Below are positions 1 through 64,000 of a stretch of 64,000 nt of DNA, one piece after another; positions within the stretch are counted from its first letter, which is position 1; each line of letters opens with the position of its first letter. The position numbers and the translations under genes are program-made. The notes beneath the pieces were generated by a model, which did no database searches, was not told where the DNA came from, and was given only the letters and a program-made list of their open reading frames with translations. Source of the DNA: Candidatus Methanomethylophilaceae archaeon (GTDB lineage: Archaea; Thermoplasmatota; Thermoplasmata; Methanomassiliicoccales; Methanomethylophilaceae); assembly GCA_944320495.1 (NCBI GenBank), contig CALUHR010000013.1:352001-416000 (forward strand), written 5' to 3'.

Positions 1-4
1 GTCC

Positions 5-541
5 GTGGACGTCCCCATATCGGTGGACACCATGAAGGCAGAGGTGGCCGAGCGCTGCATAGCCCTCGGCGCCACGATCGTCAACGACGTCCTCGGTCTC
101 CGCGGACCGGGTATGACGGAGGTCTGCGCGTCGACCGGGGTCGACGTCGTCATCATGCATATGAATGGTATGCCCGAGTCCATGCCGGCGGCCATGGGCG
201 ACGGATTCATGGACGAGATCAGGGGGTTCCTGGAGGCCCGCGCATCGTACGCCCTGGACGCCGGCATCCGCAGGGAATCCATCATCCTGGATCCGGGGAT
301 AGGGTTCGGCAAGGATCCTGTCCAGAACTCCGAGATACTGGAGAACAGCTCGTATTTCTCATGCGGAGGGTATCCGGTTCTCTCCGCATCGTCACGCAAG
401 CGGTTCCTGGCAACCCGCTATCCCGGCATGGACAGGGACGACGCATCCGCGGAGGCGGCGCTGGTCGCGGTCCGCTCCGGTGCCGCGATGGTCCGCGTCC
501 ACGACGTGGCCCGCACCGCCGAGCTTCTGGGGGTCCGCTGA
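5..541 (+). CDS. folP: Dihydropteroate synthase, 5'-truncated by window edge
   Basis: ISVDT, IVNDV, ILDPGIGFGK, SRKRF and VRVHDV motifs. Confidence 0.9.
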   Translation: MDVPISVDTMKAEVAERCIALGATIVNDVLGLRGPGMTEVCASTGVDVVIMHMNGMPESMPAAMGDGFMDEIRGFLEARASYALDAGIRRESIILDPGIGFGKDPVQNSEILENSSYFSCGGYPVLSASSRKRFLATRYPGMDRDDASAEAALVAVRSGAAMVRVHDVARTAELLGVR

Positions 542-545
542 GGTC

Positions 546-773
546 TCAGAGGTACTTCAGGGCGGTGCCGACGGCCATCACGATGACGCATACGATGGCC
601 GCGGAGCCCCAGAACAGGTACTCCTTCCTCTTCTCCGCCTTCTCGCGGGCGATCTCGGCCGCCCTGCATTCCTCGTCGCAGAACTCCTGACCGAACGGGA
701 CGGGGTCCCCGCAGAACTTGCAGTGGGAATGCTCGGGAAGTCTGAGGCCGCCTACCATGCCGAGCCCTATCAT
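546..773 (-). CDS. DUF2116-like Zn-ribbon protein with C-terminal TM helix
   Basis: HSHCKFCG..FCDEEC plus hydrophobic tail; start 773 or 758. Confidence 0.75.
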   Translation of the reverse strand: MIGLGMVGGLRLPEHSHCKFCGDPVPFGQEFCDEECRAAEIAREKAEKRKEYLFWGSAAIVCVIVMAVGTALKYL

Positions 774-856
774 TCGCTATTAGATAAAATGTGACTGGTT
801 AGATTATAAGCGGGCGCGGTCCATCCGTCGATGCCGCTCGGCGGCAGGAGATGCGA

Positions 857-1090
857 ATGAGGTTCACACTGCTGAACAGGAAGAGCAACGCGGCCATCAG
901 GATGGACATGGATCCGTCCGATAGGGTCGGGGAGATAATGGAGACCGTATCCGAGGCATGGGGCTGCGGCAACATCGTCCTGAGGGACGGCTATTCGCTC
1001 CTGGAACCCGACAGTCTCACCGGCAGCTGCATCTCGGAGGGGGATCTCGTGGAGGTGCTCCCGGATCCGTTCCAGCAGCAGACGGTTTGA
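857..1090 (+). CDS. Small putative ubiquitin-like (beta-grasp) protein without C-terminal GG
   Basis: About 77 aa with a Ubl-like pattern (ISEGDLVEVLP). GGAG RBS spacing fits ATG 857, not ATG-CGA at 851. Confidence 0.5.
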   Translation: MRFTLLNRKSNAAIRMDMDPSDRVGEIMETVSEAWGCGNIVLRDGYSLLEPDSLTGSCISEGDLVEVLPDPFQQQTV

Positions 1091-1139
1091 AATAGGGGGT
1101 GGCTCTGGCCGGCGTCGGATGACAGACAGCAGAGGAAGG

Positions 1140-1472
1140 ATGGGCACGAGGGCGGAGGTCCTGTTCGGGGCCAACGCCATGATCTCGATCGCCGAGGCCG
1201 CGGAGCGGTCCCAGGCGCATGGCGGACTAAGAGGCGGATGGGAGTCAGATGCGAACGGTAGGTTCGCCAGGGTCGAAGGGGCCGGTGTGCCGGAGGTGGG
1301 GATGTACTTCCCGTCCGAGGGCACCGAGCCCGACGATTCCATGTGCGACATCCTGCGCTCGGCCATCGGGGAGGGAGTGCTGGTCGTCATCGATCCGTAC
1401 GCCGGGGAGTTGGCCGTGTACATCGTCGATGGTGACGGGTGCAGGACGGCCTCGGCGCTGGTCTCAGAATGA
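1140..1472 (+). CDS. Degenerate MPN/JAB-like protein
   Basis: VLF..AM.SIAE.A...GGL.GG, VGMY and VLVVIDP..GELAVY resemble the MPN fold; no HxH...D JAMM motif. Confidence 0.45.
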   Translation: MGTRAEVLFGANAMISIAEAAERSQAHGGLRGGWESDANGRFARVEGAGVPEVGMYFPSEGTEPDDSMCDILRSAIGEGVLVVIDPYAGELAVYIVDGDGCRTASALVSE

Positions 1473-1474
1473 GA

Positions 1475-2020
1475 TCGGACCCAGATCGCGTGGCGGCGGC
1501 GCATGTCGTCCTCGGAGATCTCCTCGCGGGACATTATCTCGCTGACGATGCCGTCGAACAGCAGCAGCGCGGAGTCCTCGAAGACGGTCCCCAGGGGGGC
1601 CACCCTGTGCAGTCCCTCGCCCTCGGGAACGCTCATGACCAGGGACACGTCGGAGACGCGGGTCAGCGGGCTTCCGCTGGTGCCCGTTATGCAGAATATC
1701 TCGGACCCTATGCGACGGGCGATTTCCGCTGTCTGCACAACCGACGACGTCCTGCCGGTGTAGGATATGAGGAGGGTGAGGTCCTCCTTCCCGATTATGG
1801 GGGTGGTCATCTCGCCCACGAAATGCACGTCGAGCCCGAGCTGGACGAGACGCACCGCGAACATCTGGCCCACCAGCCCGGAGCGGCCGGACCCGTAGAC
1901 GAAGACCTTGCGATGGCTCAGGATCCCGGAGACTAGCTCCTCCCTGGCGTCGGCGTCGACCGAGCGGACTGCGGTCCTGCAGGTGTCCAGCAGGGTGTCC
2001 AGGTCGTCCAACTCACTCAC
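1475..2020 (-). CDS. hxlB: SIS-domain 6-phospho-3-hexuloisomerase-like protein (ends at CGA 1475-1477)
   Basis: VFVYGSGRSG, SYTGRT and APLGTVFE motifs. RHAIWV then CGA matches the RHANLE C-terminus of HxlB/PHI. Confidence 0.85.
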
Positions 2021-3056
2021 CGGCGGCAGCGGCCGCCGCTTCTGACTTGCGACGCTCCTTGAGCTCCTTCGCGGCCCTCTTGGTGAGGATCCTCTCCTGG
2101 ATGATCCTCATGTACATCGCGTCGTGCTCCAGCAGCGGGGACATCGAGATGACGGTGCAGTCCGGCCTCATCTCGGCCATGGCCTCGGCGAGGGGCTCGA
2201 ACTTCAGGTCGCCCTTCTTGATGGGCGTGAGCCTCTTCTCTCCCGCGTCGCCGTACTCCACGCCGGAGAACTCGGTGTGGAGGCCTCCCTTGGCATAGGG
2301 CTCGACGGTCTCGATGAGGTTGATGAAGTCGTCGGGCTCGATGAGCGTCCCGCCCGTGCGGGAGTGGTAGTGGGCGAAGTTGATGACCGGCACCGGTCCG
2401 CCGACGGCCTCGCAGATGTCGAGGACCTGCTCGAGGGAGCCGAAGACGTCCTGCTGACCGGTGATCTCGATGCCGAGCCTGCACTTAAGGCCGACGCCGT
2501 TCCACCAGTCCATGAGGGCCCCGAGGTTCTCGTAGATGTGTTCGTCCACGTAGTCCTCGGTGCGCTTGCCGTCGTAGATGCCCAGGTTCGTGACCACGAT
2601 GTCCCCGTCCAGGGCGTCCAGGATGATGCCGGCGTGCCTTATGCTGTCGATGCAGCTGAAGGCGAGCTCGTTCTCGTCGCCCAGGTCCATGTAGTAGGGG
2701 GTGTGGATGGAGAGCTTGACGTCCATCCTCTTGGCCATGTGCCCGATGCCCGCCAGGCTGCCGAAGGTGTCGGCGACGGGGGAGGGCATGAACAGGAGGT
2801 CGTCGTCCTCCTCGATCGGCTCGTTGGGGTCGCTGATGGGCTCCTCGTCCCTCAGGATCTCCACGACGAAGTCCTCCTCGATGTCGGAGATCGTCAGGCC
2901 GACCTCCTCGTCCTCAGGCGGGCGGGGGTAGACCCCTGCGCGTACCATCTGGATCTCCAGGGCGCTGAGGCTGAGGTTGTGAACGTCCTCTATGCCGTCC
3001 TTCAGGGTGCGCCCCTTGCAGGAAAGGGGGATGCCGGCGGGGCCGAACCTTATCAT
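2013..3056 (-). CDS. Endonuclease IV-like TIM-barrel protein
   Basis: MIRFGPAGIP, SIHTPYY, INFAHYH, LHTEFSG motifs. Confidence 0.8.
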   Translation of the reverse strand: MIRFGPAGIPLSCKGRTLKDGIEDVHNLSLSALEIQMVRAGVYPRPPEDEEVGLTISDIEEDFVVEILRDEEPISDPNEPIEEDDDLLFMPSPVADTFGSLAGIGHMAKRMDVKLSIHTPYYMDLGDENELAFSCIDSIRHAGIILDALDGDIVVTNLGIYDGKRTEDYVDEHIYENLGALMDWWNGVGLKCRLGIEITGQQDVFGSLEQVLDICEAVGGPVPVINFAHYHSRTGGTLIEPDDFINLIETVEPYAKGGLHTEFSGVEYGDAGEKRLTPIKKGDLKFEPLAEAMAEMRPDCTVISMSPLLEHDAMYMRIIQERILTKRAAKELKERRKSEAAAAAAGE

Positions 3057-3211
3057 GGTGGCGGGCAACCTTACTAAAGTAGATAAGGGGTTCGTTGTGA
3101 CTTGGGCGGGGCGAGGGACCCGCCGGGATGTGGACGGTCGTCGCGTGCTGTTCGGAGCTTCCGCGGGACTCATCCAATATTATTAAAAACGGGATGGGGC
3201 TCGGGAAGCGT

Positions 3212-3814
3212 ATGAACACCGGCAGAGCAGTAGCCGTGGTAAGTGCCCTGCTGGCGATAGCCTCCCTGGCGGTGGCCTGGGTCCATTACGAGGGTATAAT
3301 GGCCATCGTGTCCTTCTTCGTGCTGGTGTTCGGCGTACTGGCATCCAAGAACTGCACCCTGAACACGAACAAGTTCATCCTGCTGGCATCCGTGGCATCG
3401 GTCGTTTGCACGGTCCTCTCCGTCACAGTGCTGGTGCAGGGGAACTTCTCCGACGCGGAGGGCACCCCAACCGTGACCTGGTTCGTGCTCATCGGCCTGG
3501 TGCACAGCGTGCCCGTGGTTCCCCTGACCTTCTCGGTGTACCCCATCATCGCATCGCTGTCCGGGGCGTCCTTCAACTGGGCCATCGTCCGCGGTCTGAG
3601 CCCCTTCATAGGGATGGGCATGGAGGTCCCCGGGTTCGTGCTGGAGTACATGTTCGAGGGGGCCGACAACTGGATGACCGACAACGGGTACATCCTGTAC
3701 CACTTCCTGATGACCGCGCTGGTCATGATCGTCTTCGCGTTCATCGCATCCTCGATCATGAGGAGGCACGGACTGGTCGTGACCGAGAGGGGGCTGGGTG
3801 AGCTGAGATGCTGA
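3212..3814 (+). CDS. Multi-pass membrane protein of unknown function
   Basis: About 6 hydrophobic segments and coding-like codon use. Confidence 0.65.
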   Translation: MNTGRAVAVVSALLAIASLAVAWVHYEGIMAIVSFFVLVFGVLASKNCTLNTNKFILLASVASVVCTVLSVTVLVQGNFSDAEGTPTVTWFVLIGLVHSVPVVPLTFSVYPIIASLSGASFNWAIVRGLSPFIGMGMEVPGFVLEYMFEGADNWMTDNGYILYHFLMTALVMIVFAFIASSIMRRHGLVVTERGLGELRC

Positions 3815-4497
3815 CCGCCGAGCAGGATGCCAGGGAGAGGCGCGTCGCATGGGCGATGCTCATAGGATGTCCCCTGTCCTTCATGTTCATCTCCGTGTTC
3901 TCGTTCCTGGGCGTGGCGCCCGGGATCGAGGCAGGGCATCCTCCGATATACCTCATCGCGACTTGCATCGCATGGGCGATAGTGTCCGTGTTCCTGCCGG
4001 CCCTCAGGCTGCTGAGGCTGGTCTCCCTGCCCTCGGCGTTCCTGTTCGTGGTCTACGCGAACATGTACTTCTACGTGGTCTCGCTGAACGTCGGGCTGTA
4101 CCTGAACGTCAGCTGGTGGGGGGACATGGGGCATGTCATCTCGTCCACCATCGTCACCATGATCGTCTTCCTGGCACTGTGCATCATGGAGGTGTACTCG
4201 CCCGCCCACGTGACCTTCGGCAGGAGGGGAGGGATGGCGGCGATGCTGTTCTTCGTCGCCCTCAGCTTCGGCGGGATCTGGGAGATGATGGAGGGCTTCG
4301 CCGACTTCGCTGGGGGCGGATCCTACATGGTCTACGGTGCCAGCGACACCATGGGGGACCTCACCGCCGACCTGATCGGCGTGATCATCGTCACCGCCTG
4401 CGCCTACTGGTACCTCGGCAGGAGGGCCCCCGCCGACATCTGCTCTTCCATACGCTTCGGGAGGGGTGCTTTCGTTGTCAGGGAAGACGTCGAGCGA
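3808..4497 (+). CDS. DUF2238/YjdF-like membrane protein (ends at CGA 4495-4497)
   Basis: WWGDMGH, IWEMME and DTMGDLTADLIG motifs. Without the CGA stop it overlaps the next gene by about 680 nt. Confidence 0.65.
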
Positions 4498-5785
4498 TCT
4501 CCGCACGGTCCTCTGGGGCGACGGCGCGGCGCGCACCAGGACGGTCATCGCCGTCCTGTTCCTCGTGGCATGCATCGGATATCTCGTCGCGGTCCACGTG
4601 CTCGGGATAGAGACCGAGGTCATGCGGGACCGCTTCTGGAAGAACGCCGAGCCCCTGTTCGACGGTATCGTGCCGGCCACCGAGTATCCCCCGCTGGCTC
4701 TCGTCTTCATCGCGATACCCAGGCTGTTCGGCTCCGACCCATGGTCTTACGAGGTCGCCTACGTGGCGATGATCTATGTTTTCATGGTCGCGGGCCTGTG
4801 TCTGGTGTCGAGGCTGGCCAGGGCCCTCGGCAGGGACGGGTCGGGCCCGATGGTCGCATATGGGCTTATGGTCCTCCTGATGCTGGAGTTCGTCCTGGAC
4901 AGGTTCGACATAATCGCCATGGTCCTCGCGCTGGCCGCGATGGTCCTCCTGGCGGAGCGCCGCACCGTTCCCGCCTTCGTCGTGCTGGCACTCGGCGTGC
5001 TCACCAAGGTCTACCCCGCCGTCTTCTTCCCGGTCATGCTCCTCGCTCTCCTCTACGACCGCAGGGTGAGGGACGCGCTGCACGGGTTCGCCGCGTTCGT
5101 CCTGACGGGATTGGCGGCGGTTGCGGTATGCGTGCTCATCGATCCTGAGATCATCACGAACTTCATCAGCTACAACGGGTTCCGCCCCCTACAGATAGAG
5201 TCGGTCGCCGCTTCCGTTATCTATCCGTTCTCCATGGTTGGCCTCACGGACGTCTGGATTCAGGGGTCTTCGCCCGAGAGCTTCTGGTCGGACAACCTCC
5301 GGGGTCCGCTGCCGGACGCCCTGGCGGACTGGATGCTGCCCGTCGCCGTCGCCTGCGTGGTCGCCGTCTGGATCGCCTACATGGTCCTCCGGTCCCGCGT
5401 CGCCGGCGACCACACCATGCGCCTGGCCTCCCTGGCGATGCTGTCCACGTTGCTCGTGTTCCTGGTGATGAACAAGGTCTTCTCGGCGCAGTACCTCATC
5501 TGGGCGATAGCCCCGCTCATGTTCGTCCTGCTGACGTCGCCGGAGGGGTCGGAGCGCCGCATCCTCCAGGTGCTGGTGCTGGCCACCCTGCTCACGCAGG
5601 TCGACTTCGTGTACAACGTCGGGTTCCTGGGCGGAGGCGCCAACATCGACGACCTCGGCATGCTCGTCATCCTGGCGAAGAACGCGGCGGTCGTCGCCGC
5701 GATGGTCCTGGCCCTGAGGTCCATGGTCTCGATGGGCCGTGGGACCGTCTCCGAGGACCGTCCCGGGCCGGTCGCCAACCCTTAA
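4475..5785 (+). CDS. GT87/DUF2029-like membrane glycosyltransferase
   Basis: EYPPLA, RFDII, KVYP, KVFSAQYLIW motifs; start TTG 4475 or GTG 4466. Confidence 0.75.
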   Translation: MSGKTSSDLRTVLWGDGAARTRTVIAVLFLVACIGYLVAVHVLGIETEVMRDRFWKNAEPLFDGIVPATEYPPLALVFIAIPRLFGSDPWSYEVAYVAMIYVFMVAGLCLVSRLARALGRDGSGPMVAYGLMVLLMLEFVLDRFDIIAMVLALAAMVLLAERRTVPAFVVLALGVLTKVYPAVFFPVMLLALLYDRRVRDALHGFAAFVLTGLAAVAVCVLIDPEIITNFISYNGFRPLQIESVAASVIYPFSMVGLTDVWIQGSSPESFWSDNLRGPLPDALADWMLPVAVACVVAVWIAYMVLRSRVAGDHTMRLASLAMLSTLLVFLVMNKVFSAQYLIWAIAPLMFVLLTSPEGSERRILQVLVLATLLTQVDFVYNVGFLGGGANIDDLGMLVILAKNAAVVAAMVLALRSMVSMGRGTVSEDRPGPVANP

Positions 5786-5869
5786 ATAAGGGTACCAGAT
5801 AGGACGGACCGCTCTTCAGAGCCGATGAATGATGAAGGCGCCTTTGAGCGCCGGAAAGAGGTAATTGCA

Positions 5870-6235
5870 ATGTCCGTATACGTGAAGTTCGAGACACCCA
5901 AGGAGATTTCCGACAAAGCCTACTCCCTCGCCGAGATGGCCAGGGACGGCGGCAAGATCAAGAAGGGAACCAACGAGGTCACCAAGGTCGTCGAGCGCGG
6001 CAACGCCGCCATCGTCATCATGGCCGCCGACGTCGAGCCCCCGGAGATCCTGGCCCACATGCCCGCCCTGTGCGACGAGAGGAACGTCCCCTACGTCTAC
6101 GTCCCCAGCAAGACCGAGCTCGGCAGCGCCATCGGCCTCGACAAGCCCACCGCCTCCATCGCCATCGTCGATGTCGGAAAGGGCAAGGCCCTGTGCGACG
6201 AGATCGCTGCGGCTGTCAAGAACCTGAAAGCCTGA
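5870..6235 (+). CDS. rpl7ae: 50S ribosomal protein L7Ae
   Basis: KIKKGTNEVTKVVERG, DVEPPEI. Confidence 0.97.
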   Translation: MSVYVKFETPKEISDKAYSLAEMARDGGKIKKGTNEVTKVVERGNAAIVIMAADVEPPEILAHMPALCDERNVPYVYVPSKTELGSAIGLDKPTASIAIVDVGKGKALCDEIAAAVKNLKA

Positions 6236-6246
6236 AGGTGAACTGA

Positions 6247-6459
6247 ATGGTAGACACCGACAGCATACCCGCCGAGGTCGTCGAGGTCATCGGCAGGACC
6301 GGAATGACCGGGGAGGCTACCCAGGTCAAGGTCCGCGTTCTCGACGGACGCGACAAGGGCAGGATCATCACCAGGAACATCATGGGACCCGTCAGGATGG
6401 GCGACATCCTCATGCTGAGGGAGACGTCCAGAGAGGCCCGCAAGCTCGGAATGAGGTGA
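6247..6459 (+). CDS. rps28e: 30S ribosomal protein S28e
   Basis: [25 protein letters not shown]. Confidence 0.97.
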
Positions 6460-6464
6460 TTCGC

Positions 6465-6707
6465 ATGGTAGACACTACTAGGAAGTGCTCCTTCTGCGGC
6501 GCCCCCATCGAGCCCGGCACCGGGAAGATGTTCGTCAAGAAGGACGGGACCATCCTGTTCTTCGACACCAACAAGTGCTACAAGAACATGATCGAGCTCA
6601 AGAGGGTCGCCCGTACCACCCTCTGGACCGAGAAGGCCCACCAGGAGAAGGCGACCAAGCTCAAGGCCATGGAGAAGTCCGAGGCCGCCGCCGAGAAGAC
6701 GGAGTGA
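6465..6707 (+). CDS. rpl24e: 50S ribosomal protein L24e
   Basis: [21 protein letters not shown]. Confidence 0.96.
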
Positions 6708-6712
6708 TCCCC

Positions 6713-7168
6713 ATGGCGATGGAGCAGACCTACCTCATGGTCAAGCCCGACGGAGTCCAGCGCGGACTCTGCGGCGAGATCGTCTCCCGCTTCGAGAAGA
6801 AGGGACTGAAGATCGTCGGCATGAAGATGATGACCATCTCCAGGGAGACCGCCGAGAACCACTACGGCGAGCACAAGGGCAAGCCCTTCTTCCCGTCCCT
6901 CATCTCCTACATCACCTCCGGGCCCGTTCTCGCGATGGTCCTCGAGGGAGAGAACGCCGTCTCCGTTTGCAGGGGCATGATGGGCAAGACCAACCCGGCC
7001 GAGTCCGCCCCCGGAACCATCCGCGGCGACTACGCCATGGTCACCGGGATGAACATCATCCACGGCTCGGACTCCGTCGAGTCCGCCAAGAGGGAGATCT
7101 CCATCTTCTTCAAGCCGGAGGAGCTCGTCACCTACGACAGGACCTCCGACAAGTGGATCTACGAGTGA
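6713..7168 (+). CDS. ndk: Nucleoside diphosphate kinase
   Basis: [24 protein letters not shown]. Confidence 0.97.
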
Positions 7169-7232
7169 TTCCAAACCTCTTCCGAAAACCCCTTAACATC
7201 ACGTTTCATATTCATCAGCAGAGGTGTCCATC

Positions 7233-8981
7233 ATGGCGATAAGACAGCCCGTCGTCAGTGTTCTGGGTCATGTAGACCACGGTAAGACCAAGCTGCTCGA
7301 CCGCATAAGGGGCACCTCCGTCCAGGCGAGGGAGGCCGGAGCGATCACGCAGCACATCGGCGCCACCGAGGTGCCGATCGACCACATCTACAAGATGTGC
7401 GGCTCGCTAATCGGGAACAAGAAGTTCGACGTCCCCGGCCTGCTCTTCATCGACACGCCCGGACACCAGTCCTTCGTCACCCTCCGCGCCAGGGGAGGGT
7501 CCCTGGCCGACCTGGCCGTCCTCGTCATCGACATCCGCGAGGGCCTGATGCCCCAGACCATCGAGTCCATCCGCATCCTCAGGCAGTACAAGACCCCCTT
7601 CGTCATCGCCCTCAACAAGGTCGACACCATCGAGGGGTGGATCGCCGAGGAGGGGAGGCCGTTCGTGCTCTCCGAGAGGGTCCAGCAGGACCACACGAGG
7701 GCGGTCTTCGAGGAGAAGATGTACAACGTCATCGCCCAGCTGGCCCAGGAGGGCATATCCTCCGACAGGTACGACAGGATCGACGACTTCACCAAGGCCG
7801 TCGCGCTCGTGCCCATCAGCGCCAAGGAGGGCGAGGGCATCCAGGACCTGCTCCTGGTGCTCATCGGTCTGGCGCAGCGCTTCCTCGAGACCCAGCTCGA
7901 GAAGGGCGAGGGCCCCGGAAGGGGCACGATTCTGGAGATCAAGGAGGAGCGCGGTCTCGGCAAGACGCTGGACATGATCCTCTACTCCGGGACGCTGAAG
8001 AAGGGCGACACCGTCGCCATGGGCACACGCGGGGCGCCGGTGGTCACGAAGATCAAGGCCATCCTCAAGCCCAAGCCCCTGGACGAGATCCGCGACCCGA
8101 GGGACCGCTTCGACTCCGTGAAGGAGCTCCACGCCGCCGCCGGGGTCAAGATCTCCACGCAGAACTGCGAGGGCGTCATCGCCGGAGCGCCCATCATCGT
8201 CGTCAAGGGTCCGAACGATCCCGCCATCAAGGCGCTCGCCGAGGAGACGAGCATCAAGATCGAGACCCAGGAGAACGGCATCACGATCAAGGCCGACGCC
8301 ATCGGCTCCCTGGAGGCGCTGGCGTACGAGGCCAAGGCCCACGACATCCCCATCAGGAAGTACGGCATCGGCGAGATCACCCGCAGGGACATCGTCGAGA
8401 CTGCCTACGCGGACAAGAAGAACTGCGTCATCCTGGGATTCAACGTCGAGCTCTCCAAGGACGCAGAGGCAGAGCTGATGAACCACGAGGGCCTCAAGGT
8501 CCTTACCAACCAGATCGTCTACCAGCTCATCGACGACTACGTCGAGTGGGTCGACGAGTGCAAGAGGCAGACAGACACCGACAAGCGCTCGGTGTTCTCG
8601 TTCCCCGCCAAGTTCATGGTGCTCCCCAACTGCATATTCCGCGCCAGCAAGCCCGCCATCGTCGGCGTCCGCGTCCTGGCCGGGAGGATCAGGCCCGGGG
8701 AGACCCTCATCGGACCCGACGGCAGGGACCTCGGCAGGATCAAGAGTATCCGCATCGGCGAGGACGTACAGAGGGAGGCCAAGCAGGGCGACGAGGTCGC
8801 GGTGGCCATCGACGGCGTCACCGTCGGCAGGCAGATCGACGAGGAGTCGATAGTGTACGTCGACCTCATCGAGTCCGGGTACAAGCAGCTCCAGACCCTG
8901 GACCTCACCGCCGACGAGAAGATCGCGATGGAGGAGACCGTCGCCATCAAGAGGAAGGAGGAGCCCTTCTGGGGCATGTGA
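7233..8981 (+). CDS. infB: Translation initiation factor IF-2 (aIF5B)
   Basis: [25 protein letters not shown]; GAGGTG RBS. Confidence 0.97.
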   Translation: MAIRQPVVSVLGHVDHGKTKLLDRIRGTSVQAREAGAITQHIGATEVPIDHIYKMCGSLIGNKKFDVPGLLFIDTPGHQSFVTLRARGGSLADLAVLVIDIREGLMPQTIESIRILRQYKTPFVIALNKVDTIEGWIAEEGRPFVLSERVQQDHTRAVFEEKMYNVIAQLAQEGISSDRYDRIDDFTKAVALVPISAKEGEGIQDLLLVLIGLAQRFLETQLEKGEGPGRGTILEIKEERGLGKTLDMILYSGTLKKGDTVAMGTRGAPVVTKIKAILKPKPLDEIRDPRDRFDSVKELHAAAGVKISTQNCEGVIAGAPIIVVKGPNDPAIKALAEETSIKIETQENGITIKADAIGSLEALAYEAKAHDIPIRKYGIGEITRRDIVETAYADKKNCVILGFNVELSKDAEAELMNHEGLKVLTNQIVYQLIDDYVEWVDECKRQTDTDKRSVFSFPAKFMVLPNCIFRASKPAIVGVRVLAGRIRPGETLIGPDGRDLGRIKSIRIGEDVQREAKQGDEVAVAIDGVTVGRQIDEESIVYVDLIESGYKQLQTLDLTADEKIAMEETVAIKRKEEPFWGM

Positions 8982-8993
8982 CGGGGGTCTCCC

Positions 8994-10349
8994 GTGACAT
9001 ATCTCACGGTCCCGTTCTTCACCTACATATTCGCGGTGCTGCCGGTCTGGCTGCCCCTGCTGGCAACGGACCTGGTGGCGCTGTACATCCTCATATTCAG
9101 GGAGAGGCACGACCCGAGGACGCTGATATTCTGGGTGGCGGTGGTGTTCATACTGCCGTTCCTAGGCTTCCTCTTCTACCTGCTGTTCGGCTGCACGCTG
9201 TTCGTCAGACGGTGGGGCTCGCGGAAGGAGGCATCCGACAGGAGGTTCCTGTCGGGCGTCTCGGAGGAGCCCCCGGAGGACGGCCGCAGGCTGTCCAACG
9301 TGCTCTCCAGCGCCGGGGCCGACGTGTACACGTCCGGGAACGGCGTCAGGCTGTTCTGGGACGCTCCGGACTCCTGGGGGACCTGCATGGACGCCATCCT
9401 CGCTGCCAGCCGCAGCGTGCACATCGAGACCAACAGGCTCCCGGACGACCCGTCCCTGAGGGACATGCTGGCCTCCAAGGCGCGGGAGGGAGTCGACGTC
9501 CGCATCGTCACCGGGACCCGCGGGTTCGGGAGGACCCCCGGTCTCCGCGAGCTCAGGCGCGCGGGGGTCAGGTACACAACCTTCCACGGATGGTTCCTCT
9601 CTACGTTCTCGCTCAGGGTCGAGAGCCGCTGCCTCAGGGATCTCCTCGTGGTCGACGGCTCTGTGGCGTTCACCTGCCTCGGGTCGTCGATAGAGGTCGA
9701 GGGCAGGGCCGCATCCCGCCTGGACCGCAGGTTCCTCGCCGACTGGGCGTTCGCATCCGGGGAGGCCGTCGACGTCCACGAAGACGTCCAGTCCTCCGAC
9801 GGCGGGTGCGGGGTGCAGGTGGTCCCGTCCGGTCCCGATTCGTCAGGGATGGCCATGCTCCACGGGTACTCCGAGATAATATCGGAGGCGAGGGACAGGC
9901 TGTACCTCACGTTCCCGTTCCTGATCCCCAACGACGAGATGTACAACGCCATCAAGCAGGCGGTCATCGCGGGCACCGACGTCAGGATACTCATCCCGTC
10001 GGTCTGCAGGCACTGGTACCAGCCCTGGAACTCCCTTGCCGCCTCCAACCCGCTCATGCAGGCCGGCGCGAGGGTGTACTTCTCTGACACGGCGTCGGTG
10101 AGATGCCTCGCCGTGGCGGACGGCAGGGTGCTGGCCATGGGGACCGGCGTCTTCAACTCCAGGTCCCTGTGGGCAGACTACGCGGTGAACGTGGTCGTCA
10201 GGTCGGAGGATGTGGCCAGGGACGCCGAGAGGGCGTTCATGGCCGAGCTCGACGGTGCGGCGGAGTGCCTCCCGGAGGAGTACAGCCGCAGGTCCTTCGC
10301 GGATCGCATCAAGATTGCGGTCGCCAGGATGCTGATGTTCCTGAACCGA
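8994..10349 (+). CDS. Cardiolipin synthase-like PLD protein lacking HKD motifs (ends at CGA 10347-10349)
   Basis: N-terminal PLDc_N-type TM pair, V(V)PSGP, LYLTFPFLIP, FNSRS. VARMLMFLN matches the Cls C-terminus. Confidence 0.75.
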
Positions 10350-10549
10350 TCGCCCTGGCCTTCTGAGCTGGACCTCCCCTACCTCCGTCACGGCGGCGTG
10401 GCCGGCATGCGGGGACGAAGGGCGGGGTGCAGCCCATCGGCACATCGTTCGAGGGAAGGCCACCTGCGTGCGCACCGGCCCCGTCGATCCCGCCCTTTAA
10501 GGAATCTTTATAAAGGTCTCCCCTTTAGCCCGACGTCACAGGTGTTCAA

Positions 10550-10957
10550 ATGGCAGACTTCAAAGTCGTTGTGAACGATGTCAAGACTGGAAAGTCCTAC
10601 GCCGTCCCCGTGACCGGTCACCACGCGAACTCTCTGATTGGCGTTAGCGTCGGAGAGGTCGTTGATGGTGTTTTCGTGGGCCTTCCCGACTACAAGCTCC
10701 AGGTAACCGGAGGCTCCGACTCCAACGGAACCCCCATGAGGAAGGACCTCCCCGGCAACAAGAGGGTCAAGCTCCTCCTCTCCGACGGACTCGGATTCCA
10801 CGAGGTCTATCACGGAGAGAGGAAGAGGGTCGCCATCCGCGGCGCACAGATCTCCGATGCGATCGTCCAGATCAACATGAAGGTCGTCGAGTACGGACCC
10901 AAGACCATCGAGGAGATCCTCAACCCCGCTCCCGAGGGAGAGGCTCCCGCGGAGTAA
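10550..10957 (+). CDS. rps6e: 30S ribosomal protein S6e
   Basis: [24 protein letters not shown]. Confidence 0.96.
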
Positions 10958-10962
10958 TTCAG

Positions 10963-12198
10963 ATGAAGGTACCGAAGCAGCCCGAGATCAACATCGGGAT
11001 GATCGGTCACGTCGACCACGGAAAGACCACCCTCACCAAGGCCCTCTCGGGCGAGTGGACGGACCGTCACTCGGAGGAGCTGAAGAGGGGAATCTCCATC
11101 CGTCTCGGATACGCCGACGTGGCGTTCTACAAGTGCCCCGAGTGCCAGGGCGCCGCCGCATACGGCACCACCAAGAAGTGCAAGAACTGCGGTGCCGACG
11201 CCGAGTTCCTGAGGGCCGTGTCCTTCGTGGACGCCCCCGGGCACGAGACGCTCATGGCGACGATGCTCTCCGGAGCCGCCCTCATGGACGGAGCCCTGCT
11301 GCTGGTGGCCGCCAACGAGAAGTGTCCCCAGCCCCAGACCAAGGAGCATCTGATGGCCCTGTCTATCATCGGCATAGACAAGATCATCATCGTCCAGAAC
11401 AAGATCGACATCGTGACCCGCGAGCAGGCCATCGAGAACTACAAGCAGATCAAGGAGTTCGTCAAGGGCACCATCGCGGAGAACGCGCCGATCATACCGA
11501 TCTCGGCCAACCGCGGCGTGAACATCGACATGCTCATCGAGGCCATCGAGGAGCACATCGTCTCCAAGATCGAGAGGAACCCCGACGCCACCCCGCTGAT
11601 GCACGTGGCCCGTTCCTTCGACATCAACTCCCCCGGAGCCAAGCCCGAGGAGCTGAGGGGCGGAGTCCTCGGAGGGTCCCTCATGCAGGGCACCCTGAAG
11701 GTCGGCGACGAGATCGAGATCGCGCCCGGACGCAAGACCGAGGTCGCGGGCAAGGTGGTCTACGAGAACATCAGGGCCACCGTCACATCTCTCGAGGCCG
11801 GAGGCAAGAGCGTCAAGAAGGTCGTTCCCGGAGGGCTGATCGCCATCGGAACTGGTCTCGACGCGGCCATGACCAAGTCGGACGGACTCACCGGGAGGGT
11901 CATCGGACGCCCCGGAGAGCTGCCCCCCGTGGTCCACGACTTCGAGATGAAGACCGTGCTGCTGGACCGTGTCGTTGGCTCGTCCGCCGAGCTCTCGGTG
12001 GACGACATCAAGAGCAACGAGCCCCTGATGCTGAGCGTCGGAACCGCGACGACCGTGGGCGTCGTCAAGAGCGCCAGGAGCGGCTCCGCCGAGGTCGCCC
12101 TCAAGATCCCCGTGTGCATCCTGCCCGGGCAGAGGGTCGCCATCTCCAGGCGCATCTCCAACAAGTGGAGACTCATCGGCTACGGTATCGTCGAGTGA
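10963..12198 (+). CDS. eif2g: Translation initiation factor 2 gamma subunit
   Basis: [29 protein letters not shown]. Confidence 0.97.
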
Positions 12199-12203
12199 GC
12201 GTC

Positions 12204-12569
12204 ATGCAGACGGTCGTGCTCGACACAAACGCCTTACTGATGCCCTTCGAGATCAGGATAAACCTGGACCTCGCCCTGCAGGAGCTGCTGGGCGACACCA
12301 GGATCCTGGTCCCGGGCCCCCTCATAGGGGAGCTGAAGCATCTGGACCACAAGTTCTCCGGTGCGGCGCTCGCGCTCGCCCGCAAATACGAGATCATCCC
12401 CACCGTCGCCACCGGCGACAGCGCCGTCATCGAGTTGGCGAAGCGGGAGAACGCCTTCGTGCTCACCAACGACAGGGAGCTCCGCAGGCGTCTCAGGCGC
12501 GAGAAGGTCCCGATCATCTACCTCAGGTCCGGCACCCATCTCACGATGGAGAGGTATCTCGGGGACTGA
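12204..12569 (+). CDS. PIN-domain protein (Fcf1/Utp24-like)
   Basis: VVLDTNAL, VLTND.ELRRR; usual position after eif2g. Confidence 0.85.
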   Translation: MQTVVLDTNALLMPFEIRINLDLALQELLGDTRILVPGPLIGELKHLDHKFSGAALALARKYEIIPTVATGDSAVIELAKRENAFVLTNDRELRRRLRREKVPIIYLRSGTHLTMERYLGD

Positions 12570-12610
12570 GACGGGCAGTCGTTATCTACCCTCCCCCCGA
12601 TTCGGGGACC

Positions 12611-13105
12611 ATGGCATGGCCGTTCGGTAAGAAGGATGAGAAGCCGGTCGAGAACAAGCTGCCGGAGCAGTCCGAGAGGCAGTACAACCTGTTCTGGATG
12701 ATCCGCATGAGCCCGTTCGCCGACCGCTCGGACGAGGAGGTCCAGCAGGCCATCGACAGGAAGATCGCGGAGGTCGAGAGGACCCTGAGGACCCAGCCCG
12801 TCGAGATGGTCCGCGTCAAGAGCGAGAGGAAGGTCGAGAAGCTGAAGGCGCTCTCCGGTGACAGCGCAGCCATCGCCGCCGAGAGGGACGAGGCCATCCT
12901 CCACTTCAACAGGAACATGATCGAGGACAACGGAGGTTCCGTCCCCACCGATCCCGAGAAGATCTCGGCCACCGTGTCCAGGGAGGGGTGGGCCGACGGG
13001 ACGGGGCTGGTGGACGTCGATGGGATGCCCCACTGCCCCAGATGCGGCTACATCAACAGGAAGACGAAGGTCTGCGTCAACTGCGGATCGAAGCTGAGGC
13101 ACCGA
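12611..13105 (+). CDS. Hypothetical protein with coiled-coil and C-terminal zinc ribbon (ends at CGA 13103-13105)
   Basis: CPRCG..CVNCGSKLRH then CGA. Confidence 0.65.
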
Positions 13106-13144
13106 GTCCTGCGATGCCTCGAGAAAACGATTTAAGTCGTTTCA

Positions 13145-13167
13145 CGGGCCGGGTGTCGCCCGGCCCG
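13145..13167. terminator. 9-bp GC hairpin between convergent genes
   Basis: CGGGCCGGG-TGTCG-CCCGGCCCG. Confidence 0.5.
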
Positions 13168-13171
13168 ACGA

Positions 13172-13651
13172 TCACTCGACGACCTCGGCCTTCAGGATCT
13201 TGACGTCCTCGAGGGGCCTGTCCCTGCGGTCGGTCTCGACCCTGCCGATCCTGTCGACGACGTCCATGCCGGAGACGACCTCGCCGAACACGGGGTGAGC
13301 GGACGGGGTGCGGGGGTCCTCCTTGTCGAGGTACTTGTTGTCCACGGTGTTGATGAAGAACTGGCTGCCTCCGGAGTGGGGCCTGCCGGTGTTGGCCATG
13401 GAGATGGTTCCCCTGACGTTGGAGTGGCCCTTGCCGAACTCGTCCTCGATGGTGTAGCCGGGTCCGCCCATTCCGGTGCCGGTGGGGTCCCCGCCCTGGA
13501 TCATGAATCCGTCGATGACCCTGTGGAAGATGGTGCCGTCGTAGAAGCCCTCCTTCGCCAGCTTGACGAAGTTGCCGGTGGTGATGGGCATGTCCTCGTT
13601 CATCTTCAGGGTGATGTCTCCCATGGTAGTGTGGAGGATGACCTGAGTCAT
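13172..13651 (-). CDS. Cyclophilin-type peptidyl-prolyl isomerase
   Basis: FHRVIDGFMIQGGDP, SMANTG, GSQFFIN. Confidence 0.95.
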   Translation of the reverse strand: MTQVILHTTMGDITLKMNEDMPITTGNFVKLAKEGFYDGTIFHRVIDGFMIQGGDPTGTGMGGPGYTIEDEFGKGHSNVRGTISMANTGRPHSGGSQFFINTVDNKYLDKEDPRTPSAHPVFGEVVSGMDVVDRIGRVETDRRDRPLEDVKILKAEVVE

Positions 13652-13712
13652 GCACGCTCCATCCGCCCCGTGTCCTTAAACCCTTCCGCCGACCGTCCCG
13701 TTATATCGTCGC

Positions 13713-15083
13713 ATGCCGTGCATGTTCCCGATGGATCCGTTCAGGCTGCAGGACCACGGCACGACGCCGGAGAGGGAGGCTGTCGCAGGTTTCACCACGT
13801 TCCTCTCGATGGCGTACATCCTGGTCACCGTGCCGGGGATACTCTCATCGCCGGACGGGATGCAGTGGGGCGCCGTGTTCCTGGCGTCGGCGATATCGTC
13901 GGCCGTCGGCACCCTCGTCATGGCGCTGTACGCCAACGTGCCGTACGCGCTGGCCCCAGGCCTCGGGATGGCCTCGTTCCTCACGGTGACCGTGTGCGGT
14001 GACATGGGATTCACCTGGCAGGAGGGTCTGTCGATCGTCTTCATATGTGGACTCGTGAACATCGCCATAACCCTGAGCAACGTCCGCCGCCTGATTATCG
14101 CGGCCATACCCCGCAGCCTCCAGCTGGCGATATCCGGGGGCATAGGGCTGTTCCTGGCCTACGTCGGACTGCTGGAGTCCGGCCTCCTGGACCTGTCGGG
14201 GAGCACCCCCGCCCTGGGCGATCTGGCCAGCCCCCAGGTACTGCTGTTCCTCGTCGCCCTCGTCGTGTCGATGCTCCTGTACATCCGCAACGTCCGTGGG
14301 GCGCCGATCATCGCCATCGCGGTCATCGCCCTCCTGGGCATCCCGATGGGCGTGACGCACATGGGTGACAACGTGGGCTTCGGAGAGGCAGTGTCCCAGC
14401 TATGCTCCTCCTTCGGGGCGATCTTCACATCCGAGGGCATACCGGCGCTCTTCTCCGACACCAGCAGGATACTGCTGGCGCTGGTCGCCATCGTATCATT
14501 CAGTCTGGTGGACACGTTCGACACCATCGGGTCGTTCGTGGGGACCGGGAGGAAGGCCGGCATATTCACGGAGGAGGAGATGACGACCGCCGGCGATGGC
14601 GGGTTCAGGACGCGGATGGACCGCGCCCTGGTGGCCGATTCCGTCGCGACCTCCGTGGGGGCGGTGTTCGGCACCTCGAACACCACGACGGTGCTCGAAT
14701 CGGTGGTGGGGATCTCGCAGGGCGGCAGGACGGGTCTGGCATCCGTGGTGACGGCCGCGTGTATCCTGCTCATAATGCCGGCGGCGGCACTCATCAGCGT
14801 CATACCAGTGCCGGCCTATTCCGCGATCCTGGTGATGGTGGGCGTGATGATGCTCTCGTCGTTCAGGAGCATCGACTGGGAGGACCTGGGGGAGGCGGTC
14901 CCGGCGTTCTTCGCGGGGCTGTTCATCGCCCTCTGCTACAACATCAGCTACGGGATCGGATTCGCGTTCATCGCCTTCTGTCTGACCAGGGTGTTCCTCG
15001 GCCGTGCCGGGGAGGTCAGCAGGCTGATGTGGGTCGTCTCAGCCCTTTTCGCGGTGATGTTCGCGCTGCAGGCGATCGTGCGA
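13713..15083 (+). CDS. NCS2/AzgA family purine permease (ends at CGA 15081-15083)
   Basis: LAPGLG, GIGLFLA, DTFDTIGS, GGRTGL; start 13713, 13722 or 13731. Confidence 0.9.
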
Positions 15084-15095
15084 TCGCGAGAAGCC

Positions 15096-16145
15096 TCGCC
15101 TGCGCTTCCTTCCGGACATCGCCACATAGGCGAGCAGATGTTCCAGCTGCACCCTCTCGAGGGGCATGCCCATGCCCCCGGACCCGCACTGGGCTATGCG
15201 GAAGTCCGTCTCCCCGACCTTGTCCAGGAGCCTCACGGCCTCCGCCCCCTCCAGCCCGAGCTCCAAGGCCTGCCTCTGGATCTCCGTGGCGATCTCGCGG
15301 CAGGTCATGCCCTCGCCGATGAGCAGCCCGTCCAGCGCGTCCCTGGCGGCCATGAAGTCGCCCGAGCGTGCCTTGGAGAGCATGTCCCTGACCCCGTTGG
15401 AGGAGCGGGTCTCGGACACGGCGAAGACCGCGTCGAGGTCCACGCGGCCTCTGGTCACGGCGGCCGCCTGGAGCATGGCCATCGCCCTCCTGATGTCCCC
15501 GTCGGCGGCCATGGCGATACCGTCCGCCGCCCCGCGGTCCAGTTCGACGCCCTCGGACTCTGCGACCTCGACGATGCGCTTCGAGAGGTCGGCGCGGGGT
15601 ATGGGGACGAACCTGACGACCCCGCACCTGGACCTCACGGGGTCGATTATCATGGACTGGTGGTTGCAGGCGAGGATGAACATGCAGTTGCGGGAGTAGA
15701 CCTCCATGGTGCGCCTGAGGGCCTCCTGCACCTCCTTGGACATCGTGTCGACCTCGTCGATGAAGACGACCCTGAACCTGACTCCGTCTATCGATGCCGT
15801 GGACACGAACTCCTTGATTCTCCAGAGGGGGCTGTCCATCGTCTTGGTGACGGTCCTGACGGTCGTCTCTCCCTCGTCATCGGTCTCCGTGACGGTGACC
15901 TCGCGTTTCTTGGTGAGGTCGGAGGCGTCGATCTCCAGGAAGTTGCCCTCGATGTTGCCCTCCAGGACCTCCCTCGCGACGATGAGCGCGCAGGTGGTCT
16001 TGCCGGTCCCCGGGGGGCCCGCCAGGAGGAGGTGCGGCACGCTCTGCTGGGACGTCAGCGGTCTGAGCCTCTCGACGGCCATCGGCTGGCCCACGATCCC
16101 GTCCAGGGATGTCGGCCTGTACTTCTCCATCCAGACGGACTCCAT
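15096..16145 (-). CDS. rfcS: Replication factor C small subunit (ends at CGA 15096-15098)
   Basis: [29 protein letters not shown]. Confidence 0.9.
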
Positions 16146-16239
16146 CTTGATCGGGGGTCCATGCCCCTCGACCTATTAGGGTCCATCGTCCGTCGCAATC
16201 TGCTTATATCGCAAACTGGTTAAGCGGTCACTTAATGGG

Positions 16240-17040
16240 ATGAACGGCATGGACGACATCGCGGAGGATCTGAGGGTGGTGTCGGACGGGACGAGGTTCT
16301 CGATCCTGGCCATCCTCCTCAGGCACGACATCTGCTCCGGGGCCCTGGCACGCAGGCTGGGGATATCCGAGGCGGCCGTGTCCCAGCACATGAGGGTGCT
16401 GAGGGAGGCCGGTTTCGTCACTCCCGTCCGCCGCGGGTACTTCACCCACTACGAGGTGGACCGCGACAGGATCCGCATGCTGGCACATGCTCTGGAGGCC
16501 ATGTCCCTGAGCGACCGCGCCCCATGCGACCCGGTCCTCGAGGGATGTGACAGGAAGGGCCGCGGGAGCTGCCGGTCGGCGGTCCCCGGTGCCGGATGTC
16601 CCAGGATGGAGGGCGGTGAGCCCCCTTGCCCGGGGTGCCGCCGCTGCATGACAGAGAGAAGGTCGGGAATCATGAGGGTAGCAGCCACATACGAGAACGG
16701 GGAGGTCTTCCAGCACTTCGGGAGGACGCAGCAGTTCAAGGTCTACGATATCGAGGACGGGAGGGTGGTCTCGTCCGCGGTCCATGGGACCGGCGGCAGG
16801 GGTCACGGCGAGCTCATCAATGTGCTGAGGGAGCTCGATGTCTCCGCGCTCATCTGCGGGGGCCTCGGGGGCGGTGCGATGCAGGGGCTCGAGGCTTCGG
16901 GCATACGTGTCGTGCCGGGATGCTCCGGGGATGCGGACGCCGCCGTGCAGGCGTTCGCCGAGGGGAGGCTGGAGGGACCCACGGGGCCCACCTGCGACCA
17001 CCACGGCGAGGGTCACCAGTGCTCCTGCGGGAGGCACCGA
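16240..17040 (+). CDS. ArsR-family HTH + Cys-rich linker + NifB/NifX-like domain in one frame (ends at CGA 17038-17040)
   Basis: ISEAAVSQHMRVLREAG; QHFGRTQQF, LICGGLGGGA; HHGEGHQCSCGRH tail. Confidence 0.75.
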
Positions 17041-19239
17041 TCGCCCGTAGAACGGGACCGAGTCCCAGCCGGTGCGGCGCCTCCTTATGCGCCGGCCGGC
17101 GTCCTCGTACCCGTCCATGACCTCCTTGGTCACGGACGGCATCACGAGCCCCAGCGCCGCATCGAAATGACGCTGGCACACCTTCGCGGCCCCGGGGTCC
17201 TCGCGGTAGGCGGCCAGTCCCGCCTCGCGGCACACCGAGGCGAGGTCCGCGCCGGTGTAGCCGTCGGTGGACCTCGCGACCGCATCCAGGTCCACGCCGT
17301 CCAGAGGCATCCTCTTTGTGTGCACCGCCAGTATGCTCCTGCGGGCCCTCTCGTCGGGCTTCCCCACGAGGACGAGCCTGTCGAACCTGCCGGGCCTCAG
17401 CAGGGCCGGGTCTATCATGTCCGGGCGGTTGGTGGCGCCCATGACGGTCACGTTGCGCATGCCCTCGACCCCGTCCATCGAGGTGAGGAGCTGGGCGACG
17501 ACCCTCTCCCATGCGGAGCCGTCCCCCGCTCCGCGGATGGGGGCGATCGAGTCCAGCTCGTCGAAGAATATGATGCAGGGGGCCATCTGCTTGGCCCTCT
17601 TGAAGATCTGACGGATGGCGCGCTCGCTCTCGCCCATCCACTTGCTGGCCATCTCGGGACCGTTGACCGAGATGAAGTTGGTCCCGGACTCGTTGGCCAT
17701 CGCCTTCGCTATCAGGGTCTTGCCGGTCCCGGGCGGTCCGTAGAGCAGGACCCCCTTCCCCGGCTCGATGCCGAGCCTCTCGCAGGGGTTGCCCTCCTCG
17801 GTGGACAGCACCTCGCGGATCTGCGCCCTCACATCGTCCAGGCCCCCGACGTCCTCCCAGGTGACCTTGGGGATCTCGACCAGCACCTCGCGCATGCCAC
17901 TGGGCTCCACGTCGGACAGCGCAGCCCTGAAGTCGTCCATGGACACGCGCATGCTCTCGAGGATCTCCGACGGGACCTTCCGGTCCAGGTCGAACTCCGA
18001 CATGCGGGCGCTGAGGCAGTGCATGGCGGCCTCCCTGCAGAGGGCGGCCAGGTCGGCGCCCACGAAACCCTGGGTCATGGAGGCGAGCGCGTCCGGGGTG
18101 ACGTCCTCGGTCAGTGGCATCTCCCTCAGGTGGACGGAGAGGATGTCCGCCCTCGCCTTCCTCCCGGGAATCCCGACCTCGATCTCCCTGTCGAACCTTC
18201 CAGGGCGTCTCAGCGCCGGGTCGATGGAGTCCTCCCTGTTGGTGGCGCCGATGACTATGACGTTCCCCCTGTCCCCGAGGCCGTCCATCAGGGTGAGGAG
18301 CTGGGCCACCACCCTGCGCTCCACCTCGCCAGAGACCGCGTCCCTGCTGGGGGCGATGGAGTCTATCTCGTCCAGGAACACGATGCTGGGTGCGCTCTCC
18401 TCCGCCTTCTTGAATATCTCCCTCAGGCGCTCCTCGCTCTGGCCGTAGTACTGGCCCATGATCTCCGGTCCGCGGACCGAGAACAGGGTGGCGCCCGACT
18501 CGTTGGCGACCGCCTCGGCCATGAGGGTCTTCCCTGTGCCGGGCGGTCCGTAGAGGAGTACGCCCCTCGGGGCCCCTATGCCCAGGCGCTCGAAGAGCTC
18601 CGGATGCTTCAGGGGGAGCTCTATCATCTCACGGATGCGCTTCAGCTCGTCATCCAGGCCGCCCACGTCGTCATAGGTGATCTGATGGCCGGTCTGGCTC
18701 TTCGCCGTCTCACGCTTGCGGGGACCGTCCCTGACGACAACCTTGGTGGATTCCGTGACGATGACCGGTCCCTTCGGGACGGTGGATGCGACCGAGAACG
18801 TGGAGCGGTTGCCCATGAGGGCGATGTTCGGCACGATGATGTCCGTGTCCGCCACGAGGGGGCGGTTGAGGAGCCCCCGGAGGAAGATCTCCTCGATCCC
18901 GTCCTCGAACCTGATGCGCTTGCCCTCGGGGATGTTCGGGGAGAGGACGACCTGCTCGGCGGGGGCGGGGTCGCATCTCCTCACGGTGACGCTCTCGTCC
19001 ACGCTGACCCCCGCGTTGGTCCTGGTGAGGCCGTCTATCAGCAGCAGGCCGCGGCCCTCGTCCGTCTGGTCGCCCTTGAAGACCTTGGCGACGACGGTGC
19101 GCTTCCCGACGATCTCGATGGTGTCCCCCAGCTCCAGACCGAGGGCCCTGCGGGACTCGGAGTCCATCCTAGCCCTCCCATATCCCGCCTCGGACTGGGA
19201 CCTGGCCATCGCGACTTTCAGGACGATCGAATCGGACAT
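17041..19239 (-). CDS. cdc48: CDC48/VAT AAA+ ATPase, 732 aa (ends at CGA 17041-17043)
   Basis: Two GPPGTGKT Walker A motifs, [20 protein letters not shown]; FYG (HbYX) directly before CGA. Confidence 0.95.
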
Positions 19240-19284
19240 CGCCCGTAATGAATGCGTCCGCTCGGATAATCATCGCGGTCCCGA

Positions 19285-20076
19285 TCGCTCCCGCAGGCTT
19301 TCCATGGCGTCCGCCGCGTGGGCCCTGAACAGGTCCCTGAACTCGGGGTACTCGCCCATGCCGCGAACGATGCAGCGGGGGTTGTACCCGGCCGCGGCCA
19401 TGACGCTCCTGAGGGAGTCCTCCTCGTCCCCGGCGAGGTCGTTGTTGGCGTGGTCCCCGGCGACGATCATGAGCGGGAACATCGCGACATCCTTGCGATC
19501 ACAGCCCTCCATGAGGCCGAGGGTGCTGTCGTAGTCGGGGAAACCCTCCACCGTCGTGACGTAGACGTCCCTGCGGCCGGAGGCGATCAGCCTGAGCTGG
19601 AGCTCGCTGTACGCCGAGTTCGCGAAGTGGGTGGTGCCGTGGCCCATGAGCACCATGGCGTCGCCTTCCGCCTCGGGGCCGTATGCGGCCCCGATCGCCT
19701 CGATGAGGGCGTCGAAGTCCTCGGAGGTCGTCAGGAGAGGCCTCCCGACGGTGATGGCGTCGAACCTGTCTCTGCGCCTCTCCACCTCCTCCATCATGTA
19801 GTCGTACTCGACGCCGTTCATCACGAGCGTGGGCTGGACCACCACGGTCCCGTAGCCCTCGTCGGCCAGCCTGTCCAGGGCGGCATCGACGAAGTCGACG
19901 TGGATGCCCCTCTTCTCGAGGATCCTTATCACCGGACGGCTGGTGAACGCCCTCCTGACATCCCATCCGGGGAAGGATTCTGCGATGTGCCTCTCGATGG
20001 CGCCGATGGTCTTCTCGCGGGTATCATCGTAGCTCGTCCCGTAGCTGGCGACGAGGATGGCCTTCTTTTCCGACAT
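19285..20076 (-). CDS. cbiK: Sirohydrochlorin cobaltochelatase (CGA 19285-19287; TGA five codons later)
   Basis: ASYGTS, MGHGT, PLMIVAGDHANND. Confidence 0.92.
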
Positions 20077-20191
20077 GTGAGTTGGATATATGCTCCACCT
20101 TAAAAATCCACCCGAAGGCCCTCCGGCGCCCGGTTCCCGACTGAACACTTAATATCAGCAAGGGGATGCGAGGGCAGTCAGAGGAAGTCCA

Positions 20192-21346
20192 ATGGTGTCA
20201 AAGAGGCTTCAGGAGATCCCGGCATCGGGAACAATCGCCATCTCCAATCTGGTCAGCCAGATGAAGGCGGAGGGCGTGGACATCGTATCGTTCTCCATGG
20301 GGGAACCCGATTTCACCACGCCGGAGAACGTCATCGACGCGTGCTGCGACTCGCTCCACCGCGGGTTCACCCATTACACCCCGTCCACCGGCATCATGGA
20401 GCTCCGGCAGGCCGTGGCGGACATGGAGCGCGAGAAGGACGGAGTGCCCTGCAAGGCGTCCAACGTGCTCATCACGCCGACGAAGCAGGCCATCTTCATG
20501 ATCGCCCTCGCCTACATCGATCCCGGCGACGAGGTCATCCTCTCCGACCCGTCCTGGGTCTCCTACGAGGCGTGCATCCGCCTCGCCGGTGGAGTGCCCG
20601 TGTACGTGCCCACCAGGTACGAGGACGAGTTCGTGCTGGACCCCGCCGCCGTAGAGGCCGCGGTGACCCCCAGGACGAAGATGATCATCCTGAACACCCC
20701 GTCCAACCCGACCGGGACCGTGATCCCGGAGAGCGTCCTCAGGGAGATAGCCAGGATCGCCGAGGAGCACGACCTCCTCGTGATGTCCGACGAAATCTAC
20801 GAGAGCATCATCTACGAGGGCAAGCACACCTCGTTCGCATCCCTGCCCGGCATGTTCGACCGCACCCTGCTGGTGTCCGGTCTGTCCAAGACCTACGCGA
20901 TGACCGGGTGGAGGCTCGGATGGGCGATCGGCTCCGAGGAGAACATCAAGGCCATCAACAAGCTCCAGTCCCACTCCATCTCCTGCTGCGTGTCCTTCGT
21001 CCAGGAGGCCGCCGTGGAGGCCATCCGCGGACCGCAGGAGTCCAAGGACGCCATGGTCAGGGAGTTCAGGAAGAGGCGCGACCTCGCGCTGGACCTCATC
21101 GCCGAGATCCCGCAGCTCGAGTGCAACGTCCCCAAGGGGGCCTTCTACGTGTTCCCGAAGTACAGCGTCGACATGCCGTCCGCGAAGCTCGCGGAGGTCC
21201 TCCTGAAGGAGGGGCACGTCGCCGTCACCCCCGGGACCGCCTTCGGACCCGGCGGCGAGGGATTCTTCAGGGTCTCCTACGCCACCTCCGAGGACCAGAT
21301 CCGCGAGGGATTCGACAGGATCAAGAGGACGCTGGCACAGCTCTGA
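20192..21346 (+). CDS. Class I/II PLP aminotransferase (aspartate aminotransferase-like)
   Basis: GEPDF, NTPSNPTG, SDEIY, SKTYAMTGWRLG. Confidence 0.92.
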   Translation: MVSKRLQEIPASGTIAISNLVSQMKAEGVDIVSFSMGEPDFTTPENVIDACCDSLHRGFTHYTPSTGIMELRQAVADMEREKDGVPCKASNVLITPTKQAIFMIALAYIDPGDEVILSDPSWVSYEACIRLAGGVPVYVPTRYEDEFVLDPAAVEAAVTPRTKMIILNTPSNPTGTVIPESVLREIARIAEEHDLLVMSDEIYESIIYEGKHTSFASLPGMFDRTLLVSGLSKTYAMTGWRLGWAIGSEENIKAINKLQSHSISCCVSFVQEAAVEAIRGPQESKDAMVREFRKRRDLALDLIAEIPQLECNVPKGAFYVFPKYSVDMPSAKLAEVLLKEGHVAVTPGTAFGPGGEGFFRVSYATSEDQIREGFDRIKRTLAQL

Positions 21347-21359
21347 CAAACGCTTCCAT

Positions 21360-21381
21360 GCCCCGTCCTTTGGGACGGGGC
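21360..21381 (+). terminator. 9-bp hairpin after the aminotransferase gene
   Basis: GCCCCGTCC-TTTG-GGACGGGGC. Confidence 0.5.
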
Positions 21382-21565
21382 CTCCCGCACCGGGCCTCCC
21401 GGGAACACCCGCCAGGTCCGGTGCCACACCTTCTGCTGGCACATATTCCGCGGATGCCGGAGCGCTCCCCATCCATCGCAGGCTCTCGCCTGGTTGTCGC
21501 GCGCGCTACTTATTATAGGATGCCCCCGATGACGACCCATCTGCCCTAGGGCATGAGGGATCAAT

Positions 21566-22630
21566 TTGAGCAGGATGCTTTACACGGTCGGTCCGGTCAA
21601 CGTCTCACCGGACACGCTTCAGTCGATGACCAAGCCCATGATCACGCACCGCTCCGCCGAGTACAAGGAGCTCCACGGCAACATCGTCGAGAAGATCAAG
21701 AAGGCCCTGGACACGGACATGGACGTGTTCCTTGTCGCCGGGTCCGCCACCGTCTTCAACGAGGGCGCCATCAGGAACGGCGTCTCCGAGAAGTGCCTCG
21801 GCATCACCAACGGTTCGTTCGGCAACAGGCTCATCGAGATCGCCGAGCTCAACGGCAAGCAGGTCGACAAGGTCGAGGTCCCCTGGGGCAAGGCCATGAG
21901 GCCGGAGCACATCGCCGGCAAGGTCGCAAAGGACACCGAGGCCGTGTGCTGGGCCGCCAACGAGTCCTCCACCGGTGTGTTCAGCGACTCAGTCGCAATC
22001 TCCAAGGCGGTCTCCGAGCAGAACCCGGACGCCCTGAAGATCGTCGATGTGGTCACAGCGGCGTTCGCCATGGACCTCAGGGTCAGGGACATGGACGCCG
22101 ACGCCATCGTGTTCGGCACCCAGAAGGACCTGGGGCTCCCGCCCGGACTCGCCATCATGCTCTGCTCCGAGAGGATGCTGGAGAAGGCGAAGACCGTGAA
22201 GAACCGCGGGTTCTACACCGACCTGCTCAAGATCAAGAAGCAGAACGACGTCAACTACGCGCTCACCACGCCCCCCGTGTCCCTCATGTACGGCCTGGAC
22301 TACCAGCTGGACAAGATCCTGGCCGAGGGCATGCCCGCCCGCTACAGGCGCCACGAGGAGATGGCCGGGCTCATCGAGCACTGGGCCGACGAGAGGCTCG
22401 CCGGCGTGTTCCCCGAGGAGGGGTACAGGTCCAAGTCGCTCTCCGTGCTCAACCGCGGGGACCTGGACTTCGACGCGTTCCACAAGAAGCTCAAGGCCAA
22501 GGGATACGAGATCTCCAACGGCTACGGCGATGTCAAGGAGAAGACTTTCAGGATTGGCCACATGGGGGACGTGACGCCGGACGGCATCAGGGAGCTCCTT
22601 GGGGTCATGGATTCAATCATGGAGGAGTGA
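21566..22630 (+). CDS. Class V aminotransferase, probable archaeal phosphoserine aminotransferase
   Basis: YTVGPV, HRS..Y, NESSTG, GTQK.LGLPPG; directly upstream of serA. Confidence 0.85.
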   Translation: MSRMLYTVGPVNVSPDTLQSMTKPMITHRSAEYKELHGNIVEKIKKALDTDMDVFLVAGSATVFNEGAIRNGVSEKCLGITNGSFGNRLIEIAELNGKQVDKVEVPWGKAMRPEHIAGKVAKDTEAVCWAANESSTGVFSDSVAISKAVSEQNPDALKIVDVVTAAFAMDLRVRDMDADAIVFGTQKDLGLPPGLAIMLCSERMLEKAKTVKNRGFYTDLLKIKKQNDVNYALTTPPVSLMYGLDYQLDKILAEGMPARYRRHEEMAGLIEHWADERLAGVFPEEGYRSKSLSVLNRGDLDFDAFHKKLKAKGYEISNGYGDVKEKTFRIGHMGDVTPDGIRELLGVMDSIMEE

Positions 22631-22632
22631 AG

Positions 22633-24213
22633 ATGGTTGTCAAGGTGCTGATTTCCGACCCCCTGTCCGAGGACGGGGTCAAGATACTGAAGGATGCGGG
22701 TTTCCAGGTCGACGAGAAATCCGGGCTCTCCGAGGACGAGCTCTGCGGGATCATCGGCGAGTACGACGCGCTGATCATAAGGTCCGGGACCAAGGCCACC
22801 GCCAAGGTCATCGAGGCCGGGAAGAACCTGAAGGTCATCGGACGCGCCGGAGTCGGAGTGGACAACATCGACGTCCCCGCCGCCACCGAGCACGGCGTCC
22901 TCGTCATGAACACCCCCTCCGCCAACATCCTGTCCGCGGCCGAGCACTCCTGTGCCATGCTCCTCGCCCTGGCCAGGAACATCCCCTTCGCCCACGACTC
23001 CATGCACAGGGGCGAGTGGAAGAGGTCCAAGTACACCGGGGTCGAGATGAACGGCAAGGTGCTGGGCATCATCGGCGTCGGACGCGTCGGCGGAGAGGTC
23101 GCCAAGCGCATGAAGGCCTTCAACATGACCCTCATCGGATACGACCCGTTCCTCCCCAAGGACGTCGCGGACTCCATCGGCGTCAGGCTGACCACCCTGG
23201 ACGAGGTCCTGTCGACCTCCGACTTCATGACCATCCACACCCCGCTGCTGCCCGAGACCAGGAACATGATCTCGATGCCGCAGTTCAAGATGATGAAGCC
23301 CAACGCGCGCCTCGCCAACGTGGCCCGCGGAGGCATCGTCAACGAGGACGACCTGTACACCGCCCTCAAGGAGAAGGTCATCGCCGGTGCCGCCTTCGAC
23401 GTCTGGTGCAACGAGCCCCTCAGCGACGACGAGAAGAAGCTCCTCGAGCTGGACAACCTCGTCGTGACCCCCCATCTCGGAGCCTCCACCGTCGAGGCCC
23501 AGGAGAGGGTGGCCATCGAGATCGCCGAGCACGCCGCCATGTACCTCAGGGACGGCATCGTCTCCAACGCCATCAACGCGCCCCGCGGCAAGCTGGACGC
23601 TGAGACGGAGCCCTACATGCCCCTCGCCGAGAGGATGGGCTCCCTGGTGCAGCAGATGGTCGGCAACCATCCCCTGGACAAGATCGAGATCGCCTACTGC
23701 GGAGGGCTCGCCGGTAAGCAGACCAAGATGCTCACCGTCGAGACGATCATCGGATACCTCAGGAACGTCGTCGGCACCGCGAACATCATCAACGCGCTGC
23801 CCATCGCCAAGCAGAAGGGCATAGAGATCGCCGAGACCAGCAACGACACCGCCAAGGACTACGCCAGCGTCGTGGAGGTCAGGTTCACCTCCGAGGGCAG
23901 GACCCGCTACATCCGCGGCACCGTCATCGGCGGGGTCCCCAGACTCGTCGGCGTGGACGGCTTCTCGTTCGACATCCCCATGAGCGGGGACATGATGTAC
24001 CTCAGCTACGAGGACGCCCCCGGCGTCATCGGCGTCGTCGGCAACGCCCTCGGGTCCGCGGGCATCAACGTCGCCCAGATGACCGTCGCCAGGAGCGGCA
24101 CCCGTGCCATGATGTTCCTCACCGTCGACAGCAACATCGACGAGGACATCGTCGCGAAGGTCGCCAAGGACGTCGGCACCGACGACGTCAGGTTCCTCGA
24201 CCTCGTGGAGTGA
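22633..24213 (+). CDS. serA: D-3-phosphoglycerate dehydrogenase
   Basis: GRAGVGVDNID, GVGRVG, TPHLGAST, C-terminal ACT domain. Confidence 0.96.
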   Translation: MVVKVLISDPLSEDGVKILKDAGFQVDEKSGLSEDELCGIIGEYDALIIRSGTKATAKVIEAGKNLKVIGRAGVGVDNIDVPAATEHGVLVMNTPSANILSAAEHSCAMLLALARNIPFAHDSMHRGEWKRSKYTGVEMNGKVLGIIGVGRVGGEVAKRMKAFNMTLIGYDPFLPKDVADSIGVRLTTLDEVLSTSDFMTIHTPLLPETRNMISMPQFKMMKPNARLANVARGGIVNEDDLYTALKEKVIAGAAFDVWCNEPLSDDEKKLLELDNLVVTPHLGASTVEAQERVAIEIAEHAAMYLRDGIVSNAINAPRGKLDAETEPYMPLAERMGSLVQQMVGNHPLDKIEIAYCGGLAGKQTKMLTVETIIGYLRNVVGTANIINALPIAKQKGIEIAETSNDTAKDYASVVEVRFTSEGRTRYIRGTVIGGVPRLVGVDGFSFDIPMSGDMMYLSYEDAPGVIGVVGNALGSAGINVAQMTVARSGTRAMMFLTVDSNIDEDIVAKVAKDVGTDDVRFLDLVE

Positions 24214-24611
24214 TGGGCTTGGCAGTCATCACGATCAGCGAGCTGACCTCCGCCATCAGGAACAGCATCGACAGCAGCTCCAGGGAGATGGAGGAGGAGG
24301 AGGCGTACGACCTCGCCCACAGGGTCCTGAACTTCTTCGGGTACTCGGACAGGATCATCGACAACATCCTGGAGCCGGAGGACCGCGACGCCTTCTACAT
24401 GCTGGAGGACGCCGGCATCCTGACCACCGAGAGGGAGGAGACCACCCTCTACGACGGCAGGGAGTGGAGGATCCACTACTGGCTCTTCCGCAGGGAGAGG
24501 ATCGACCAGCTGATCAACCAGGGCCCCCGCAGGACGGAGGCCCGGGTGGAGGCCGAGTTCGACTACGACGAGCTGCCGGACGACATCTGGCAGCGCGGCT
24601 CCCAGGAATGA
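24213..24611 (+). CDS. Conserved Thermoplasmata hypothetical protein (DUF6015-like)
   Basis: FFGYSDRIIDNILEPEDRDAFY, GREWRIHYW. Confidence 0.7.
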   Translation: MGLAVITISELTSAIRNSIDSSSREMEEEEAYDLAHRVLNFFGYSDRIIDNILEPEDRDAFYMLEDAGILTTEREETTLYDGREWRIHYWLFRRERIDQLINQGPRRTEARVEAEFDYDELPDDIWQRGSQE

Positions 24612-26482
24612 GGATGGCCGTCTTCCCGTACCCCTACCGTCCCGGCCAGAGGGAGCTGGTCTCCTTCATAGACCGCTCCGCCCGGGACGGCATGTGTCCC
24701 GTCGTCGAGGCGGGGACGGGCACCGGGAAGACCGTCTCCTCCCTGGCCGGCATGCTCCCGCTGGCCGGGGAGCGGGACCTCAAGATAATCTATCTGACGC
24801 GCACGAAGTCCCAGCAGGCGCAGGTCCTGCGGGAGTGCTCCGCCATCGGCGGGGTCGTGTGCATCGGCCTCCAGGGCCGCTCCGCCTCCTCCTGTCCGAT
24901 GATGAGGGACGACCCGGACCTCAGGTCAGGCACCCCGGAGGAGATCTCGAAGCTGTGCTCCGAGCTGAAGCGCAGGACCGAATCCGGATGCGCCTGCCCG
25001 TACTTCGCCAACCTCGAGGGTGCGGACGAGGAGCACTGGCTCTCCGTCCTGTCGCAGGAGGGCATGACGCCGGAATCGTCCTCCGAGGTGTGCGAGGAGG
25101 CGGGACTGTGCCCGTACGAGCTCCTCAAGCACCTCCTGCCGAGGGCGGACGTCATCGCCGCCTCGTACCCGTTCATGTTCGTGCCGCCCATACTCGCGAG
25201 GTTCGAGGAGTGGGTGGGCGTGCCGGTGGAGAGGATGCTCGTCATCGCCGACGAGGCCCACAACCTCCCCGACTACCTGCGCGAGGTGCAGACCTACGAG
25301 TACAGCAGATGGTCCATGGACATGGCCGAGAAGGAGTCCAGGGAGTTCGGGGACCGGGAGATCCACCAGGGGATCACCGTCTCGGACGTGGCCGCCGTGC
25401 TGAGGGAGATACTGGAGGCCACGGCCAAGGAGTACCTGATCGACGAGGACGGCATCATCCCCCCGCACTTCGTGGAGGACGAGCTGATGGCCCGCCTCGG
25501 GGTGACGTCGGTCGGCCTCGGGAGGATCTCGAGGGGCCTGACGGACCTGGGGGACGTCATCGAGGAGCAGAGGAAGCAAAGGCGCAAGCTGCCCCGCTCC
25601 TACATCGGGATGATGGGGAGGTTCCTCGACGCGTGGATGTCGGAGGAGGACCCCAGCTGCGTCCGCCTGGTTATCGGAGGCACGAACCCCTGCTTCCAGT
25701 CCTACTGCATGGATCCAGCCCCGGCGGCGGAGCCGCTGAACGCGTGCCACTCGGCGCTGCTGATGTCGGGGACGCTGGAGCCTCTGGAGGACTATGTACG
25801 GGAGATGGGCATCGAGAGGCCGGCGATCCGCCGCCAGCCCAGCGCGTTCGACCCTGGCCATCTCCTCACGCTGTACACCGACAGGGTGTCGATGAAGTAC
25901 GAGGAGAGGTTCCTCGAATCCAACTATGCGGCGCTGAGGTCGCTCCTCCTCGACACCGTGAACTCCGTCCGCGTGAACACGGCGGTGTTCTTCCCGTCCT
26001 ACGACCTGATGGACAGGATGGTGTCCGAGGGCATCGTCGACGCCCTGGGCAGGGACGTGTACTTCGAGCGGAGGGGCATGCCGCAGGGGGAGCTGATGGA
26101 GACCTTCGACCAGTTCAGGACCTCCGAGGGGAGCGTCCTCTTCTGCGTGACCGGCGGCAGGATGAGCGAGGGCCTCGACTTCCCGGACAAGGCCCTGGAG
26201 CTCGCGGTGCTGATCGGGATACCGTATCCGAAGCCCACGGCCAAGTCCAGGGCCATGGTGCGCTACTACGACCGCCGCTTCGGGGACGGGACGAAGTACG
26301 TGACGAGGATCCCGGCGGAGCGCAAGATGCGCCAGTCCATCGGCCGTCTGATAAGGTCGGAGACGGACCGCGGGGTGGCGGTCATACTGGACCGGAGGGT
26401 CGTCTCCATGGATCTCGGGGCGATGCTCTGCTCCGACATACCCTCGGCGGTGGCCGCGTTCCTCTCCGAAGGCCGGTCGCGA
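24608..26482 (+). CDS. XPD/Rad3/DinG-family Fe-S DNA helicase (ends CGA CGA TAG)
   Basis: EAGTGTGKT, Fe-S cysteines, DEAHN, SEGLDF, QSIGRLIR. Confidence 0.9.
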
Positions 26483-26520
26483 CGATAGTTTTAGAAACAG
26501 GTGTCCGCAATCAGCCGTCC

Positions 26521-26790
26521 ATGGAATTCCAGGTCGACGAGGACGTCAAGAAGATGATAGCGGAGCATGACTGCGACTTCCGCATCTGCACCGCATGCTA
26601 CGGTCCGGCCCTGGTCACCACGGCCGTCAAACCCCCGAAGGAATCGGACATCAAGGTCCCGGTCGGGAACCACACGATCTTCGTCTCGCGCTACCAGGCG
26701 CCGTACGTCTCCCGCATAACGATGGACATGGTCTACAGCGAGGACGAGATCGACTCCTGTCCCGCCTTCTACACCAGGCGCCGCTACTGA
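26521..26790 (+). CDS. Small conserved hypothetical protein with CxxC
   Basis: RICTACYGP; coding-like codon use. Confidence 0.65.
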   Translation: MEFQVDEDVKKMIAEHDCDFRICTACYGPALVTTAVKPPKESDIKVPVGNHTIFVSRYQAPYVSRITMDMVYSEDEIDSCPAFYTRRRY

Positions 26791-26803
26791 CCCCGGTCGG
26801 CTC

Positions 26804-27145
26804 TCATGGGTCCGGCGGGGTCTCACCGTTCTTCGACAGGACCCCGTCGAACGCGTGTCTCAGGTTGTCCATGTCGTCCAGCGGGATCGGCGGGACGTCC
26901 TTCGACCTCTTGAAGAAGCAGGGTCCGAACAGCGGGCAGTGTTCCACCCCGTTGACATCCGTGAACACGTTCCCCTCCGCGATCTTGATTGCTCTCCTCT
27001 CAGTGCGTGTCCTGGTGAAGAGCGTGGTCAGTGATTTGGCCTTCTCGTTACGACCGGATTTCACCTCTATCGTCGTGACCTCGCTGTCCATGTAGGTCAG
27101 GATCCTTCTCTCCATGGAATCGATCTGGGTAAGATCATATTGCAA
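26804..27145 (-). pseudogene. C-terminal remnant of an AAA+/DUF4143-type protein
   Basis: TIEVKSG..KSL PD-(D/E)xK-like tail with no ATPase domain upstream; lower GC. Confidence 0.55.
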
Positions 27146-27189
27146 CTTTCATGAGGGAATATGCCATTGAAATTGCAACTTTCATGAGG
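27139..27189. repeat. Two 18-bp direct repeats, period 33 bp
   Basis: ATTGCAACTTTCATGAGG at 27139-27156 and 27172-27189. Confidence 0.9.
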
Positions 27190-27243
27190 AAATGAAAGGT
27201 CGGACCGATGCCTCCCCGGCGCATCGACGCCGGTGAAGCGGGT

Positions 27244-27873
27244 TCAGGCGCCGTCCAATCTGGCCGCATCGACCGAGGCCCTGGCGAGCGCATCGATGTC
27301 GACGGCAGCGCTCATCTCCGCCACCTTGGCGGGGTCCGCCTCCGTGACGGGGTGGATGGGAACGATGGAGCATCCGTGACCCGGTCTGATGGATATGTCA
27401 TAGGTCCCGATGTCCTTGGCTATGGCCTCGATCTCGAGCTTGTCCATGCCGATGAGCGGTCTGACGACGGGGAAGTCGAGACCCTGGTTCTCCGCGCGTA
27501 TGTTGCGGAGCGTCTGCGAAGCGACCTGTCCGAGCGAGTCGCCCATGACGATCCCGGAGCATCCGAGCCTTCTCCCCAGCTCCCTCGCCGTCCTCTGCAT
27601 GACGCGCTTGCACATGACGCACTGATAGGGATGGGGGCAACCATCGTGTATCGCGTCCTGTGACGGCGCGTGGGGGGCGATCCAGAGCGGGAGCTCCTGT
27701 CCGGTGGATTCCCTGAGCGCGTCTGCGATGTCCCTGACGTCGTCCAGCTGGACCGGTCCGGAATAGGGGGTGTTGTCCATGTGGAGGAGGACGACCTCGG
27801 CTCCCACGGAGCACATTCTGTGGACGGCGACCGGCGAGTCGATCCCGCCGGACATCAATGCGATGAGCCTCAT
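27244..27873 (-). CDS. ThiI-like PP-loop sulfurtransferase domain without THUMP
   Basis: LMSGGIDSPVA, CVMCKR, GDSLGQVASQTL.N, RPLIGMDK. Confidence 0.85.
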   Translation of the reverse strand: MRLIALMSGGIDSPVAVHRMCSVGAEVVLLHMDNTPYSGPVQLDDVRDIADALRESTGQELPLWIAPHAPSQDAIHDGCPHPYQCVMCKRVMQRTARELGRRLGCSGIVMGDSLGQVASQTLRNIRAENQGLDFPVVRPLIGMDKLEIEAIAKDIGTYDISIRPGHGCSIVPIHPVTEADPAKVAEMSAAVDIDALARASVDAARLDGA

Positions 27874-28436
27874 CGGAGGACCACGTCGCCGTAGTCGTCC
27901 GCCAGCTTCCTGGGAATGGCGTACCTGCACTCGGGGCAGTACAGGCCCTCGCCCTTCTTGTCGCGGACCATCTCGGTCTTGCACTTGGAGCAGAGCGCCC
28001 TGATGCATCCGAGGTGCTTGTCCTTGGTGGCGAGCTGGAGGGAGGGCTTGGTCTCGGTGACGACCGCCCTGATGTAGTCGCCCTTGCGGAGCTCCTTGGA
28101 CACGTCGTCGGTGTACTTGGGGGAGATCTTGGACACGTGGAGGGTCGCGTAGGTCTCCCCTCCCACGTTCTTGCTGGTGCCCTCCTTGGCCACGACGTCC
28201 GCGGTGGCCATGGTGCTCCTGATGTCGGCCACGACCGCGTAGACGACGTCCCCCTTCTTCAGGATGTTAGGGGGGTTGGGGCAGACGACGGATGCGGTGC
28301 ACTCGTCGTCGTCCAGAACGAGGGTGCCGACCTGGGACGCGTAGACGGTACCGTTGTCCGCGAAGGTCCCCTCTCCCGCGGCGTACTCCTCTTCCACGGC
28401 GACCTCGTCGCCGGGCATGACGAACCTGGAATCCAT
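27873..28436 (-). CDS. csl4: Exosome RNA-binding protein Csl4 (ends CGA TGA)
   Basis: VMPGD, S1 domain, CSKC..CPEC zinc ribbon, RKLADDYG. Confidence 0.92.
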
Positions 28437-28441
28437 GTGAA

Positions 28442-29035
28442 TCACCTTATGCCGACCGCCGCGACCTCGACGGTCTGTCTCTCCTTTGAATGGAATGAAA
28501 ACTGATGCGGGATATCGTACTTATAGGTTCTACGCCAGAACACGGACCTCCCGCGGCGCCCGCAGAAGTCCTCCACGAATCCCAGGGTGGACGCCATGTG
28601 GATGGAGTAGACGCAGTCCGACAGTGCCAGCGCCCTCTCGAGGAACGGGCGGTCCGCGTGCGGGGTCTGGCACCCGAACGGGGGGTTCATCACCACGGTG
28701 TCCGCTCCCTCGGAGACGTCCCCGATCAGCGACTCGCGGAAGTCGACGTCCGCGCCGAGCGCGGAGGCGTTGGACCTCGCTATGGCGAGCGCCTCGGGGT
28801 CCACGTCGAAACCGACCACCATGCCGGCGCCGAGCAGCGCCGATCCGATGGAGAGCATCCCGGTCCCGCATCCCAGGTCCATGACCTTCAGCCCCCGGAT
28901 GTCCCCGCGGGAGTACGCCTCGAAGAGCATGTCCGCCGCTATCGTGGCGGGCGTCATGTACTGCTCGAGCGCGGAGCTCGGGTCCTCGAAGTTGCGGACC
29001 GACTGCAGGCGGATTTCCAGCTCCCTCTTCCTCAT
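28442..29035 (-). CDS. METTL5-family methyltransferase
   Basis: LEQYMTP, DLGCGTG, MNPPFG. Confidence 0.9.
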   Translation of the reverse strand: MRKRELEIRLQSVRNFEDPSSALEQYMTPATIAADMLFEAYSRGDIRGLKVMDLGCGTGMLSIGSALLGAGMVVGFDVDPEALAIARSNASALGADVDFRESLIGDVSEGADTVVMNPPFGCQTPHADRPFLERALALSDCVYSIHMASTLGFVEDFCGRRGRSVFWRRTYKYDIPHQFSFHSKERQTVEVAAVGIR

Positions 29036-29212
29036 CGCATGGCTAATGAGCGGTCCGGATATATCGTCTGTCTTCCCCGGCCGGTCTCTGCAATGTTGAG
29101 GATTCCATCTATCAAACAACGAATTTCGTAGTCGTTCTGGCATAGTTTAACTATAAGCAGGGGATTGATAGCACGCATACGTGAGTATGCACCTCGAAAG
29201 AGGGGGTATACT

Positions 29213-30769
29213 TTGGCCAAGATCAGAAGAGCTATCATAAGCGTCTCCGACAAGACCGGAATCGTCGACTTCGCGAAGGCGCTCTCCTCCATGGGCGTGG
29301 AGATCATCTCCACCGGCGGCACGTTCAAGGTTCTGAAAGAGGCGGGCGTCCCCGTCACCGAGGTCTCCGACGTCACCGGGTTCCCCGAGATGCTGGACGG
29401 CCGCGTCAAGACCCTCCATCCCAAGATACACGCCGGCATCCTGGCGCGCAGGGACATAAGGGAGCACATGGACTCCATCGAGAAGATGGGCATCGCTCCC
29501 ATCGACATGGTCGTCATCAACCTCTATCCGTTCAAGCAGACTGTGCTGAAGGACGGCGTGACCTTCGACGAGATAGTCGAGAACATCGACATCGGCGGGC
29601 CCAGCATGATCCGTGCCGCTGCCAAGAACTACAAGGACGTGGCGGTCGTCACGGAGCCCTCCCAGTACGACGCCATCGTGTCCGCGCTCAAGGAGAACGG
29701 CGAGCTCCCCCTCGAGATGCACGAGAGGCTCATGGCCGAGGCCTTCGTCACCACCGCCAACTACGACGCCATGATCGCGTCCCAGACGTCCAAGAGGTTC
29801 ATCGAGGGATTCCCCGAGTCGTTCCCCATACCGTCCGAGAAGGTCGAGGACCTCAGGTACGGGGAGAACCCCAACCAGAAGGCCGCCTTCTACAAGGACC
29901 CCTTCACCCCCGGCGTCACCGTCGCCAGGGCGGAGCACCTCCAGCACGGCAAGCAGCTGTCCTACAACAACATCCTGGACCTGGACAAGGCCCTGGACAT
30001 CTGCATGGACTTCGAGAGGCCGACCGCGACGGTCATGAAGCACACCAACCCGTGCGGCCTCGCGTCCGCGGACACTATCGAAGAGGCTTTCATCACCGCC
30101 TACAACGTCGATCCCCTCTCCGCCTTCGGATGCGTCATCTGCCTCAACAGGCCATGTTCGGTCGAGATCGCCAAGGAGATCTCCCAGCACTTCGTCGAGG
30201 CCGTAATCTGCCCCGACTACGAGCCCGGAGCGGTGGAGATCATGGAGGTCAAGAAAAACATCCGCCTCCTGAGGACCAACTCCCCCATCGGACCCGATTA
30301 CCGTGTCAGGGAGATGAAGGTCAAGAAGGTCCAGGGCGGGATGCTCGTCCAGACCGACGAGGACGTCCTCATCGACCCGAAGAACCTGAAGGTCGTCACC
30401 GAGCGCGCCCCCACCGAGGAGGAGGTCCACTCCCTGCTCTTCGCCTGGAAGCTCGCCAAGCACGTCACCTCCAACGCGGTCGTCTACGTCAGGGGCGAGC
30501 GCGCTGTCGGCATCGGTGCTGGCCAGATGAGCCGCGTCGACTCCGCGAAGATTGCATCCATGAAGGCCAACGAGCCCACGCAGGGCTGCGTCATGGCGTC
30601 GGACGCGTTCTTCCCGTTCAGGGACGGCGTGGACGAGGCCGCAGCGGCCGGCGTGACGGCCATCATACAGCCCGGGGGCAGCATCAGGGACCAGGAGGTC
30701 ATCGACGCCGCCAACGAGCACGGTATGGCGATGGTCTTCACCGGATGCCGCGTCTTCAGGCACGGATGA
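29213..30769 (+). CDS. purH: Bifunctional AICAR transformylase/IMP cyclohydrolase
   Basis: SVSDKTG, GRVKTLHP, LRYGENP, SDAFFPF; TTG start. Confidence 0.96.
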   Translation: MAKIRRAIISVSDKTGIVDFAKALSSMGVEIISTGGTFKVLKEAGVPVTEVSDVTGFPEMLDGRVKTLHPKIHAGILARRDIREHMDSIEKMGIAPIDMVVINLYPFKQTVLKDGVTFDEIVENIDIGGPSMIRAAAKNYKDVAVVTEPSQYDAIVSALKENGELPLEMHERLMAEAFVTTANYDAMIASQTSKRFIEGFPESFPIPSEKVEDLRYGENPNQKAAFYKDPFTPGVTVARAEHLQHGKQLSYNNILDLDKALDICMDFERPTATVMKHTNPCGLASADTIEEAFITAYNVDPLSAFGCVICLNRPCSVEIAKEISQHFVEAVICPDYEPGAVEIMEVKKNIRLLRTNSPIGPDYRVREMKVKKVQGGMLVQTDEDVLIDPKNLKVVTERAPTEEEVHSLLFAWKLAKHVTSNAVVYVRGERAVGIGAGQMSRVDSAKIASMKANEPTQGCVMASDAFFPFRDGVDEAAAAGVTAIIQPGGSIRDQEVIDAANEHGMAMVFTGCRVFRHG

Positions 30770-30810
30770 TCAGCACGGGGTGCCTCCGGGCATCCCGCAA
30801 ACCCCAAACG

Positions 30811-30830
30811 CCGGGTCCGGACGGACCCGG
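30811..30830 (+). terminator. Hairpin downstream of purH
   Basis: CCGGGTCCG-GA-CGGACCCGG. Confidence 0.4.
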
Positions 30831-31122
30831 TCCTCGTTCGGAATCCCATCAGGCTTGACATAGAGGGCATCGTCGATCCTCAGAGGAGGGTCGCAAGACG
30901 TCTTCGGGATGTCTGCCCGATCGGTTCGACCGGAGTTCTGATGAACCGAAGGGTCAGGGGGACCGCTTGCAACAGAACTCCCCGATTCTTGACCCATGGG
31001 ATCATGACAGTCGTCCTCGCTCGATCCGAAATCATGTCCTTTGTGCGCAGGCTCCTGCACGGATGTTCCGAGATGACCGGAAGGATGTCTCAACTCTACG
31101 ATTAAAATTAAATTATTATCGA

Positions 31123-31142
31123 TTATCGATAATTATAAATCC
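31123..31142 (+). promoter_or_regulatory. Palindromic operator plus TATA element, copy 1
   Basis: TTATCGATAATTATAAATCC; 18/20 identical to the minus-strand copy at 34203-34222. Confidence 0.6.
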
Positions 31143-31163
31143 GCATCGCATCTCACACGCCGC

Positions 31164-32126
31164 ATGAAAGCAAAGGAACTGCTGTCGAGCAGCGCATTCA
31201 TGATGTCGCTGGCTCTGATCGTCGCGCTCCTGACGAACCTGGGCGGGGTGTTCCCCGGCGAGGTCCTGGACGCCGATCTCAGGTCGAACCTGACGGTCCT
31301 CTTCCTAGCCATCATGATGACCCTCGCCCTGTCGAGGTACACCTTCAGCAACCTCAGTCCCGTCGCCCATTGGAAATCCGTCCTCAGGGCGATCGTGATG
31401 GGCCTCATCGTCGCCTCCCTCATCCCGCTCGCCGGATACTACCTGCTGAAGGACACCGAGTTCGGGAAGGAGGCCGCCGGTCTGATCTTCATCGCCGCCA
31501 CGCCCTTCGCCGCCTCCGTCGCTCCCCTGTCGTACATTCTCAGGGGCGACATGGAGCATGCCGCGAGGGGGACCATCTACGTCTACGTCCTCTCGCTCGT
31601 GTGGATTCCGTTCATCGTGTGGGTCACCCTCGGCGAGACGGTCGACATAATGACCGTCATCGAGGCCGTCATCGAGATCATCGGCATCCCGCTGGTCGTC
31701 TCCAGGCTGCTGACCAGGTTCAAGATGAGCAGGGAGTTCCTCGCGATCTTCATGAACTGCTGCATCTTCCTCCTGGTGTGGCTGTCCGTCGGTTCCACCA
31801 ACTTCTCCACTTCCACCGTCGGCATCCTCGTCGTGTTCGCCGTCATCGCGGCGCTCAGGTCCTTCGGTCTCGGCAACCTCATCGAGGTGGCGGAGAAGAG
31901 GGCGGGCCTGCCGTGGGGTCAGAGGGTCGCGGACATCCTGATGTCCTCCTACAAGAACAAGGGGATCGCCATCGCGATGTGCGCGGCCACCCTCGGACCG
32001 GACGCTGCCTTCGCCATGGTGGCTATAGCGACCTCCATCGTCGTGGAGATCAGCTGGGTCATCTTCATGGACTCGGTGCTCTTCAACCGCCGCAGGATGG
32101 AGAAGGAGCTCGCCGCGGAGGCCTGA
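31164..32126 (+). CDS. Sodium:bile-acid/arsenite symporter-like membrane transporter
   Basis: About 10 TM segments, ATPFAAS, SYKN.GIA. Confidence 0.7.
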   Translation: MKAKELLSSSAFMMSLALIVALLTNLGGVFPGEVLDADLRSNLTVLFLAIMMTLALSRYTFSNLSPVAHWKSVLRAIVMGLIVASLIPLAGYYLLKDTEFGKEAAGLIFIAATPFAASVAPLSYILRGDMEHAARGTIYVYVLSLVWIPFIVWVTLGETVDIMTVIEAVIEIIGIPLVVSRLLTRFKMSREFLAIFMNCCIFLLVWLSVGSTNFSTSTVGILVVFAVIAALRSFGLGNLIEVAEKRAGLPWGQRVADILMSSYKNKGIAIAMCAATLGPDAAFAMVAIATSIVVEISWVIFMDSVLFNRRRMEKELAAEA

Positions 32127-32279
32127 GAAGCCTATACAAACCCCTGCCCCGGAGTGGAGGTCACGAGATCCTCCCCCCCCCCTCCGGGAAGGGGCCTTAT
32201 GATGGCGGTTCCGCCATCATTCAGCAGTATATCTAGATTAATCCAAATACGACGAAGTAGTGGCGGCGTCAGAGAGACC

Positions 32280-32894
32280 ATGCCGAACTTCGACGATGTT
32301 TACTGGAACTCTTTCCTGCCTGCCTTCTTCGACAGGATGAGCGTCCTGATGAGGAAGAACATGACGCACATCGTCGAGGACTACGGTCTCACGAGCGCTC
32401 ACGCGATCTACCTCATAGCGCTGAAGCTGCAGGACGGCCAGACCCTCGTCAGCCTGTCCCGCTTCCTCGACCTCGACACGGCGAACACCAACCGCGTGAT
32501 CAAGGTCCTCAGGTCCAAGGGCCTCGTCTACGACGACAGGAGGTCGGAGAACAGCAAGAAGTACTCCATCTTCCTGACCGAATCAGGGAGGGATCTCGCC
32601 ACCAGGCTCATGGACGGCATAACGGAGCTCAACAACCAGTACTTCGCCGACATCCCCCGCGAGGACATCCTCCACATGCGCAAGACGCTGATCCATGTCT
32701 GCAACAACATGAACATGGACATCGACGGATACATGGGCTCGAAGCACGAGAACCCGTTCTTCACGCTCCTGCACATAACCCCTCTGGACGGCGACTACGC
32801 CACCGAGTCCAGGCGTCTCGTGGAGCCCGCCATGGCGGCTCGCGAGAAGGCCTGTGCGGCCGACACCGGAGTCTCGGGGGTAAGGTCCGCATGA
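32280..32894 (+). CDS. MarR-family transcriptional regulator
   Basis: LSRFLDLD.AN..RVIK.L..KGLV, IFLTESG. Confidence 0.85.
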   Translation: MPNFDDVYWNSFLPAFFDRMSVLMRKNMTHIVEDYGLTSAHAIYLIALKLQDGQTLVSLSRFLDLDTANTNRVIKVLRSKGLVYDDRRSENSKKYSIFLTESGRDLATRLMDGITELNNQYFADIPREDILHMRKTLIHVCNNMNMDIDGYMGSKHENPFFTLLHITPLDGDYATESRRLVEPAMAAREKACAADTGVSGVRSA

Positions 32895-33457
32895 GCAGGA
32901 TAGTCGCCGTGGTGGCCAGCCCGCGCGAGGAGGGGAACTCCAACGCGATCGTGGACGCCATCCTCGAAGGGGCCATGGGCCTCTCCACCAACATCATCGA
33001 CCTCTACGCCCTCGACGGCCTCCGGCTCGTCCACGGCTGCAGGGGATGCAGGGCCTGCAAGACGTCGGGGAGATGCGCCCAGGACGACGAGATCTCCGAC
33101 GTGCTGGAGGCCATCCGCGAGGCGGACTGCGCGGTGTTCTCCACGCCGGTGTACTTCGCGGCCGAGTCCGCCCAGTTCAAGGTCCTGGAGGATCGCATGT
33201 TCTCGTTCATCGGAGCCGACGGCAAGCCGAACCTGGAGCCCGGCAAGAGGGCGATCCTGGTGGTCACCTGCAGCGGCCCGGAGGATGCGGCGGCGGCCGC
33301 GACGGTCGAGCGCCTCTCGGCGATAATCCCTCGGCTGGGTTTCGACCTCACGGATACGATCGTGTTCTCGGATGCCGGAGGCACCCGTCGCGCGGCCGAC
33401 GACGCTGACCTCATGGCGAGAGCGAAGGCCGTCGGTCTCTCGATGAGGAACACCTGA
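32891..33457 (+). CDS. Flavodoxin-like iron-sulfur flavoprotein
   Basis: ASPREEGNS, CRGCRAC..C, STPVYF. Confidence 0.88.
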   Translation: MSRIVAVVASPREEGNSNAIVDAILEGAMGLSTNIIDLYALDGLRLVHGCRGCRACKTSGRCAQDDEISDVLEAIREADCAVFSTPVYFAAESAQFKVLEDRMFSFIGADGKPNLEPGKRAILVVTCSGPEDAAAAATVERLSAIIPRLGFDLTDTIVFSDAGGTRRAADDADLMARAKAVGLSMRNT

Positions 33458-33673
33458 TCGCTCCTCGTCGTCCTCGACGTACTCCAGGATGTCCCCCGGC
33501 TGGCAGTCGAGGGCCTTGCATATCCCGTTCAGCGTCGAGAATCTTATCGCCGCGATCTTCCCGGTCTTGATGTTGGACAGGTTGACGTTCGATATCCCGA
33601 CCTTCTCGGCCAGCTGGTTGAGCTGGATCTTGCGGTCGGCCATGACCCTGTCCAGGCGGAGTATTATCGTCAT
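33458..33673 (-). CDS. Xre/YozG-like HTH regulator, 71 aa (ends at CGA 33458-33460)
   Basis: AIRFSTL..ICKALDCQPGDILEYVED. Confidence 0.92.
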
Positions 33674-33677
33674 GGGA

Positions 33678-34181
33678 TCACAGCGTGTGGTCCGACTCGT
33701 CCTGGAGGACGGCCCCGTAGCGGAAGACGATCGACAGGCAGTACATCACGACGCATACGAGCAGCGTTCCGAGGAAGATGAACAGCGCCTCGGTCACGGT
33801 GCTCCCTGCCCCGATCTCCAGTGACAGCAGCACGAACGATGACACCAGGTAGACGATTGAGACGGCCTTCATCGAGGATGCGATGCCCTCGGTGAAGGGG
33901 GTGTGCGAATCACGGAGGGCGATCATCATCCTGCGGATGGAGTCCACCGTGACGGAGCCCAGCAGGAGTATGAAGACGGTCTCGGCGAAGCGGAATCCCT
34001 CCAGGTCGCCGAACACGGCGTAGAACGGCTCCAGGGCCTCATGGAAGCTGTCCGAGGCCATCGACGCGATGCCGAGTATAACTGTGATCGCGATGCATGC
34101 CGCGAGGACGATCTCCCCGGCCGCCATCACGGTGGCGGCGTAGCGGCATATCTTCCTCAGGGTCCCGAGGTCACCCTTCAT
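33678..34181 (-). CDS. DUF2975-like membrane protein
   Basis: 4 TM segments, TPF, FRYGAVLQDESDHTL; typical partner of YozG-like HTH. Confidence 0.8.
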   Translation of the reverse strand: MKGDLGTLRKICRYAATVMAAGEIVLAACIAITVILGIASMASDSFHEALEPFYAVFGDLEGFRFAETVFILLLGSVTVDSIRRMMIALRDSHTPFTEGIASSMKAVSIVYLVSSFVLLSLEIGAGSTVTEALFIFLGTLLVCVVMYCLSIVFRYGAVLQDESDHTL

Positions 34182-34202
34182 GGGCGGTACGAATGATGGT
34201 GA

Positions 34203-34222
34203 GGATTAATGATTATCGATAA
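34203..34222 (-). promoter_or_regulatory. Palindromic operator plus TATA element, copy 2
   Basis: Minus strand TTATCGATAATCATTAATCC, 21 nt before the DUF2975 ATG. Confidence 0.6.
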
Positions 34223-34257
34223 GGATCGCGGCCGGGGAGGTCCCCGGCGCAGAGGTT

Positions 34258-34476
34258 TCAGTCCCTGCCGTTGATCTCGTCGGCGACCTTCTCCAGGTCC
34301 TCGGGGATGATCGGCTTGCCGGCTGCCTTCCTGGCCATGTGGCCTCCGGGTCCGCCGCGAGCGACGCGGGCCTTCTCGAGGCATTCTGGGCTGTCGCAGA
34401 CGAACGACGCATAGGCGATGTTCTTGCAGGGTCCCCCGCAGAACTCGCACTTGTAGTCTTCGAGATTCAATGCCAT
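34258..34476 (-). CDS. Small Cys-containing hypothetical protein
   Basis: CEFCG..FVCDSPEC putative zinc finger. Confidence 0.65.
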   Translation of the reverse strand: MALNLEDYKCEFCGGPCKNIAYASFVCDSPECLEKARVARGGPGGHMARKAAGKPIIPEDLEKVADEINGRD

Positions 34477-34518
34477 TGTCCCACCGGATGCTTTCGTAGG
34501 ATATACGGGTCACCCGCA

Positions 34519-35319
34519 TCGGTTTAGGTCCATGCCGAACACGACGGACGGTGCCGCGTATGTGATCGATCCCAGGGAGACGATGTCCGCCCTGCCGATG
34601 TACGCCGGGATGTCGTCCGGGGAGATCCCTCCGGAAGCTTCGACGAGGATGCGGTCGCTGACCGCCTTGACGGCGTCGCGGATCTGTCCGGTCAGCTCGG
34701 GACCGCAGTTGTCGGCCATGACGATGTCCGCTCCCATCTGGGCGGCGGTGACGGCGTCGTCGACGTTCTCCACCTCGACCTCCACCTTCACGGCGAAGGA
34801 CCTCTTGGAGAGTCTCTCCATGCAGGCGCGGACGCCCCCGCACGCCTTGATGTGGTTGTCCTTGACCATGATCATGGAGTCGAGGCCCATCCTATGGGGG
34901 TCGCCACCAGCGATCCTCACTGCCTCCTTCTCGAAGTCGCCGAACCCGGGGGTGGTCTTCCTGGTGGCCGCGACGACGATTCTCCCGTCGGCCTTCGCGA
35001 CGGCCGCGGAGGTCGCGGTGGCGACCCCCGACATCCTCATCAGGATGTTCAGGGCCGTGCGCTCGATGGTTATCATGGACCTCATGGGTCCGGAGAGGGA
35101 GAGGACCCTCGTGCCGGCCGCGACCCTGTCCCCGTCCCTCACGAGGGGCGTCACGGACACCCCGGCGGACTCGAACAGGTCCTCCACGATCGAGATCCCG
35201 GCGACGGTGCAATCGCCCTCGCAGACGATGCGGGCGGTGCCGTCCGTGTCCGGGACCGTCAGCTCGGTGGTGATGTCGCCGCGGCCCACATCGGCCCTGA
35301 GGAACCTCTCCGCGTCCAT
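34519..35319 (-). CDS. nadC: Quinolinate phosphoribosyltransferase (CGA 34519-34521; TGA three codons later)
   Basis: GDITT, ERTALN, ATRKTTPG, VKDNH, EASGGI. Confidence 0.95.
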
Positions 35320-35321
35320 GG

Positions 35322-36557
35322 TCACACGTCCAGCTCGAACTCCTCGCCAGTCTTCGGCAGGAGCACGTTGTAGTCGGTGAGGTCGGGAAGGAACTTCTCG
35401 CGCGCTTCGGAGTGCATGAAGATGACGTTGTCCGGGTCGCAGGCCTTGATGAACTCGATGATCTGGTCGTGGTCCGCGTGGGCCGAGAAGTCGTACTTCT
35501 GCAGCTCACACTCGACCTTGCAGATCTCGCCGTCGATGTTGACGCAGCGCTGCTCCATGAGCATCCTTCCGTTGGTGTCCTCGGCCTGGTATCCGACGAG
35601 GAGGATGGCGCTCTTCGGGTCGTTCTTGATCTTGTTGAGGTAGCGGATGACGGGGCCCCCGTCCAGCATGCCGCCGGTGGTGACGATGATCTGGCCCTTC
35701 ATGGCGATGTCCCTGCTGCCGGGCCTTCTGACCTCGTTGAACCTCTTCTTGGCCTGCTTGAGCTGCCTCTCGTCCCTGAGGTACTCGGGGTAGTCGAGGA
35801 ACAGGCGGGTGACGGAGCGTCCCATGCCGTCTACCCACATCTCGTAGTCCAGGTCCTTCAGGAGCATCATGATCTCCTGGGTCCTGCCCACGGCGAAGCA
35901 GGGGATGAGGACGGTTCCGCCGCGGTCGATGACCTCCTCCACCTTGGCGAGGAACTCCCTCTCCGTCTGCTTCCTCGGAGGGTGGTTGCGGTCCGCGTAG
36001 GTCCCCTCGATGAACAGGTTGTGGCAGTCCTTCGGCTTGGCGCCCTTGACCAGCCTCTGGGCCTCGGTGTGGATGTCGCCCGAGTAGATCGTGGTGGTGT
36101 CGCGGGCGAACTCGAACATGGCCGCCCCGGGGACGTGTCCCGCATCGAGCATCGCCACGTCGACGTGGCCGACGGTGATCTCGTCGCCGTAGGTCATGGG
36201 CACGACGCACTGCATGGTCCTCTCGATGTCGTCGGCGGTGTAGGGCTGGACGTAGTTCTCCGCCTTGGCGATCTTGAGGGTGTCCTTCATCATCAGCTCC
36301 GCGACCTCGGCGGTCAGGGGGGTGGTGAAAACCTCGCACCTGTCCCTTCCGACGACCTGGGGGACCATCCCGCAGTGGTCCAGGTGGCAGTGGGTGAGGA
36401 ACATGTGGTCGATCTTTGGCGCCTCCAGAGGGAACTCCGGGGGCTTGGTGGGGCTGAGGCCGTACTCCACGAGGAGCCTCATCCCGTCCCCTTCCATCGT
36501 CATTCCCATGCGGCCGACCATGTCAGCGCCGCCCAGAAACTTGAATTTCATTTTCAT
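35322..36557 (-). CDS. MBL-fold beta-CASP ribonuclease
   Basis: THCHLDH, AGHVPG, FAVGRTQE, FSAHAD. Confidence 0.9.
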   Translation of the reverse strand: MKMKFKFLGGADMVGRMGMTMEGDGMRLLVEYGLSPTKPPEFPLEAPKIDHMFLTHCHLDHCGMVPQVVGRDRCEVFTTPLTAEVAELMMKDTLKIAKAENYVQPYTADDIERTMQCVVPMTYGDEITVGHVDVAMLDAGHVPGAAMFEFARDTTTIYSGDIHTEAQRLVKGAKPKDCHNLFIEGTYADRNHPPRKQTEREFLAKVEEVIDRGGTVLIPCFAVGRTQEIMMLLKDLDYEMWVDGMGRSVTRLFLDYPEYLRDERQLKQAKKRFNEVRRPGSRDIAMKGQIIVTTGGMLDGGPVIRYLNKIKNDPKSAILLVGYQAEDTNGRMLMEQRCVNIDGEICKVECELQKYDFSAHADHDQIIEFIKACDPDNVIFMHSEAREKFLPDLTDYNVLLPKTGEEFELDV

Positions 36558-36839
36558 TGTCCGAACTCCTTTTCGTATTCCGGTCCGGGGGACCGTATGT
36601 GAAAGGGGGCGTACCCCCCATCGACTGTGATGTGACACAGGGCTGTGAACCCCGTATTATAAGGATAGAGGGACCCTATTCTGCGCTATTATTTTAATCT
36701 AAGTAAGAGAGGGAAGGTCGGCACCGAAGCGTTTCAGACAATCGAATGTCTGAAACGCATCAGAACAACAGGATGTGCTGGCTCTTTTCGGCGGGACAAT
36801 GTGCCAACACTCTTAAATCAGTCATTCCTATTCCGCGGC

Positions 36840-38708
36840 ATGGGAGCGCTCGACAAGAGAATATTCAGCGGAGTCGCGTTCGTCGCGGCTCTGTTGGCCA
36901 TCGTGTCAGCCGCCTTGCTCTACTCGAGCGGGGCGGAGCCCTCGGCAGATGGCAACTCCACCGCATTGTACATACTGCTGGTCGCAGGAATACTCGCGAT
37001 CGTATACTCCATCTCCATGTTCCTCGACGGATCCAGTTTCGTCAGGAAGGTCTCAGGCATCCTCGTCCTGGTGTCTGGCATAATGTTCATCGCCACCCCC
37101 GTCGCCGGCGAGAGCGCCGCGACCGTTCTCGCCGCCGCGGGCCTCGTCGCAGGTCTCGCGATGGTCGCGGACATGCTCGCCCTGTGGGTCTCCCGCATCT
37201 ACGGCGCGATGTACGTCTCGGCGGTCCTCGCCGCGATTGGCATCGTCACCGGGGCGATGTGCCTCATCAACGGATACAGCGACATCTACGCTCTCATCAT
37301 GCTCCTGGCGTTCGCCGTCTGGCTCGTCATCGGTGCATGGGTGTACGGATTCGTTCGCGAGGAGACCGTCACCAAGACCCGTGAGGTTGTCGAGGACACC
37401 GTCGCTCAGAGGAAGGAGAAGCCCCAGGCCAAGAACAAGAAGGCCACCCCCAAGGCGAAGAAGGCCGAGCCGACGAAGCCCGCCGAGGAACCGAAGGCCG
37501 AGGAACCGAAGGCCGAGGAGCCCAAGAAGGTCAGGACCGTCGAGCTCCCGAAGACCGCCGCCGCGCAGGCAGCCATCCACAAGAGCCAGGATTCCGCGAA
37601 GACCGAGGCCCCCAAGGAGGAGCCCAAGCAGGAGCAGAAGCCTCCCGCGAAGGCCATGGGCGACTTCATGCAGAAGCTCATGAGTTCCGAGGCCGCCAGC
37701 AAGGCGGTCAGGAAAGAGGTCCGCGAGGAGAAGCCCGCGGTGCAGCCCGAGGCCCCCAAGGAGGAGCCCAAGCAGGAGGCCGCCTCGGAGATCCCCGAGG
37801 CGCCCGTCGAGGAGCCCAAGGCCGAGGAGGCCCCCGCAGAGGAGGTCACCGAGGAGAAGCCCGTCGTGGACGTCGCTCCCGAGATGCCCGAGGAGTCCGT
37901 GATCGAGACCCCCGTCGAACCCGTCGAGAAGAACGACCTCTTCAAGACCGAGGAGCCCAACTGGGGAGTCGTCGCCAGGGATTCCGTCACCGAGGAGCCC
38001 GTCATGCGCCTCAAGTCCTCCCAGGAGAGCGAGTCCGCTCCCGAGACGCCCGTCGAGCAGCCTGTGACCGAGGAGCCCAAGGCCGAGGAGGCCCCCGCAC
38101 CCGAGAACGTTCCCGAAACCGGAGAGGCACCTGTGGAGGAGGCGCCCGTCGAGGAACCCGTCGAGGAACCTGCAGGGGAGCCCGTTCCCGAGGTCCCGTC
38201 CGAGCCCGTCCCGTCCGAGGACACCCCCGCCGTGGACGTTGCCCCCGAGGTCACCGAGTCCGTGATCTCCGCACCCGTCGAGACTCCCGCGGAACCCGCA
38301 GAGGAGCCTACCGCCGAGCCCAACTGGGACGTCGTCGCCCGCGACACGTCCGAGCCCGAGCCCGCTCCCGAGGCGCCCGCCGCAGAGGAGCCCGTGGAGG
38401 ACATCTACACCGACAACTCCCCCGAGGCGCTCGTCAGGAGGGCCGCCTGGAACAAGGGCCTGAGGTGCAGGCGCGGATACGGTGAGAGGAACATCCCCGT
38501 CGCCTTCGTCAAGGGCAAGGTCGCCGTCTACGTCGATGACGGAGAGCCCGACACCTCCGGCGACGACGAGCTCCGCGCCGAGGGATGGACCGTCCTCAGG
38601 TACAGGGCGGAGGACATCACCGACGGCAAGGCGCAGGGTGACGAGATCGCCGCCGCCGTGCGTGAGAACACCAAGTCCACGGCCAAGAAGAAGAAGGCCA
38701 AGAAGTGA
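36840..38708 (+). CDS. Membrane-anchored protein with acidic Glu/Pro repeat linker and C-terminal Vsr/DUF559-like domain
   Basis: 5-6 TM helices, repeated EEPKAEE and EPNWxVVARD, then VAVYVDDG..D.ELRAEGWTVLRY. Confidence 0.6.
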   Translation: MGALDKRIFSGVAFVAALLAIVSAALLYSSGAEPSADGNSTALYILLVAGILAIVYSISMFLDGSSFVRKVSGILVLVSGIMFIATPVAGESAATVLAAAGLVAGLAMVADMLALWVSRIYGAMYVSAVLAAIGIVTGAMCLINGYSDIYALIMLLAFAVWLVIGAWVYGFVREETVTKTREVVEDTVAQRKEKPQAKNKKATPKAKKAEPTKPAEEPKAEEPKAEEPKKVRTVELPKTAAAQAAIHKSQDSAKTEAPKEEPKQEQKPPAKAMGDFMQKLMSSEAASKAVRKEVREEKPAVQPEAPKEEPKQEAASEIPEAPVEEPKAEEAPAEEVTEEKPVVDVAPEMPEESVIETPVEPVEKNDLFKTEEPNWGVVARDSVTEEPVMRLKSSQESESAPETPVEQPVTEEPKAEEAPAPENVPETGEAPVEEAPVEEPVEEPAGEPVPEVPSEPVPSEDTPAVDVAPEVTESVISAPVETPAEPAEEPTAEPNWDVVARDTSEPEPAPEAPAAEEPVEDIYTDNSPEALVRRAAWNKGLRCRRGYGERNIPVAFVKGKVAVYVDDGEPDTSGDDELRAEGWTVLRYRAEDITDGKAQGDEIAAAVRENTKSTAKKKKAKK

Positions 38709-38824
38709 GAGGGCGGACCCCCTCCAAACCCCTTACTCAAACCCCTTCCTTTCTATCGCGCGCCTGCGGACGGGAGCCATAATATATCGCGACTGACTGC
38801 CCCATCCAACCAGAGGCTGAAAGA

Positions 38825-39124
38825 ATGTTTTGCCCATCATGCGGTTCGATGATGTTCCCCCGCGAGGGGAGATACGTCTGCAGCAAGTGCGGTGCCGAGA
38901 AGGATCTGGGCTCCAAGCCGGAGATCATCGTCACCGATTCCAAGAACAGGATGACCACGGTCATCGAGAGCGACACGGCCACCCTCCCGAAGACCCGCAT
39001 CGCCTGTCCCGAGTGCGGCCACACCGAGGCCTTCTTCGTGATCAGGCAGACCAGGGCCGCGGATGAGCCTGAGACCAGGATCTACCGCTGCTGCAAGTGC
39101 AACCACACCTGGAGGGAGTACTGA
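38825..39124 (+). CDS. tfs: Transcription factor S
   Basis: CPSC..CSKC, CPECG, QTRAADEPETR. Confidence 0.95.
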   Translation: MFCPSCGSMMFPREGRYVCSKCGAEKDLGSKPEIIVTDSKNRMTTVIESDTATLPKTRIACPECGHTEAFFVIRQTRAADEPETRIYRCCKCNHTWREY

Positions 39125-39126
39125 GG

Positions 39127-39864
39127 ATGTTCAAGGCCGATCTCAAGTCGGACACCCTGAAAGGGCTCGTCAACATCATCTCCACCCTGATCGATGAGGT
39201 CAAGTTCACCATCGGTCCGGATGGCATGACCCTGAAGGCCGTGGACGCGGCCCACGTCGCCATGATTGAGATGGAGGTCGGCAAGGACGCCTTCGAATCC
39301 TATGAGGCGGACTCCTGCGAGATCGGGCTCGATCTCGACAAGGTGAAGGGGGTCCTGAAGTTGGCCTCGTCCGGCGACATCGTCAGCATGGAGCAGGACG
39401 ACACCCACGGGAGGCTCGTGTTCAAGGTCGGAAACATCACCAGGCGCATGAACCTGGTGGACACCGCCACGATGAACGACCCGAAGGTCCCCCAGCTCTC
39501 GCTCGCCACCAGCATCAGCCTCATGGTGGACGAGCTGCAGAAAGGTATCCGCGCGGCCGACACCATCTCCGACCACATCACCCTCAGGGCGGGGCCGGAC
39601 TTCTTCGAGCTGTCCTGCGAGGGCGACACCGACTCCGTGAGCCTCAGGCTCGAGGGCAGCTCCCTCCTGGGCATCGAGGCCGCCGAGGAGGTCAGGAGCA
39701 TGTTCCCCCTGGACTACTTCCAGAACATCACCAAGGCCATACCGGCGGGGACCGCGGTCACCGTCGAGCTGGACAGCGACTACCCCGTCAAGCTCGTGTT
39801 CGCGCTCGCCGACGGGGCGGCGAAGGTGAGGTACCTCCTCGCGCCTAGGATCGAGAGCGATTGA
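39127..39864 (+). CDS. pcn: DNA polymerase sliding clamp
   Basis: AVDAAHVAM, IGLDLD, YLLAPRIE. Confidence 0.96.
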   Translation: MFKADLKSDTLKGLVNIISTLIDEVKFTIGPDGMTLKAVDAAHVAMIEMEVGKDAFESYEADSCEIGLDLDKVKGVLKLASSGDIVSMEQDDTHGRLVFKVGNITRRMNLVDTATMNDPKVPQLSLATSISLMVDELQKGIRAADTISDHITLRAGPDFFELSCEGDTDSVSLRLEGSSLLGIEAAEEVRSMFPLDYFQNITKAIPAGTAVTVELDSDYPVKLVFALADGAAKVRYLLAPRIESD

Positions 39865-39866
39865 AT

Positions 39867-40697
39867 ATGTCAGCAGACGTCGAGCATCTGAAGAAGATCG
39901 CGGACAGGCTCAGGGTGGACGTCATCGAGATGACGTCCGAGGCCGGATCCGGCCACCCCGGAGGGTCCCTGTCGTCGGCGGACCTCATGGCCGTCCTCTA
40001 CTTCGGGGGATGCATGAGGCACGACCCGGAGAACCCCCAGTGGGAGGACAGGGACCGCTTCGTCCTGTCCAAGGGCCACGTCGCCCCCGTCCTCTACGCC
40101 GCCCTCGCCGAGTCCGGATACTTCCCCACCGAGGAGCTGCTCACGCTCCGCAAGCTGGGCTCCAGGCTGCAGGGCCACCCGGTCCGCGGCAAGGTGCCCG
40201 GCGTCGAGATGTCCACCGGATCGCTGGGGCAGGGCCTCAGCATGGCCTGCGGCATCGCTCTGGCCGGGAAGATGGACGGGAAGGACTACAGGACCTTCTG
40301 CCTCCTCGGGGACGGGGAGCTTCAGGAGGGCCAGAACTGGGAGGCGGCGATGTTCGCCCGCCAGTACGGGCTGTCCAGGCTCATCGCCATCGTCGACCGC
40401 AACCACCTCCAGATCACCGGGGACACCGAGGAGGCCGTCGGCCTCAACCCGCTGCCCGAGAAGTGGAAGGCGTTCGGATGGAACGTCATCGTCATCGACG
40501 GCCACGACATCCAGATGATCATCGATGCGATCGAGAGGGCGTCCGAACCCTCCGACAGGCCCACTGCCATCATAATGGAGACCGTCAAGGGAAAGGGGGT
40601 GTCCTTCATGGAGAACAACGTCGCGTTCCACGGCAAGGCCGCCAATGAGGAGGAGCGCGAGATTGCAATCATGGAGCTCACGGGGGGATCCGAATGA
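39867..40697 (+). CDS. Transketolase, N-terminal subunit
   Basis: [29 protein letters not shown]. Confidence 0.95.
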
Positions 40698-41623
40698 AGA
40701 TCGCACAGCGCAACTACTACGGCAAGGCCCTCGCGGCCCTCGCCGCCGACCCCAGGGTCGTCGTCATGGACGCAGACCTGGCCGGATCCACCAAGACCTC
40801 CGAGTTCCAGAAGGTCTGCCCCGAGAGGTTCGTCGAGGTGGGCATCGCCGAGCAGAACATGATCGGCATCGCCTCCGGGCTCGCCGCCTCGGGCAAGGTG
40901 GTCTACGCCTCCACCTTCGGGATATTCGCCACGGGCAGGTGCTGGGAGCAGATCAGGCTCGCCGTCGCCTATCCCAGGCTGAATGTCAGGATCTGCGCCA
41001 CCCACTGCGGTATCACCGTGGGCGAGGACGGCGCGTCCCACCAGGCGCTGGAGGACATGGCGATAATGCGCACCCTCCCCAACATGACCGTCATCTGCCC
41101 CGCGGATGCATACGAGGCGTACGCGGCCACCATCGCCCTCGCGGACTTCGAGGGCCCCGCATACATGCGCATGGGCCGCGCCGACTTCCCGGTCGTGACA
41201 TCCGAGGACGACGTCTTCGAGGTAGGCAAGGCCAGGGTCATGCGCGAGGGCTCCGATGTGACGCTGTTCGGATGCGGCCAGATGACTGCGATGTGCCTGG
41301 AGGCCGCCGAGACGCTGGCATCCGAGGGCATCTCCGCGGAGGTCGTCAACGTATCCACGATCAAACCCATCGACGCCGAGGCCATCGTCGCATCGGTGTC
41401 CAAGACCGGATGCTGCGTCACCGCCGAGGAGCACAGCATCATAGGCGGACTGGGCTCCGCCGTCGCCGAGGTCCTGGCGGACTCCCGCCCCGCCCCACTG
41501 GAGAGGGTCGGAACCAGGGACACCTTCGGCGAGTCCGGGAAGCCGGACGAACTCATGATCAAATACGGGCTCACCGCCGGCGCCATCGCAGACGCGGCCC
41601 GCAAAGTCATCTCAAGGAAGTGA
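40694..41623 (+). CDS. Transketolase, C-terminal subunit
   Basis: [25 protein letters not shown]. Confidence 0.95.
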
Positions 41624-41628
41624 ATCCG

Positions 41629-42276
41629 ATGAAGATTTTCATAGACACCGCCAACCTGGACATGATCAGGGAGATCAACAGCTGGGGGATCCTCGACGGG
41701 GTCACCACCAACCCCAGCCTCATCGCCAAGGAGGGCGTGGACGTCCGCACCAGGGTCAGGGAGATCGCCGAGATCGTCGACGGCCCCATCTCCGCCGAGG
41801 CCATGTCCACCACCGCCGAGGAGATGGTGAAGGAGGGGAGGGAGCTCGCCGCCATCCACCCCAACATCAACGTCAAGCTGCCCATGTGCGTCGAGACCCT
41901 CAAGGCCACCAAGATCCTCGCCTCCGAGGGCATCAGGGTCAACGTCACCCTGATCTTCTCCCCGCTGCAGGCCCTCCTGGCCGCCAAGGCCGGAGCAGCC
42001 TTCGTCTCCCCGTTCATCGGACGCCTGGACGACATCGGCCAGTACGGATCCGACCTCGTCGAGCAGATCATGGCGATCTTCAACAACTACGGCATCGGGA
42101 CCGAGGTCATCGCGGCCTCCATCCGCGGACCCAACCACGTCCTCGACGCTGCGCTGTGCGGATGCGACATCGCGACCATCCCCTACGACACGCTGAAGAA
42201 GATGATCTCGCACCCCAAGACGGACGAGGGCATCGCCAAGTTCGTCGCGGACTACGAGAAGTCCAAGAAGGCATGA
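41629..42276 (+). CDS. tal: Transaldolase (FSA type)
   Basis: [28 protein letters not shown]. Confidence 0.94.
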
Positions 42277-43412
42277 TCGACGTCGCGGTGGCGGGAGGCG
42301 GACCCGCGGGAAGCGCGGTCGCCGCCCTCCTGGCCCGCGACCACGGCGTGATGGTGTTCGAGGACCATCCGCGCATAGGGCTCCCGGAGCAGTGCGCAGG
42401 GCTCCTCACCGATCGCGCCATAGAGGCGTCCGGGGTCTCCCCGGACGTCCTCTCCACCTTGTACGGGGCCGAGGTCCTCCTCCCGGGTGGGGGCAGGGTC
42501 GAGGTCCGCTCCGAGCGTCCGAAGGCGAGGGCCGTGGACCGTTCGGACCTTGATTCGAAGATGGCCGACAGGGCCATGGCCGCCGGTGCCGAGTACAGGC
42601 TCTCGGAGAAGGTCAGGTCGTTCTCCGTCGGGTCGTCCGTGGGGATCTCCACGTCCGCCGGGGACCACAGTGCCAGACTGCTCATAGGGGCCGACGGTCA
42701 CGGGTCCGTGGTCGCTCCCGCCGTGGGCTGCGTCCCCGGCGAGCGCATACGCGGGGTGCAGGCCGATGTCGCCGTGAGGATGGAGGACCAAGGGATGTTC
42801 CGCATGCGCATGGGCTCGAGGTACGCCCCCGGATTCTTCACGTGGGAGATCCCCTGCGGGGACTTCACCCGCGTCGGGCTGTGCACGTCATGGTCCGCCG
42901 GTCCGCCGTATCAGTATCTGAAGAGGCTGCTCTCGGACCTGGGGTACGGGGACCGCGTCATACGGATGCACAGCGGCAGGATACCGATGCACCCGTCCGG
43001 GCCGATATCCTCGGACAGGGTGATGCTCATCGGCGACGCCGCCTCGCAGGTCAAGCCGGTCTCCGGAGGGGGGATACTGCCTTCGATGGTTGCCGCCCCC
43101 ATACTCGCGGATGTGGCGCATTCCGCCCTCGCATCCGACGACCTCTCGGCGAGGAGGCTCTCCGAGTACGACAGGCGCTGGGATGACGCCATGGGGAGGG
43201 ATCTGTCGAAGGCGTACCGCCTCCGGAGGGCGCTCCTGAGGATGGACGACCGCGACCTGGACCGTGCCGGTCGCTACGCCTCGAGGGACGATGTCCGCGC
43301 GGTGCTGGACGGCATAGACCTGGACACGCCCGCCGATGTGATGAAGGCGCTCCTGAGGCATCCGGGCATGGCGGCTTCGGGCGCCTGGACGCTCCTGAGG
43401 TGCTTGATATGA
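42273..43412 (+). CDS. Geranylgeranyl reductase family FAD oxidoreductase
   Basis: [27 protein letters not shown]. Confidence 0.88.
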
Positions 43413-44440
43413 GGCGCGTGCCGATGGCCGAGGTGCCCTCGCGGATCGCGGGGGAGACGATAAACAGGCTGATGTCCCTCGGATACGTGGACATCCACGC
43501 CAGGATAGCGAAGGGCGACGGCTGCCGTCTGGTGCCGATACTGCCGGAGCACGTGGACGACGTCTCCGCGATGGGGTTCGCCATCACGGAGGGAGACGCC
43601 CATTCGCTGGACCGCAGGACGCCCCAGGAGAGGATCTCGGAGATCCTCGGGGGCATACCTGAACTGAGGGGTCATCTGCCCGACCGCTGGGAGTTCGTCG
43701 GTGACATCGTCATCCTGAAGCTGGACCCGTCCTGCGAACCGTATCTCGACGGCATCGGTGACGCCTATGCGAAGGTGCTCGGCGCCAAGACCGTGTGCGC
43801 GGACGTCCACGGCGTGTCCGGGGAGTTCCGTCAGCCCAGCATGAGGGTGATCCACGGCACCGAGACCGAGTCGGTGCGTCTCGAGAACGGCATCCGTTAC
43901 CGCTTCGACGTCACCAAGGTCATGTTCGCCTCCGGCAACACGGACGAGCGCATGCGCATGAGGAGCCTGGACTGCACCGGCGAGACCGTCGTGGACATGT
44001 TCGCTGGCATAGGGTACTTCACCCTCCCGCTGGCCAGGTTCTCTGGGGCCCGCAGGGTCTTCGCCTGCGAGAAGAATCCCGAATCCTACCATTATCTGGT
44101 GGAGAACGTCCGTCTCAACGAGGTGGGCGATGTGGTGCTGCCCATGCTCGGTGACAACCGCTCCATCCCGGGCAGGGACTTCGCGGACCGCATCCTGATG
44201 GGGTACGTGCAGACGACATCGGAGTTCCTGCCGGCGGCCCTGAGGATGATACGCATCGGCGGGATCATCCACTACCATGACACCTTCCCGGTGGGCGACC
44301 AGGCCCGCAGGGTCGACGAGATCTTCTCGCCGCTCTGCGGATACGAGGTCCTGGGGATCCGCGAGGTGAAGTCCTTCGCCCCGTCGGTGTCCCATTACGT
44401 CGCCGACGTCAGGATAACTTCTCGTTCGCCCCGCAGGCGA
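43409..44440 (+). CDS. taw2: tRNA wyosine-pathway SAM-dependent transferase, Taw2/Trm5 family (CGA 44438-44440; TAG at 44456)
   Basis: DMFAGIGYFT, EKNP, ADRILMGY, IIHYH. Confidence 0.8.
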
Positions 44441-45914
44441 CCAGGAGCGTCCTCATAGCGTCGAGGTACTTGTCCCCGCCCGCCTTGACGACGTTGCCGG
44501 CGAACTGTGCCAGATAGTCGGCCAGCTCCCTCTCCGCCGGGGAGAGCTTCATGGAGGGCTCCCCTCCGCAGGCGAGGATGAACGCGGCAGCGACTGAACG
44601 GGACTTGCTGTCCTTGAGGGACGTCTTCTCGACGGTCTCGGCGACCATGTTGGCGCCTCCGACCTTGGCGGCCTTGGCCAGTCTGTCTATGACCTGGGTC
44701 ATCGGTCCGGGGCGCCTGATCTCCGGCAGGGATGCCACCACGTCGGCCGAGAGGAACACGCTGTACGCGTTGTCCAGCGCCTGCATGGGCTGGGAGCGGG
44801 ACACGTCTCCGACCGCATCGGCGGTCCTGGCGTCGGTGTGGGTCCTGATGATGTCCTTCCAGTCGGACTCCCACAGCACCGACAGGGCCTCGCTGACCCT
44901 GGGGGTCTTCAGGACCACGGCGCGGCTGTTCTCGGAGAGGAACCTCCTGAGGGTGTCCCTCTCCCTCTCGCCGCCTTCCAGCGCGGAGATGAACGCGTCC
45001 AGGTCCGAGCCGTAGTTGGCGGTGCCCACGATGTAGGTGGCCGCGGCTCCGTCCTTCAGGCTGCCGAGCTTGGACCTCTTGACCGATGAGATGAGGGCCG
45101 CGTCGCCGACCTTGCCGATCATGTAGTCCTTGAGACGGTCGCCGGTGATGGGCTCGATGTCGCTCTCCCCGGATGAGTGGTACTTGTGCCTCACGCGGAC
45201 CTCCATGTCGTCCATGGGGTCGACGGCCGCCAGCCTGGACACGATGTACATCAGGGTCGAGACGTCACGGGCGCAGTTCTCGCATATCGAGATCGTCTCG
45301 TCCAGGGACTTCACGTGGATCTCCAGCACCGCGGAGGTGGTGTGTCCGCAGGAGAGCCCATCGTCCGGGAACTCGTAGGGTGTCTCCCAGAATGTGTCGT
45401 AGAGGTACCCCTCCGGCATGTTGGGCGAGTCGGAGCACACCAGGTCCTCCCCGAACGAGTACAGGTGGAGCTTGTTCTTCTTGATGATGTCGGAGTACAG
45501 GAGCAGCCTCTTCTTCGGGTCGTCGTAGTACTGGCACCCGATCAGCTTCGCGGCGTTGACCGTCCCGCGCACCGCGTAGGACACGGTCTCCCCTCCGAGC
45601 TTCCCGGATGCGAGCATGGGCACCGAGCCGGACGCCGCCAGGGATATCGTCCCGGCGTAGGCGCGGACGATGTCGTCGCCACCCAGCCTGGACGCCTCCT
45701 TTATGAGGGCCTCGGGGTCGTTCCTGATCTTCTGGAGGCCGTCTATGTGCTTGAAGGGCTTGTCGAAGACGCACTTCCTGCAGTTCCCGGCGCACTGGGG
45801 CCTCAGGATCCCGGGGTCGTCGGCGAGCGTCCTGGAGCGTTCCAGCAGCTCGTCCTCAAGTCTCTTGGAGGTGTGCTTGACGCCCCTCATCCTAAGCCTC
45901 TTCTTCCCGGGCAT
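44409..45914 (-). CDS. Conserved hypothetical protein with Cys clusters
   Basis: 501-aa ORF with strong codon bias; CAGNCRKC, ICENC. Confidence 0.7.
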   Translation of the reverse strand: MPGKKRLRMRGVKHTSKRLEDELLERSRTLADDPGILRPQCAGNCRKCVFDKPFKHIDGLQKIRNDPEALIKEASRLGGDDIVRAYAGTISLAASGSVPMLASGKLGGETVSYAVRGTVNAAKLIGCQYYDDPKKRLLLYSDIIKKNKLHLYSFGEDLVCSDSPNMPEGYLYDTFWETPYEFPDDGLSCGHTTSAVLEIHVKSLDETISICENCARDVSTLMYIVSRLAAVDPMDDMEVRVRHKYHSSGESDIEPITGDRLKDYMIGKVGDAALISSVKRSKLGSLKDGAAATYIVGTANYGSDLDAFISALEGGERERDTLRRFLSENSRAVVLKTPRVSEALSVLWESDWKDIIRTHTDARTADAVGDVSRSQPMQALDNAYSVFLSADVVASLPEIRRPGPMTQVIDRLAKAAKVGGANMVAETVEKTSLKDSKSRSVAAAFILACGGEPSMKLSPAERELADYLAQFAGNVVKAGGDKYLDAMRTLLVACGANEKLS

Positions 45915-46007
45915 GCGGACGGGGATATCTTAGCCATAGATAAGGTTCGGCTCGGGATGTTCGCGCGATGTGTTTATCGCTCCGATCGCGTTCGTACGGG
46001 CGATACC

Positions 46008-46490
46008 ATGGAGTCGCGTTTCGAGATGGAGGTCCGCGGGATGCTGGCCCGTCCGCCCCTCGGATACAGGAACGTGCCGGCCGAAGGGCTGGAGCTGTTC
46101 TGCAGGGCCCTGACCCATGACAGCTACACCAACGAGCACGGGGACGAGTCCTACGAGAGGCTGGAGTTCCTGGGGGACGCGATCCTGGAGTTCGTGGTGT
46201 GCGAGGCCGTGTACAGGGACACCGACCTGAGGGAGGGTGCCATGACCGACTTCAAGCAGGACAAGGTGGCCAACCGCATGATCTCGGAGCGCGTGCTGGC
46301 CTCCTGGCCGGAGATCGATTCGATGATGAGGGTCGGGGGAGGGCATGTAGACCGCTCCACCGGAGCGAAGCTCATCGAGGAGAACATGCGCGCGGATTTG
46401 TTCGAGGCGTTGCTCGCCGCGGTGTACCTCACGTACGGGATGGACGAGGTCAGGCGCCTGGTCGGGGAGGTTATCCTGGGCAAGGGATAA
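46008..46490 (+). CDS. rnc: Ribonuclease III catalytic domain without dsRBD
   Basis: ALTHDSY, YERLEFLGDAIL, ADLFEALLAAVYL. Confidence 0.88.
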   Translation: MESRFEMEVRGMLARPPLGYRNVPAEGLELFCRALTHDSYTNEHGDESYERLEFLGDAILEFVVCEAVYRDTDLREGAMTDFKQDKVANRMISERVLASWPEIDSMMRVGGGHVDRSTGAKLIEENMRADLFEALLAAVYLTYGMDEVRRLVGEVILGKG

Positions 46491-46553
46491 AGGTTGTGAA
46501 TCAACTATCGTTGCGTTATTCTATTAAACGCTGAAACGATACACGTTGCCACC

Positions 46554-47999
46554 ATGTCCGACCTCCTCTCTTAGGTGAAAGGTGGGGAATCCACCATTCT
46601 CGAATTCAAGGAGTCTCTGCAAGAGGACAGCATCGGCTGGTTGAAGACGGTCGTGGCGTTTGCCAATGGCAGGGGCGGAAGGCTCGTCGTGGGCGTAGAT
46701 GACAGGGGTGAGGTGTTCGGAGTCACCAAGGAGGAGCTGGAACAACTCTGTCAGAGTATCGACGATTCCATATCGGATTCCATAGTCCCGCAGATATCGA
46801 GAGATGTCTATGTCCAATCTCTTGAGGGCGAGTCGGTGGTGGTCGTAGAGGTATATCCAGGGCCTGGCAGGCCATATTACATCAAGAGGCTCGGTGTGAA
46901 GGAAGGGACTTTCGTTCGCAGGGGAGCATCCACTCGCCTGGTGGACGATGCCACCTTGGATGAGCTCAGGCTTCAGGGGAAGCGCTCGACATTCGATTCT
47001 CTAGAGAATCTCGATATTGCTGTTACCAGAGAGAGGACAGATTGTATAATCAGAAAGGTTGGGGAGTTATACGGTGCCGAGATCGATGAGACCGATCTCC
47101 GCAACTGCGGTATCATCAGGGTGAAAGATGGCCAGGATATTCCAACCAATGCATATGCCCTTCTTTGTAGCGACTCTCCGTTCCTTTTCACAGAAGTCAG
47201 GTGTGCTCTCTTCAAGGGTCGTAACGGGACCGAATTTCTAGATCAGGCGGATTTCTCATGTCCTATATTCGAACAGATTGAGAATGCCTATCGTTTTGTT
47301 CTCCGCAATATCAGGAAGAGCGGACGTGTAAGTGGTCTTGTTCGCGAGGACAGATACGAGATACCGCCCGATGCGATTCGCGAGGTAATCGTGAACGCCG
47401 TTCAGCACAGAAGCTACATCAATAGCAATCGTCCGATACATCTGGCCATATTCGACGACAGATTGGAGATAACGTCCCCCGGAATCCTTCTGATAAGTCG
47501 TGATGAGATGAAGCAAGGTCGCACGGAGCATCGCAACCCCGTGATATCCAAATTCTTCAGACTCGTCGGCATTTGCGAAGGTTGGGGGAATGGGATGTCA
47601 ACGATCATCCACAACTGCGTGGAATATGGGCTGCCGGAACCATCCATAGAGGAAGGGCCCGCGGATGTCATAGTCACAATCTGGCGTCCTGTGGATTATG
47701 ATCAGTCTCATGACACTGATGATGACACTGATGACACTGATAATCAGTCTCATGACACTGATGACACTGATAATCAGTCTCATGACACTGATCAGATAAG
47801 AACTGTCCCCAGAAATCGCAGAGAACAGATAATCCAGATGATGGAATCGGATCCATCCATCTCAATAGAGGGCCTGTCCAAGAAGTTGGGTATGTCCAGA
47901 AGCACGATCAACCGTGATATACAGAGGCTCAAGGCAGAAGGTGTTCTCTCGAGGGATGGAAGCAGCAAGAAGGGCCTTTGGACGATTCACCGGAATCGA
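46554..47999 (+). CDS. AlbA_2/Schlafen-like domain + HATPase_c_4 + HTH protein (in-frame TAG 46572-46574; ends at CGA 47997-47999)
   Basis: ILEFKE, VAFANGRGG..VGVDD, REVIVNAVQHRSY, IFDDRLEITSPG, RNP; lower GC. Confidence 0.8.
47701..47792 (+). repeat. In-frame tandem repeat encoding QSHDTD(D)TD
   Basis: Three ATCAGTCTCATGACACTGAT units with GACACTGAT sub-repeats. Confidence 0.9.
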
Positions 48000-48009
48000 G
48001 GTCTGATGC

Positions 48010-49518
48010 ATGAGACTGACCGCCGAGAACTACGACATCGGCATCGCCGAGCCGACGGCGTTGCTGCACGAGGACGACTGCAGGATCATCGGGATCCGCG
48101 AGGGCGACCACGTCCGCATCGAGGGGCGCGGATGCGTCACCGCGATAGCCAGCATGTCGGACACCCTGGTGAGGCGGGGCACGGTCATGATAGCCTGCGG
48201 GGTGCTCGGCGCCAGTTGCATCCACCCCGGCGATGAGGTGGAGGTCACCGCCGCGCCGATCCCGGAGTCCGTGAGGGCCATCCGCGGCAAGATGGACGGG
48301 GAGGAGCTGTCCCCGGAGGAGATCTCGCAGATCGTCGACGACGCGGTCCATGACAGGCTGTCGAGGATCGAGACCTCCGCATGGCTCACCGCCCTACACA
48401 TACGCGGCATGTCCATGTGCGAGACGGCGTCCTACACCAGTGCCATGGCGTCCACCGGCTCGGTCCTGGACTTCGGGGACCGCCGCGTGTTCGACTTCCA
48501 TAGCTTCGGAGGGGTCCCGGGCAACAAGATCACACCGATCGTGGTGTCGATCGTCGCGTCCGAGGGCCTGCTGATCCCGAAGCTCTCGTCGAGGGCCATA
48601 AGCAGTGCCTGCGGGACGGCCGATTTCGTGGAGGTGTTCTGTCCGGTGACCCACGGCTCGGACGATGTCCGCAGGATCGCGGAGTCCGAGGGCGGGGTGT
48701 TCTCCTGGACAGGTGCCACCGACCTGGCCCCCGCCGGGGACCGCTTCATCAGGGTCCAGCGTCCGCTCGGTATCGATCCGAAGCCGCAGATGCTCGCGTC
48801 GATCATGGCGAAGAAGGTCGCTGCCGGTGCCACCGATGTGCTCATGGACATCCCGATGGGGTCCGAGACCAAGGTCAGGTCCCCGGAGGAGGCCAAGGCC
48901 TACGCCCGCGACCTGATGGAGCTCGGGGACCTGCTGGGCATGAGGGTGGAGTGCGCGGTCACGTACGCGGACCAGCCCCTGGGCGTCGCCGTCGGGCCCG
49001 CGCCGGAGGCGAGGGAGTGCATCCAGGTGCTCGAGAACAGGCCGGGCCACGAGGAGGTGGCCGAGAAGGCATGCATCTGCGCCGGGATGATCCTGGAGAT
49101 GGCCGGGATGTGCGACGGCACCGTCCGCGCGAGGGAGTGCCTGACGTCCGGCCGCGCCCTGGAGAGGTTCAGGGCGATCGTCCGCGCCCAGGGCGGTATG
49201 GACGGGATAACTTCCGAGGACGTACGGCTGGGGCGCTTCTCCGCCGATGTCGTCTCGCCGAGGGACGGTTTCGTCAACCGCATATCGAACAGGGCCGTGG
49301 TCTCCGTGGCGAAGGCCGCCGGTGCCCCGGCGGACAAGGGCGCCGGGCTCGTGCTCTCGAGGAAGCGCGGGAGGAAGGTCGCGAAGGGCGACGTGCTCAT
49401 GACGGTGTACTCGGACAGCGAGGACAAGCTGGAGGACGCGCTGGAGGCGGCCGCGGAGCTGGAGCCGTTCGACATCGACGGGATGCTGCTGGACAGGATC
49501 AGGCCCGGCTCCCTCCGA
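48010..49518 (+). CDS. deoA: AMP phosphorylase (ends CGA TGA)
   Basis: HSFGGVPGNK, SSRAISSACGTAD, MDIPMG, DKGAG. Confidence 0.92.
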
Positions 49519-49600
49519 TGAGATCGACCCCTTCGGAGGGGCATAGAACTCTTTAAATACAGCATCCACTTAGCGCGGTTCATTCAACTCGGTGAATGAT

Positions 49601-49792
49601 ATGGGAAGAATAAGACCCACCTACATCAAGAGAGTCTCCATCGAACTCATCAACAAGTATCCTCAGGCGTTCAGCAAGGACTTCGACGCCAACAAGGAGA
49701 TGGTCAGCACCCTGACCGATGTCACCTCCGTCAAGATGAGGAACAGGATCGCCGGATACATCACCCGCTACCTGTCCCACCCTGAGGCGTGA
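49601..49792 (+). CDS. rps17e: 30S ribosomal protein S17e
   Basis: MGRIRP, DFDANK, RNRIAGYIT. Confidence 0.96.
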   Translation: MGRIRPTYIKRVSIELINKYPQAFSKDFDANKEMVSTLTDVTSVKMRNRIAGYITRYLSHPEA

Positions 49793-49822
49793 AAACCCCT
49801 TAACCAAACACTTGGCAATTCT

Positions 49823-49899
49823 GCCCGCGTGGGGTAGCTTGGATATCCTGTGAGATTGCGGATCTCTTGACCCGGGTTCGAATCCCGGCGCGGGCACCA
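49823..49899 (+). tRNA. tRNA-Arg(GCG)
   Basis: GCCCGCG/CGCGGGC acceptor stem, loop TTGCGGA, TTCGAAT, encoded CCA. Confidence 0.93.
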
Positions 49900-49976
49900 T
49901 CATTCTTCATTACGGTGCTCCCAGCGGGAGCTTCATAGAAAAGAAAAGGTGGCGGTCCGTGGACCGCCGTTTAGGT

Positions 49977-50495
49977 TCAGTTGTCGCCGTTGGTGACGTA
50001 CTTCTTCGCGATGTCGACGATGGCGCCGATGGCCAGGAGCACACCGCCCGCAACGCACACCCACACTCCGGTTCCGGCGCTGACGGATGCTCTGGCCAGG
50101 CCCTCGAAGTCGACGGCGTCCATCTGTCCGTTGAACATGATGGCGAGTACGAGTGCGACGATGGCGAGGATCAGGGAGACGGCTCCAAGGATCCTGTTGA
50201 TCGTGGGGATCTTGTTGTAGACGATCGGGATGATCGTGGTGATGAGCGAGAGGACTCCTGCGACGAGGCAGACGATCGGCGCGTAGGCGTAGTCGAACTC
50301 CACATCGCTGAATTCATGTCCCTCTATAGTCACAGTCCCGTTGAACACGTCCATTCCGGACATGGTGACGCTGGAACCGAACCCCATGATGGTGACGTTC
50401 ATCTCGGCCCATGCAAGGAACACTCCAGCTATCATCAGCACGGAGCCGATGAGTCCGATGATTCCCATCCAATTGACATTACCTGAAGATGCCAT
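49977..50495 (-). CDS. 4-TM membrane protein
   Basis: Hydrophobic helices; FLAW...SGMD pattern. Confidence 0.65.
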   Translation of the reverse strand: MASSGNVNWMGIIGLIGSVLMIAGVFLAWAEMNVTIMGFGSSVTMSGMDVFNGTVTIEGHEFSDVEFDYAYAPIVCLVAGVLSLITTIIPIVYNKIPTINRILGAVSLILAIVALVLAIMFNGQMDAVDFEGLARASVSAGTGVWVCVAGGVLLAIGAIVDIAKKYVTNGDN

Positions 50496-50723
50496 GTTAT
50501 CACCGGTCTTTGACCGTGCTCAATAATACTCCAGCATCCGTATTTAATACTGATACGAAGAGCTCCGACGGATGACGAATGGACGGGGAATGTCATGTGA
50601 AATGCGCGTCATCCAACTCCGGGGCGCCCTCCCATGGACGGATCCCGACAGTCTCGGGAGCGACATCTATTATCTGGGAGGTCGCTACCGTGCCCAGCGC
50701 GTCCCATGAGACGGGGGCGAACG

Positions 50724-50936
50724 ATGGAAGGGGAGGGGTTCAGAACGGCCAGGATATGCTTTTCGGACGGGTCCGTGGACGCGGTCCAGGATCAGACGAT
50801 CGAGGACGCGGTCCGGTCGTCGGGCCGCATCCCCGATTCCTATGTTTATCTCATCGCCGGACGCCCGGTGCCGATGGACGCCGTCCCTCCAGAGGATTCT
50901 GAGGTCCGGGCGATGAGGGTCGCCTCGGGCGGATGA
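50724..50936 (+). CDS. ThiS/MoaD/SAMP-like ubiquitin-fold sulfur carrier
   Basis: 70 aa ending VASGG-stop. Confidence 0.8.
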   Translation: MEGEGFRTARICFSDGSVDAVQDQTIEDAVRSSGRIPDSYVYLIAGRPVPMDAVPPEDSEVRAMRVASGG

Positions 50937-52868
50937 TCACTCGTCCTCATCCGGCTTCGGCCAGACCTCGCGGACGACCTCGATGTCGCCAGGGGGGACG
51001 ATCCTGGAGATCTCCTCCTCGGGGACCTCGAACCTCTTGGCGATCTCGTTGGCCTTCCTGCCCGACTTTGGCTTCCCCGGGCGGATGACCATGTACTTGT
51101 CGCAGCCCTCGAAGCACTCGGCGGGACCGCACATGACCTTCCTGGCGCCCTCGTGGAAGATCTCCCCGATGACCAGCTCCATCGGGAGGTGGTACTCGTA
51201 GTTCCTCTTGCCGCGGACGATGAACGCACCCCTGGGCACGAACTCGCCGGGATTGGGGGTCTTGCTGACCTGGTCCGGGAACACCCAGAACGCCCCTCCC
51301 TCCGAGAGGGCGGCGATCCAGGCCTTGGACTGGGTGATGGCGAACAGGCATGCCTGGCGGAGTTCCTCGGGGGACGCCTTGGCGCCGTCCTTGATGACGA
51401 CCGACGGCGCCCCGTGGACGTCCGCGTGGGCGTAGAGGTCGCCCTCCTTCAGATGCTTCTTGACGATGTTGTCGTTGCTGTGGGCGTCCCTGCCGGCCAT
51501 GACGAGCCTTCCGCCGGTGGTGATGAACCACTTGTACCTCTCGAACCAGAACTGCTTGGTCGGCTGTGCGCGCTCCGCGGCGAGGGCCCTCTCGCGGTCG
51601 ATGCCCTTCTGGATCCTGGCCAGCTCCTCGCGGCTCTGGTCCAGGGCCTCCTTGGCGCGCTTCGCCTTCTCGCCCACCTCCTTGCCCCTCTGATACAGGT
51701 CGGACGCGTTGGCGTCCACGCCCTTCTCCCAGTCGAGGGTCATCCATCTGCCGCCCAGCTGGGCGCGGACCGTGTGCTTCGCCGGGTCGATGGACTCGAC
51801 GAAGGGGATCCTGGCGGCCCCCTCGGACAGCTTCTCCCACGTCAGCTTCGAGGACTGGTCCTTCAGGACCGCCAGGAGCTCCGTGGCCTTCTGGTAGTCG
51901 GTGTACAGCGCCTCGGCGTCCGCGCGGTGCTCCTGCTCCTGGACCGAGTACTCGTCGAGGGTCTCCTCCTGCTTGGAGATCCTCTTCATCATCTTCTCGA
52001 CGGCCGGGTCGACGTACGCCTCCTCGGCGGCCTCGCCGGTCTCCTTCAGATAGGTCTCGATGACCTCGGACATGGTGCCGAACGTTTTCGCCTCGAGGTC
52101 CGAGCGCGAGACCAGCGAGACGGGAGCGAAATCCTCTATCGCGCCGTCCCTGAGGTAGGCGGTGGGCCTGGGGTCGCTGAGGACGGTCTCCACGATGCCC
52201 CTCATTTCCGCGTACATCCTGCGGACGTCGTCCTCGGAGAGGCCCGCGGCCGGGACGGACTTGTCCACGCCCGCGCGCCTGCAGACCTCCTCGGCGTACT
52301 GTCCGCCGAGGTTCACGGCGGTGGCCAGCGTTCTGACGGCATCCGCGTCGGAGCCCCTGACGGATGCGGCGAACTCCTCCTCGGTGGATTCGGTGGGGTC
52401 GAACCTGGACTTGGGGGCGACGTAGGGCTCCCCGGGACGGGTCTTCCTGTCCCTCCAGGTCTTCTGGACCAGGCAGTTCTGGATGATGCCGTCCTTCACC
52501 AGGAGCACGTTCCCTCCGCCGAACATCTCGAACACGAGGATGTAGTCGCCGTCGGACTTGGACATGGAGATCTCCATGACCCTGTCGAACCCGACCTGCC
52601 TAACGCCGTTGACGCGGGCGTTGTCGATGTACTTCCTGAGGAACGAGGCGAACGCCGTGGGCATGGTGGGGGTGTCGGGCTTGGACGAGGGGCAGAACAG
52701 CCATTTCCTGTCCGCGAAAAGTAGCTCCCTCTTGCCCTGGCCCTGGACGTTGAATCTGAAAAGGACGTTCCCGCCCCAGTGATGGATCTTGTCCATGTGG
52801 GCGCCCTCGAGGTTCGAGAGCTCGGTGACGACCGAGCGCAGGTCGAAGGCGCTCATCTCCTTCTTCAT
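50937..52868 (-). CDS. Rqc2/NFACT ribosome quality-control protein
   Basis: MSAFD, QVGFDR, FEMFGGGN, WFERYKWF, GRDAHSND, HADVHGAPS. Confidence 0.92.
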   Translation of the reverse strand: MKKEMSAFDLRSVVTELSNLEGAHMDKIHHWGGNVLFRFNVQGQGKRELLFADRKWLFCPSSKPDTPTMPTAFASFLRKYIDNARVNGVRQVGFDRVMEISMSKSDGDYILVFEMFGGGNVLLVKDGIIQNCLVQKTWRDRKTRPGEPYVAPKSRFDPTESTEEEFAASVRGSDADAVRTLATAVNLGGQYAEEVCRRAGVDKSVPAAGLSEDDVRRMYAEMRGIVETVLSDPRPTAYLRDGAIEDFAPVSLVSRSDLEAKTFGTMSEVIETYLKETGEAAEEAYVDPAVEKMMKRISKQEETLDEYSVQEQEHRADAEALYTDYQKATELLAVLKDQSSKLTWEKLSEGAARIPFVESIDPAKHTVRAQLGGRWMTLDWEKGVDANASDLYQRGKEVGEKAKRAKEALDQSREELARIQKGIDRERALAAERAQPTKQFWFERYKWFITTGGRLVMAGRDAHSNDNIVKKHLKEGDLYAHADVHGAPSVVIKDGAKASPEELRQACLFAITQSKAWIAALSEGGAFWVFPDQVSKTPNPGEFVPRGAFIVRGKRNYEYHLPMELVIGEIFHEGARKVMCGPAECFEGCDKYMVIRPGKPKSGRKANEIAKRFEVPEEEISRIVPPGDIEVVREVWPKPDEDE

Positions 52869-52893
52869 GGGCGCGCGTATGCCGATTCAGTAA

Positions 52894-53562
52894 TTAGATG
52901 ATGGGGATGCCGCAGATGGAGACGCTCTGCTCGGACATGTGCCTCTCCATCCTGTCGACCACCGCGGAGATGTCGCGCCTCTCATGCTCCAGGAGGGAGT
53001 CCACGAGCCTCACGACTATCTCCATCGCCTTCCTCACGTCGACCTTGTCGGGGTCGGACACCATCCTGTGGATGAACGCGGAGGTGACGCCGGTGAGGGC
53101 GTCCAGGACCATCAGGGGATGCTCGGTGTCCCTGAACTCGCCGGTCTCGTGCCAGGTCATGACGGTGTCGCTTATCCTGTCGCGGATGGCGCGCTTCTGG
53201 CTTATCAGAGACAGAAGCTCGGCGACACGGGGGGAGCGCTCGGAGAGGTAGAGCTCCATGCAGAGGACGTAGGACAGCCTGTCCGACCATTCGTAGTCGG
53301 GGTCGGTCTCCGGGGCCTGGTGGGCGACCTCGGCGAGGGCGATCATTATGATGTCCGAGAAGATCTCCTCCTTGCTCCTGTAGATGTTGTACAGGCTGCC
53401 ATTGAGGATGCCCACCCTCTGAAGGATCTGGCGGGTGGTGGTCTTCTCGTATCCCTGCTCGAGGAACAGCTTGACGGACTCCTCGAGGATGCGTTTCCGT
53501 ATCCCCTCCGTCTTCTCGCTGCGCTTCCTGCGAATCTCCAGGTGTGATTGGGTTCCGCTCAT
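52894..53562 (-). CDS. TetR/AcrR-family regulator
   Basis: LFLEQGYEKTT, GSLYNIYRSKEEI. Confidence 0.9.
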   Translation of the reverse strand: MSGTQSHLEIRRKRSEKTEGIRKRILEESVKLFLEQGYEKTTTRQILQRVGILNGSLYNIYRSKEEIFSDIIMIALAEVAHQAPETDPDYEWSDRLSYVLCMELYLSERSPRVAELLSLISQKRAIRDRISDTVMTWHETGEFRDTEHPLMVLDALTGVTSAFIHRMVSDPDKVDVRKAMEIVVRLVDSLLEHERRDISAVVDRMERHMSEQSVSICGIPII

Positions 53563-53671
53563 GCTCGTTCCGTTCTTCCCTTCGGGATCATGACTCCACT
53601 GCTCACACATCTCTTAAACTTTGACAGTCGGCCCTTCGTCCCGGGGAGAAGCTTCGTCTCCGCTCGAAATA

Positions 53672-53717
53672 TGAGCATGCTCAAATTTATAAAGGATGGA
53701 TTTTGAGCATGTTCAAA
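53672..53717. promoter_or_regulatory. Two palindromic operators flanking a TATA box
   Basis: TGAGCATGCTCA (53672-83), TTTATAAA (53686-93), TTTGAGCATGTTCAAA (53702-17). Confidence 0.75.
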
Positions 53718-53718
53718 G

Positions 53719-56403
53719 GTGAATCTCGTGTTCGAGAGATACGCTCAACAGGTCCAGAGGCATCCAAAGGCGATCATCGCCGTATGGGTTGTCGCTCTGA
53801 TCGTGGCGCTGCCCTTCGCGGCGCAGATCGGGGATGTCCTGGCCTACGACATGACGTCCATGGGCGGACTGGACTCCGAGTCCTCGGAGGGCCAGGAGAT
53901 CGTGGACAGCTGCTTCGAAGGTTCGATAGGCACCGACACGGTGCTCGTGATCCCGTACGATGACCAGGACGCGCTGGTCCGCATACAGGCGGGTCTGCTG
54001 GAATCCGGCATCCTGTCGGATTCCCTCTACGACAGGTTCGGCGACGACGTGTCGTACGGCACGATGGGGGCGTTCGGCCGCGAGGGCTCCGAGGGAGGGG
54101 TCCTCATCCTCAGCTTCGCGTTCGATGACGGTATGTCCGCCATAGACGAGATCGGGAACCTGAGGTCGGCGGTGGCCGACGCGGTGTCCGAGGCCGGACT
54201 GGACGTCAGGACATACGTGACCGGGTCGATACCGATCGCGTACGACACGCTGGAGAGCGCCGATGCGGATATCGCGAAGATCGACCCCCTGTCGATCCTG
54301 ATAATCCTGGTGCTCCTGGGCCTGTTCTTCTGGACCCTGGTCACGGCTCTCGTGCCCCCGATAGTGGTGGGCACCGCGTACGGCACGGTCCTCGCGCTAG
54401 TCTTCGCGCTCGGACAGTTCCTGGACATATTCTACATAACGAAGACCATAGTGCTCGTCTCGATGCTCGGGGCGGGCGTCGACTACTCCATCTTCATCAT
54501 AGCCAGATACAGGGAGGAGCGCAACTACCATTCCAGGAGCAAGGAGGAGGCGCTCACAGAGGCCATCAAGTGGGCCGGGGAGTCGGTGCTCACGTCGGGA
54601 CTCGCCGTGATCATAGGATTCGCGATCATGTCCCTGTGCTCCTTCAGCCTGGTCTCGACCATGGCCATATCGCTCGCGCTGGGCATCGTGGTCGCGATGC
54701 TCGCGGCGCTCACGCTCATACCCGCCATACTGGCGCTCTGCGGGGACAGGATCTTCTGGCCCAGGAGGATCGAGGATTACACCGGTCAGAGCAGGATGCG
54801 CCACGGGGTCTACGGGAGGATGGTCTCGGCATCCAGGAGGTACTTCTCCTGGGCCGGCAGGTTCTCCACCAAGCACGCCTGGTCCATCGTGGCCGTGGCC
54901 ATACTCATCACCGCCCCCCTCGGATATGTGGCGATCACATCCGAGGACTCCTTCGACATGATCAGCGTCATGCCCGACTCCGAGGCGAAGGAGGGCGTGG
55001 ACGCGCTGACCTCCGCGACCGACGGCGGGTACCTCATGCCCACGTACGTCCTGATCGAGACGGACCAGCCCGTGGCCGTCATCGGTGACCTGGGCAACGG
55101 CGTCCGTACGCTGACATGGACCGATGCCGGTCTGGAGTACGTCTCGGCCCTCCAGTCCGGGCTGATAGGATCGTCGCTGACCGGCGGCAGCCTCGGCGCC
55201 CTGCAGGCTTCGGACGACAACATCTCGCTGGCCATGGGGCCGACCCCCTGGGCCTATCTGTACTCGACGGTGGAATCGGTCGTGTCCGGCCAGGTGTACC
55301 AGCAGGCCTACGCCCAGGCGTACGAGGCCGCGTTCCAGCAGGCCGTCGGGGCCGGGATGGACGAGGATTCCGCCGCGACGGCCGCGGACGCGGCGGCGAA
55401 GGAGGTAGCCGAGGGATACGTGACCGGATACGTCACGCCCGAGGTCGTGAACCATGCGATCATCGAACAGGCGGGTCTCCCGGACATGGTGACCGCTCCT
55501 CTGGCACGGTTCTTCGACGCCTACGGCGCCTGGGGTCTCGCCCCGTCGGATGTGTTGTCCCCGGCCGTGCCGGTGACCGTCGCCAGCCTCATCGACTACC
55601 AGCTGAACGTCTCCACCGGCCTGGTGTCATACGATTCGGCGGATCCGTCCGCGGGCACCGGCGGCATGTACATGCGCATCATGGTCATCGTGAGCGACGA
55701 GCCCATGTCGCAGAGGTCGATGGACTCCATCGCCAGCGCGAGGGAGGTCATGGCCCAGTTCGCCGAGGATAACGGCTGGGTCGCGGGCACATGGGTGCTC
55801 GGTACCGGCGCGGTGCTCTACGACATCTCCGACGTCGTCGACTCGGAGTTCCACTGGATCGAGCTGGGCGTCGTGATACTGATCTACATCCTGCTGCTGT
55901 TCGTCCTCGGTGTGTACTTCACGCCGATAAGGTCGCTCATGACCATCCTGATGAGCGTCGTCTGGACTCTGGGGGCGCTGCATCTGGTTTTCGCGGAGAT
56001 GCTAGGCGTGGACGTGATATGGGTCGTGCCAATCGTGCTCTTCGTAATCTGTCTCGGGCTCGGGATGGACTACGACATCCTGCTGACCACCCGCATAAGG
56101 GAGGGCAAGCTCAAGGGCATGTCCAACGACGAGGCGATCCAGAACGCCGTCTCCTGGGCCGGATCCGTCATAACGCTCTGCGGCCTGGTCATGGGCGGCA
56201 CGTTCCTGACGCTGCTGACATCTGGATCCAGCATGCTGCAGGAGGTCGGATTCGCGCTGGGCTTCGCGATCCTGGTGGATGCGCTGTTCGTCGTCCCGTA
56301 CGTGGTGCCGGCGCTGATGCACCTGATGGGCGACTGGAGCTGGAAGGGACCGAGGTTCCTGGCCGGACGCAGGGACCCTGTCGCGAAGGACGAGGAGTCC
56401 TGA
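53719..56403 (+). CDS. MMPL/RND family transporter
   Basis: YVTG, GAGVDYSIFIIARYREE, GLGMDYDILLTTRIRE. Confidence 0.92.
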   Translation: MNLVFERYAQQVQRHPKAIIAVWVVALIVALPFAAQIGDVLAYDMTSMGGLDSESSEGQEIVDSCFEGSIGTDTVLVIPYDDQDALVRIQAGLLESGILSDSLYDRFGDDVSYGTMGAFGREGSEGGVLILSFAFDDGMSAIDEIGNLRSAVADAVSEAGLDVRTYVTGSIPIAYDTLESADADIAKIDPLSILIILVLLGLFFWTLVTALVPPIVVGTAYGTVLALVFALGQFLDIFYITKTIVLVSMLGAGVDYSIFIIARYREERNYHSRSKEEALTEAIKWAGESVLTSGLAVIIGFAIMSLCSFSLVSTMAISLALGIVVAMLAALTLIPAILALCGDRIFWPRRIEDYTGQSRMRHGVYGRMVSASRRYFSWAGRFSTKHAWSIVAVAILITAPLGYVAITSEDSFDMISVMPDSEAKEGVDALTSATDGGYLMPTYVLIETDQPVAVIGDLGNGVRTLTWTDAGLEYVSALQSGLIGSSLTGGSLGALQASDDNISLAMGPTPWAYLYSTVESVVSGQVYQQAYAQAYEAAFQQAVGAGMDEDSAATAADAAAKEVAEGYVTGYVTPEVVNHAIIEQAGLPDMVTAPLARFFDAYGAWGLAPSDVLSPAVPVTVASLIDYQLNVSTGLVSYDSADPSAGTGGMYMRIMVIVSDEPMSQRSMDSIASAREVMAQFAEDNGWVAGTWVLGTGAVLYDISDVVDSEFHWIELGVVILIYILLLFVLGVYFTPIRSLMTILMSVVWTLGALHLVFAEMLGVDVIWVVPIVLFVICLGLGMDYDILLTTRIREGKLKGMSNDEAIQNAVSWAGSVITLCGLVMGGTFLTLLTSGSSMLQEVGFALGFAILVDALFVVPYVVPALMHLMGDWSWKGPRFLAGRRDPVAKDEES

Positions 56404-56528
56404 AGAAACGGGCATCGCCAGATGCCATTCAGGAGGGTGTGCTCCCAGGCCGGTCGCCGGGCGGCGCGCCCTCCATCTTTCCGATGAAAATGTTTATAAG
56501 TAAGTCCTCATTACGCCGACTTACAACT

Positions 56529-56603
56529 GCCGCCGTGGCTAAGGGGTATAGCGACGCCTTGGTAAGGCGTAGGTCGTGGGTTCGATTCCCATCGGCGGCT
56601 CCA
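56529..56603 (+). tRNA. tRNA-Thr(GGT)
   Basis: GCCGCCG/CGGCGGC acceptor stem, ACGCC-TTGGTAA-GGCGT, TTCGATT, CCA. Confidence 0.93.
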
Positions 56604-56821
56604 TCCATTCTCATACCCTGTCATTCGTGGCCGAGAGGTTTCGTTTCTGTTCACATCGCTCAGGGCATCGGACGGATGCGGCAGCGACATCGGATTCCGG
56701 GGCGGACACGGGCCCGTTCCCAGAGTTCGTGCCGAGGACAATCGGGGGCGCTGTCCGCGATAGGCCCGGGTCAGAAAGATGGAAGGTGCCGGGCGTATGC
56801 CCAGACGCCCCATACGGTGTT

Positions 56822-58024
56822 TCAGTCCATCTGGTAGATTACGAACCCGGACCAGATCTTCGGGAAGAAGAACGTGGTCTTCTTGGGCATGCGCTTGCCC
56901 TTCATCGAGAGTTCCCAGATGGTGTCGAGGCTCGGGGGGTTGAGCAGGACGGCTGCATCGAACTCGCCGGCATCCATGCGCCTCATCACGTCGTCGGCCT
57001 CCGCGTCGTAGGAGACGTCCGCCTTGCCCTCGTCGCTCTTGTAGACCCCGTACAGGATCCTCTGCTGGACGGCGTAGGTGTCGAGGCTCATCATCTCGTT
57101 CCCGCCGTCATCGTCGAGGTCGGCGAGCAGGCACTTGCCGGACCTGAAGCGGATGCCCATCATGTGGCCGGGGAGGCGGTCCAGGAGCTCCTCGACGGGC
57201 ACCTCCTCGGTCCTGAACGCGGCCGAGACGCCCTTGATGGCGTTCTTCTCGGAGATGTTCCCCGACTTGATCAGGCGGTGGGTCGGCCAGATCACCAGAC
57301 CCTTGTCGTCCGCCGGGACGAGGGTGGCCAGAACGTACTGGCGCTTCTCGTCGTCCGGGTTCTCGCGGGCGTAGTTGAGGGCGGTCTCGTAGCGGTGGTG
57401 GCCGTCCGCGATGAGCATCCTCTGATCCTTGAGCTCGGATGTGATGGCGGCGGTTATCTCTGGGTCCGAGAGCCTGTAGTACCTGTGCTCCACACCGTCG
57501 GAGTCGACGTAGCGGTAGACGAGGCGCTCGTTGTCCCTGATCCTCCTGGAGAGCTCCGGGGTCAGCCCGTTGAATATGCCGAAGATGGACTCCAGGTGGC
57601 AGCCCATGTCCCTGAGGAGGTTGAGGCGGTCGGCCTTGACCTTGGAGAAGGTCTCCTCGTGGGGGATTATGTTGCCCTCCCCGTAGTCCTCGGTCCTGAG
57701 GATCCCGACGATCCCTCTGCGGACGCGCTGCTCGCCGTGGTCGTCGAAGGTCTGCTCGTAGATGTAGAAGGACGGCTCGTCCCTCTTGAGCTCGTTGTCG
57801 GCGATCCACTGATCGAGCTCGGCCTTGGAACCGTGGTACCTCTTGTCGGCGTCGGGGTTGAGCGTCAGCCTGGTGATGTTGTGCGGTTTGGACTGAAGTT
57901 CCTTGAGGTAATCGGGTCCGATCACGTCATAGGGCGGCGAGATGCGGTCACCGATGTGCTCTCCTGCTTTCAGGTTGGGTCTGAGACCCTCGAACGGGAG
58001 GAAATCCACCATCTTGATCCTCAT
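56822..58024 (-). CDS. DUF1015 family protein
   Basis: SPPYDVI, PHEET, IADGHHRYET, PKKTTFFFPK; start 58024 or 58012. Confidence 0.88.
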   Translation of the reverse strand: MRIKMVDFLPFEGLRPNLKAGEHIGDRISPPYDVIGPDYLKELQSKPHNITRLTLNPDADKRYHGSKAELDQWIADNELKRDEPSFYIYEQTFDDHGEQRVRRGIVGILRTEDYGEGNIIPHEETFSKVKADRLNLLRDMGCHLESIFGIFNGLTPELSRRIRDNERLVYRYVDSDGVEHRYYRLSDPEITAAITSELKDQRMLIADGHHRYETALNYARENPDDEKRQYVLATLVPADDKGLVIWPTHRLIKSGNISEKNAIKGVSAAFRTEEVPVEELLDRLPGHMMGIRFRSGKCLLADLDDDGGNEMMSLDTYAVQQRILYGVYKSDEGKADVSYDAEADDVMRRMDAGEFDAAVLLNPPSLDTIWELSMKGKRMPKKTTFFFPKIWSGFVIYQMD

Positions 58025-58103
58025 GGTTCCGCATGTCCACGGAATATAAGAGGGGTTCGAGAAGGGGAAGGGGGACCCGCTGGGGAGAGGATCCGTTTTC
58101 CGA

Positions 58104-58454
58104 TTATTCGGATTCGAGGTTCGGATCCCCAATCATGATTAGAGGTCTGATCTCCAGACTGTAGTACAGTATGTGCCAGATTGCCACCCCGAAGAGGAAT
58201 CCCGCCACGGTGCCCGCGACGACGAAGGTCGGATTGTAGGTCTCCATGATCCACCAGTATGCCGCAGTTATGATGACCGCCGGTATCGCATAGGCGATGC
58301 AGCGGATCAGCCTCTTCTGGTCGGACCATATCTCTGATCCGTCAATCCCGATAATGCCCAGTTTCCTGTTGCATCTGCTGACCAGGATGAATGCTATCAC
58401 CAAGGTGATGAGTGGTGGAATTAGACACAGGGTGGTGGGATGCATTTTCACCAT
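58104..58454 (-). CDS. Small 3-TM membrane protein
   Basis: Hydrophobic segments; lower GC. Confidence 0.5.
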   Translation of the reverse strand: MVKMHPTTLCLIPPLITLVIAFILVSRCNRKLGIIGIDGSEIWSDQKRLIRCIAYAIPAVIITAAYWWIMETYNPTFVVAGTVAGFLFGVAIWHILYYSLEIRPLIMIGDPNLESE

Positions 58455-58674
58455 TCTTCTACTTCGTAACCGTTGGGTACGGTATGCCAAACAACCCACG
58501 TTTCGTAGACCGCATAGTTCTTGCAATCAGCAATCAGTTTTCCGTACATTCAACCCTCCCGACCGTTAGGTCGAAAAATGAATCGTTCGAAGCTCAATAT
58601 TTAAAGATTATATTCGAAAATTATGAAAAATTAAAATGTAGTCACACAGCCATCATATGATTCAAAGTGCTACA

Positions 58675-60144
58675 TCGCTCGGCGGAACCGAACAGATCCA
58701 TGACCCTCTTGGTATCCGGGGAAACATCGGAATGGAATCTGAATCCGTTGCTCACGATGGTCACATATCTCGAGGCCAGCGAGAACGCGTCATCAACTGT
58801 GAGTCTGGAGTCGCCGTCTTCGAGAATCTGGGCTATGGCGGTGCGTATGCCTGTTGACAGGAACATCAGGAACCTTTCCCATCCATGACTTCCTGATGAA
58901 TCGGCCGAGAAGATGCTGTCGATGAGTGCATGGGATTGCTTCAGAGTCATGCTCCTCAGATTAATGAGATCCATGGCATACTCCCATTGCTCTTCCGTGG
59001 TCAGTATCACCGATGATCCGATGCATCCGTCAATCTCTGATATCAGATGCGATGTCGCGGAGTCATTGTGCGGCAGATTGTTGTACCTCAGCATCCTAGA
59101 TACGCTGGATTCCGTGTATCCGATGCTCTTTGTCATGTTCCTGATGTGGCGGACCGGTTTTGTCAGGAACACATTAAAGGTGAACATGCAATCATCATTT
59201 CCTCTGCCACGGTCGACATATGTCCAAGCTCCGTTGTTCAGTCTTATCCCGAGACATCCTTGGTACACATCATGCTCTATTCCATGATGCTCAGCTTTGT
59301 GATATTCTGTGGCCATCATGCCCAGGGCTGAGCGCAGAGTGTCAGAGCATGTCCCGATTCTCATAGTCATCCTGTCTCCGTCCATGAGCATCCTGGCGAT
59401 CTCCGGGGGATTGTCCGAAATCTCGTCCAGGACCCTGACGAGTCTGACGTTCGTACCTGTCGCGATGGCCATGCGTCTCCACGCACCCGCGTTCATGCTC
59501 CTGCCGATGGTAGCGCCTGCGGCTATGGGGCGGCCCATGTCATCGGAGCAGAAAATCAGCGACACGTCGTCCGCATCGTGGTCCATCGGGCTCTTCATGG
59601 ATGCGTGTCTGAGTCCCCCGTTCCTGCCCGAGAGTCCGAAGACGATGACAGGGCCGTCGGATCCCTCGCGGATCGTCCATGCATACCTCTTGATCGATTC
59701 GTAGTCTATCTTCGATATTGCCCTTCTGATCAATCCAGCGGTGGATGCTGCATCGCCGAGGACCGGTTCGAGGTCCAAACCTCTGAGGAGACGGATACGG
59801 TCGGCACTAGGCAGGGGATTGATCGCATAGCAGATAGCCAATGCGAGCATCATGTCTCCGTCATCGCCGAAGACGCATCTGAGTGCATCCCTCATCCCGC
59901 ATCTCTCTGCTGCGTTGGAGGCAATCAGCACGCTTCCGCGATCGAGGGTGGAGAACCTTCCATCGGACAGCATGGAGCATGCCGCATCGATCGGCAGCGG
60001 TTTCACATCGACCATCCCGGTCTTCGGATCGAGGATGCCGATGTACTCCTTCATGCTCACAGGGTTCTTCCTACCAGGGACGCGTCTCGACTCCGTCCGG
60101 TAGACGTACGTCCTGCCGTTCCTTTCCACGTACACTATGGGCAT
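58675..60144 (-). mobile_element. Degenerate IS1634-like transposase-derived ORF, 489 aa (ends at CGA 58675-58677)
   Basis: N-terminal GRTYVY..PG.KNP..YIGILDPKTG resembles IS1634 transposases; DDE triad not recognisable; no terminal repeats seen. Confidence 0.55.
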
Positions 60145-60179
60145 GATGCGGGAGAGCGGTCGGGGATCGGGCCCCCGGA

Positions 60180-61226
60180 TCAGCAGATTCTGGGCACGGG
60201 GTCGCCCGCGGGCGGCTCCAGGATGCGCCTGCCACCGACCTCGGTCCTGAGGACGACCCTCTCCGGTCCGTCCACGGCATGGCCGATGATGGCCGCATCC
60301 TTGCCCTCGGGGGTGGACCTGATGGCCTTGAGCACCTCGTCCGCCATCTCCGGCACGACGCCAATCACGCATTTCCCTTCGTTGCCAATCGCCAGCGGGT
60401 CTATTCCCAGCAGTTCGCATGCGTTGACGACACCGTCCCTCAGAGGGATGGATGGGTAGTCGATCTCCATGCCGACGTGGGACTTGGAGCACCACTCGTT
60501 GAGGGTGTTCGCCAGACCTCCCCTGGTCGGGTCCTTCATGGCCACTATGCCCCCCGCGGTCAGTCCCTTGGCGATCATCTTGTTCAGCGGTGCAACGTCG
60601 CTCTGGACCTCGCTGTCGAAGCCGTAGCCCTCGCGGAAGGAGAGCAGCGCGATGCCGTGGTCGCCGACGTATCCGGACACGATGATGGCGTCGCCGGGCC
60701 TGACGTTGGAGTCGGTGCACCAGCGGTGGTCCACCTTCCTGTACTCCGCGGCCTTGGCCAGGTCGCTGTCCAGAAGGTCGGATCTCTTTCCGACGGCGGC
60801 GGTGGACATGACCATCTGCTCCACTGCGCCTGCCTCCACGACCTTGGTGTCGCCGGTCGCTATGGGCACTCCCGCGCCCTCGGCGGTCCTGCCCATGGAG
60901 TCCATGACCCTGTCGACGATGTCGACGTCCAGCCCCTCCTCCATTATGACGGAGCAGGCCAGAGCGAGGGGGGTGGCCCCCATGACGGATATGTCGTTCA
61001 CGGTGCCAGCCACGGAGATCTTGCCGATGTCCCCTCCGGGGAAGAACAGCGGCTTCACGGTGTGCCCGTCGATGGTGAAGACGATGTCGTCCACGACGGC
61101 GGAGTCGTCCATGGAGTCGAGGGGGACCTCGGCGTCCATCTTCGGGAAGTGCTTCGTGATGTGGTCGGAGAGGAACTGCTGCATGAGCTCCCCGCCGGCT
61201 CCGTGGTTGAGAATCACCTTGGGCAT
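60180..61226 (-). CDS. hypE: Hydrogenase maturation protein HypE
   Basis: HGAGG, PLFFPGGDIG, GDTKVV, KDPTRGGL, NEGK, PRIC C-terminus. Confidence 0.96.
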   Translation of the reverse strand: MPKVILNHGAGGELMQQFLSDHITKHFPKMDAEVPLDSMDDSAVVDDIVFTIDGHTVKPLFFPGGDIGKISVAGTVNDISVMGATPLALACSVIMEEGLDVDIVDRVMDSMGRTAEGAGVPIATGDTKVVEAGAVEQMVMSTAAVGKRSDLLDSDLAKAAEYRKVDHRWCTDSNVRPGDAIIVSGYVGDHGIALLSFREGYGFDSEVQSDVAPLNKMIAKGLTAGGIVAMKDPTRGGLANTLNEWCSKSHVGMEIDYPSIPLRDGVVNACELLGIDPLAIGNEGKCVIGVVPEMADEVLKAIRSTPEGKDAAIIGHAVDGPERVVLRTEVGGRRILEPPAGDPVPRIC

Positions 61227-61316
61227 GGGACGGTGGATTCGGGAGACGGCATATACTGGTTTCCCAGGGGACCTTGAGGCAATCCGTTAATTATGTGGTA
61301 GATAATCGAGACGGCG

Positions 61317-61388
61317 GGCCCTGTGGGGTAGCGGATATCCCGTCAGATTTCGGCACTGACAATCCGGGTTCGATTCCCGGCAGGGCCG
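61317..61388 (+). tRNA. tRNA-Arg(TCG) with atypical anticodon arm
   Basis: GGCCCTG/CAGGGCC acceptor stem, A20, anticodon TCG at 61350-52; A31.A39 mismatch and C38; CCA not encoded. Confidence 0.85.
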
Positions 61389-61397
61389 CCTGTTTCT

Positions 61398-61895
61398 TCA
61401 TTCGCCGGTGTACTTGCCGACGGTCTTGCAGTGGGCGAGCACGTGCCCGTCCATGGCGAAGTACAGGTCGTTGAGCCTGAAGCCGCTGGGCAGTCCGAGC
61501 TCGGTGTCGAGTGCGTAGACCTTCAGGGTGTACCTATGCATCCCGTTGGGCGGGGCCATGCCGCCGTATCCGGTGGCCTGCTCCCTCGTCAGTCCTCCGA
61601 GCGCGCTGAACCAGCTGTTGGAGCCCTCGGTGAATCCGGCGCCGGTGCGGGTGGCCCCCTCGGCGACCTCCGTCTCCTTGAGATCGCAGATGAGCCAGTG
61701 GACCCAGAGGAACCCGGCTGCGGAGACGGCGTCGTAGTCGTCGAGGATGACGGCGAAGCTCTTCGTGCCCTCGGGGGCGTCCTCGATCCTGAACCCGGGG
61801 GAGATCCCGGGCATGCCGTTGTGGTCGGCGGAGCCCTTGCATCCGTACTCGTTGCCGAACCATCCGTCCCTGATGGCGCTGCAGACGACCCTCAT
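61398..61895 (-). CDS. YbhB/YbcL PEBP-family protein
   Basis: DDYDA, WVHW, YGGMAPP, HRYTLKVYALD. Confidence 0.9.
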   Translation of the reverse strand: MRVVCSAIRDGWFGNEYGCKGSADHNGMPGISPGFRIEDAPEGTKSFAVILDDYDAVSAAGFLWVHWLICDLKETEVAEGATRTGAGFTEGSNSWFSALGGLTREQATGYGGMAPPNGMHRYTLKVYALDTELGLPSGFRLNDLYFAMDGHVLAHCKTVGKYTGE

Positions 61896-61896
61896 C

Positions 61897-62421
61897 TCAG
61901 GCGCCCTCGTAGATGATCAGGGAGTCGACGTCGTATCCTTTGAGCTTGTCCCTTCCCTTGAGACCGGCGAGCTCCATGACGAACCCGATCTTGACGACCT
62001 TGCCGCCCTCGCGCTCGACCATCTTGATGATGGCCTCGGTGGTCCCGCCGGTGGCGATGAGGTCGTCGATGATGACGACGCGCTGACCAGGCTTGATGGC
62101 GTCCTTATGCATCTCCAGGGTGGCGGTGCCGTACTCGAGGTCGTAGTCCTCCGAGATGGTCTCCCTCGGGAGCTTCCCCTTCTTCCTCACGAGGATGAAC
62201 CCCTTGCCCATGGTGTATGCGACCGGGGTACCGAAGATGAATCCCCTGGACTCGGACCCCACCACGAGGTCGAAGTCGAGCCCCTTCATCATGTCGACGA
62301 GGCCGTCGATGGCCAGTTTGAGGCCTTCGGCGTCGCTCATTATCGTCGTGATGTCTCTGAATATGATTCCCGGTTTGGGGAAGTCCGGAATGCTGGTGAC
62401 GTAGTCCCTGAGCTCCTTCAT
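61897..62421 (-). CDS. apt: Adenine phosphoribosyltransferase
   Basis: [30 protein letters not shown]. Confidence 0.96.
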
Positions 62422-62500
62422 GAATATGTGAAGAATGATGCGGAATTAAGCTTTCGTAGAATCCAAGAAGACCCCTGAGAGGGTAAGGTGTTTGTCGCGG

Positions 62501-62629
62501 TCATCAGTCGAGTCTTGCGAATCGTCGTCGCGACAGGCACTGGAGATAAGTGTCGAACGACCGGGCTTTCTCAGTGCAGTCACTGTGACAATCCTCGCCG
62601 CAGATCCGGGTTACTTGACGTTTACCGAT
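62501..62629 (-). other. Candidate short Cys-rich ORF with ATC start and CGA CGA CGA run
   Basis: TATA (TTTAAATA) and AGGAGGT RBS upstream; frame ends CGA x3 and later TGA TGA; no canonical start. Confidence 0.3.
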
Positions 62630-62866
62630 GCTTGCTTACCTCCTGAAAGTGATATGGTCGTTCGTGATATTTAAATCTATTCTTTAATGGATGCTGGATT
62701 CGAAGGATTATGCGGATAATGCGCTGAAATCGTATGATTATCAATGTAATCCGTAGTTGTTCTACGATTTTCGAAAAAGATGGATGCATGCTGGATGTTT
62801 ACGGGCCGCCGGCGCATCCGCTGGTCGGGAGAGGATGGGAAGCCCGGCCGGGGCCGGGTAAGGGGT

Positions 62867-63964
62867 TCAATAGAGCTGCTCGGAACAGTACGGGCAGAAC
62901 TTAGGCGTCTTGGGGAGGCCGGAGATGTTCTGTCCGCAGTAGGGGCAGCTGTTGAACTTCGGGGGCTCGCCGAGTGCGGCGGGCTGAGCGGGCTGCTGCG
63001 TCTGGACGGGAGCGCCCTGGGGCTGCATCTGTGGGGAAGGCTTGCCGCAGTTGCTGCAGAACTTGTACGGGAAGTCGTTGGGGGATCCGCAGTAGGGGCA
63101 GAGCACCTTGGGCGCCTGCTGGGCCGCCTGGGGCTGGCCCTGGACCCCGTAGAGCGGCTGCTGCTGGAGCTGCTGGTACATCTGCGGGAACAGGAGCATG
63201 CCGGTGCCCATCGCGGCCCCTCCGTCGGAGGCGCCTATGGCGTCGGCCATTCTGTCCATGACCTCGTATCTCTTGAACGCCTCTCCGTTGGCGCTGCTGA
63301 ACTGGAGGTACTCGAAGATCTTCTTCTGGTCCTCGTCGGTGGTGCGCACCTCGTTGATCTTCAGAGAGAGGAGCTCGATCCCCCTCTGCTGGAAGTACTG
63401 CTCCACCATGACCTTCGTGGTGGTGGAGGCCTTCTCGAGGTTGTTGTAGACGTCCATGTAGTACTGCTTCGTCAGCTGCTGGGTGATCTGCTCGTTGATG
63501 AAGCCCTTCATGAACGCGTTGACGTCGCCGGTGGAGTAGGACGCCAGTCCTCCGAGGACCTGGGTGTAGAACACCGGCACGTCGCTGATGCGGAACTGGA
63601 AGTCCCCGTTGGACATCAGGGTGATCGGGACCTCGTATCCCGGTGCGGCCTTTATCATCCCGCGGATGCCCCACTTCCCGTTGAACATCTTCAGCGAGAC
63701 GAAGATGATCTGCACCTTGAACGGGGTCTCCTTGTAGCCCAGGGCGAGGTTGTACAGCTTCGTCAGCCAGGGGATGTTGGCGGACGTCACCATGTGCCTT
63801 CCGGGCTCGAGTACGCCCGAGAGCTGTCCGTCCCTGGCGAAGATCGCCACGGCGTGCTCCGGCACGGTGACGGACGTGAGCGTCCTGAGGTCGTCGTGCT
63901 CGTACGCGTAGATGATGTCGTCCGGGCCCTGGTTCTCCCAGAACACTACGTTGCTCTTGCCCAT
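62867..63964 (-). CDS. SPFH-domain protein with Gln-rich linker and double zinc ribbons
   Basis: VPEHAVAIFARDG, GKWG, CPYCG..CSNCG, CPYCG..CPYC. Confidence 0.82.
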   Translation of the reverse strand: MGKSNVVFWENQGPDDIIYAYEHDDLRTLTSVTVPEHAVAIFARDGQLSGVLEPGRHMVTSANIPWLTKLYNLALGYKETPFKVQIIFVSLKMFNGKWGIRGMIKAAPGYEVPITLMSNGDFQFRISDVPVFYTQVLGGLASYSTGDVNAFMKGFINEQITQQLTKQYYMDVYNNLEKASTTTKVMVEQYFQQRGIELLSLKINEVRTTDEDQKKIFEYLQFSSANGEAFKRYEVMDRMADAIGASDGGAAMGTGMLLFPQMYQQLQQQPLYGVQGQPQAAQQAPKVLCPYCGSPNDFPYKFCSNCGKPSPQMQPQGAPVQTQQPAQPAALGEPPKFNSCPYCGQNISGLPKTPKFCPYCSEQLY

Positions 63965-64000
63965 CAGGCATCAGCCTCCTGCGAATCGAATCCCTTCATT
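63964..64000 (-). CDS. 3' end of an upstream gene cut by window edge
   Basis: ..MKGFDSQEADA-TGA overlapping the SPFH ATG (TGATG). Confidence 0.4.
   Translation of the reverse strand, partial: MKGFDSQEADA

Follow-up and report, generated by a model that had tools for sequence, protein, structure and literature searches.

In the genome of a Candidatus Methanomethylophilaceae archaeon, genes end at CGA besides TGA, TAA and TAG, as three independent lines show: the change-point of the coding signal, the alignment of CGA with TGA in orthologues, and the genus-wide absence of CGA from gene interiors. Very probably CGA is a translation terminator here, read by the release factor aRF1 against a weakened tRNA-Arg(UCG), with a prfB-like feedback on aRF1; it is better described as a stop for which the weakened tRNA still competes than as a clean, absolute one. 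The initial annotation of the window (the whole stretch of 64,000 nucleotides analysed, CALUHR010000013.1:352001-416000) had claimed that CGA terminates translation; the same three lines bear this out, but not as a clean stop, tRNA-Arg(UCG) being kept and at least two sites having to be read as arginine.

Results

Gene ends in the window

CGA was present at all 17 gene ends to which it had been assigned, on the strands given for them (Table 1). The long overruns expected with CGA as arginine were obtained at nine of these (diagnostic sites), where the frame stays open for 18 to 735 codons past CGA, coding score and GC3 fall, and Pfam domains, where matched, lie entirely upstream; they were not obtained at the other eight, where a standard stop follows 0 to 10 codons on and which are consistent with the claim, not diagnostic alone. 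No sense-like internal CGA was found in the window. CGG is used internally (about 1.9 per 1000 codons) and CGA piles up in spurious 5' ORF extensions, both as the initial annotation had it.

Table 1: Gene ends at CGA and tRNA-Arg genes in the window (D, diagnostic; C, consistent, not diagnostic alone).
Feature	Position	CGA	Strand	Class	Remarks
SIS-domain gene	1478-2008	1475..1477	-	D	open 234 codons further; SIS domain upstream
229-codon gene of no known family	3808-4494	4495..4497	+	D	tail 216 codons
PLD/cardiolipin-synthase-like gene	9003-10346	10347..10349	+	D	tail 74 codons; PLDc_2 ends at residue 412 of 448
Gene	12623-13102	13103..13105	+	C	TAA 9 codons on
Xanthine/uracil permease gene	13713-15080	15081..15083	+	D	permease domain at residues 22-414 of 456
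RFC small-subunit-like AAA gene	15099-16172	15096..15098	-	D	Rep_fac_C ends at residue 330 of 358
ArsR-HTH + Nitro_FeMo-Co gene	16240-17037	17038..17040	+	D	tail 735 codons, antisense to CDC48
CDC48, 732 codons	17044-19239	17041..17043	-	D	tail 270 codons; last domain ends at residue 693
cbiK	19288-20067	19285..19287	-	C	CbiK profile 1-262 of 262 at residues 2-256 of 260
XPD/Rad3-like helicase gene	24605-26479	26480..26482	+	C	CGA CGA TAG
Exosome Csl4/Rrp4-like gene	27876-28436	27873..27875	-	C	TGA directly after CGA
Small HTH_26 (Xre-type) gene	33461-33673	33458..33460	-	D	CGA is codon 72; tail 220 codons
nadC / quinolinate phosphoribosyltransferase	34522-35325	34519..34521	-	C	standard stop 2 codons on
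TRM5/TYW2 methyltransferase gene	43400-44437	44438..44440	+	C	standard stop 5 codons on
Schlafen-AlbA_2 / HATPase_c_4 / HTH gene, low GC3	46575-47996	47997..47999	+	D	tail 78 codons
Nucleoside-phosphorylase-like gene	48016-49515	49516..49518	+	C	TGA follows CGA
Low-bias gene of no known family	58678 to ~60160	58675..58677	-	C	TGA 10 codons on
tRNA-Arg(GCG)	49823..49899		+		reads CGC/CGU; CGA reading not expected
tRNA-Arg(UCG), cognate CGA decoder	61317..61390		+		ARAGORN; Arg-type features

Diagnostic sites: at CGA 1475 the coding score falls from 0.92 to 0.01, and the orthologue in genome G013 has TGA at the aligned codon; at CGA 4495 GC3 falls from 0.87 to 0.43 and the score from 0.57 to -1.24, the following gene starting at 4484 in a different frame (no Pfam match was found for the gene upstream, 3808-4494). 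The end of the cardiolipin-synthase-like gene is TGA at the exact aligned codon in G013 and G004. Past CGA 15081 the tail of 379 codons runs antisense through the neighbouring gene; CGA is aligned with it in G013 and G018, and G004 has four extra codons, then TGA. CGA 15096 is aligned with CGA in G018, and in G013 CGA lies two codons later. A palindrome, CGATCG, supplies CGA 17038 (plus strand) as its first half and CGA 17041 (minus strand) as its second; the domains of the gene ending at the former stop at residue 240 of 266, and the latter, the end of CDC48, is aligned with CGA in G018. The HTH_26 profile (1-63 of 63) was matched at residues 6-68 of the small Xre-type gene, and the domains of the 46575-47996 gene stop at residue 457 of 474, the codon-bias test being uninformative there owing to low bias.

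Consistent sites: the cbiK end, with a standard stop 4 codons on, is aligned with CGA in G018; the QRPTase_C profile (1-169 of 169) ends at residue 266 of 268 in nadC. At CGA 49516 the closest relative, G018, has CGA TGG, so that the backup TGA is gone and CGA is the sole stop there. The weakest of the 17 sites is CGA 58675, whose gene gave no Pfam match.

CGA in the genome and the genus

The host is a chicken-gut methanogen, and its assembly comprises 14 contigs. In-frame CGA codons with a coding signal upstream were classed genome-wide as terminator-like (167), near a standard stop, i.e., at most 12 codons from it (73), ambiguous (6) or sense-like (2); the control codons CGT, AGA, GGT, CTA and ACT were mainly internal in the same classing. 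Counts of CGA per decile of stop-to-stop ORFs were U-shaped (629/353/119/39/7/10/22/33/71/212), GC3 was 0.88 over the 60 codons preceding the first late CGA vs 0.61 past it, and the coding change-point, determined with CGA itself given a score of zero, was the codon directly before CGA in 22 of 101 cases and mostly at most 5 codons off. The pattern is far beyond chance.

A gene set called with four stops ended in TGA (854), CGA (253), TAA (27) and TAG (17); for confidently coding genes the shares were 74% TGA, about 22% CGA, 2% TAA and 1.5% TAG. About 250 genes are affected in a genome of about 1,700, among them CDC48, RFC and pelota. The median distance to the next in-frame standard stop was 29 codons after CGA and 29 after TGA; no clear excess of backup stops was found past CGA, overall or split by the +4 base. 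Only one ordinary gene, of Flavodoxin_4 type and located on another contig, has CGA within its Pfam domain; it is possibly broken or read through; programmed recoding was rejected there, since the orthologues carry AGG at this position and the CGA is not conserved.

One aligned stop position may hold CGA in one species and TGA in another: the CGA gene ends of this genome (G000) were paired in orthologues with TGA (78 pairs), CGA (36), TAA (5) and TAG (1). Internal CGA was absent from more than 300,000 homology-verified codons of the genus (e.g., 0/21,021, 0/25,876 and 0/22,228), and the few CGA inside genus alignments sit at alignment ends; a self-trained codon model without a GC3 rule was discarded in favour of these counts, as it took in shadow frames of GC-rich relatives. 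Genes that end at CGA are frequent in a single part of the genus; in most of the genus and in several sister genera CGA occurs neither inside genes nor at their ends.

tRNA-Arg(UCG), aRF1 and the gmhA-gmhB fusion

tRNA-Arg(UCG) has a broken 31-39 pair (A.A), the sole 31.39 mismatch among the 45 tRNAs of the genome, and the anticodon loop UUUCGGC. The mismatch recurs across the genus, where the other four stem pairs covary; outgroup genera have a normal C31-G39. The covariation suggests that this tRNA is under selection, and, as it is retained, CGA cannot be a pure stop. A strict link between the 31.39 type and CGA gene ends was rejected: despite a strong trend, G067 does not conform, and the groups go with phylogeny (a quick single-gene tree).

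Codon 78 of aRF1 is CGA in 38 of 41 genus members; the reading frame continues through it, the residue is a conserved arginine, and the rest of the gene holds one further CGA among its approximately 880 arginine codons in the genus. In the CGA-free sister genera aRF1 has a single CGA, which lies at codon 11, 25 or 50. Factor-dependent reading of CGA predicts just this, an in-frame CGA retained specifically in the gene of the release factor throughout the family. Only the local context NCU-CGA-CUN is fixed at codon 78; no extended synonymous constraint, conserved RNA fold or other readthrough signal was found around it (synonymous diversity above the gene mean, alifold energy unremarkable). A motif change in aRF1 as the cause of CGA reading was also rejected, NIKS and YRCDS being unaltered; the inspection of NIKS and YxCxxxF proposed in the initial annotation gave the same motifs as in relatives that use CGA normally.

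All 9 genus members checked (9 of 9) have CGA at the joint of the fused gmhA-gmhB gene, between the SIS part and the HAD part, and no ATG, GTG or TTG that could start the second part was found near it; a conserved terminator stands between two functional domains without a second start, the arrangement expected for programmed readthrough. Since this joint and aRF1 codon 78 must be read as arginine, CGA is not an absolute stop.

Discussion

From these comparisons we propose that the single release factor aRF1 reads CGA besides UGA, the first-base pyrimidine being the only difference between the two. tRNA-Arg(UCG), without the 31-39 pair in its anticodon stem, would be weakened and not lost, and would still win at a few special sites, e.g., Arg78 of aRF1. 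Abundant aRF1 would then halt its own synthesis at CGA 78, a negative feedback comparable to the in-frame UGA of bacterial RF2; GmhA alone or the fusion are the predicted products at the gmhA-gmhB joint. As to history, much of the family presumably first lost CGA from its coding sequence; regulatory CGA codons were retained or gained next, and then, in one GC-rich part of the genus, changes of TGA to CGA at gene ends may have become tolerated and accumulated. With less assurance, we lean towards a wider reading: in the CGA-free clade of gut methanogens, which we take to be part of Methanomethylophilaceae, CGA would be a conditional stop, set by competition between aRF1 and a deliberately weakened tRNA-Arg(UCG) and serving aRF1 self-regulation and GmhA/GmhA-GmhB readthrough, that became a general fourth stop in one GC-rich lineage.

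The alternative that survives best, though an unlikely one, is that CGA is unassigned: a crippled tRNA-Arg(UCG) seldom decodes it, ribosomes stall, and rescue (Pelota/ABCE1 or unspecific aRF1) frees the peptide. An aberrant rather than lost tRNA, unchanged aRF1 recognition motifs and the unassigned look of the codon in most of the genus and in several sister genera are in its favour; however, to make a fifth of the proteome, CDC48, RFC and pelota among it, depend on routine stalling and rescue seems costly, backup stops are not in excess past CGA, an in-frame CGA is kept specifically in the release-factor gene, and yeast eRF1 is reported to misread CGA as a stop (PMC7379694).

Very improbable is a C-to-U editing of mRNA that turns CGA into UGA and so presents the ribosome with a standard stop. 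The enzyme would be blind to the reading frame, and out-of-frame CGA is plentiful (3,663 in the window, both strands counted); translation of the DNA as it stands gives proteins that align well with those of relatives; among the differences listed for RNA contigs, C>T and G>A were not more numerous than T>C and A>G; and editing would destroy aRF1 and the gmhA-gmhB fusion.

Just as little credence is due to the standard code, with CGA as an extremely rare arginine codon and C-terminal extensions to the next standard stop. The presence of a tRNA-Arg(UCG) gene and the nearby standard stops at 8 of 17 window sites agree with it, but it would give a fifth of the proteins junk tails, with a median length of about 29 codons and a maximum of hundreds, that often run antisense to neighbours, and it leaves unexplained the exclusion of CGA from gene interiors together with its frequency at exactly the codon where orthologues stop.

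An artefact of sequencing, assembly or polishing (T to C at TGA stops) is negligible: the genome is a 14-contig assembly and the sequencing run best matching it may be its own source, but separately assembled species and independent MAGs (62-98% protein identity) share its CGA ends, a DNA strain from an independent study has no change at CGA 1475..1477 among the differences listed (nearby changes at 1466 and 1487), most stops remain TGA, and a systematic TGATC-to-CGATC error was rejected, TGATC not being depleted.

On the wider reading, the GC-rich lineage would be the first case of a cellular genome caught while it gains a stop codon, with intermediate stages alive in sister lineages. It would show that a sense-to-stop change is possible with about 1,700 genes in the genome. 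Codon loss, regulatory use and general use, in this order, seem each to survive among its relatives, which makes codon capture vs an ambiguous intermediate directly testable. In such genomes standard gene callers will fuse or over-extend roughly one gene in five. Relatives of the group are the source of PylRS/tRNA pairs widely used for code expansion.

Comparison with known systems

To our knowledge, accepted code changes in free-living cells are from stop to sense or swaps of amino acids only, and sense-to-stop changes are so far confined to organelles; we know of no free-living organism with a fourth stop codon gained in this way. The organelle codes are AGA/AGG in vertebrate mitochondria (table 2), TCA in Scenedesmus (table 22) and TTA in Thraustochytrium mitochondria (table 23). 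There, too, a sense codon has gone from gene interiors and marks gene ends, and the codons of table 2 are likewise arginine codons; however, those genomes are tiny, with a dozen or so genes, whereas about 250 genes of a free-living archaeon are concerned here, the cognate tRNA is kept and CGA is still arginine at special sites.

In bacterial prfB, as in aRF1, an apparently factor-read codon lies early in the factor's own frame at a position conserved across many species. RF2 uses a +1 frameshift with an SD-like stimulator, whereas the aRF1 frame is unchanged and CGA must be decoded as arginine; by analogy, the aRF1 site would work like prfB, but it is not a member of the prfB frameshift mechanism.

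The statement of the initial annotation that no code with CGA as a stop had been described matches the literature searched, in which no published description of CGA as a stop in such a lineage was found; the exception is one 2026 preprint raising the possibility for two hydrothermal-vent archaeal assemblies, in which CGA is absent from recognisable domains (bioRxiv 10.64898/2026.04.02.715157). That lineage is unrelated, CGG is reassigned to Trp, no tRNA(UCG) was found and the stop role is only suggested; here, in contrast, CGG is in use, tRNA-Arg(UCG) is present and termination is backed by orthologue alignment. The reported action of yeast eRF1 on CGA is ascribed to the resemblance of CGA to UGA and its poor decoding, and is proposed as error or rescue at rare CGA repeats, not as a normal gene ending (PMC7379694). 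In Blastocrithidia and ciliates a tRNA-Trp(CCA) with a 4-bp anticodon stem is able to read a stop owing to the short stem (PMC13092985); in both cases a tRNA in a stop/sense conflict is without the fifth anticodon-stem pair, but in the present case the pair is missing from the very tRNA that is cognate to the codon turned stop.

Genome and relatives

The genome under study (G000; 1.77 Mb, 14 contigs, 62% GC) belongs to an organism whose DNA is present in chicken-gut metagenomes of several studies. The window is C13:352001-416000. The order is taken to be Methanomassiliicoccales and the family is probably Methanomethylophilaceae. Its genus (g1) comprises at least 61 species and is distinct from g20, whose representative complete genome we take to be that of 'Ca. 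Methanomethylophilus alvus' Mx1201; another related complete genome is presumably that of Methanomassiliicoccus intestinalis. Two stretches of the window in which GC dips (Table) carry weakly biased genes and are probably acquired DNA; internal CGA is absent from them too, and one of these genes encodes a Schlafen-AlbA_2 / HATPase_c_4 / HTH protein.

Table. Features of G000 and of the window (C, contig; L, extracted locus).
Feature	Location	Strand	Remark
Fused gmhA-gmhB frame	C13 193621-194700 (L269:322-1401:-)	-	CGA at domain joint
aRF1 gene	C2 85936-87165 (L029:682-1911:-)	-	in-frame CGA, codon 78 from ATG
Pelota gene	C1 (L028:1231-2526)		terminates ...RYRL-CGA
Flavodoxin_4 gene	C8 55331-55840 (L270:332-841)	+	CGA within domain (TGKTI-R-PFCTNEGSG)
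tRNA-Arg(UCG)	window 61317-61390		31-39 = A.A, unpaired
Palindrome CGATCG	window 17038-17043		stop of two convergent genes
Low-GC stretch	window 44000-48000		GC 0.59
Low-GC stretch	window 56000-60000		GC 0.575

Position of CGA in genes

Window sites: The initial annotation had taken 17 in-frame CGA codons, from 1475 (-) to 58675 (-), as gene ends; CGA was present at 17/17, on the strand as stated. When CGA is read as Arg, the frame continues for 18 to 735 codons at 9 sites, often antisense through the adjoining gene; at the other 8 a standard stop is reached after at most 10 codons, so that these singly carry little evidential weight. At the 9 sites with a long standard-code continuation, both the codon score and GC3 drop at CGA. 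All Pfam domains matched in the window genes lie upstream of CGA; the profiles CbiK (262/262), QRPTase_C (169/169) and HTH_26 (63/63) were matched to their last position a few residues before it.

Whole genome: Every in-frame CGA of G000 with coding signal upstream was classed, giving 167 terminator-like codons, 73 with a standard stop close by, 6 that are ambiguous and 2 that are sense-like; control codons (CGT, AGA, GGT, CTA, ACT, CAA) classed in the same way were mainly internal. Along ORFs that extend from stop to stop and bear a clear coding signature, CGA crowds into the 5' extensions (first deciles) and the last deciles, with nearly none in the middle. GC3 was 0.88 over the 60 codons that lead up to the first late CGA vs 0.61, the genome average, after it; the best coding-to-noncoding change-point, with CGA itself scored as zero, fell on the codon directly before CGA in 22/101 cases and mostly lay at most 5 codons away. 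Counting CGA among the stops gives 1,151 confident genes, of which 854 end in TGA, 253 in CGA, 27 in TAA and 17 in TAG. Standard stops come up in frame behind a terminal CGA at distances distributed as behind TGA (median 29 codons for both), so CGA ends do not depend on backup stops. The Flavodoxin_4 gene has an internal CGA at which its orthologues have AGG; this gene is thus either cut short in the G000 lineage or translated past the codon.

Sequence context: The base after a terminal CGA is T in 58% of cases, vs 30% after TGA; CGATCG makes up 18% of the CGA gene ends of G000 (TGATCG, 5%), and in the window a single copy serves two genes (Table). None of the 8 internal or ambiguous CGA codons of G000 has T next, which suggests that context may help to choose between stop and Arg at CGA.

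Comparison with orthologues and relatives

Gene ends: All G000 proteins were compared with about 2 Mb of sequence sampled from 40 relatives. CGA ends of G000 were paired with TGA (78), TAA (5), TAG (1) and CGA (36), in agreement with the proposed terminator role; for the window gene ends at 1475 and 10347, the exact aligned codon is TGA in G013 and G004, two related species. At the ends 15081, 15096, 17041 and 19285 it is CGA in G018 and/or G013, and at 49516 (CGA TGA) G018 reads CGA TGG.

Coding sequence: CGA in homology-verified coding sequence was effectively nil in every genus member sampled (0/21,021; 0/25,876; 0/22,228; 0/14,202; 1/16,168 codons), near nil in most other sampled genera of the family (0/8,381; 0/7,921; 1/11,389; 0/3,813; 0/6,566; 0/5,345) and normal in two other families of the order (7.2 and 1.7 per 1000 codons). 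The few CGA codons within alignments of later genus samples were at alignment ends, save one in aRF1. Only some members of the genus have frequent CGA gene ends (G018, 10/34; G013, 12/72; G010, 10/41; G046, 6/24; G049, 5/16; G050, 5/29; G053, 4/31); such ends are almost missing in other members (G015, 0/60; G002, 0/30; G044, 0/22; G058, 0/19; G066, 1/40) and not found in other genera (0/about 150). Most of the clade, in which CGA is scarce both inside genes and at their ends, thus uses it in neither role; the lineage of the window is one step beyond.

Alternative explanations: Stalling and rescue at an unassigned CGA codon is a less likely reading, and may describe those genus members that are without CGA gene ends. 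Editing of CGA in mRNA is unlikely, since out-of-frame CGA is plentiful and the proteins read from DNA are conserved. An assembly artefact and CGA as a merely rare Arg codon were both ruled out by the orthologue comparison and the homology-verified counts.

Proposed reading: Frame-aware reading of CGA at the ribosome is compatible with all the data; in its most economical form, aRF1 would accept either U or C as the base in front of GA and would compete for CGA with a weakened tRNA.

tRNA-Arg(UCG)

This is the sole one of 45 G000 tRNAs without a 31-39 anticodon-stem pair. Throughout the genus 31.39 of tRNA-Arg(UCG) is unpaired (A.A, C.A or U.C) and the other four stem pairs covary; in one subclade (G008, G015, G007, G059; L131-L159) the loop is instead CCUCGAC, with C at position 33, which in tRNAs is almost universally U. 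In five outgroups (two sister genera, three other families) the pair is intact, as C31-G39, and the loop is CUUCGGA or CUUCGAA. Many CGA gene ends occur in genomes with A.A (or U.C) and almost none in those with C.A or C33, G067 (GC 48%) being an exception; since the 31.39 groups follow phylogeny (quick aRF1 tree), this link is a correlation and not a test.

CGA codons retained within genes

gmhA-gmhB: The second sense-like CGA of G000 marks the exact joint of a 360-codon frame made up of a SIS half (GmhA) and a HAD half (GmhB), and the HAD half lacks a start codon. This joint codon is CGA in 9/9 genus members examined, five of them otherwise without any CGA use; in two sister genera it is AAG, but CGA encodes the Arg of a DRDGT motif six codons downstream, and in M. 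alvus gmhA and gmhB are separate genes. We infer that CGA may serve here for programmed partial termination, which would yield both GmhA and a GmhA-GmhB fusion.

aRF1: G000 encodes one aRF1 and one pelota, the latter itself ending in CGA (Table). Inspection of the aRF1 motifs found NIKS and YRCDSTF both kept. The Arg of codon 78 has an Arg as its counterpart in the Halobacterium structure 4af1; the codon is CGA in 38/41 genus members, and CGA occurs once among the roughly 880 codons of the 22 remaining Arg columns (41 members). In the three members that differ, codon 78 is CGC, AGA or AAG, and two of the three bear CGA at codon 11 or 25 instead. In sister genera otherwise free of CGA, the aRF1 gene bears just one, at codon 11 (g15, g19), 25 (g18, g20, g25) or 50 (g10); it bears none in g13, a genus likewise CGA-free otherwise; in basal genera and other families there are several CGA codons, or other positions, consistent with normal use. 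Codon 78 is preceded by GCT (30) or TCT (8), though the favoured Ala codon is GCC, and always followed by CTN, the flanks being fixed as NCT-CGA-CTN; around it the genus alignment showed neither synonymous constraint over a longer stretch nor a conserved fold. A second invariant codon of the gene is 186 (Arg of GGQSSVRF), which is CGT, a minor codon, in 41/41 species.

Comparison with known systems

Full-text literature searches turned up no earlier account of a CGA stop in this group. The idea of such a stop has been raised, untested there, for two vent archaea of an unrelated lineage (bioRxiv 10.64898/2026.04.02.715157), and yeast eRF1 is reported to act on CGA (PMC7379694). Within its first fifth, the gene of the very protein that reads stops retains an otherwise banned codon, as would be expected under RF2-type feedback; aRF1 would regulate its own synthesis via the in-frame CGA. 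RF2 autoregulation needs a frameshift, whereas the aRF1 CGA site needs none.

What the first reader, a model, noticed from the sequence alone, without database searches (positions are those of the whole stretch)
17038..17052. CDC48 HbYX motif sits directly before CGA, and two convergent genes abut as CGA|TCG
Seen: CDC48 reads ..SVPFYG-CGA and the convergent ArsR-NifX gene reads ..CSCGRH-CGA, so their CGA codons touch with no gap (17038-17043). Established: archaeal CDC48/VAT docks on the 20S proteasome through a C-terminal Hb-Y-X motif that needs a free carboxyl end. FYG fits only if CGA stops; otherwise about 270 extra residues are added. This is the strongest functional support for CGA as stop.
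Basis: partly seen in the sequence, partly recalled or inferred. Interest (0 to 1): 0.75.

Follow-up and report, generated by a model that had tools for sequence, protein, structure and literature searches.

The report
CGA codon ends CDC48 at HbYX
In this chicken-gut methanogen the proteasome-docking ATPase CDC48 and the gene facing it both end at CGA, normally an arginine codon. This is exactly where 28 of 33 sister species have the stop codon TGA, so the locus supports an undescribed genetic code in which CGA ends proteins.

Summary
CDC48 (minus strand, 19239..17044) reads ..WDSVPFYG and then CGA. The convergent ArsR-NifX gene (16240..17037) reads ..CSCGRH and then CGA. The two CGAs form the palindrome CGATCG at 17038-17043, and the next standard stops lie 270 and 735 codons further on.

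In 33 species of the genus, CDC48 always ends ..PFYG and is followed at once by TGA (28 species) or CGA (5). A gene tree needs at least three TGA/CGA switches. The 271-residue read-through tail looks like antisense sequence. Between strains it diverges about seven times faster than the body of the protein.

Genome-wide, in-frame CGA is nearly absent from coding sequence, yet about a quarter of my crude gene calls end at it. Exact abutment (YGATCR) occurs in 24 of 223 convergent gene pairs and is enriched for CGA.

Best reading: CGA is a context-dependent, probably leaky, stop codon read by aRF1. This leaves Phe-Tyr-Gly as a free HbYX C-terminus. C-to-U editing of every CGA regardless of frame is rejected; site-specific editing is not excluded. 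There is no protein evidence.

Earlier agents of this scan already reported CGA as a stop on other windows of this same genome. New here are the locus-level comparison, the junction architecture, the dependence on the following base, and a genus-specific defect in tRNA-Arg(UCG).

The parts
17041..19239 (-). CDC48/VAT-type AAA ATPase, 732 codons plus the CGA terminator at 17043..17041
   Evidence: Pfam CDC48_N, CDC48_2 and 2x AAA plus AAA_lid_3. GC3 is 0.92, codon log-odds 0.82, and there are 0 in-frame CGA in 732 codons against 65 off-frame CGA trinucleotides.
17044..17052 (-). Last three codons, TTC TAC GGG = Phe-Tyr-Gly, the candidate HbYX motif
   Evidence..PFYG is invariant in 33 congeners. 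It fits the pattern [LVIMGAPFYW][FY]x> of PMC3493965.
17038..17043 (.). CGATCG: two abutting terminators, CGA of the + gene and the complement of CGA of the - gene
   Evidence: Congeners have TGATCA (16), CGATCG (5) or TGATCG (2) at the same junction. Gap-0 YGATCR junctions occur in 24 of 223 convergent pairs of this genome.
16240..17040 (+). ArsR-type HTH fused to a NifX/NifB-like (Nitro_FeMo-Co) domain, 266 codons plus the CGA terminator at 17038-17040
   Evidence: Pfam. Orthologues in 12 congeners end ..H-x-C-x-C-G-[RK]-[HN] (one with an extra Ser) before TGA, at or next to the same position. GC3 is 0.87 with 0 in-frame CGA.
16231..17040 (-). The 270 codons that table 11 adds to CDC48 after the CGA codon; not coding in this frame (antisense of ArsR-NifX)
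   Evidence: GC1/2/3 is 0.86/0.53/0.66, log-odds 0.04, with 6 further in-frame CGA. Strain variants differ by 9-11% here against 1.2-1.6% in residues 1-732. In other CGA species the tail is the antisense of a different neighbouring gene.
61317..61390 (+). tRNA-Arg(UCG), the cognate tRNA of CGA, with an A31-A39 mismatch at the base of the anticodon stem
   Evidence: ARAGORN and Rfam. The 31-39 mismatch is present in all 21 congeners' copies. It is a C-G pair in 4 of 4 other families of the order.
13713..15083 (+). Another CGA-terminated gene of the window (xanthine/uracil permease family)
   Evidence: The Pfam domain covers residues 22-414 of 456; no domain lies in the 379 read-through codons.
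15096..16145 (-). Another CGA-terminated gene (replication factor C small subunit type)
   Evidence: Pfam domains end by residue 321 of 349; a standard stop follows 18 codons after the CGA.

Best explanation
CDC48 of this archaeon is made as a 732-residue protein ending in a free ..Pro-Phe-Tyr-Gly, because in this genus (Methanomethylophilaceae, the UBA71 / Ca. Methanoprimaticola group) CGA serves as a stop codon alongside TGA.

Shown here:
- The coding signal of both convergent genes ends at their CGA.
- Sister species carry TGA at exactly these codons.
- TGA and CGA have been exchanged repeatedly.
- CGA is nearly absent inside genes genome-wide.

Inferred:
- The single aRF1 terminates at CGA. 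It carries Arg at the x of YxCxxxF, the position where yeast eRF1 L123R enhances termination at CGA.
- aRF1 outcompetes a tRNA-Arg(UCG) whose 31-39 anticodon-stem pair is broken in the whole genus.
- Termination at CGA depends on context: it is favoured before U and avoided before A. It is also somewhat leaky.
- The CGA-UCG context at this junction is among the most favoured ones.
- The free F-Y-G tail then lets CDC48 dock into the alpha-ring pockets of the 20S proteasome, as shown for Thermoplasma CDC48.
For: Locus:
- Sequence and frames.
- 33 congeners all end ..PFYG before TGA (28) or CGA (5), and the neighbouring gene shows the same exchange.
- The CDC48 gene tree forces at least 3 independent TGA/CGA switches.
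- The read-through tail has an antisense composition and 6 more CGAs.
- The tail diverges 9-11% between strains, against 1.2-1.6% for the protein body.
- In the CGA species the tail is the antisense of two unrelated neighbouring genes.

Genome:
- Only 13 in-frame CGAs sit in a coding context, against about 350-710 each for CGG, CGT and AGA (derived from the counts and shares). Only about 2 of the 13 look real.
- 349 of 1437 non-redundant gene calls end at CGA. Coding score collapses after it (median -0.33), whereas it stays at +0.4 to +0.7 after control codons.
- Pfam domains of 5 other CGA-ended genes of the window all lie before the CGA.

Not an assembly artefact:
- 30 public gene calls from NCBI, ENA and Logan assemblies carry the same 1003-aa frame.

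Mechanism:
- aRF1 has YRC at the position of yeast L123.
- Yeast eRF1 releases peptides at CGA, and L123R enhances this (PMC7379694).
- The tRNA-Arg(UCG) 31-39 pair is mismatched in 21 of 21 congeners and is C-G in 4 of 4 other families.
- CGA makes up 39% of stops before T, 11% before A, and 1 of 69 before AA.
- A standard stop directly follows 6.3% of CGA ends against 3.1% of TGA ends.

HbYX:
- Pattern and dependence on the C-terminus (PMC3493965).
- 20S subunit genes are present.
Against: - A structurally plausible tRNA-Arg(UCG) gene is retained (55.7 bits to the Rfam tRNA model), so CGA is not simply unassigned.
- CGA is kept in frame at a conserved Arg codon of aRF1 in 12 of 13 congeners, so it must sometimes be read through.
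- No peptide, ribosome-profiling or release-factor data exist.
- The RNA-library contig that bridges the junction (X16, 16840-17075) could not be read base by base, so site-specific editing to UGA is not excluded.
- My gene calls are crude (codon log-odds, at least 120 codons), so the 24% figure is approximate.
- HbYX is not the only determinant of CDC48-20S binding (my own knowledge), and the motif pattern occurs in about 4% of proteins by chance (PMC3493965).
Confidence: 0.8

Rival explanations
1. Site-specific C-to-U RNA editing converts CGA to UGA at gene ends. The genetic code itself would then be standard, and the mRNA would carry an ordinary stop.
For: CGA and UGA differ by one C-to-U change. 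The pattern in the DNA (CGA where relatives have TGA) is equally expected under editing. The RNA data obtained did not resolve the base at 17038 or 17043.
Against: Editing of every CGA regardless of frame is rejected. At 14 NCG-A codons of CDC48, including four invariant prolines, orthologues from other families match the unedited reading in 30 of 42 cells and the edited reading in 3 of 42. Site-specific editing of about 350 stop sites would need a targeting system unknown in archaea and hard to fit into a 1.8-Mb genome. It does not explain the conserved in-frame CGA in aRF1, the altered tRNA-Arg(UCG), or the dependence on the following base.
Confidence: 0.07
2. CGA is an unassigned or very poorly decoded codon. 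Ribosomes stall there and are released by a rescue pathway (Pelota/ABCE1-type or similar) rather than by codon-specific recognition by aRF1.
For: The cognate tRNA has a broken 31-39 pair in the whole genus, which may make decoding slow. In yeast, release at CGA was itself interpreted as a rescue of stalled ribosomes (PMC7379694).
Against: A quarter of all genes relying on stalling and rescue seems costly. The strong dependence on the following base, including near-avoidance of CGA-AA, resembles the known context effects on release-factor termination. The in-frame CGA in the release-factor gene makes sense as feedback only if aRF1 itself reads CGA.
Confidence: 0.08
3. The standard code holds. 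CGA is arginine, and CDC48 and ArsR-NifX are made as 1003- and 1002-residue proteins, as public annotation has them.
For: Table 11 frames are open. The tRNA-Arg(UCG) gene is present. Public gene calls list only the 1003-aa form.
Against: The two extensions are each other's antisense, with antisense composition. They are not conserved between strains or species. 28 of 33 congeners stop with TGA at this codon. The extension would bury the invariant HbYX tail. Genome-wide, CGA is missing from conserved coding sequence.
Confidence: 0.03
4. Sequencing or assembly artefact (for example a systematic T-to-C miscall at a methylated TGATCA site).
For: The hexamer is a palindrome containing GATC, and in five species both T's are replaced together.
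Against: The same CGA frame occurs in 30 gene calls from separate NCBI, ENA and Logan assemblies and in five species-level genomes. Mixed TGA|TCG junctions exist. TGATCA is not depleted in the genome: 1228 counts against 1384 for CGATCG. An artefact cannot remove CGA from inside genes.
Confidence: 0.02

Closest known systems
Archaeal CDC48/VAT as an HbYX-dependent activator of the 20S proteasome (Forouzan et al. 2012, PMC3493965; Barthelme and Sauer 2012, from my own knowledge)
   Same: The domain architecture is the same (CDC48_N, CDC48_2, two AAA modules). The C-terminal tripeptide fits [LVIMGAPFYW][FY]x>. The 20S genes are present. A PAN-like ATPase of this genome also ends M-F-G before TGA.
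   Different: The Thermoplasma protein ends L-Y-L before a standard stop. Here the motif is F-Y-G, and it is followed by CGA in 5 of 33 species. Docking was not tested for this protein.
Sense-to-stop codes of organelles (AGA/AGG in vertebrate mitochondria, UCA in Scenedesmus, UUA in thraustochytrid mitochondria; from my own knowledge; green-algal cases in PMC6551751, found but not read)
   Same: A codon that specifies an amino acid in the standard code marks gene ends and is avoided inside genes.
   Different: Those cases are tiny organellar genomes that usually lack the cognate tRNA. This is a free-living cell with about 1,500 or more genes. It keeps a modified cognate tRNA, keeps TGA as the main stop, and keeps one conserved in-frame CGA in its release-factor gene.
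Misdecoding of CGA as a stop by yeast eRF1/eRF3 (Wada and Ito 2018, PMC7379694)
   Same: A release factor of the eRF1/aRF1 family releases peptides at CGA in competition with the Arg-tRNA. The UGA-biased substitutions L123F, L123R and L123Y improved growth of the CGA-repeat reporter strain, and L123R also raised product from a single terminal CGA. This order's aRF1 naturally has Arg at that position.
   Different: In yeast this is a weak side reaction at a rare codon. Here it would be the normal way in which about a quarter of genes end. The Arg is shared with sister families that still use CGA as arginine, so it can at most be a predisposition.
Possible CGA stop in two Njordarchaeales assemblies (Melnykov 2026 preprint, 10.64898/2026.04.02.715157)
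   Same: CGA is absent from recognisable domains in an archaeon, and the author raises the possibility that it is a stop.
   Different: It is a different phylum. That case is coupled to CGG=Trp, lacks tRNA(UCG), has about 50% GC, and offers no evidence from gene ends. Here there is direct evidence from gene ends and orthologues, and the tRNA is retained.
Autoregulation of bacterial RF2 (prfB) through an in-frame UGA (from my own knowledge)
   Same: A release-factor gene carries, early in its frame, a codon that the factor itself reads. Low factor levels would therefore allow more full-length synthesis. CGA sits at the same aRF1 codon in 12 of 13 congeners.
   Different: RF2 uses a +1 frameshift. 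Here the frame continues, so the bypass would be read-through by tRNA-Arg(UCG), in a CGA-CUN context. Regulation is inferred, not shown.
Genetic code 34, all TAG as pyrrolysine, in Methanomethylophilus and other Pyl archaea (10.1101/2024.09.30.615893)
   Same: It involves the same family of gut methanogens, and TAG is almost unused as a stop here too (16 of 1437 calls).
   Different: That change is stop-to-sense. The text search found no mention of CGA in that paper.

Membership tests
CDC48/VAT proteasomal AAA ATPase with HbYX tail | N-terminal double-psi barrel and beta-clam (CDC48_N, CDC48_2) followed by two AAA modules | tested here: met
   Pfam: CDC48_N 7-90, CDC48_2 111-175, AAA at 227-356 plus a second AAA, AAA_lid_3.
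CDC48/VAT proteasomal AAA ATPase with HbYX tail | [LVIMGAPFYW][FY]x at the very C-terminus (free carboxylate) | tested here: met
   F-Y-G is the last tripeptide before the terminator. It is invariant in 33 congeners, 28 of which have TGA right after it. In this genome it is terminal only if CGA ends translation. Pattern taken from PMC3493965.
CDC48/VAT proteasomal AAA ATPase with HbYX tail | A 20S proteasome partner is encoded in the genome | tested here: met
   Two PF00227 genes (C13:33431-33982 and C1:45063-45593), 199.6 and 179.9 bits.
CDC48/VAT proteasomal AAA ATPase with HbYX tail | Physical docking and gate opening that depend on the C-terminal tail | not testable with these tools
   This needs pull-down or peptidase-stimulation assays with the ..SVPFYG peptide.
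Stop codon (CGA as a terminator) | The coding signal ends at the codon | tested here: met
   At this locus GC3 falls from 0.92 to 0.66 and log-odds from 0.82 to 0.04. Genome-wide the median downstream score is -0.33, against +0.4 to +0.7 for eight control codons.
Stop codon (CGA as a terminator) | Orthologues carry a standard stop at the homologous position | tested here: met
   TGA in 28 of 33 congeners for CDC48 and 12 of 14 for ArsR-NifX; at least 3 switches on the tree.
Stop codon (CGA as a terminator) | The codon is absent from inside conserved genes | tested here: met
   0 in-frame CGA in CDC48 of 9 congeners, against 1, 1 and 6 in three other families. About 2 credible in-gene CGAs in 1.77 Mb: aRF1 and one gene junction.
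Stop codon (CGA as a terminator) | Loss of the cognate tRNA | tested here: not met
   tRNA-Arg(UCG) is present (window 61317-61390) and was found in 22 of 41 congeners searched. All 21 copies extracted have a mismatched 31-39 pair, unlike 4 of 4 outgroup families. This argues for a leaky stop that competes with the tRNA, not a clean one.
Stop codon (CGA as a terminator) | Recognition by the release factor, and a protein C-terminus at that codon | not testable with these tools
   This needs release assays, proteomics or ribosome profiling.
C-to-U RNA editing that creates UGA | Transcripts carry U where the DNA has C | tested here: inconclusive
   Frame-blind editing is rejected by conserved NCG-A codons. 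The base at 17038/17043 in RNA-library contigs was not shown, because 171 rows of the output were hidden.

The most novel reading that the evidence does not exclude
A whole genus of free-living gut methanogens uses CGA as a fourth, context-dependent and leaky stop codon. The arrangement would be held in balance by a deliberately weakened tRNA-Arg(UCG) (broken 31-39 pair) and by an aRF1 gene that carries one in-frame CGA as a feedback sensor. Convergent genes in this genome are often packed stop-against-stop as YGATCR, where each stop supplies the favourable U that follows the other. This would be the first sense-to-stop change of the nuclear-type genetic code in a cellular organism.
Probability: 0.7. 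Interest if true: 0.92.

Novelty: new variant of a known kind. Interest (0 to 1): 0.8.

Why it matters
- It would be new. If CGA is a stop here, this is a sense-to-stop change of the genetic code in a free-living cell. Such changes are so far accepted only in organelles, and I found no published description for this lineage.
- It can be tested at this locus. CDC48 gives a concrete test and a functional rationale: a 732-aa protein with a free F-Y-G tail against a 1003-aa protein that could not dock on the proteasome.
- It affects public data. Databases hold only the read-through form of this protein, so about a quarter of the proteins of these common gut methanogens are probably mis-annotated with false C-terminal extensions.
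- It suggests a route to the change. The aRF1 and tRNA features point to a release factor predisposed to read CGA, a weakened cognate tRNA and feedback in the factor's own gene. Each of these can be tested experimentally.

Tried and rejected
1. TAG as a sense codon. 161 crude 'genes' ended at TAG with coding periodicity continuing beyond it. I traced this to antisense shadow frames: G-TAG is the reverse complement of C-TAC, the preferred Tyr codon after a C-ending codon. After overlaps were removed only 16 TAG ends remained.
2. Artefact at a methylated site (TGATCA miscalled as CGATCG). Rejected. TGATCA is not depleted, mixed TGA|TCG junctions exist, and many independent assemblies agree.
3. 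Frame-blind CGA-to-UGA editing. Rejected.
4. Public reads. One DNA contig (X3, 16631-17604) and one contig from an RNA library (X16, 16840-17075) bridge the junction. However, the table of differing letters was cut (171 rows hidden) and only one call was allowed, so the base at 17038/17043 in those runs is unknown. X1 showed no differences at all and is probably the source sample. This gives no conclusion on editing or expression.
5. In one search my marking of CGA positions in the aRF1 alignment was shifted by one residue in some rows, because I had removed a stop from the upstream extension. This wrongly suggested two adjacent positions. One search shows the same codon in 12 of 13 congeners. 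G005 (8% contamination) has AAG at that codon. Its CGA elsewhere in the N-terminal part, as marked, was not re-verified.
6. Genus-specific aRF1 substitutions (R to M four residues after NIKS; HHQGGQSS around GGQ) were noted, but I cannot link them to codon recognition with these tools.
Full report
**1. The observation**

The window is G000:C13:352001-416000, part of a 1.77-Mb, 14-contig archaeal genome with about 62% GC.

- At 17029-17052 the + strand reads GGG AGG CAC CGA TCG CCC GTA GAA.
- The + frame that starts at ATG 16240 encodes an ArsR-type HTH (Pfam HTH_5, residues 16-61) fused to a NifX/NifB-like Nitro_FeMo-Co domain (153-240). It reads ..CSCGRH and then CGA at 17038-17040.
- The - frame that starts at ATG 19239 encodes a CDC48/VAT-type ATPase (CDC48_N, CDC48_2, two AAA modules). 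It reads ..WDSVPFYG and then CGA at 17043-17041.
- The two CGAs touch and form CGATCG. Under table 11 the frames continue for 270 and 735 further codons (1003 and 1002 aa), each running through the antisense of the other gene.

**2. Where CDC48 really ends**

- I collected the orthologue from 33 species of the same genus. All end ..PFYG. The next codon is TGA in 28 species and CGA in 5 (G000, G026, G041, G010, G002).
- In the CGA species the next standard stop is 271-500 codons away. The sequence read through is the antisense of either ArsR-NifX or an unrelated neighbouring gene that ends ..PYMAKDL, so it cannot be a conserved domain.
- A maximum-likelihood tree of the last 1.4 kb of the gene needs at least three TGA/CGA changes, all forced by well-supported branches. 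For example, G002 (CGATCG) nests among G006, G066 and G037 (TGATCA).
- The neighbouring genes behave the same way. ArsR-NifX orthologues end ..HxCxCG[RK][HN] before TGA in 12 species and before CGA in 2. The ..YMAKDL gene ends with CGA in 6 species and with TGA in 5. Mixed junctions TGA|TCG occur in G046 and G065.
- Thirty further Methanomassiliicoccales orthologues from a second collection also end [F/L/Y/S]-Y-[G/Q/R] before a standard stop. One more (UBA537) has CGA followed by a TAG 14 codons later.
- More distant families end ..SYR or ..YYS. One (G016) ends ..DSY-CGA-TGA, where CGA is plainly the arginine at the X position.

**3. The read-through tail is not coding**

| Measure | CDC48 body (codons 1-732) | Tail (270 codons after the CGA codon) |
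|---|---|---|
| GC1/2/3 | 0.64/0.46/0.92 | 0.86/0.53/0.66 (antisense signature) |
| Codon log-odds | 0.82 | 0.04 |
| In-frame CGA | 0 (against 65 off-frame CGA trinucleotides) | 6 |
| Difference between strain variants | 8-12 residues (1.2-1.6%) in 13 of 14 | 24-30 residues (9-11%) |

The public protein collection holds the 1003-aa frame as a cluster of 30 members from NCBI, ENA and Logan assemblies, and does not hold the 732-aa protein. The strain comparison uses fourteen variants from that cluster. The same data show that the CGA is not an assembly error and that public annotation reads through it.

**4. Genome-wide behaviour of CGA (my own test)**

- I used a codon log-odds score in which CGA was set to neutral. 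In-frame CGA lies in a coding context on both sides only 13 times, against about 350-710 times each for CGG, CGT and AGA (figures derived from the counts and shares).
- On inspection only two of the 13 look like real coding sequence: one in aRF1 and one at an in-frame junction of two genes.
- Treating CGA as a stop gives 349 of 1437 non-redundant calls ending at CGA, with 1026 at TGA, 46 at TAA and 16 at TAG.
- Downstream of CGA the median coding score is -0.33. When any of eight control codons is treated as a stop, the downstream score stays at +0.4 to +0.7.
- In the window itself, 14 of 53 calls end at CGA.
- For five of these genes, Pfam domains lie wholly before the CGA and none lies in the read-through part.

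These gene calls are crude, so the proportions are approximate.

**5. The abutting arrangement**

- Of 223 convergent pairs, 24 have a gap of exactly 0 (YGATCR). No other gap between -10 and +10 occurs more than four times (Poisson P about 4e-23).
- Of the 48 stops in these junctions, 34 are CGA (71%), against about 25% genome-wide (binomial P 5e-11).
- At the CDC48 junction, 23 of 33 species have gap 0, with two different neighbouring genes.
- The share of CGA among stops depends strongly on the next base: 39% before T, 23% before C, 19% before G, 11% before A, and 1 of 69 before AA. TCG, TGG and TCA are the most favourable following triplets, at about 50%.
- In a gap-0 junction each stop is followed by the T of the other stop's complement.

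I therefore read the architecture as a packing solution that also gives both terminators a favourable following base. That reading is an inference.

**6. Leakiness and machinery**

- *Back-up stops.* A standard stop follows directly after 6.3% of CGA ends against 3.1% of TGA ends (P 0.01).
- *The tRNA.* The cognate tRNA-Arg(UCG) is retained (window 61317-61390) and was found in 22 of 41 congeners searched.
  - In all 21 copies extracted, positions 31 and 39 are mismatched (A-A, C-A or U-C), which leaves a four-pair anticodon stem.
  - In four other families of the order the same tRNA has a C31-G39 pair.
- *The release factor.* The genome has one aRF1 gene.
  - In 12 of 13 congeners it carries CGA at the same conserved Arg codon (..SIAA-R-LKTYK, context GCT CGA CTN). 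Nine genomes of other families have CGC, CGG or AGA there and scatter CGA over other Arg positions. This confirms a lead from earlier agents of this scan.
  - The aRF1 of the whole order has Arg at the x of YxCxxxF, aligned with human L126 and yeast L123.
  - In yeast, eRF1 releases peptides at CGA. L123F, L123R and L123Y improved growth of a CGA-repeat reporter strain, and L123R also raised product from a single terminal CGA (PMC7379694).
  - Because sister families share this Arg, it can only be a predisposition. A genus-specific R-to-M change four residues after NIKS was seen but cannot be interpreted here.

**7. Rivals**

- *Frame-blind C-to-U editing is rejected.* At 14 NCG-A codons of CDC48, orthologues of other families match the unedited residue in 30 of 42 cells and the edited one in 3 of 42. 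Four invariant prolines would have become leucine.
- *Stall-and-rescue at a poorly decoded codon* remains a mechanistic variant of the main explanation.
- *The standard code and sequencing artefact* are contradicted by sections 2 to 4.

**8. The HbYX argument**

- Forouzan et al. (PMC3493965) define the motif as a small or hydrophobic residue, then Tyr or Phe, then any residue, at the very C-terminus.
- They show that deleting the last 12 residues of Thermoplasma CDC48 abolishes proteasome activation. They attribute an earlier construct's need for a gateless proteasome to its C-terminal His tag.
- They also note that about 4% of proteins match the pattern by chance.
- F-Y-G fits the pattern. 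This genome has 20S alpha and beta genes, a PAN-like ATPase that ends M-F-G before TGA, and a second CDC48 paralogue without the motif.

The functional argument is sound but indirect. It explains why a 271-residue extension would be selected against.

**9. Identity and prior knowledge**

- The relatives are named Candidatus Methanomethylophilaceae archaeon, UBA71 and Candidatus Methanoprimaticola hominis Mx06. The runs that hold the sequence are chicken-gut and bird metagenomes.
- I found no paper that describes CGA as a stop in this lineage.
- The nearest statement is a 2026 preprint that raises the possibility for two Njordarchaeales assemblies without evidence from gene ends.
- Earlier agents of this scan reported the same code change on other windows of this genome. 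I treated those notes as leads and re-tested them.

**10. Verdict**

The locus is a clean, experimentally tractable demonstration that CGA ends genes in this genus. What is missing is any evidence at the protein or RNA level.

Noticed in passing
whole genome G000 (e.g. C13:75633, 91304, 206659; window 17038-17043): 24 of 223 convergent gene pairs abut stop-against-stop as YGATCR with gap 0. CGA makes up 71% of these stops against about 25% genome-wide.
   Followed up: yes
whole genome G000 (e.g. C13:114541-114554, C13:295508-295521, C1:29676-29686): Convergent pairs also show secondary peaks at overlaps of 14 nt (8 pairs) and 11 nt (7 pairs). I saw no obvious shared sequence and have no explanation.
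   Followed up: partly
window 61317-61390 (+): tRNA-Arg(UCG) has an A31-A39 mismatch. With G26-C44 paired, it can alternatively be drawn as a five-pair stem with a 9-nt anticodon loop. The 31-39 mismatch is conserved in 21 of 21 congeners, while the pair is C-G in other families.
   Followed up: yes
G000:C2:85933-87402 (-), codon at C2:86934: The single aRF1 gene keeps one in-frame CGA in a CGA-CTN context at a conserved Arg, in 12 of 13 congeners. G000 alone has G-R-S-T-E-L where its congeners have G-R-G-T-E-L in the GTS-loop region.
   Followed up: partly
G000:C13:194145 (-): This is the only other credible in-gene CGA: ..ERELFGS-CGA-AVFIDRDDT... It has strong coding signal on both sides and looks like an in-frame junction of two genes (the downstream part resembles a HAD phosphatase). 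It is a possible read-through fusion.
   Followed up: no
whole genome G000: TAG is almost unused as a stop (16 of 1437 calls) and TAA is rare (46). This fits a pyrrolysine-using Methanomassiliicoccales lineage that depends mainly on TGA and CGA.
   Followed up: partly
L108 (CAVHQB010000001.1) and L110 (CAVHMZ010000045.1): Contigs that encode this archaeal CDC48 (74-76% identity, ..PFYG-TGA) are filed under 'Lachnospiraceae bacterium' and 'Prevotella hominis' bins. These are probably mis-binned or mislabelled assemblies.
   Followed up: no
window 46001-48000 and 58001-60000: Two stretches have markedly lower GC (0.54 and 0.53) than the window's 0.62-0.68. I did not examine them.
   Followed up: no
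L136 (UBA537, DATC01000053.1): Another genome in which CDC48 ..FYG is followed by CGA, here with a back-up TAG 14 codons later.
   Followed up: partly

Follow-up and report, generated by a model that had tools for sequence, protein, structure and literature searches.

Background

Changes of the genetic code are usually explained by the loss or mutation of a tRNA. Arginine codons have been lost from coding sequence, and left open to recapture, in vertebrate mitochondria (AGA and AGG) and in Mycoplasma capricolum (CGG, unassigned); the cognate tRNA is absent from those systems, whereas in the genome of the archaeal methanogen from chicken gut described here it is retained, conserved and altered. 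In bacteria, the prfB gene for release factor 2 (RF2) contains an in-frame UGA through which its expression is autoregulated and which requires a +1 frameshift. A Codetta screen reported no sense-codon change in Archaea, neither an archaeal CGA stop nor work on CGA usage in Methanomethylophilaceae turned up in literature searches, and no report of release-factor autoregulation of the prfB kind in Archaea was found. In yeast, eRF1 releases at CGA in competition with tRNA-Arg, and a single terminal CGA is detectably read as a stop (Wada and Ito 2018, PMC7379694). In yeast such release is only a minor side reaction, at a codon that is decoded poorly, whereas in the present genome CGA would end about one gene in seven.

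The covariation of positions 32 and 38 and the opposition of positions 31 and 39 are held to adapt the anticodon to the tRNA body, and the loss of U33 from elongator tRNAs is exceptional, the best known case being Candida tRNA-Ser(CAG), an agent of code change (PMC5041475). This Candida tRNA carries G33 and takes CUG from leucine to serine, and nine C33 genomes of the genus considered here (g1) resemble it in having an elongator tRNA without U33 amid what appears to be a change of code. It differs from the tRNA-Arg(UCG) studied here in that it brings a new amino acid, whereas the latter keeps U33, lacks the 31:39 pair and is the established cognate tRNA for a codon that seems to be turning into a stop. 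Bacterial tRNAs commonly (5.6 %) have one terminal stem pair unpaired, and an A31·A39 opposition need therefore not impair function (PMC13092985). In the Blastocrithidia type of tRNA with a 4-bp anticodon stem the top pair is open, the loop has 7 nt and the near-cognate stop UGA is read better; tRNAs unpaired at the bottom of the stem lie outside the scope of that study (PMC13092985). An earlier note, made from the letters of this DNA, had drawn an analogy with this tRNA, and the analogy is a loose one. One open terminal anticodon-stem pair and a change in what is a stop are common to both, but in the archaeal tRNA the bottom rather than the top pair is open, the loop may reach 9 nt, the tRNA is cognate rather than near-cognate to the codon concerned, and reading would be weaker. 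Since the described cases of terminal unpairing are open at the top and read more, we infer the weaker reading here rather than adopting it from them.

The tRNA-Arg(UCG) gene and its anticodon arm

The window is the whole stretch of 64,000 nt that was analysed. The features of the tRNA gene, and the tRNA used as comparator, are as follows.

61287..61294, + strand: TATA-like box TTAATTAT, 23-30 nt upstream of the 5' end of the tRNA
61317..61388, + strand: tRNA-Arg(UCG) gene, 72 nt to the discriminator G73 (ARAGORN; Rfam RF00005, full length)
61343..61359, + strand: anticodon arm, with A31·A39 unpaired
61343-61347, + strand: stem 27-31, UCAGA
61348-61354, + strand: loop U32 U33 U34 C35 G36 G37 C38
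61350-61352, + strand: anticodon
61355-61359, + strand: stem 39-43, ACUGA
49823..49899, + strand: tRNA-Arg(GCG), comparator, with A31-U39, A38 and an unpaired U27·U43

ARAGORN called the stretch 61317-61388 as tRNA-Arg(tcg), and Rfam model RF00005 matched it over its full length with 55.7 bits (gathering score 29), more than the 53.8 bits of the neighbouring tRNA-Arg(GCG). The identity bases of arginyl-tRNA synthetase, A20, C35 and G36, are all present, and the initial reading of an arginine tRNA with anticodon TCG was borne out by the sequence and by ARAGORN. The 3' end has no encoded CCA and is followed by CCT. A contig from an RNA library of an independent chicken-gut sample spans 61258-61445 with 0 differences to the window, so the form of the anticodon arm is no assembly error; the contig is of low depth with possible DNA carry-over, and such contigs speak to the sequence and cannot show transcription, ends or level. 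RNA-library contigs cover the gene in one run, and in other runs they end inside or beside it.

A canonical arm has five stem pairs, a 7-nt loop and U33. In the window's tRNA U33 is kept, and A31 (61347) and A39 (61355) are left open, a pair flagged as non-standard by Rfam; position 38 (61354) is C. G26 is able to pair with C44, and RNAfold applied to positions 26-44 gave a 5-bp stem (26-30/40-44) with a 9-nt loop at -3.5 kcal/mol, accounting for 84 % of the ensemble; of the isolated-arm predictions only this one was used, those for canonical versions being dominated by a possible cUUCGg tetraloop. The A31·A39 mismatch, C38 and the potential 9-nt loop had been noticed beforehand, and all three hold. 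Canonical tRNA-Arg(UCG) loops read C32-UUCG-G37, for which RNAfold gives a possible and very stable cUUCGg tetraloop in isolation, and the U32 of the window's tRNA (61348-61353 region) abolishes the C-G closing pair of that tetraloop.

Among the 45 tRNAs of the genome the 31:39 mismatch is confined to tRNA-Arg(UCG). The tRNA-Arg(GCG) has the normal A31-U39 and A38, as had been described, but also a mismatch of its own at U27·U43. The set of arginine tRNAs is complete with all five members, including a tRNA-Arg(CCG) with a canonical arm (contig C5:127659-127734), for which the earlier note had proposed a search, and tRNA-Arg(UCG) is the only member of the genome's set that can pair with CGA. 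Genome-wide, tRNA-Trp, tRNA-Tyr and tRNA-Pyl were not found by ARAGORN run without intron search, and a 99-nt 'tRNA-Met' (C5:195669-195767) probably contains an intron.

CGA within genes and at gene ends

The use of CGA in this genome was examined with local-context tests. Six-frame ORF counts with CGA as a stop were uninformative, as antisense ORFs are rich in CGA in a GC-rich genome, and the first homology-based codon counts were contaminated by antisense pairs (CGA against GGA) and by shared upstream DNA. The middle parts of ORFs are strongly depleted of CGA. By local coding context under a self-trained codon model, with crude gene calls, 6 of 143 CGA codons in the cores of long ORFs had coding context on both sides (CGG 56 %, CGT 68 %). 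CGG is still used, with about 235 codons in coding context in gene cores. By the same model, the coding score changed from +0.62 to -0.57 past the first late CGA of a gene and was negative in 82 % of cases, whereas past nine control codons it stayed positive, with 6-24 % negative. Under a strict test coding stopped at CGA in 156 of 1261 genes, and the median tail from such a CGA to the next standard stop was 15 codons. The +4 base after a coding-ending CGA was T in 59 % and A in 6 % of cases, against T at 15 % of first codon bases; TGA stops lacked a +4 T bias (T 29 %). In 23 of the 77 cases in which a relative's homologue has its standard stop while the frame of this genome continues, a CGA lies at most 2 codons away. 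These counts support the view that CGA has all but disappeared from gene interiors and ends about 12-15 % of genes (about one in seven).

Eight CGA codons in the whole genome have coding on both sides. They comprise an SIS|HAD junction, an FMN_red|FMN_red junction, the end of Cdc48, probably an ankyrin gene, two unknown proteins and two truly internal codons, which are those of release factor aRF1 and ribosomal protein L18e. It is quite unlikely that CGA is simply a very rare sense codon, its gene ends artefacts of gene calling and tRNA-Arg(UCG) an ordinary tRNA of low use. The codon model is home-made, the control codons likewise yield some 'terminal' events in the test of CGA-ended share, and aRF1 has no change at its decoding site, all of which would suit such a reading; against it, the collapse of the score is specific to CGA, T is in excess at +4, alignments place CGA at the stops of relatives, in-frame junctions fall on CGA, and the aRF1 gene is itself enriched in CGA. 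If CGA does act as a stop, standard annotation would over-extend roughly 1-17 % of genes in these gut methanogens, depending on the species.

Two of these cases may be described further. The Cdc48-like AAA ATPase ORF in the window (16228-19239, - strand) has 1002 codons by the standard code; the first CGA late in it falls on codon 733 (about 17041-17043), roughly where archaeal Cdc48 ends, with weaker coding continuing in frame. On contig C13 (193618-194700, - strand; L185) an SIS domain (GmhA-like) and a HAD domain (GmhB-like, 'AVFIDRDDT') lie in one frame with a single CGA between them, and the junction codon is also CGA in genome G136; either the first gene stops at this CGA and a second one starts after it in frame, or the two domains form a fusion that needs read-through.

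Conservation of the gene within the genus

An orthologue of tRNA-Arg(UCG) was found in 48 of 62 g1 genomes, the majority of the remainder being incomplete, and every complete g1 genome checked has the gene. The view that it had been lost in some species, including two complete genomes, came from BLAST with a 74-nt query and from a first search pattern and was dropped, a covariance model having recovered the gene in all five of the genomes checked in which the pattern had missed it, there with a longer D-loop and C33. All 48 orthologues have UCG as anticodon, and in all 48 the anticodon arm is abnormal, none being canonical. In thirty-nine, U33 is kept and 31:39 is mismatched (A·A in 19, C·A in 19 and U·C in 1), the mismatches sitting on four covarying versions of the stem (TCAG, CTAG, TTGG and TCGG). 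The other nine have C33 in place of U33, a paired 31:39 and A37, and eight of these nine also have C38 and a 27:43 mismatch. The combination U32/C38 is found only in this genome and in G018, whose tRNA is 100 % identical. Pairing of the acceptor and T stems is complete (100 %) in the 13 distinct g1 sequences; double-sided (compensatory) changes occur at three pairs of the acceptor stem, one of the T stem and three of the five of the anticodon stem, and 31:39 is unpaired in 11.

The surroundings of the gene are conserved as well, the two anchors of synteny being the following.

60180..61286, - strand: conserved gene of 368 aa, upstream anchor (tblastn 72-92 % identity)
61897..62445, - strand: conserved gene, putative apt, downstream anchor (tblastn 66-87 % identity)

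By tblastn, the 368-aa gene adjoins tRNA-Arg(UCG) in both g1 types of the tRNA and in genera g10, g13, g14, g16 and g17, and a homologue of the downstream gene is beside it in g1, g10, g13 and g17. A TATA-like box precedes the tRNA in all 16 orthologues inspected (the window, nine others from g1 and six from other genera), in the 15 others as TTATATC/TTTATC-like forms at the same distance as in the window.

The earlier note had offered decay after reassignment of CGA as one of three readings, and this one fails on the invariant UCG, the synteny, the TATA-like box (10 of 10 g1 orthologues checked) and the compensatory changes in three stems. That the gene is a decaying pseudogene left behind by the loss of CGA is very improbable: the abnormal arm and the near disappearance of CGA from genes would be in keeping with it, but fold, promoter, conservation and anticodon have all been retained, with 55.7 bits and compensatory changes. 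The comparisons point instead to a working gene under purifying selection, which is predicted to function; this forms part of an overall explanation to which we give somewhat better than even chances.

Comparison outside the genus

The spread of CGA loss was estimated from samples of about 40-140 kb per genome, in which CGA is nearly absent from genes in g1, g10, g11, g13, g14, g16 and g17 and is used normally in g12, g15, g34, g36 and g38 and in families f2, f6 and f7. Outside g1, 43 tRNA-Arg(UCG) genes were compared, from eleven further genera of this family and from three other families; U33 is present in all of them, and 31:39 is always a Watson-Crick or G·U pair. The earlier note had let its case turn on whether relatives that use CGA share the 31:39 pattern, and such relatives have the normal pair, a result in favour of the weak CGA reader among its readings. 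The anticodon stem is perfect in 39 of the 43, and the four exceptions, all in CGA-poor genera, have C28·A42 in g17 (L048, L049) or C27·A43 in two g10 species (L070, L071). No stem mismatch was seen in the 18 orthologues from other families and from those f1 genera that do not belong to the CGA-poor set; within this group of 18 the use of CGA itself was tested in f6 and f7 only. The arms of the CGA-poor sister genera g10, g11, g13, g14, g16 and g17 are mostly canonical, and the lesion is therefore secondary and not the cause of CGA loss. The purge of CGA is older and wider than the lesion of the arm, which is a secondary, genus-specific step.

The share of genes that end at CGA was compared with the type of arm in 16 genomes, which are phylogenetically non-independent and were analysed with crude gene calls.

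This genome, A·A on a TCAG stem: 12-15 %
G010, A·A on a CTAG stem: 17 %
G009, A·A on a TCAG stem: 14 %
G018, A·A on a TCAG stem: 8 %
A·A genome with a TTGG stem: 6.7 %
Genome with U·C: 6.4 %
Genomes with C·A: 0-3.9 %
Genomes with C33: 0.9-3.1 %
Canonical arm, four genomes: 0-3.6 %

The highest shares go with A31·A39, and the share does not track the lesion cleanly, so that the relation serves as a lead only. U32/C38 was considered as a mark of the lineage richest in CGA stops and rejected, G010 and G009 having C32/A38 with 14-17 % of genes ended by CGA.

A minority prospect, though one of real weight, is that the arm reflects neutral drift in a little-used tRNA, a 31:39 mismatch or C33 having been fixed by chance under relaxed selection with little effect. 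Terminal unpairing is common and is more frequent in tRNA species of low abundance (PMC13092985), four orthologues in CGA-poor sisters have their own stem mismatches while the 18 from outside the CGA-poor set have none, and the relation of lesion to CGA-ended share is not clean. Drift fits less well with an abnormal arm in every one of the 48 orthologues, free of reversion and involving three mismatch types on four covarying stems, or with the visible constraint on the anticodon, on the remaining four pairs of its stem and on the other arms; elongator tRNAs, moreover, almost never lose U33 (PMC5041475).

In-frame CGA codons of aRF1 and L18e

The two genes with truly internal CGA codons lie outside the window.

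Contig C2:85933-87195 (L183:501-1763), - strand: aRF1 gene, in-frame CGA at residue 78
Contig C13:191557-191910 (L239), - strand: L18e gene, CGA at codon 29 ('IW-R-DVA')

Residue 78 of aRF1 is the arginine of the conserved 'RLK' that follows NIKS, within Pfam domain eRF1_1; the frame is continuous across the CGA, the domain spans the codon, and there is no +1 frameshift. All 10 congeners compared have CGA here, in each case with C as the next base. At least one CGA is present in the N domain of 35 of 35 aRF1 genes from the CGA-poor genera, usually exactly one, at codon 78 in g1, 25 in g10 and g14, 25, 78 or 99 and 105 in g11, 11 (sometimes with 78) in g13, 11 in g17, and 9 or 50 in g16, so that seven or more different codons are occupied. 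More distant genera, CGA users among them, have 0-4 such codons without a pattern. Because an internal CGA occurs only about once per 10^4 to 10^5 codons in CGA-poor genomes, the CGA of the aRF1 N domain is an extreme enrichment, and it is one with turnover of position. A clade-specific change in domain 1 of aRF1 that would explain recognition of CGA was looked for in the CGA-poor genera, and none was found; the only residues that differ are S175 and H178, beside GGQ.

In all 30 genomes compared, which belong to seven genera, codon 29 of L18e is CGA, while neighbouring synonymous sites vary; in this genome the base that follows is G, compared with C after the CGA of aRF1. The L18e codon is also kept in genera with normal use of CGA and may therefore serve another purpose.

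Both genes bear on the remaining two readings of the earlier note, restriction of the tRNA to CGG and weak reading of CGA. Restriction to CGG is compatible with the data, but it is not needed given tRNA-Arg(CCG) and leaves the CGA codons of aRF1 and L18e unexplained. It is accordingly unlikely that tRNA-Arg(UCG) has given up CGA and now works solely or chiefly, by U34·G wobble, as a second reader of CGG, with the in-frame CGA codons handled in some other way. The CGG codons still in coding context would give such a tRNA work, and changes at 32 and 38 can shift wobble preference (general knowledge; PMC5041475); on the other side stand the canonical tRNA-Arg(CCG) and the fact that CGA, which can pair with no other tRNA of the genome, has to be read at conserved arginine positions of aRF1 and L18e. 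Of the three readings the weak reader of CGA fits best, with the in-frame CGA codons of aRF1 and L18e as its likely clients.

A model of competition at CGA

Taken as a whole, the comparative evidence slightly favours a tRNA-Arg(UCG) that is detuned but maintained, kept for its client CGA codons and competing with aRF1. In this model CGA, purged from coding sequence, would act as a context-dependent terminator, mostly as CGA-U, while at least two essential genes retain a conserved in-frame CGA at arginine positions (aRF1 codon 78 and L18e codon 29). The retention of the tRNA would be explained by its being the sole reader of these codons. It would be charged with arginine, and at each CGA it would compete with aRF1. 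The open 31:39 pair, or C33 in the other branch of g1, would lower its performance in the A site, and with the tRNA weakened, CGA at gene ends would terminate while the sentinel codons could still be read. A CGA outcome set by competition with the tRNA side weakened is the simplest model of the sequence comparisons.

The in-frame CGA of aRF1 may, by analogy with prfB, be a feedback sensor: low aRF1 activity would lead to more read-through and hence to more aRF1. Both genes have a conserved early in-frame codon on which the factor appears to act, and in both a shortage of the factor would favour the full-length product. Unlike prfB, the aRF1 gene has a continuous frame without a +1 frameshift, and the CGA would be read by a cognate tRNA. 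More tentatively, and at a little less than even chances, CGA may carry a dual meaning in a free-living archaeal lineage, as a stop at gene ends and as arginine at sentinel positions, with the balance set by a weakened cognate tRNA and a self-sensing aRF1.

If true, this would be the first sense-to-stop change outside organelles in which the cognate tRNA is still present and, for Archaea, the first feedback loop of this type in a release factor. The lineage may be an intermediate, in which CGA is gone from genes and ends many of them while an altered cognate tRNA and two client codons persist. It would make testable how a sense codon can become a stop without killing the cell, whether a release factor of ordinary sequence reads CGA once the tRNA is weak, and whether a release factor can regulate itself through a sense-like codon.

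Further features of aRF1 and L18e

In L18e, the codons GCT 25, CTT 33 and AAA 37 are unusually conserved rare codons, and an RNA-level element is possible. The CGA of aRF1 lies amid a patch of otherwise rare codons (ATA, GCT, AAA). Beside the GGQ motif of aRF1 ('SKHHQGGQ'), S175 and H178 are present in the CGA-poor genera and also in the CGA-using g12 and g15 (L189-L238), whereas R/G and R occupy positions 175 and 178 in the family's more distant genera.
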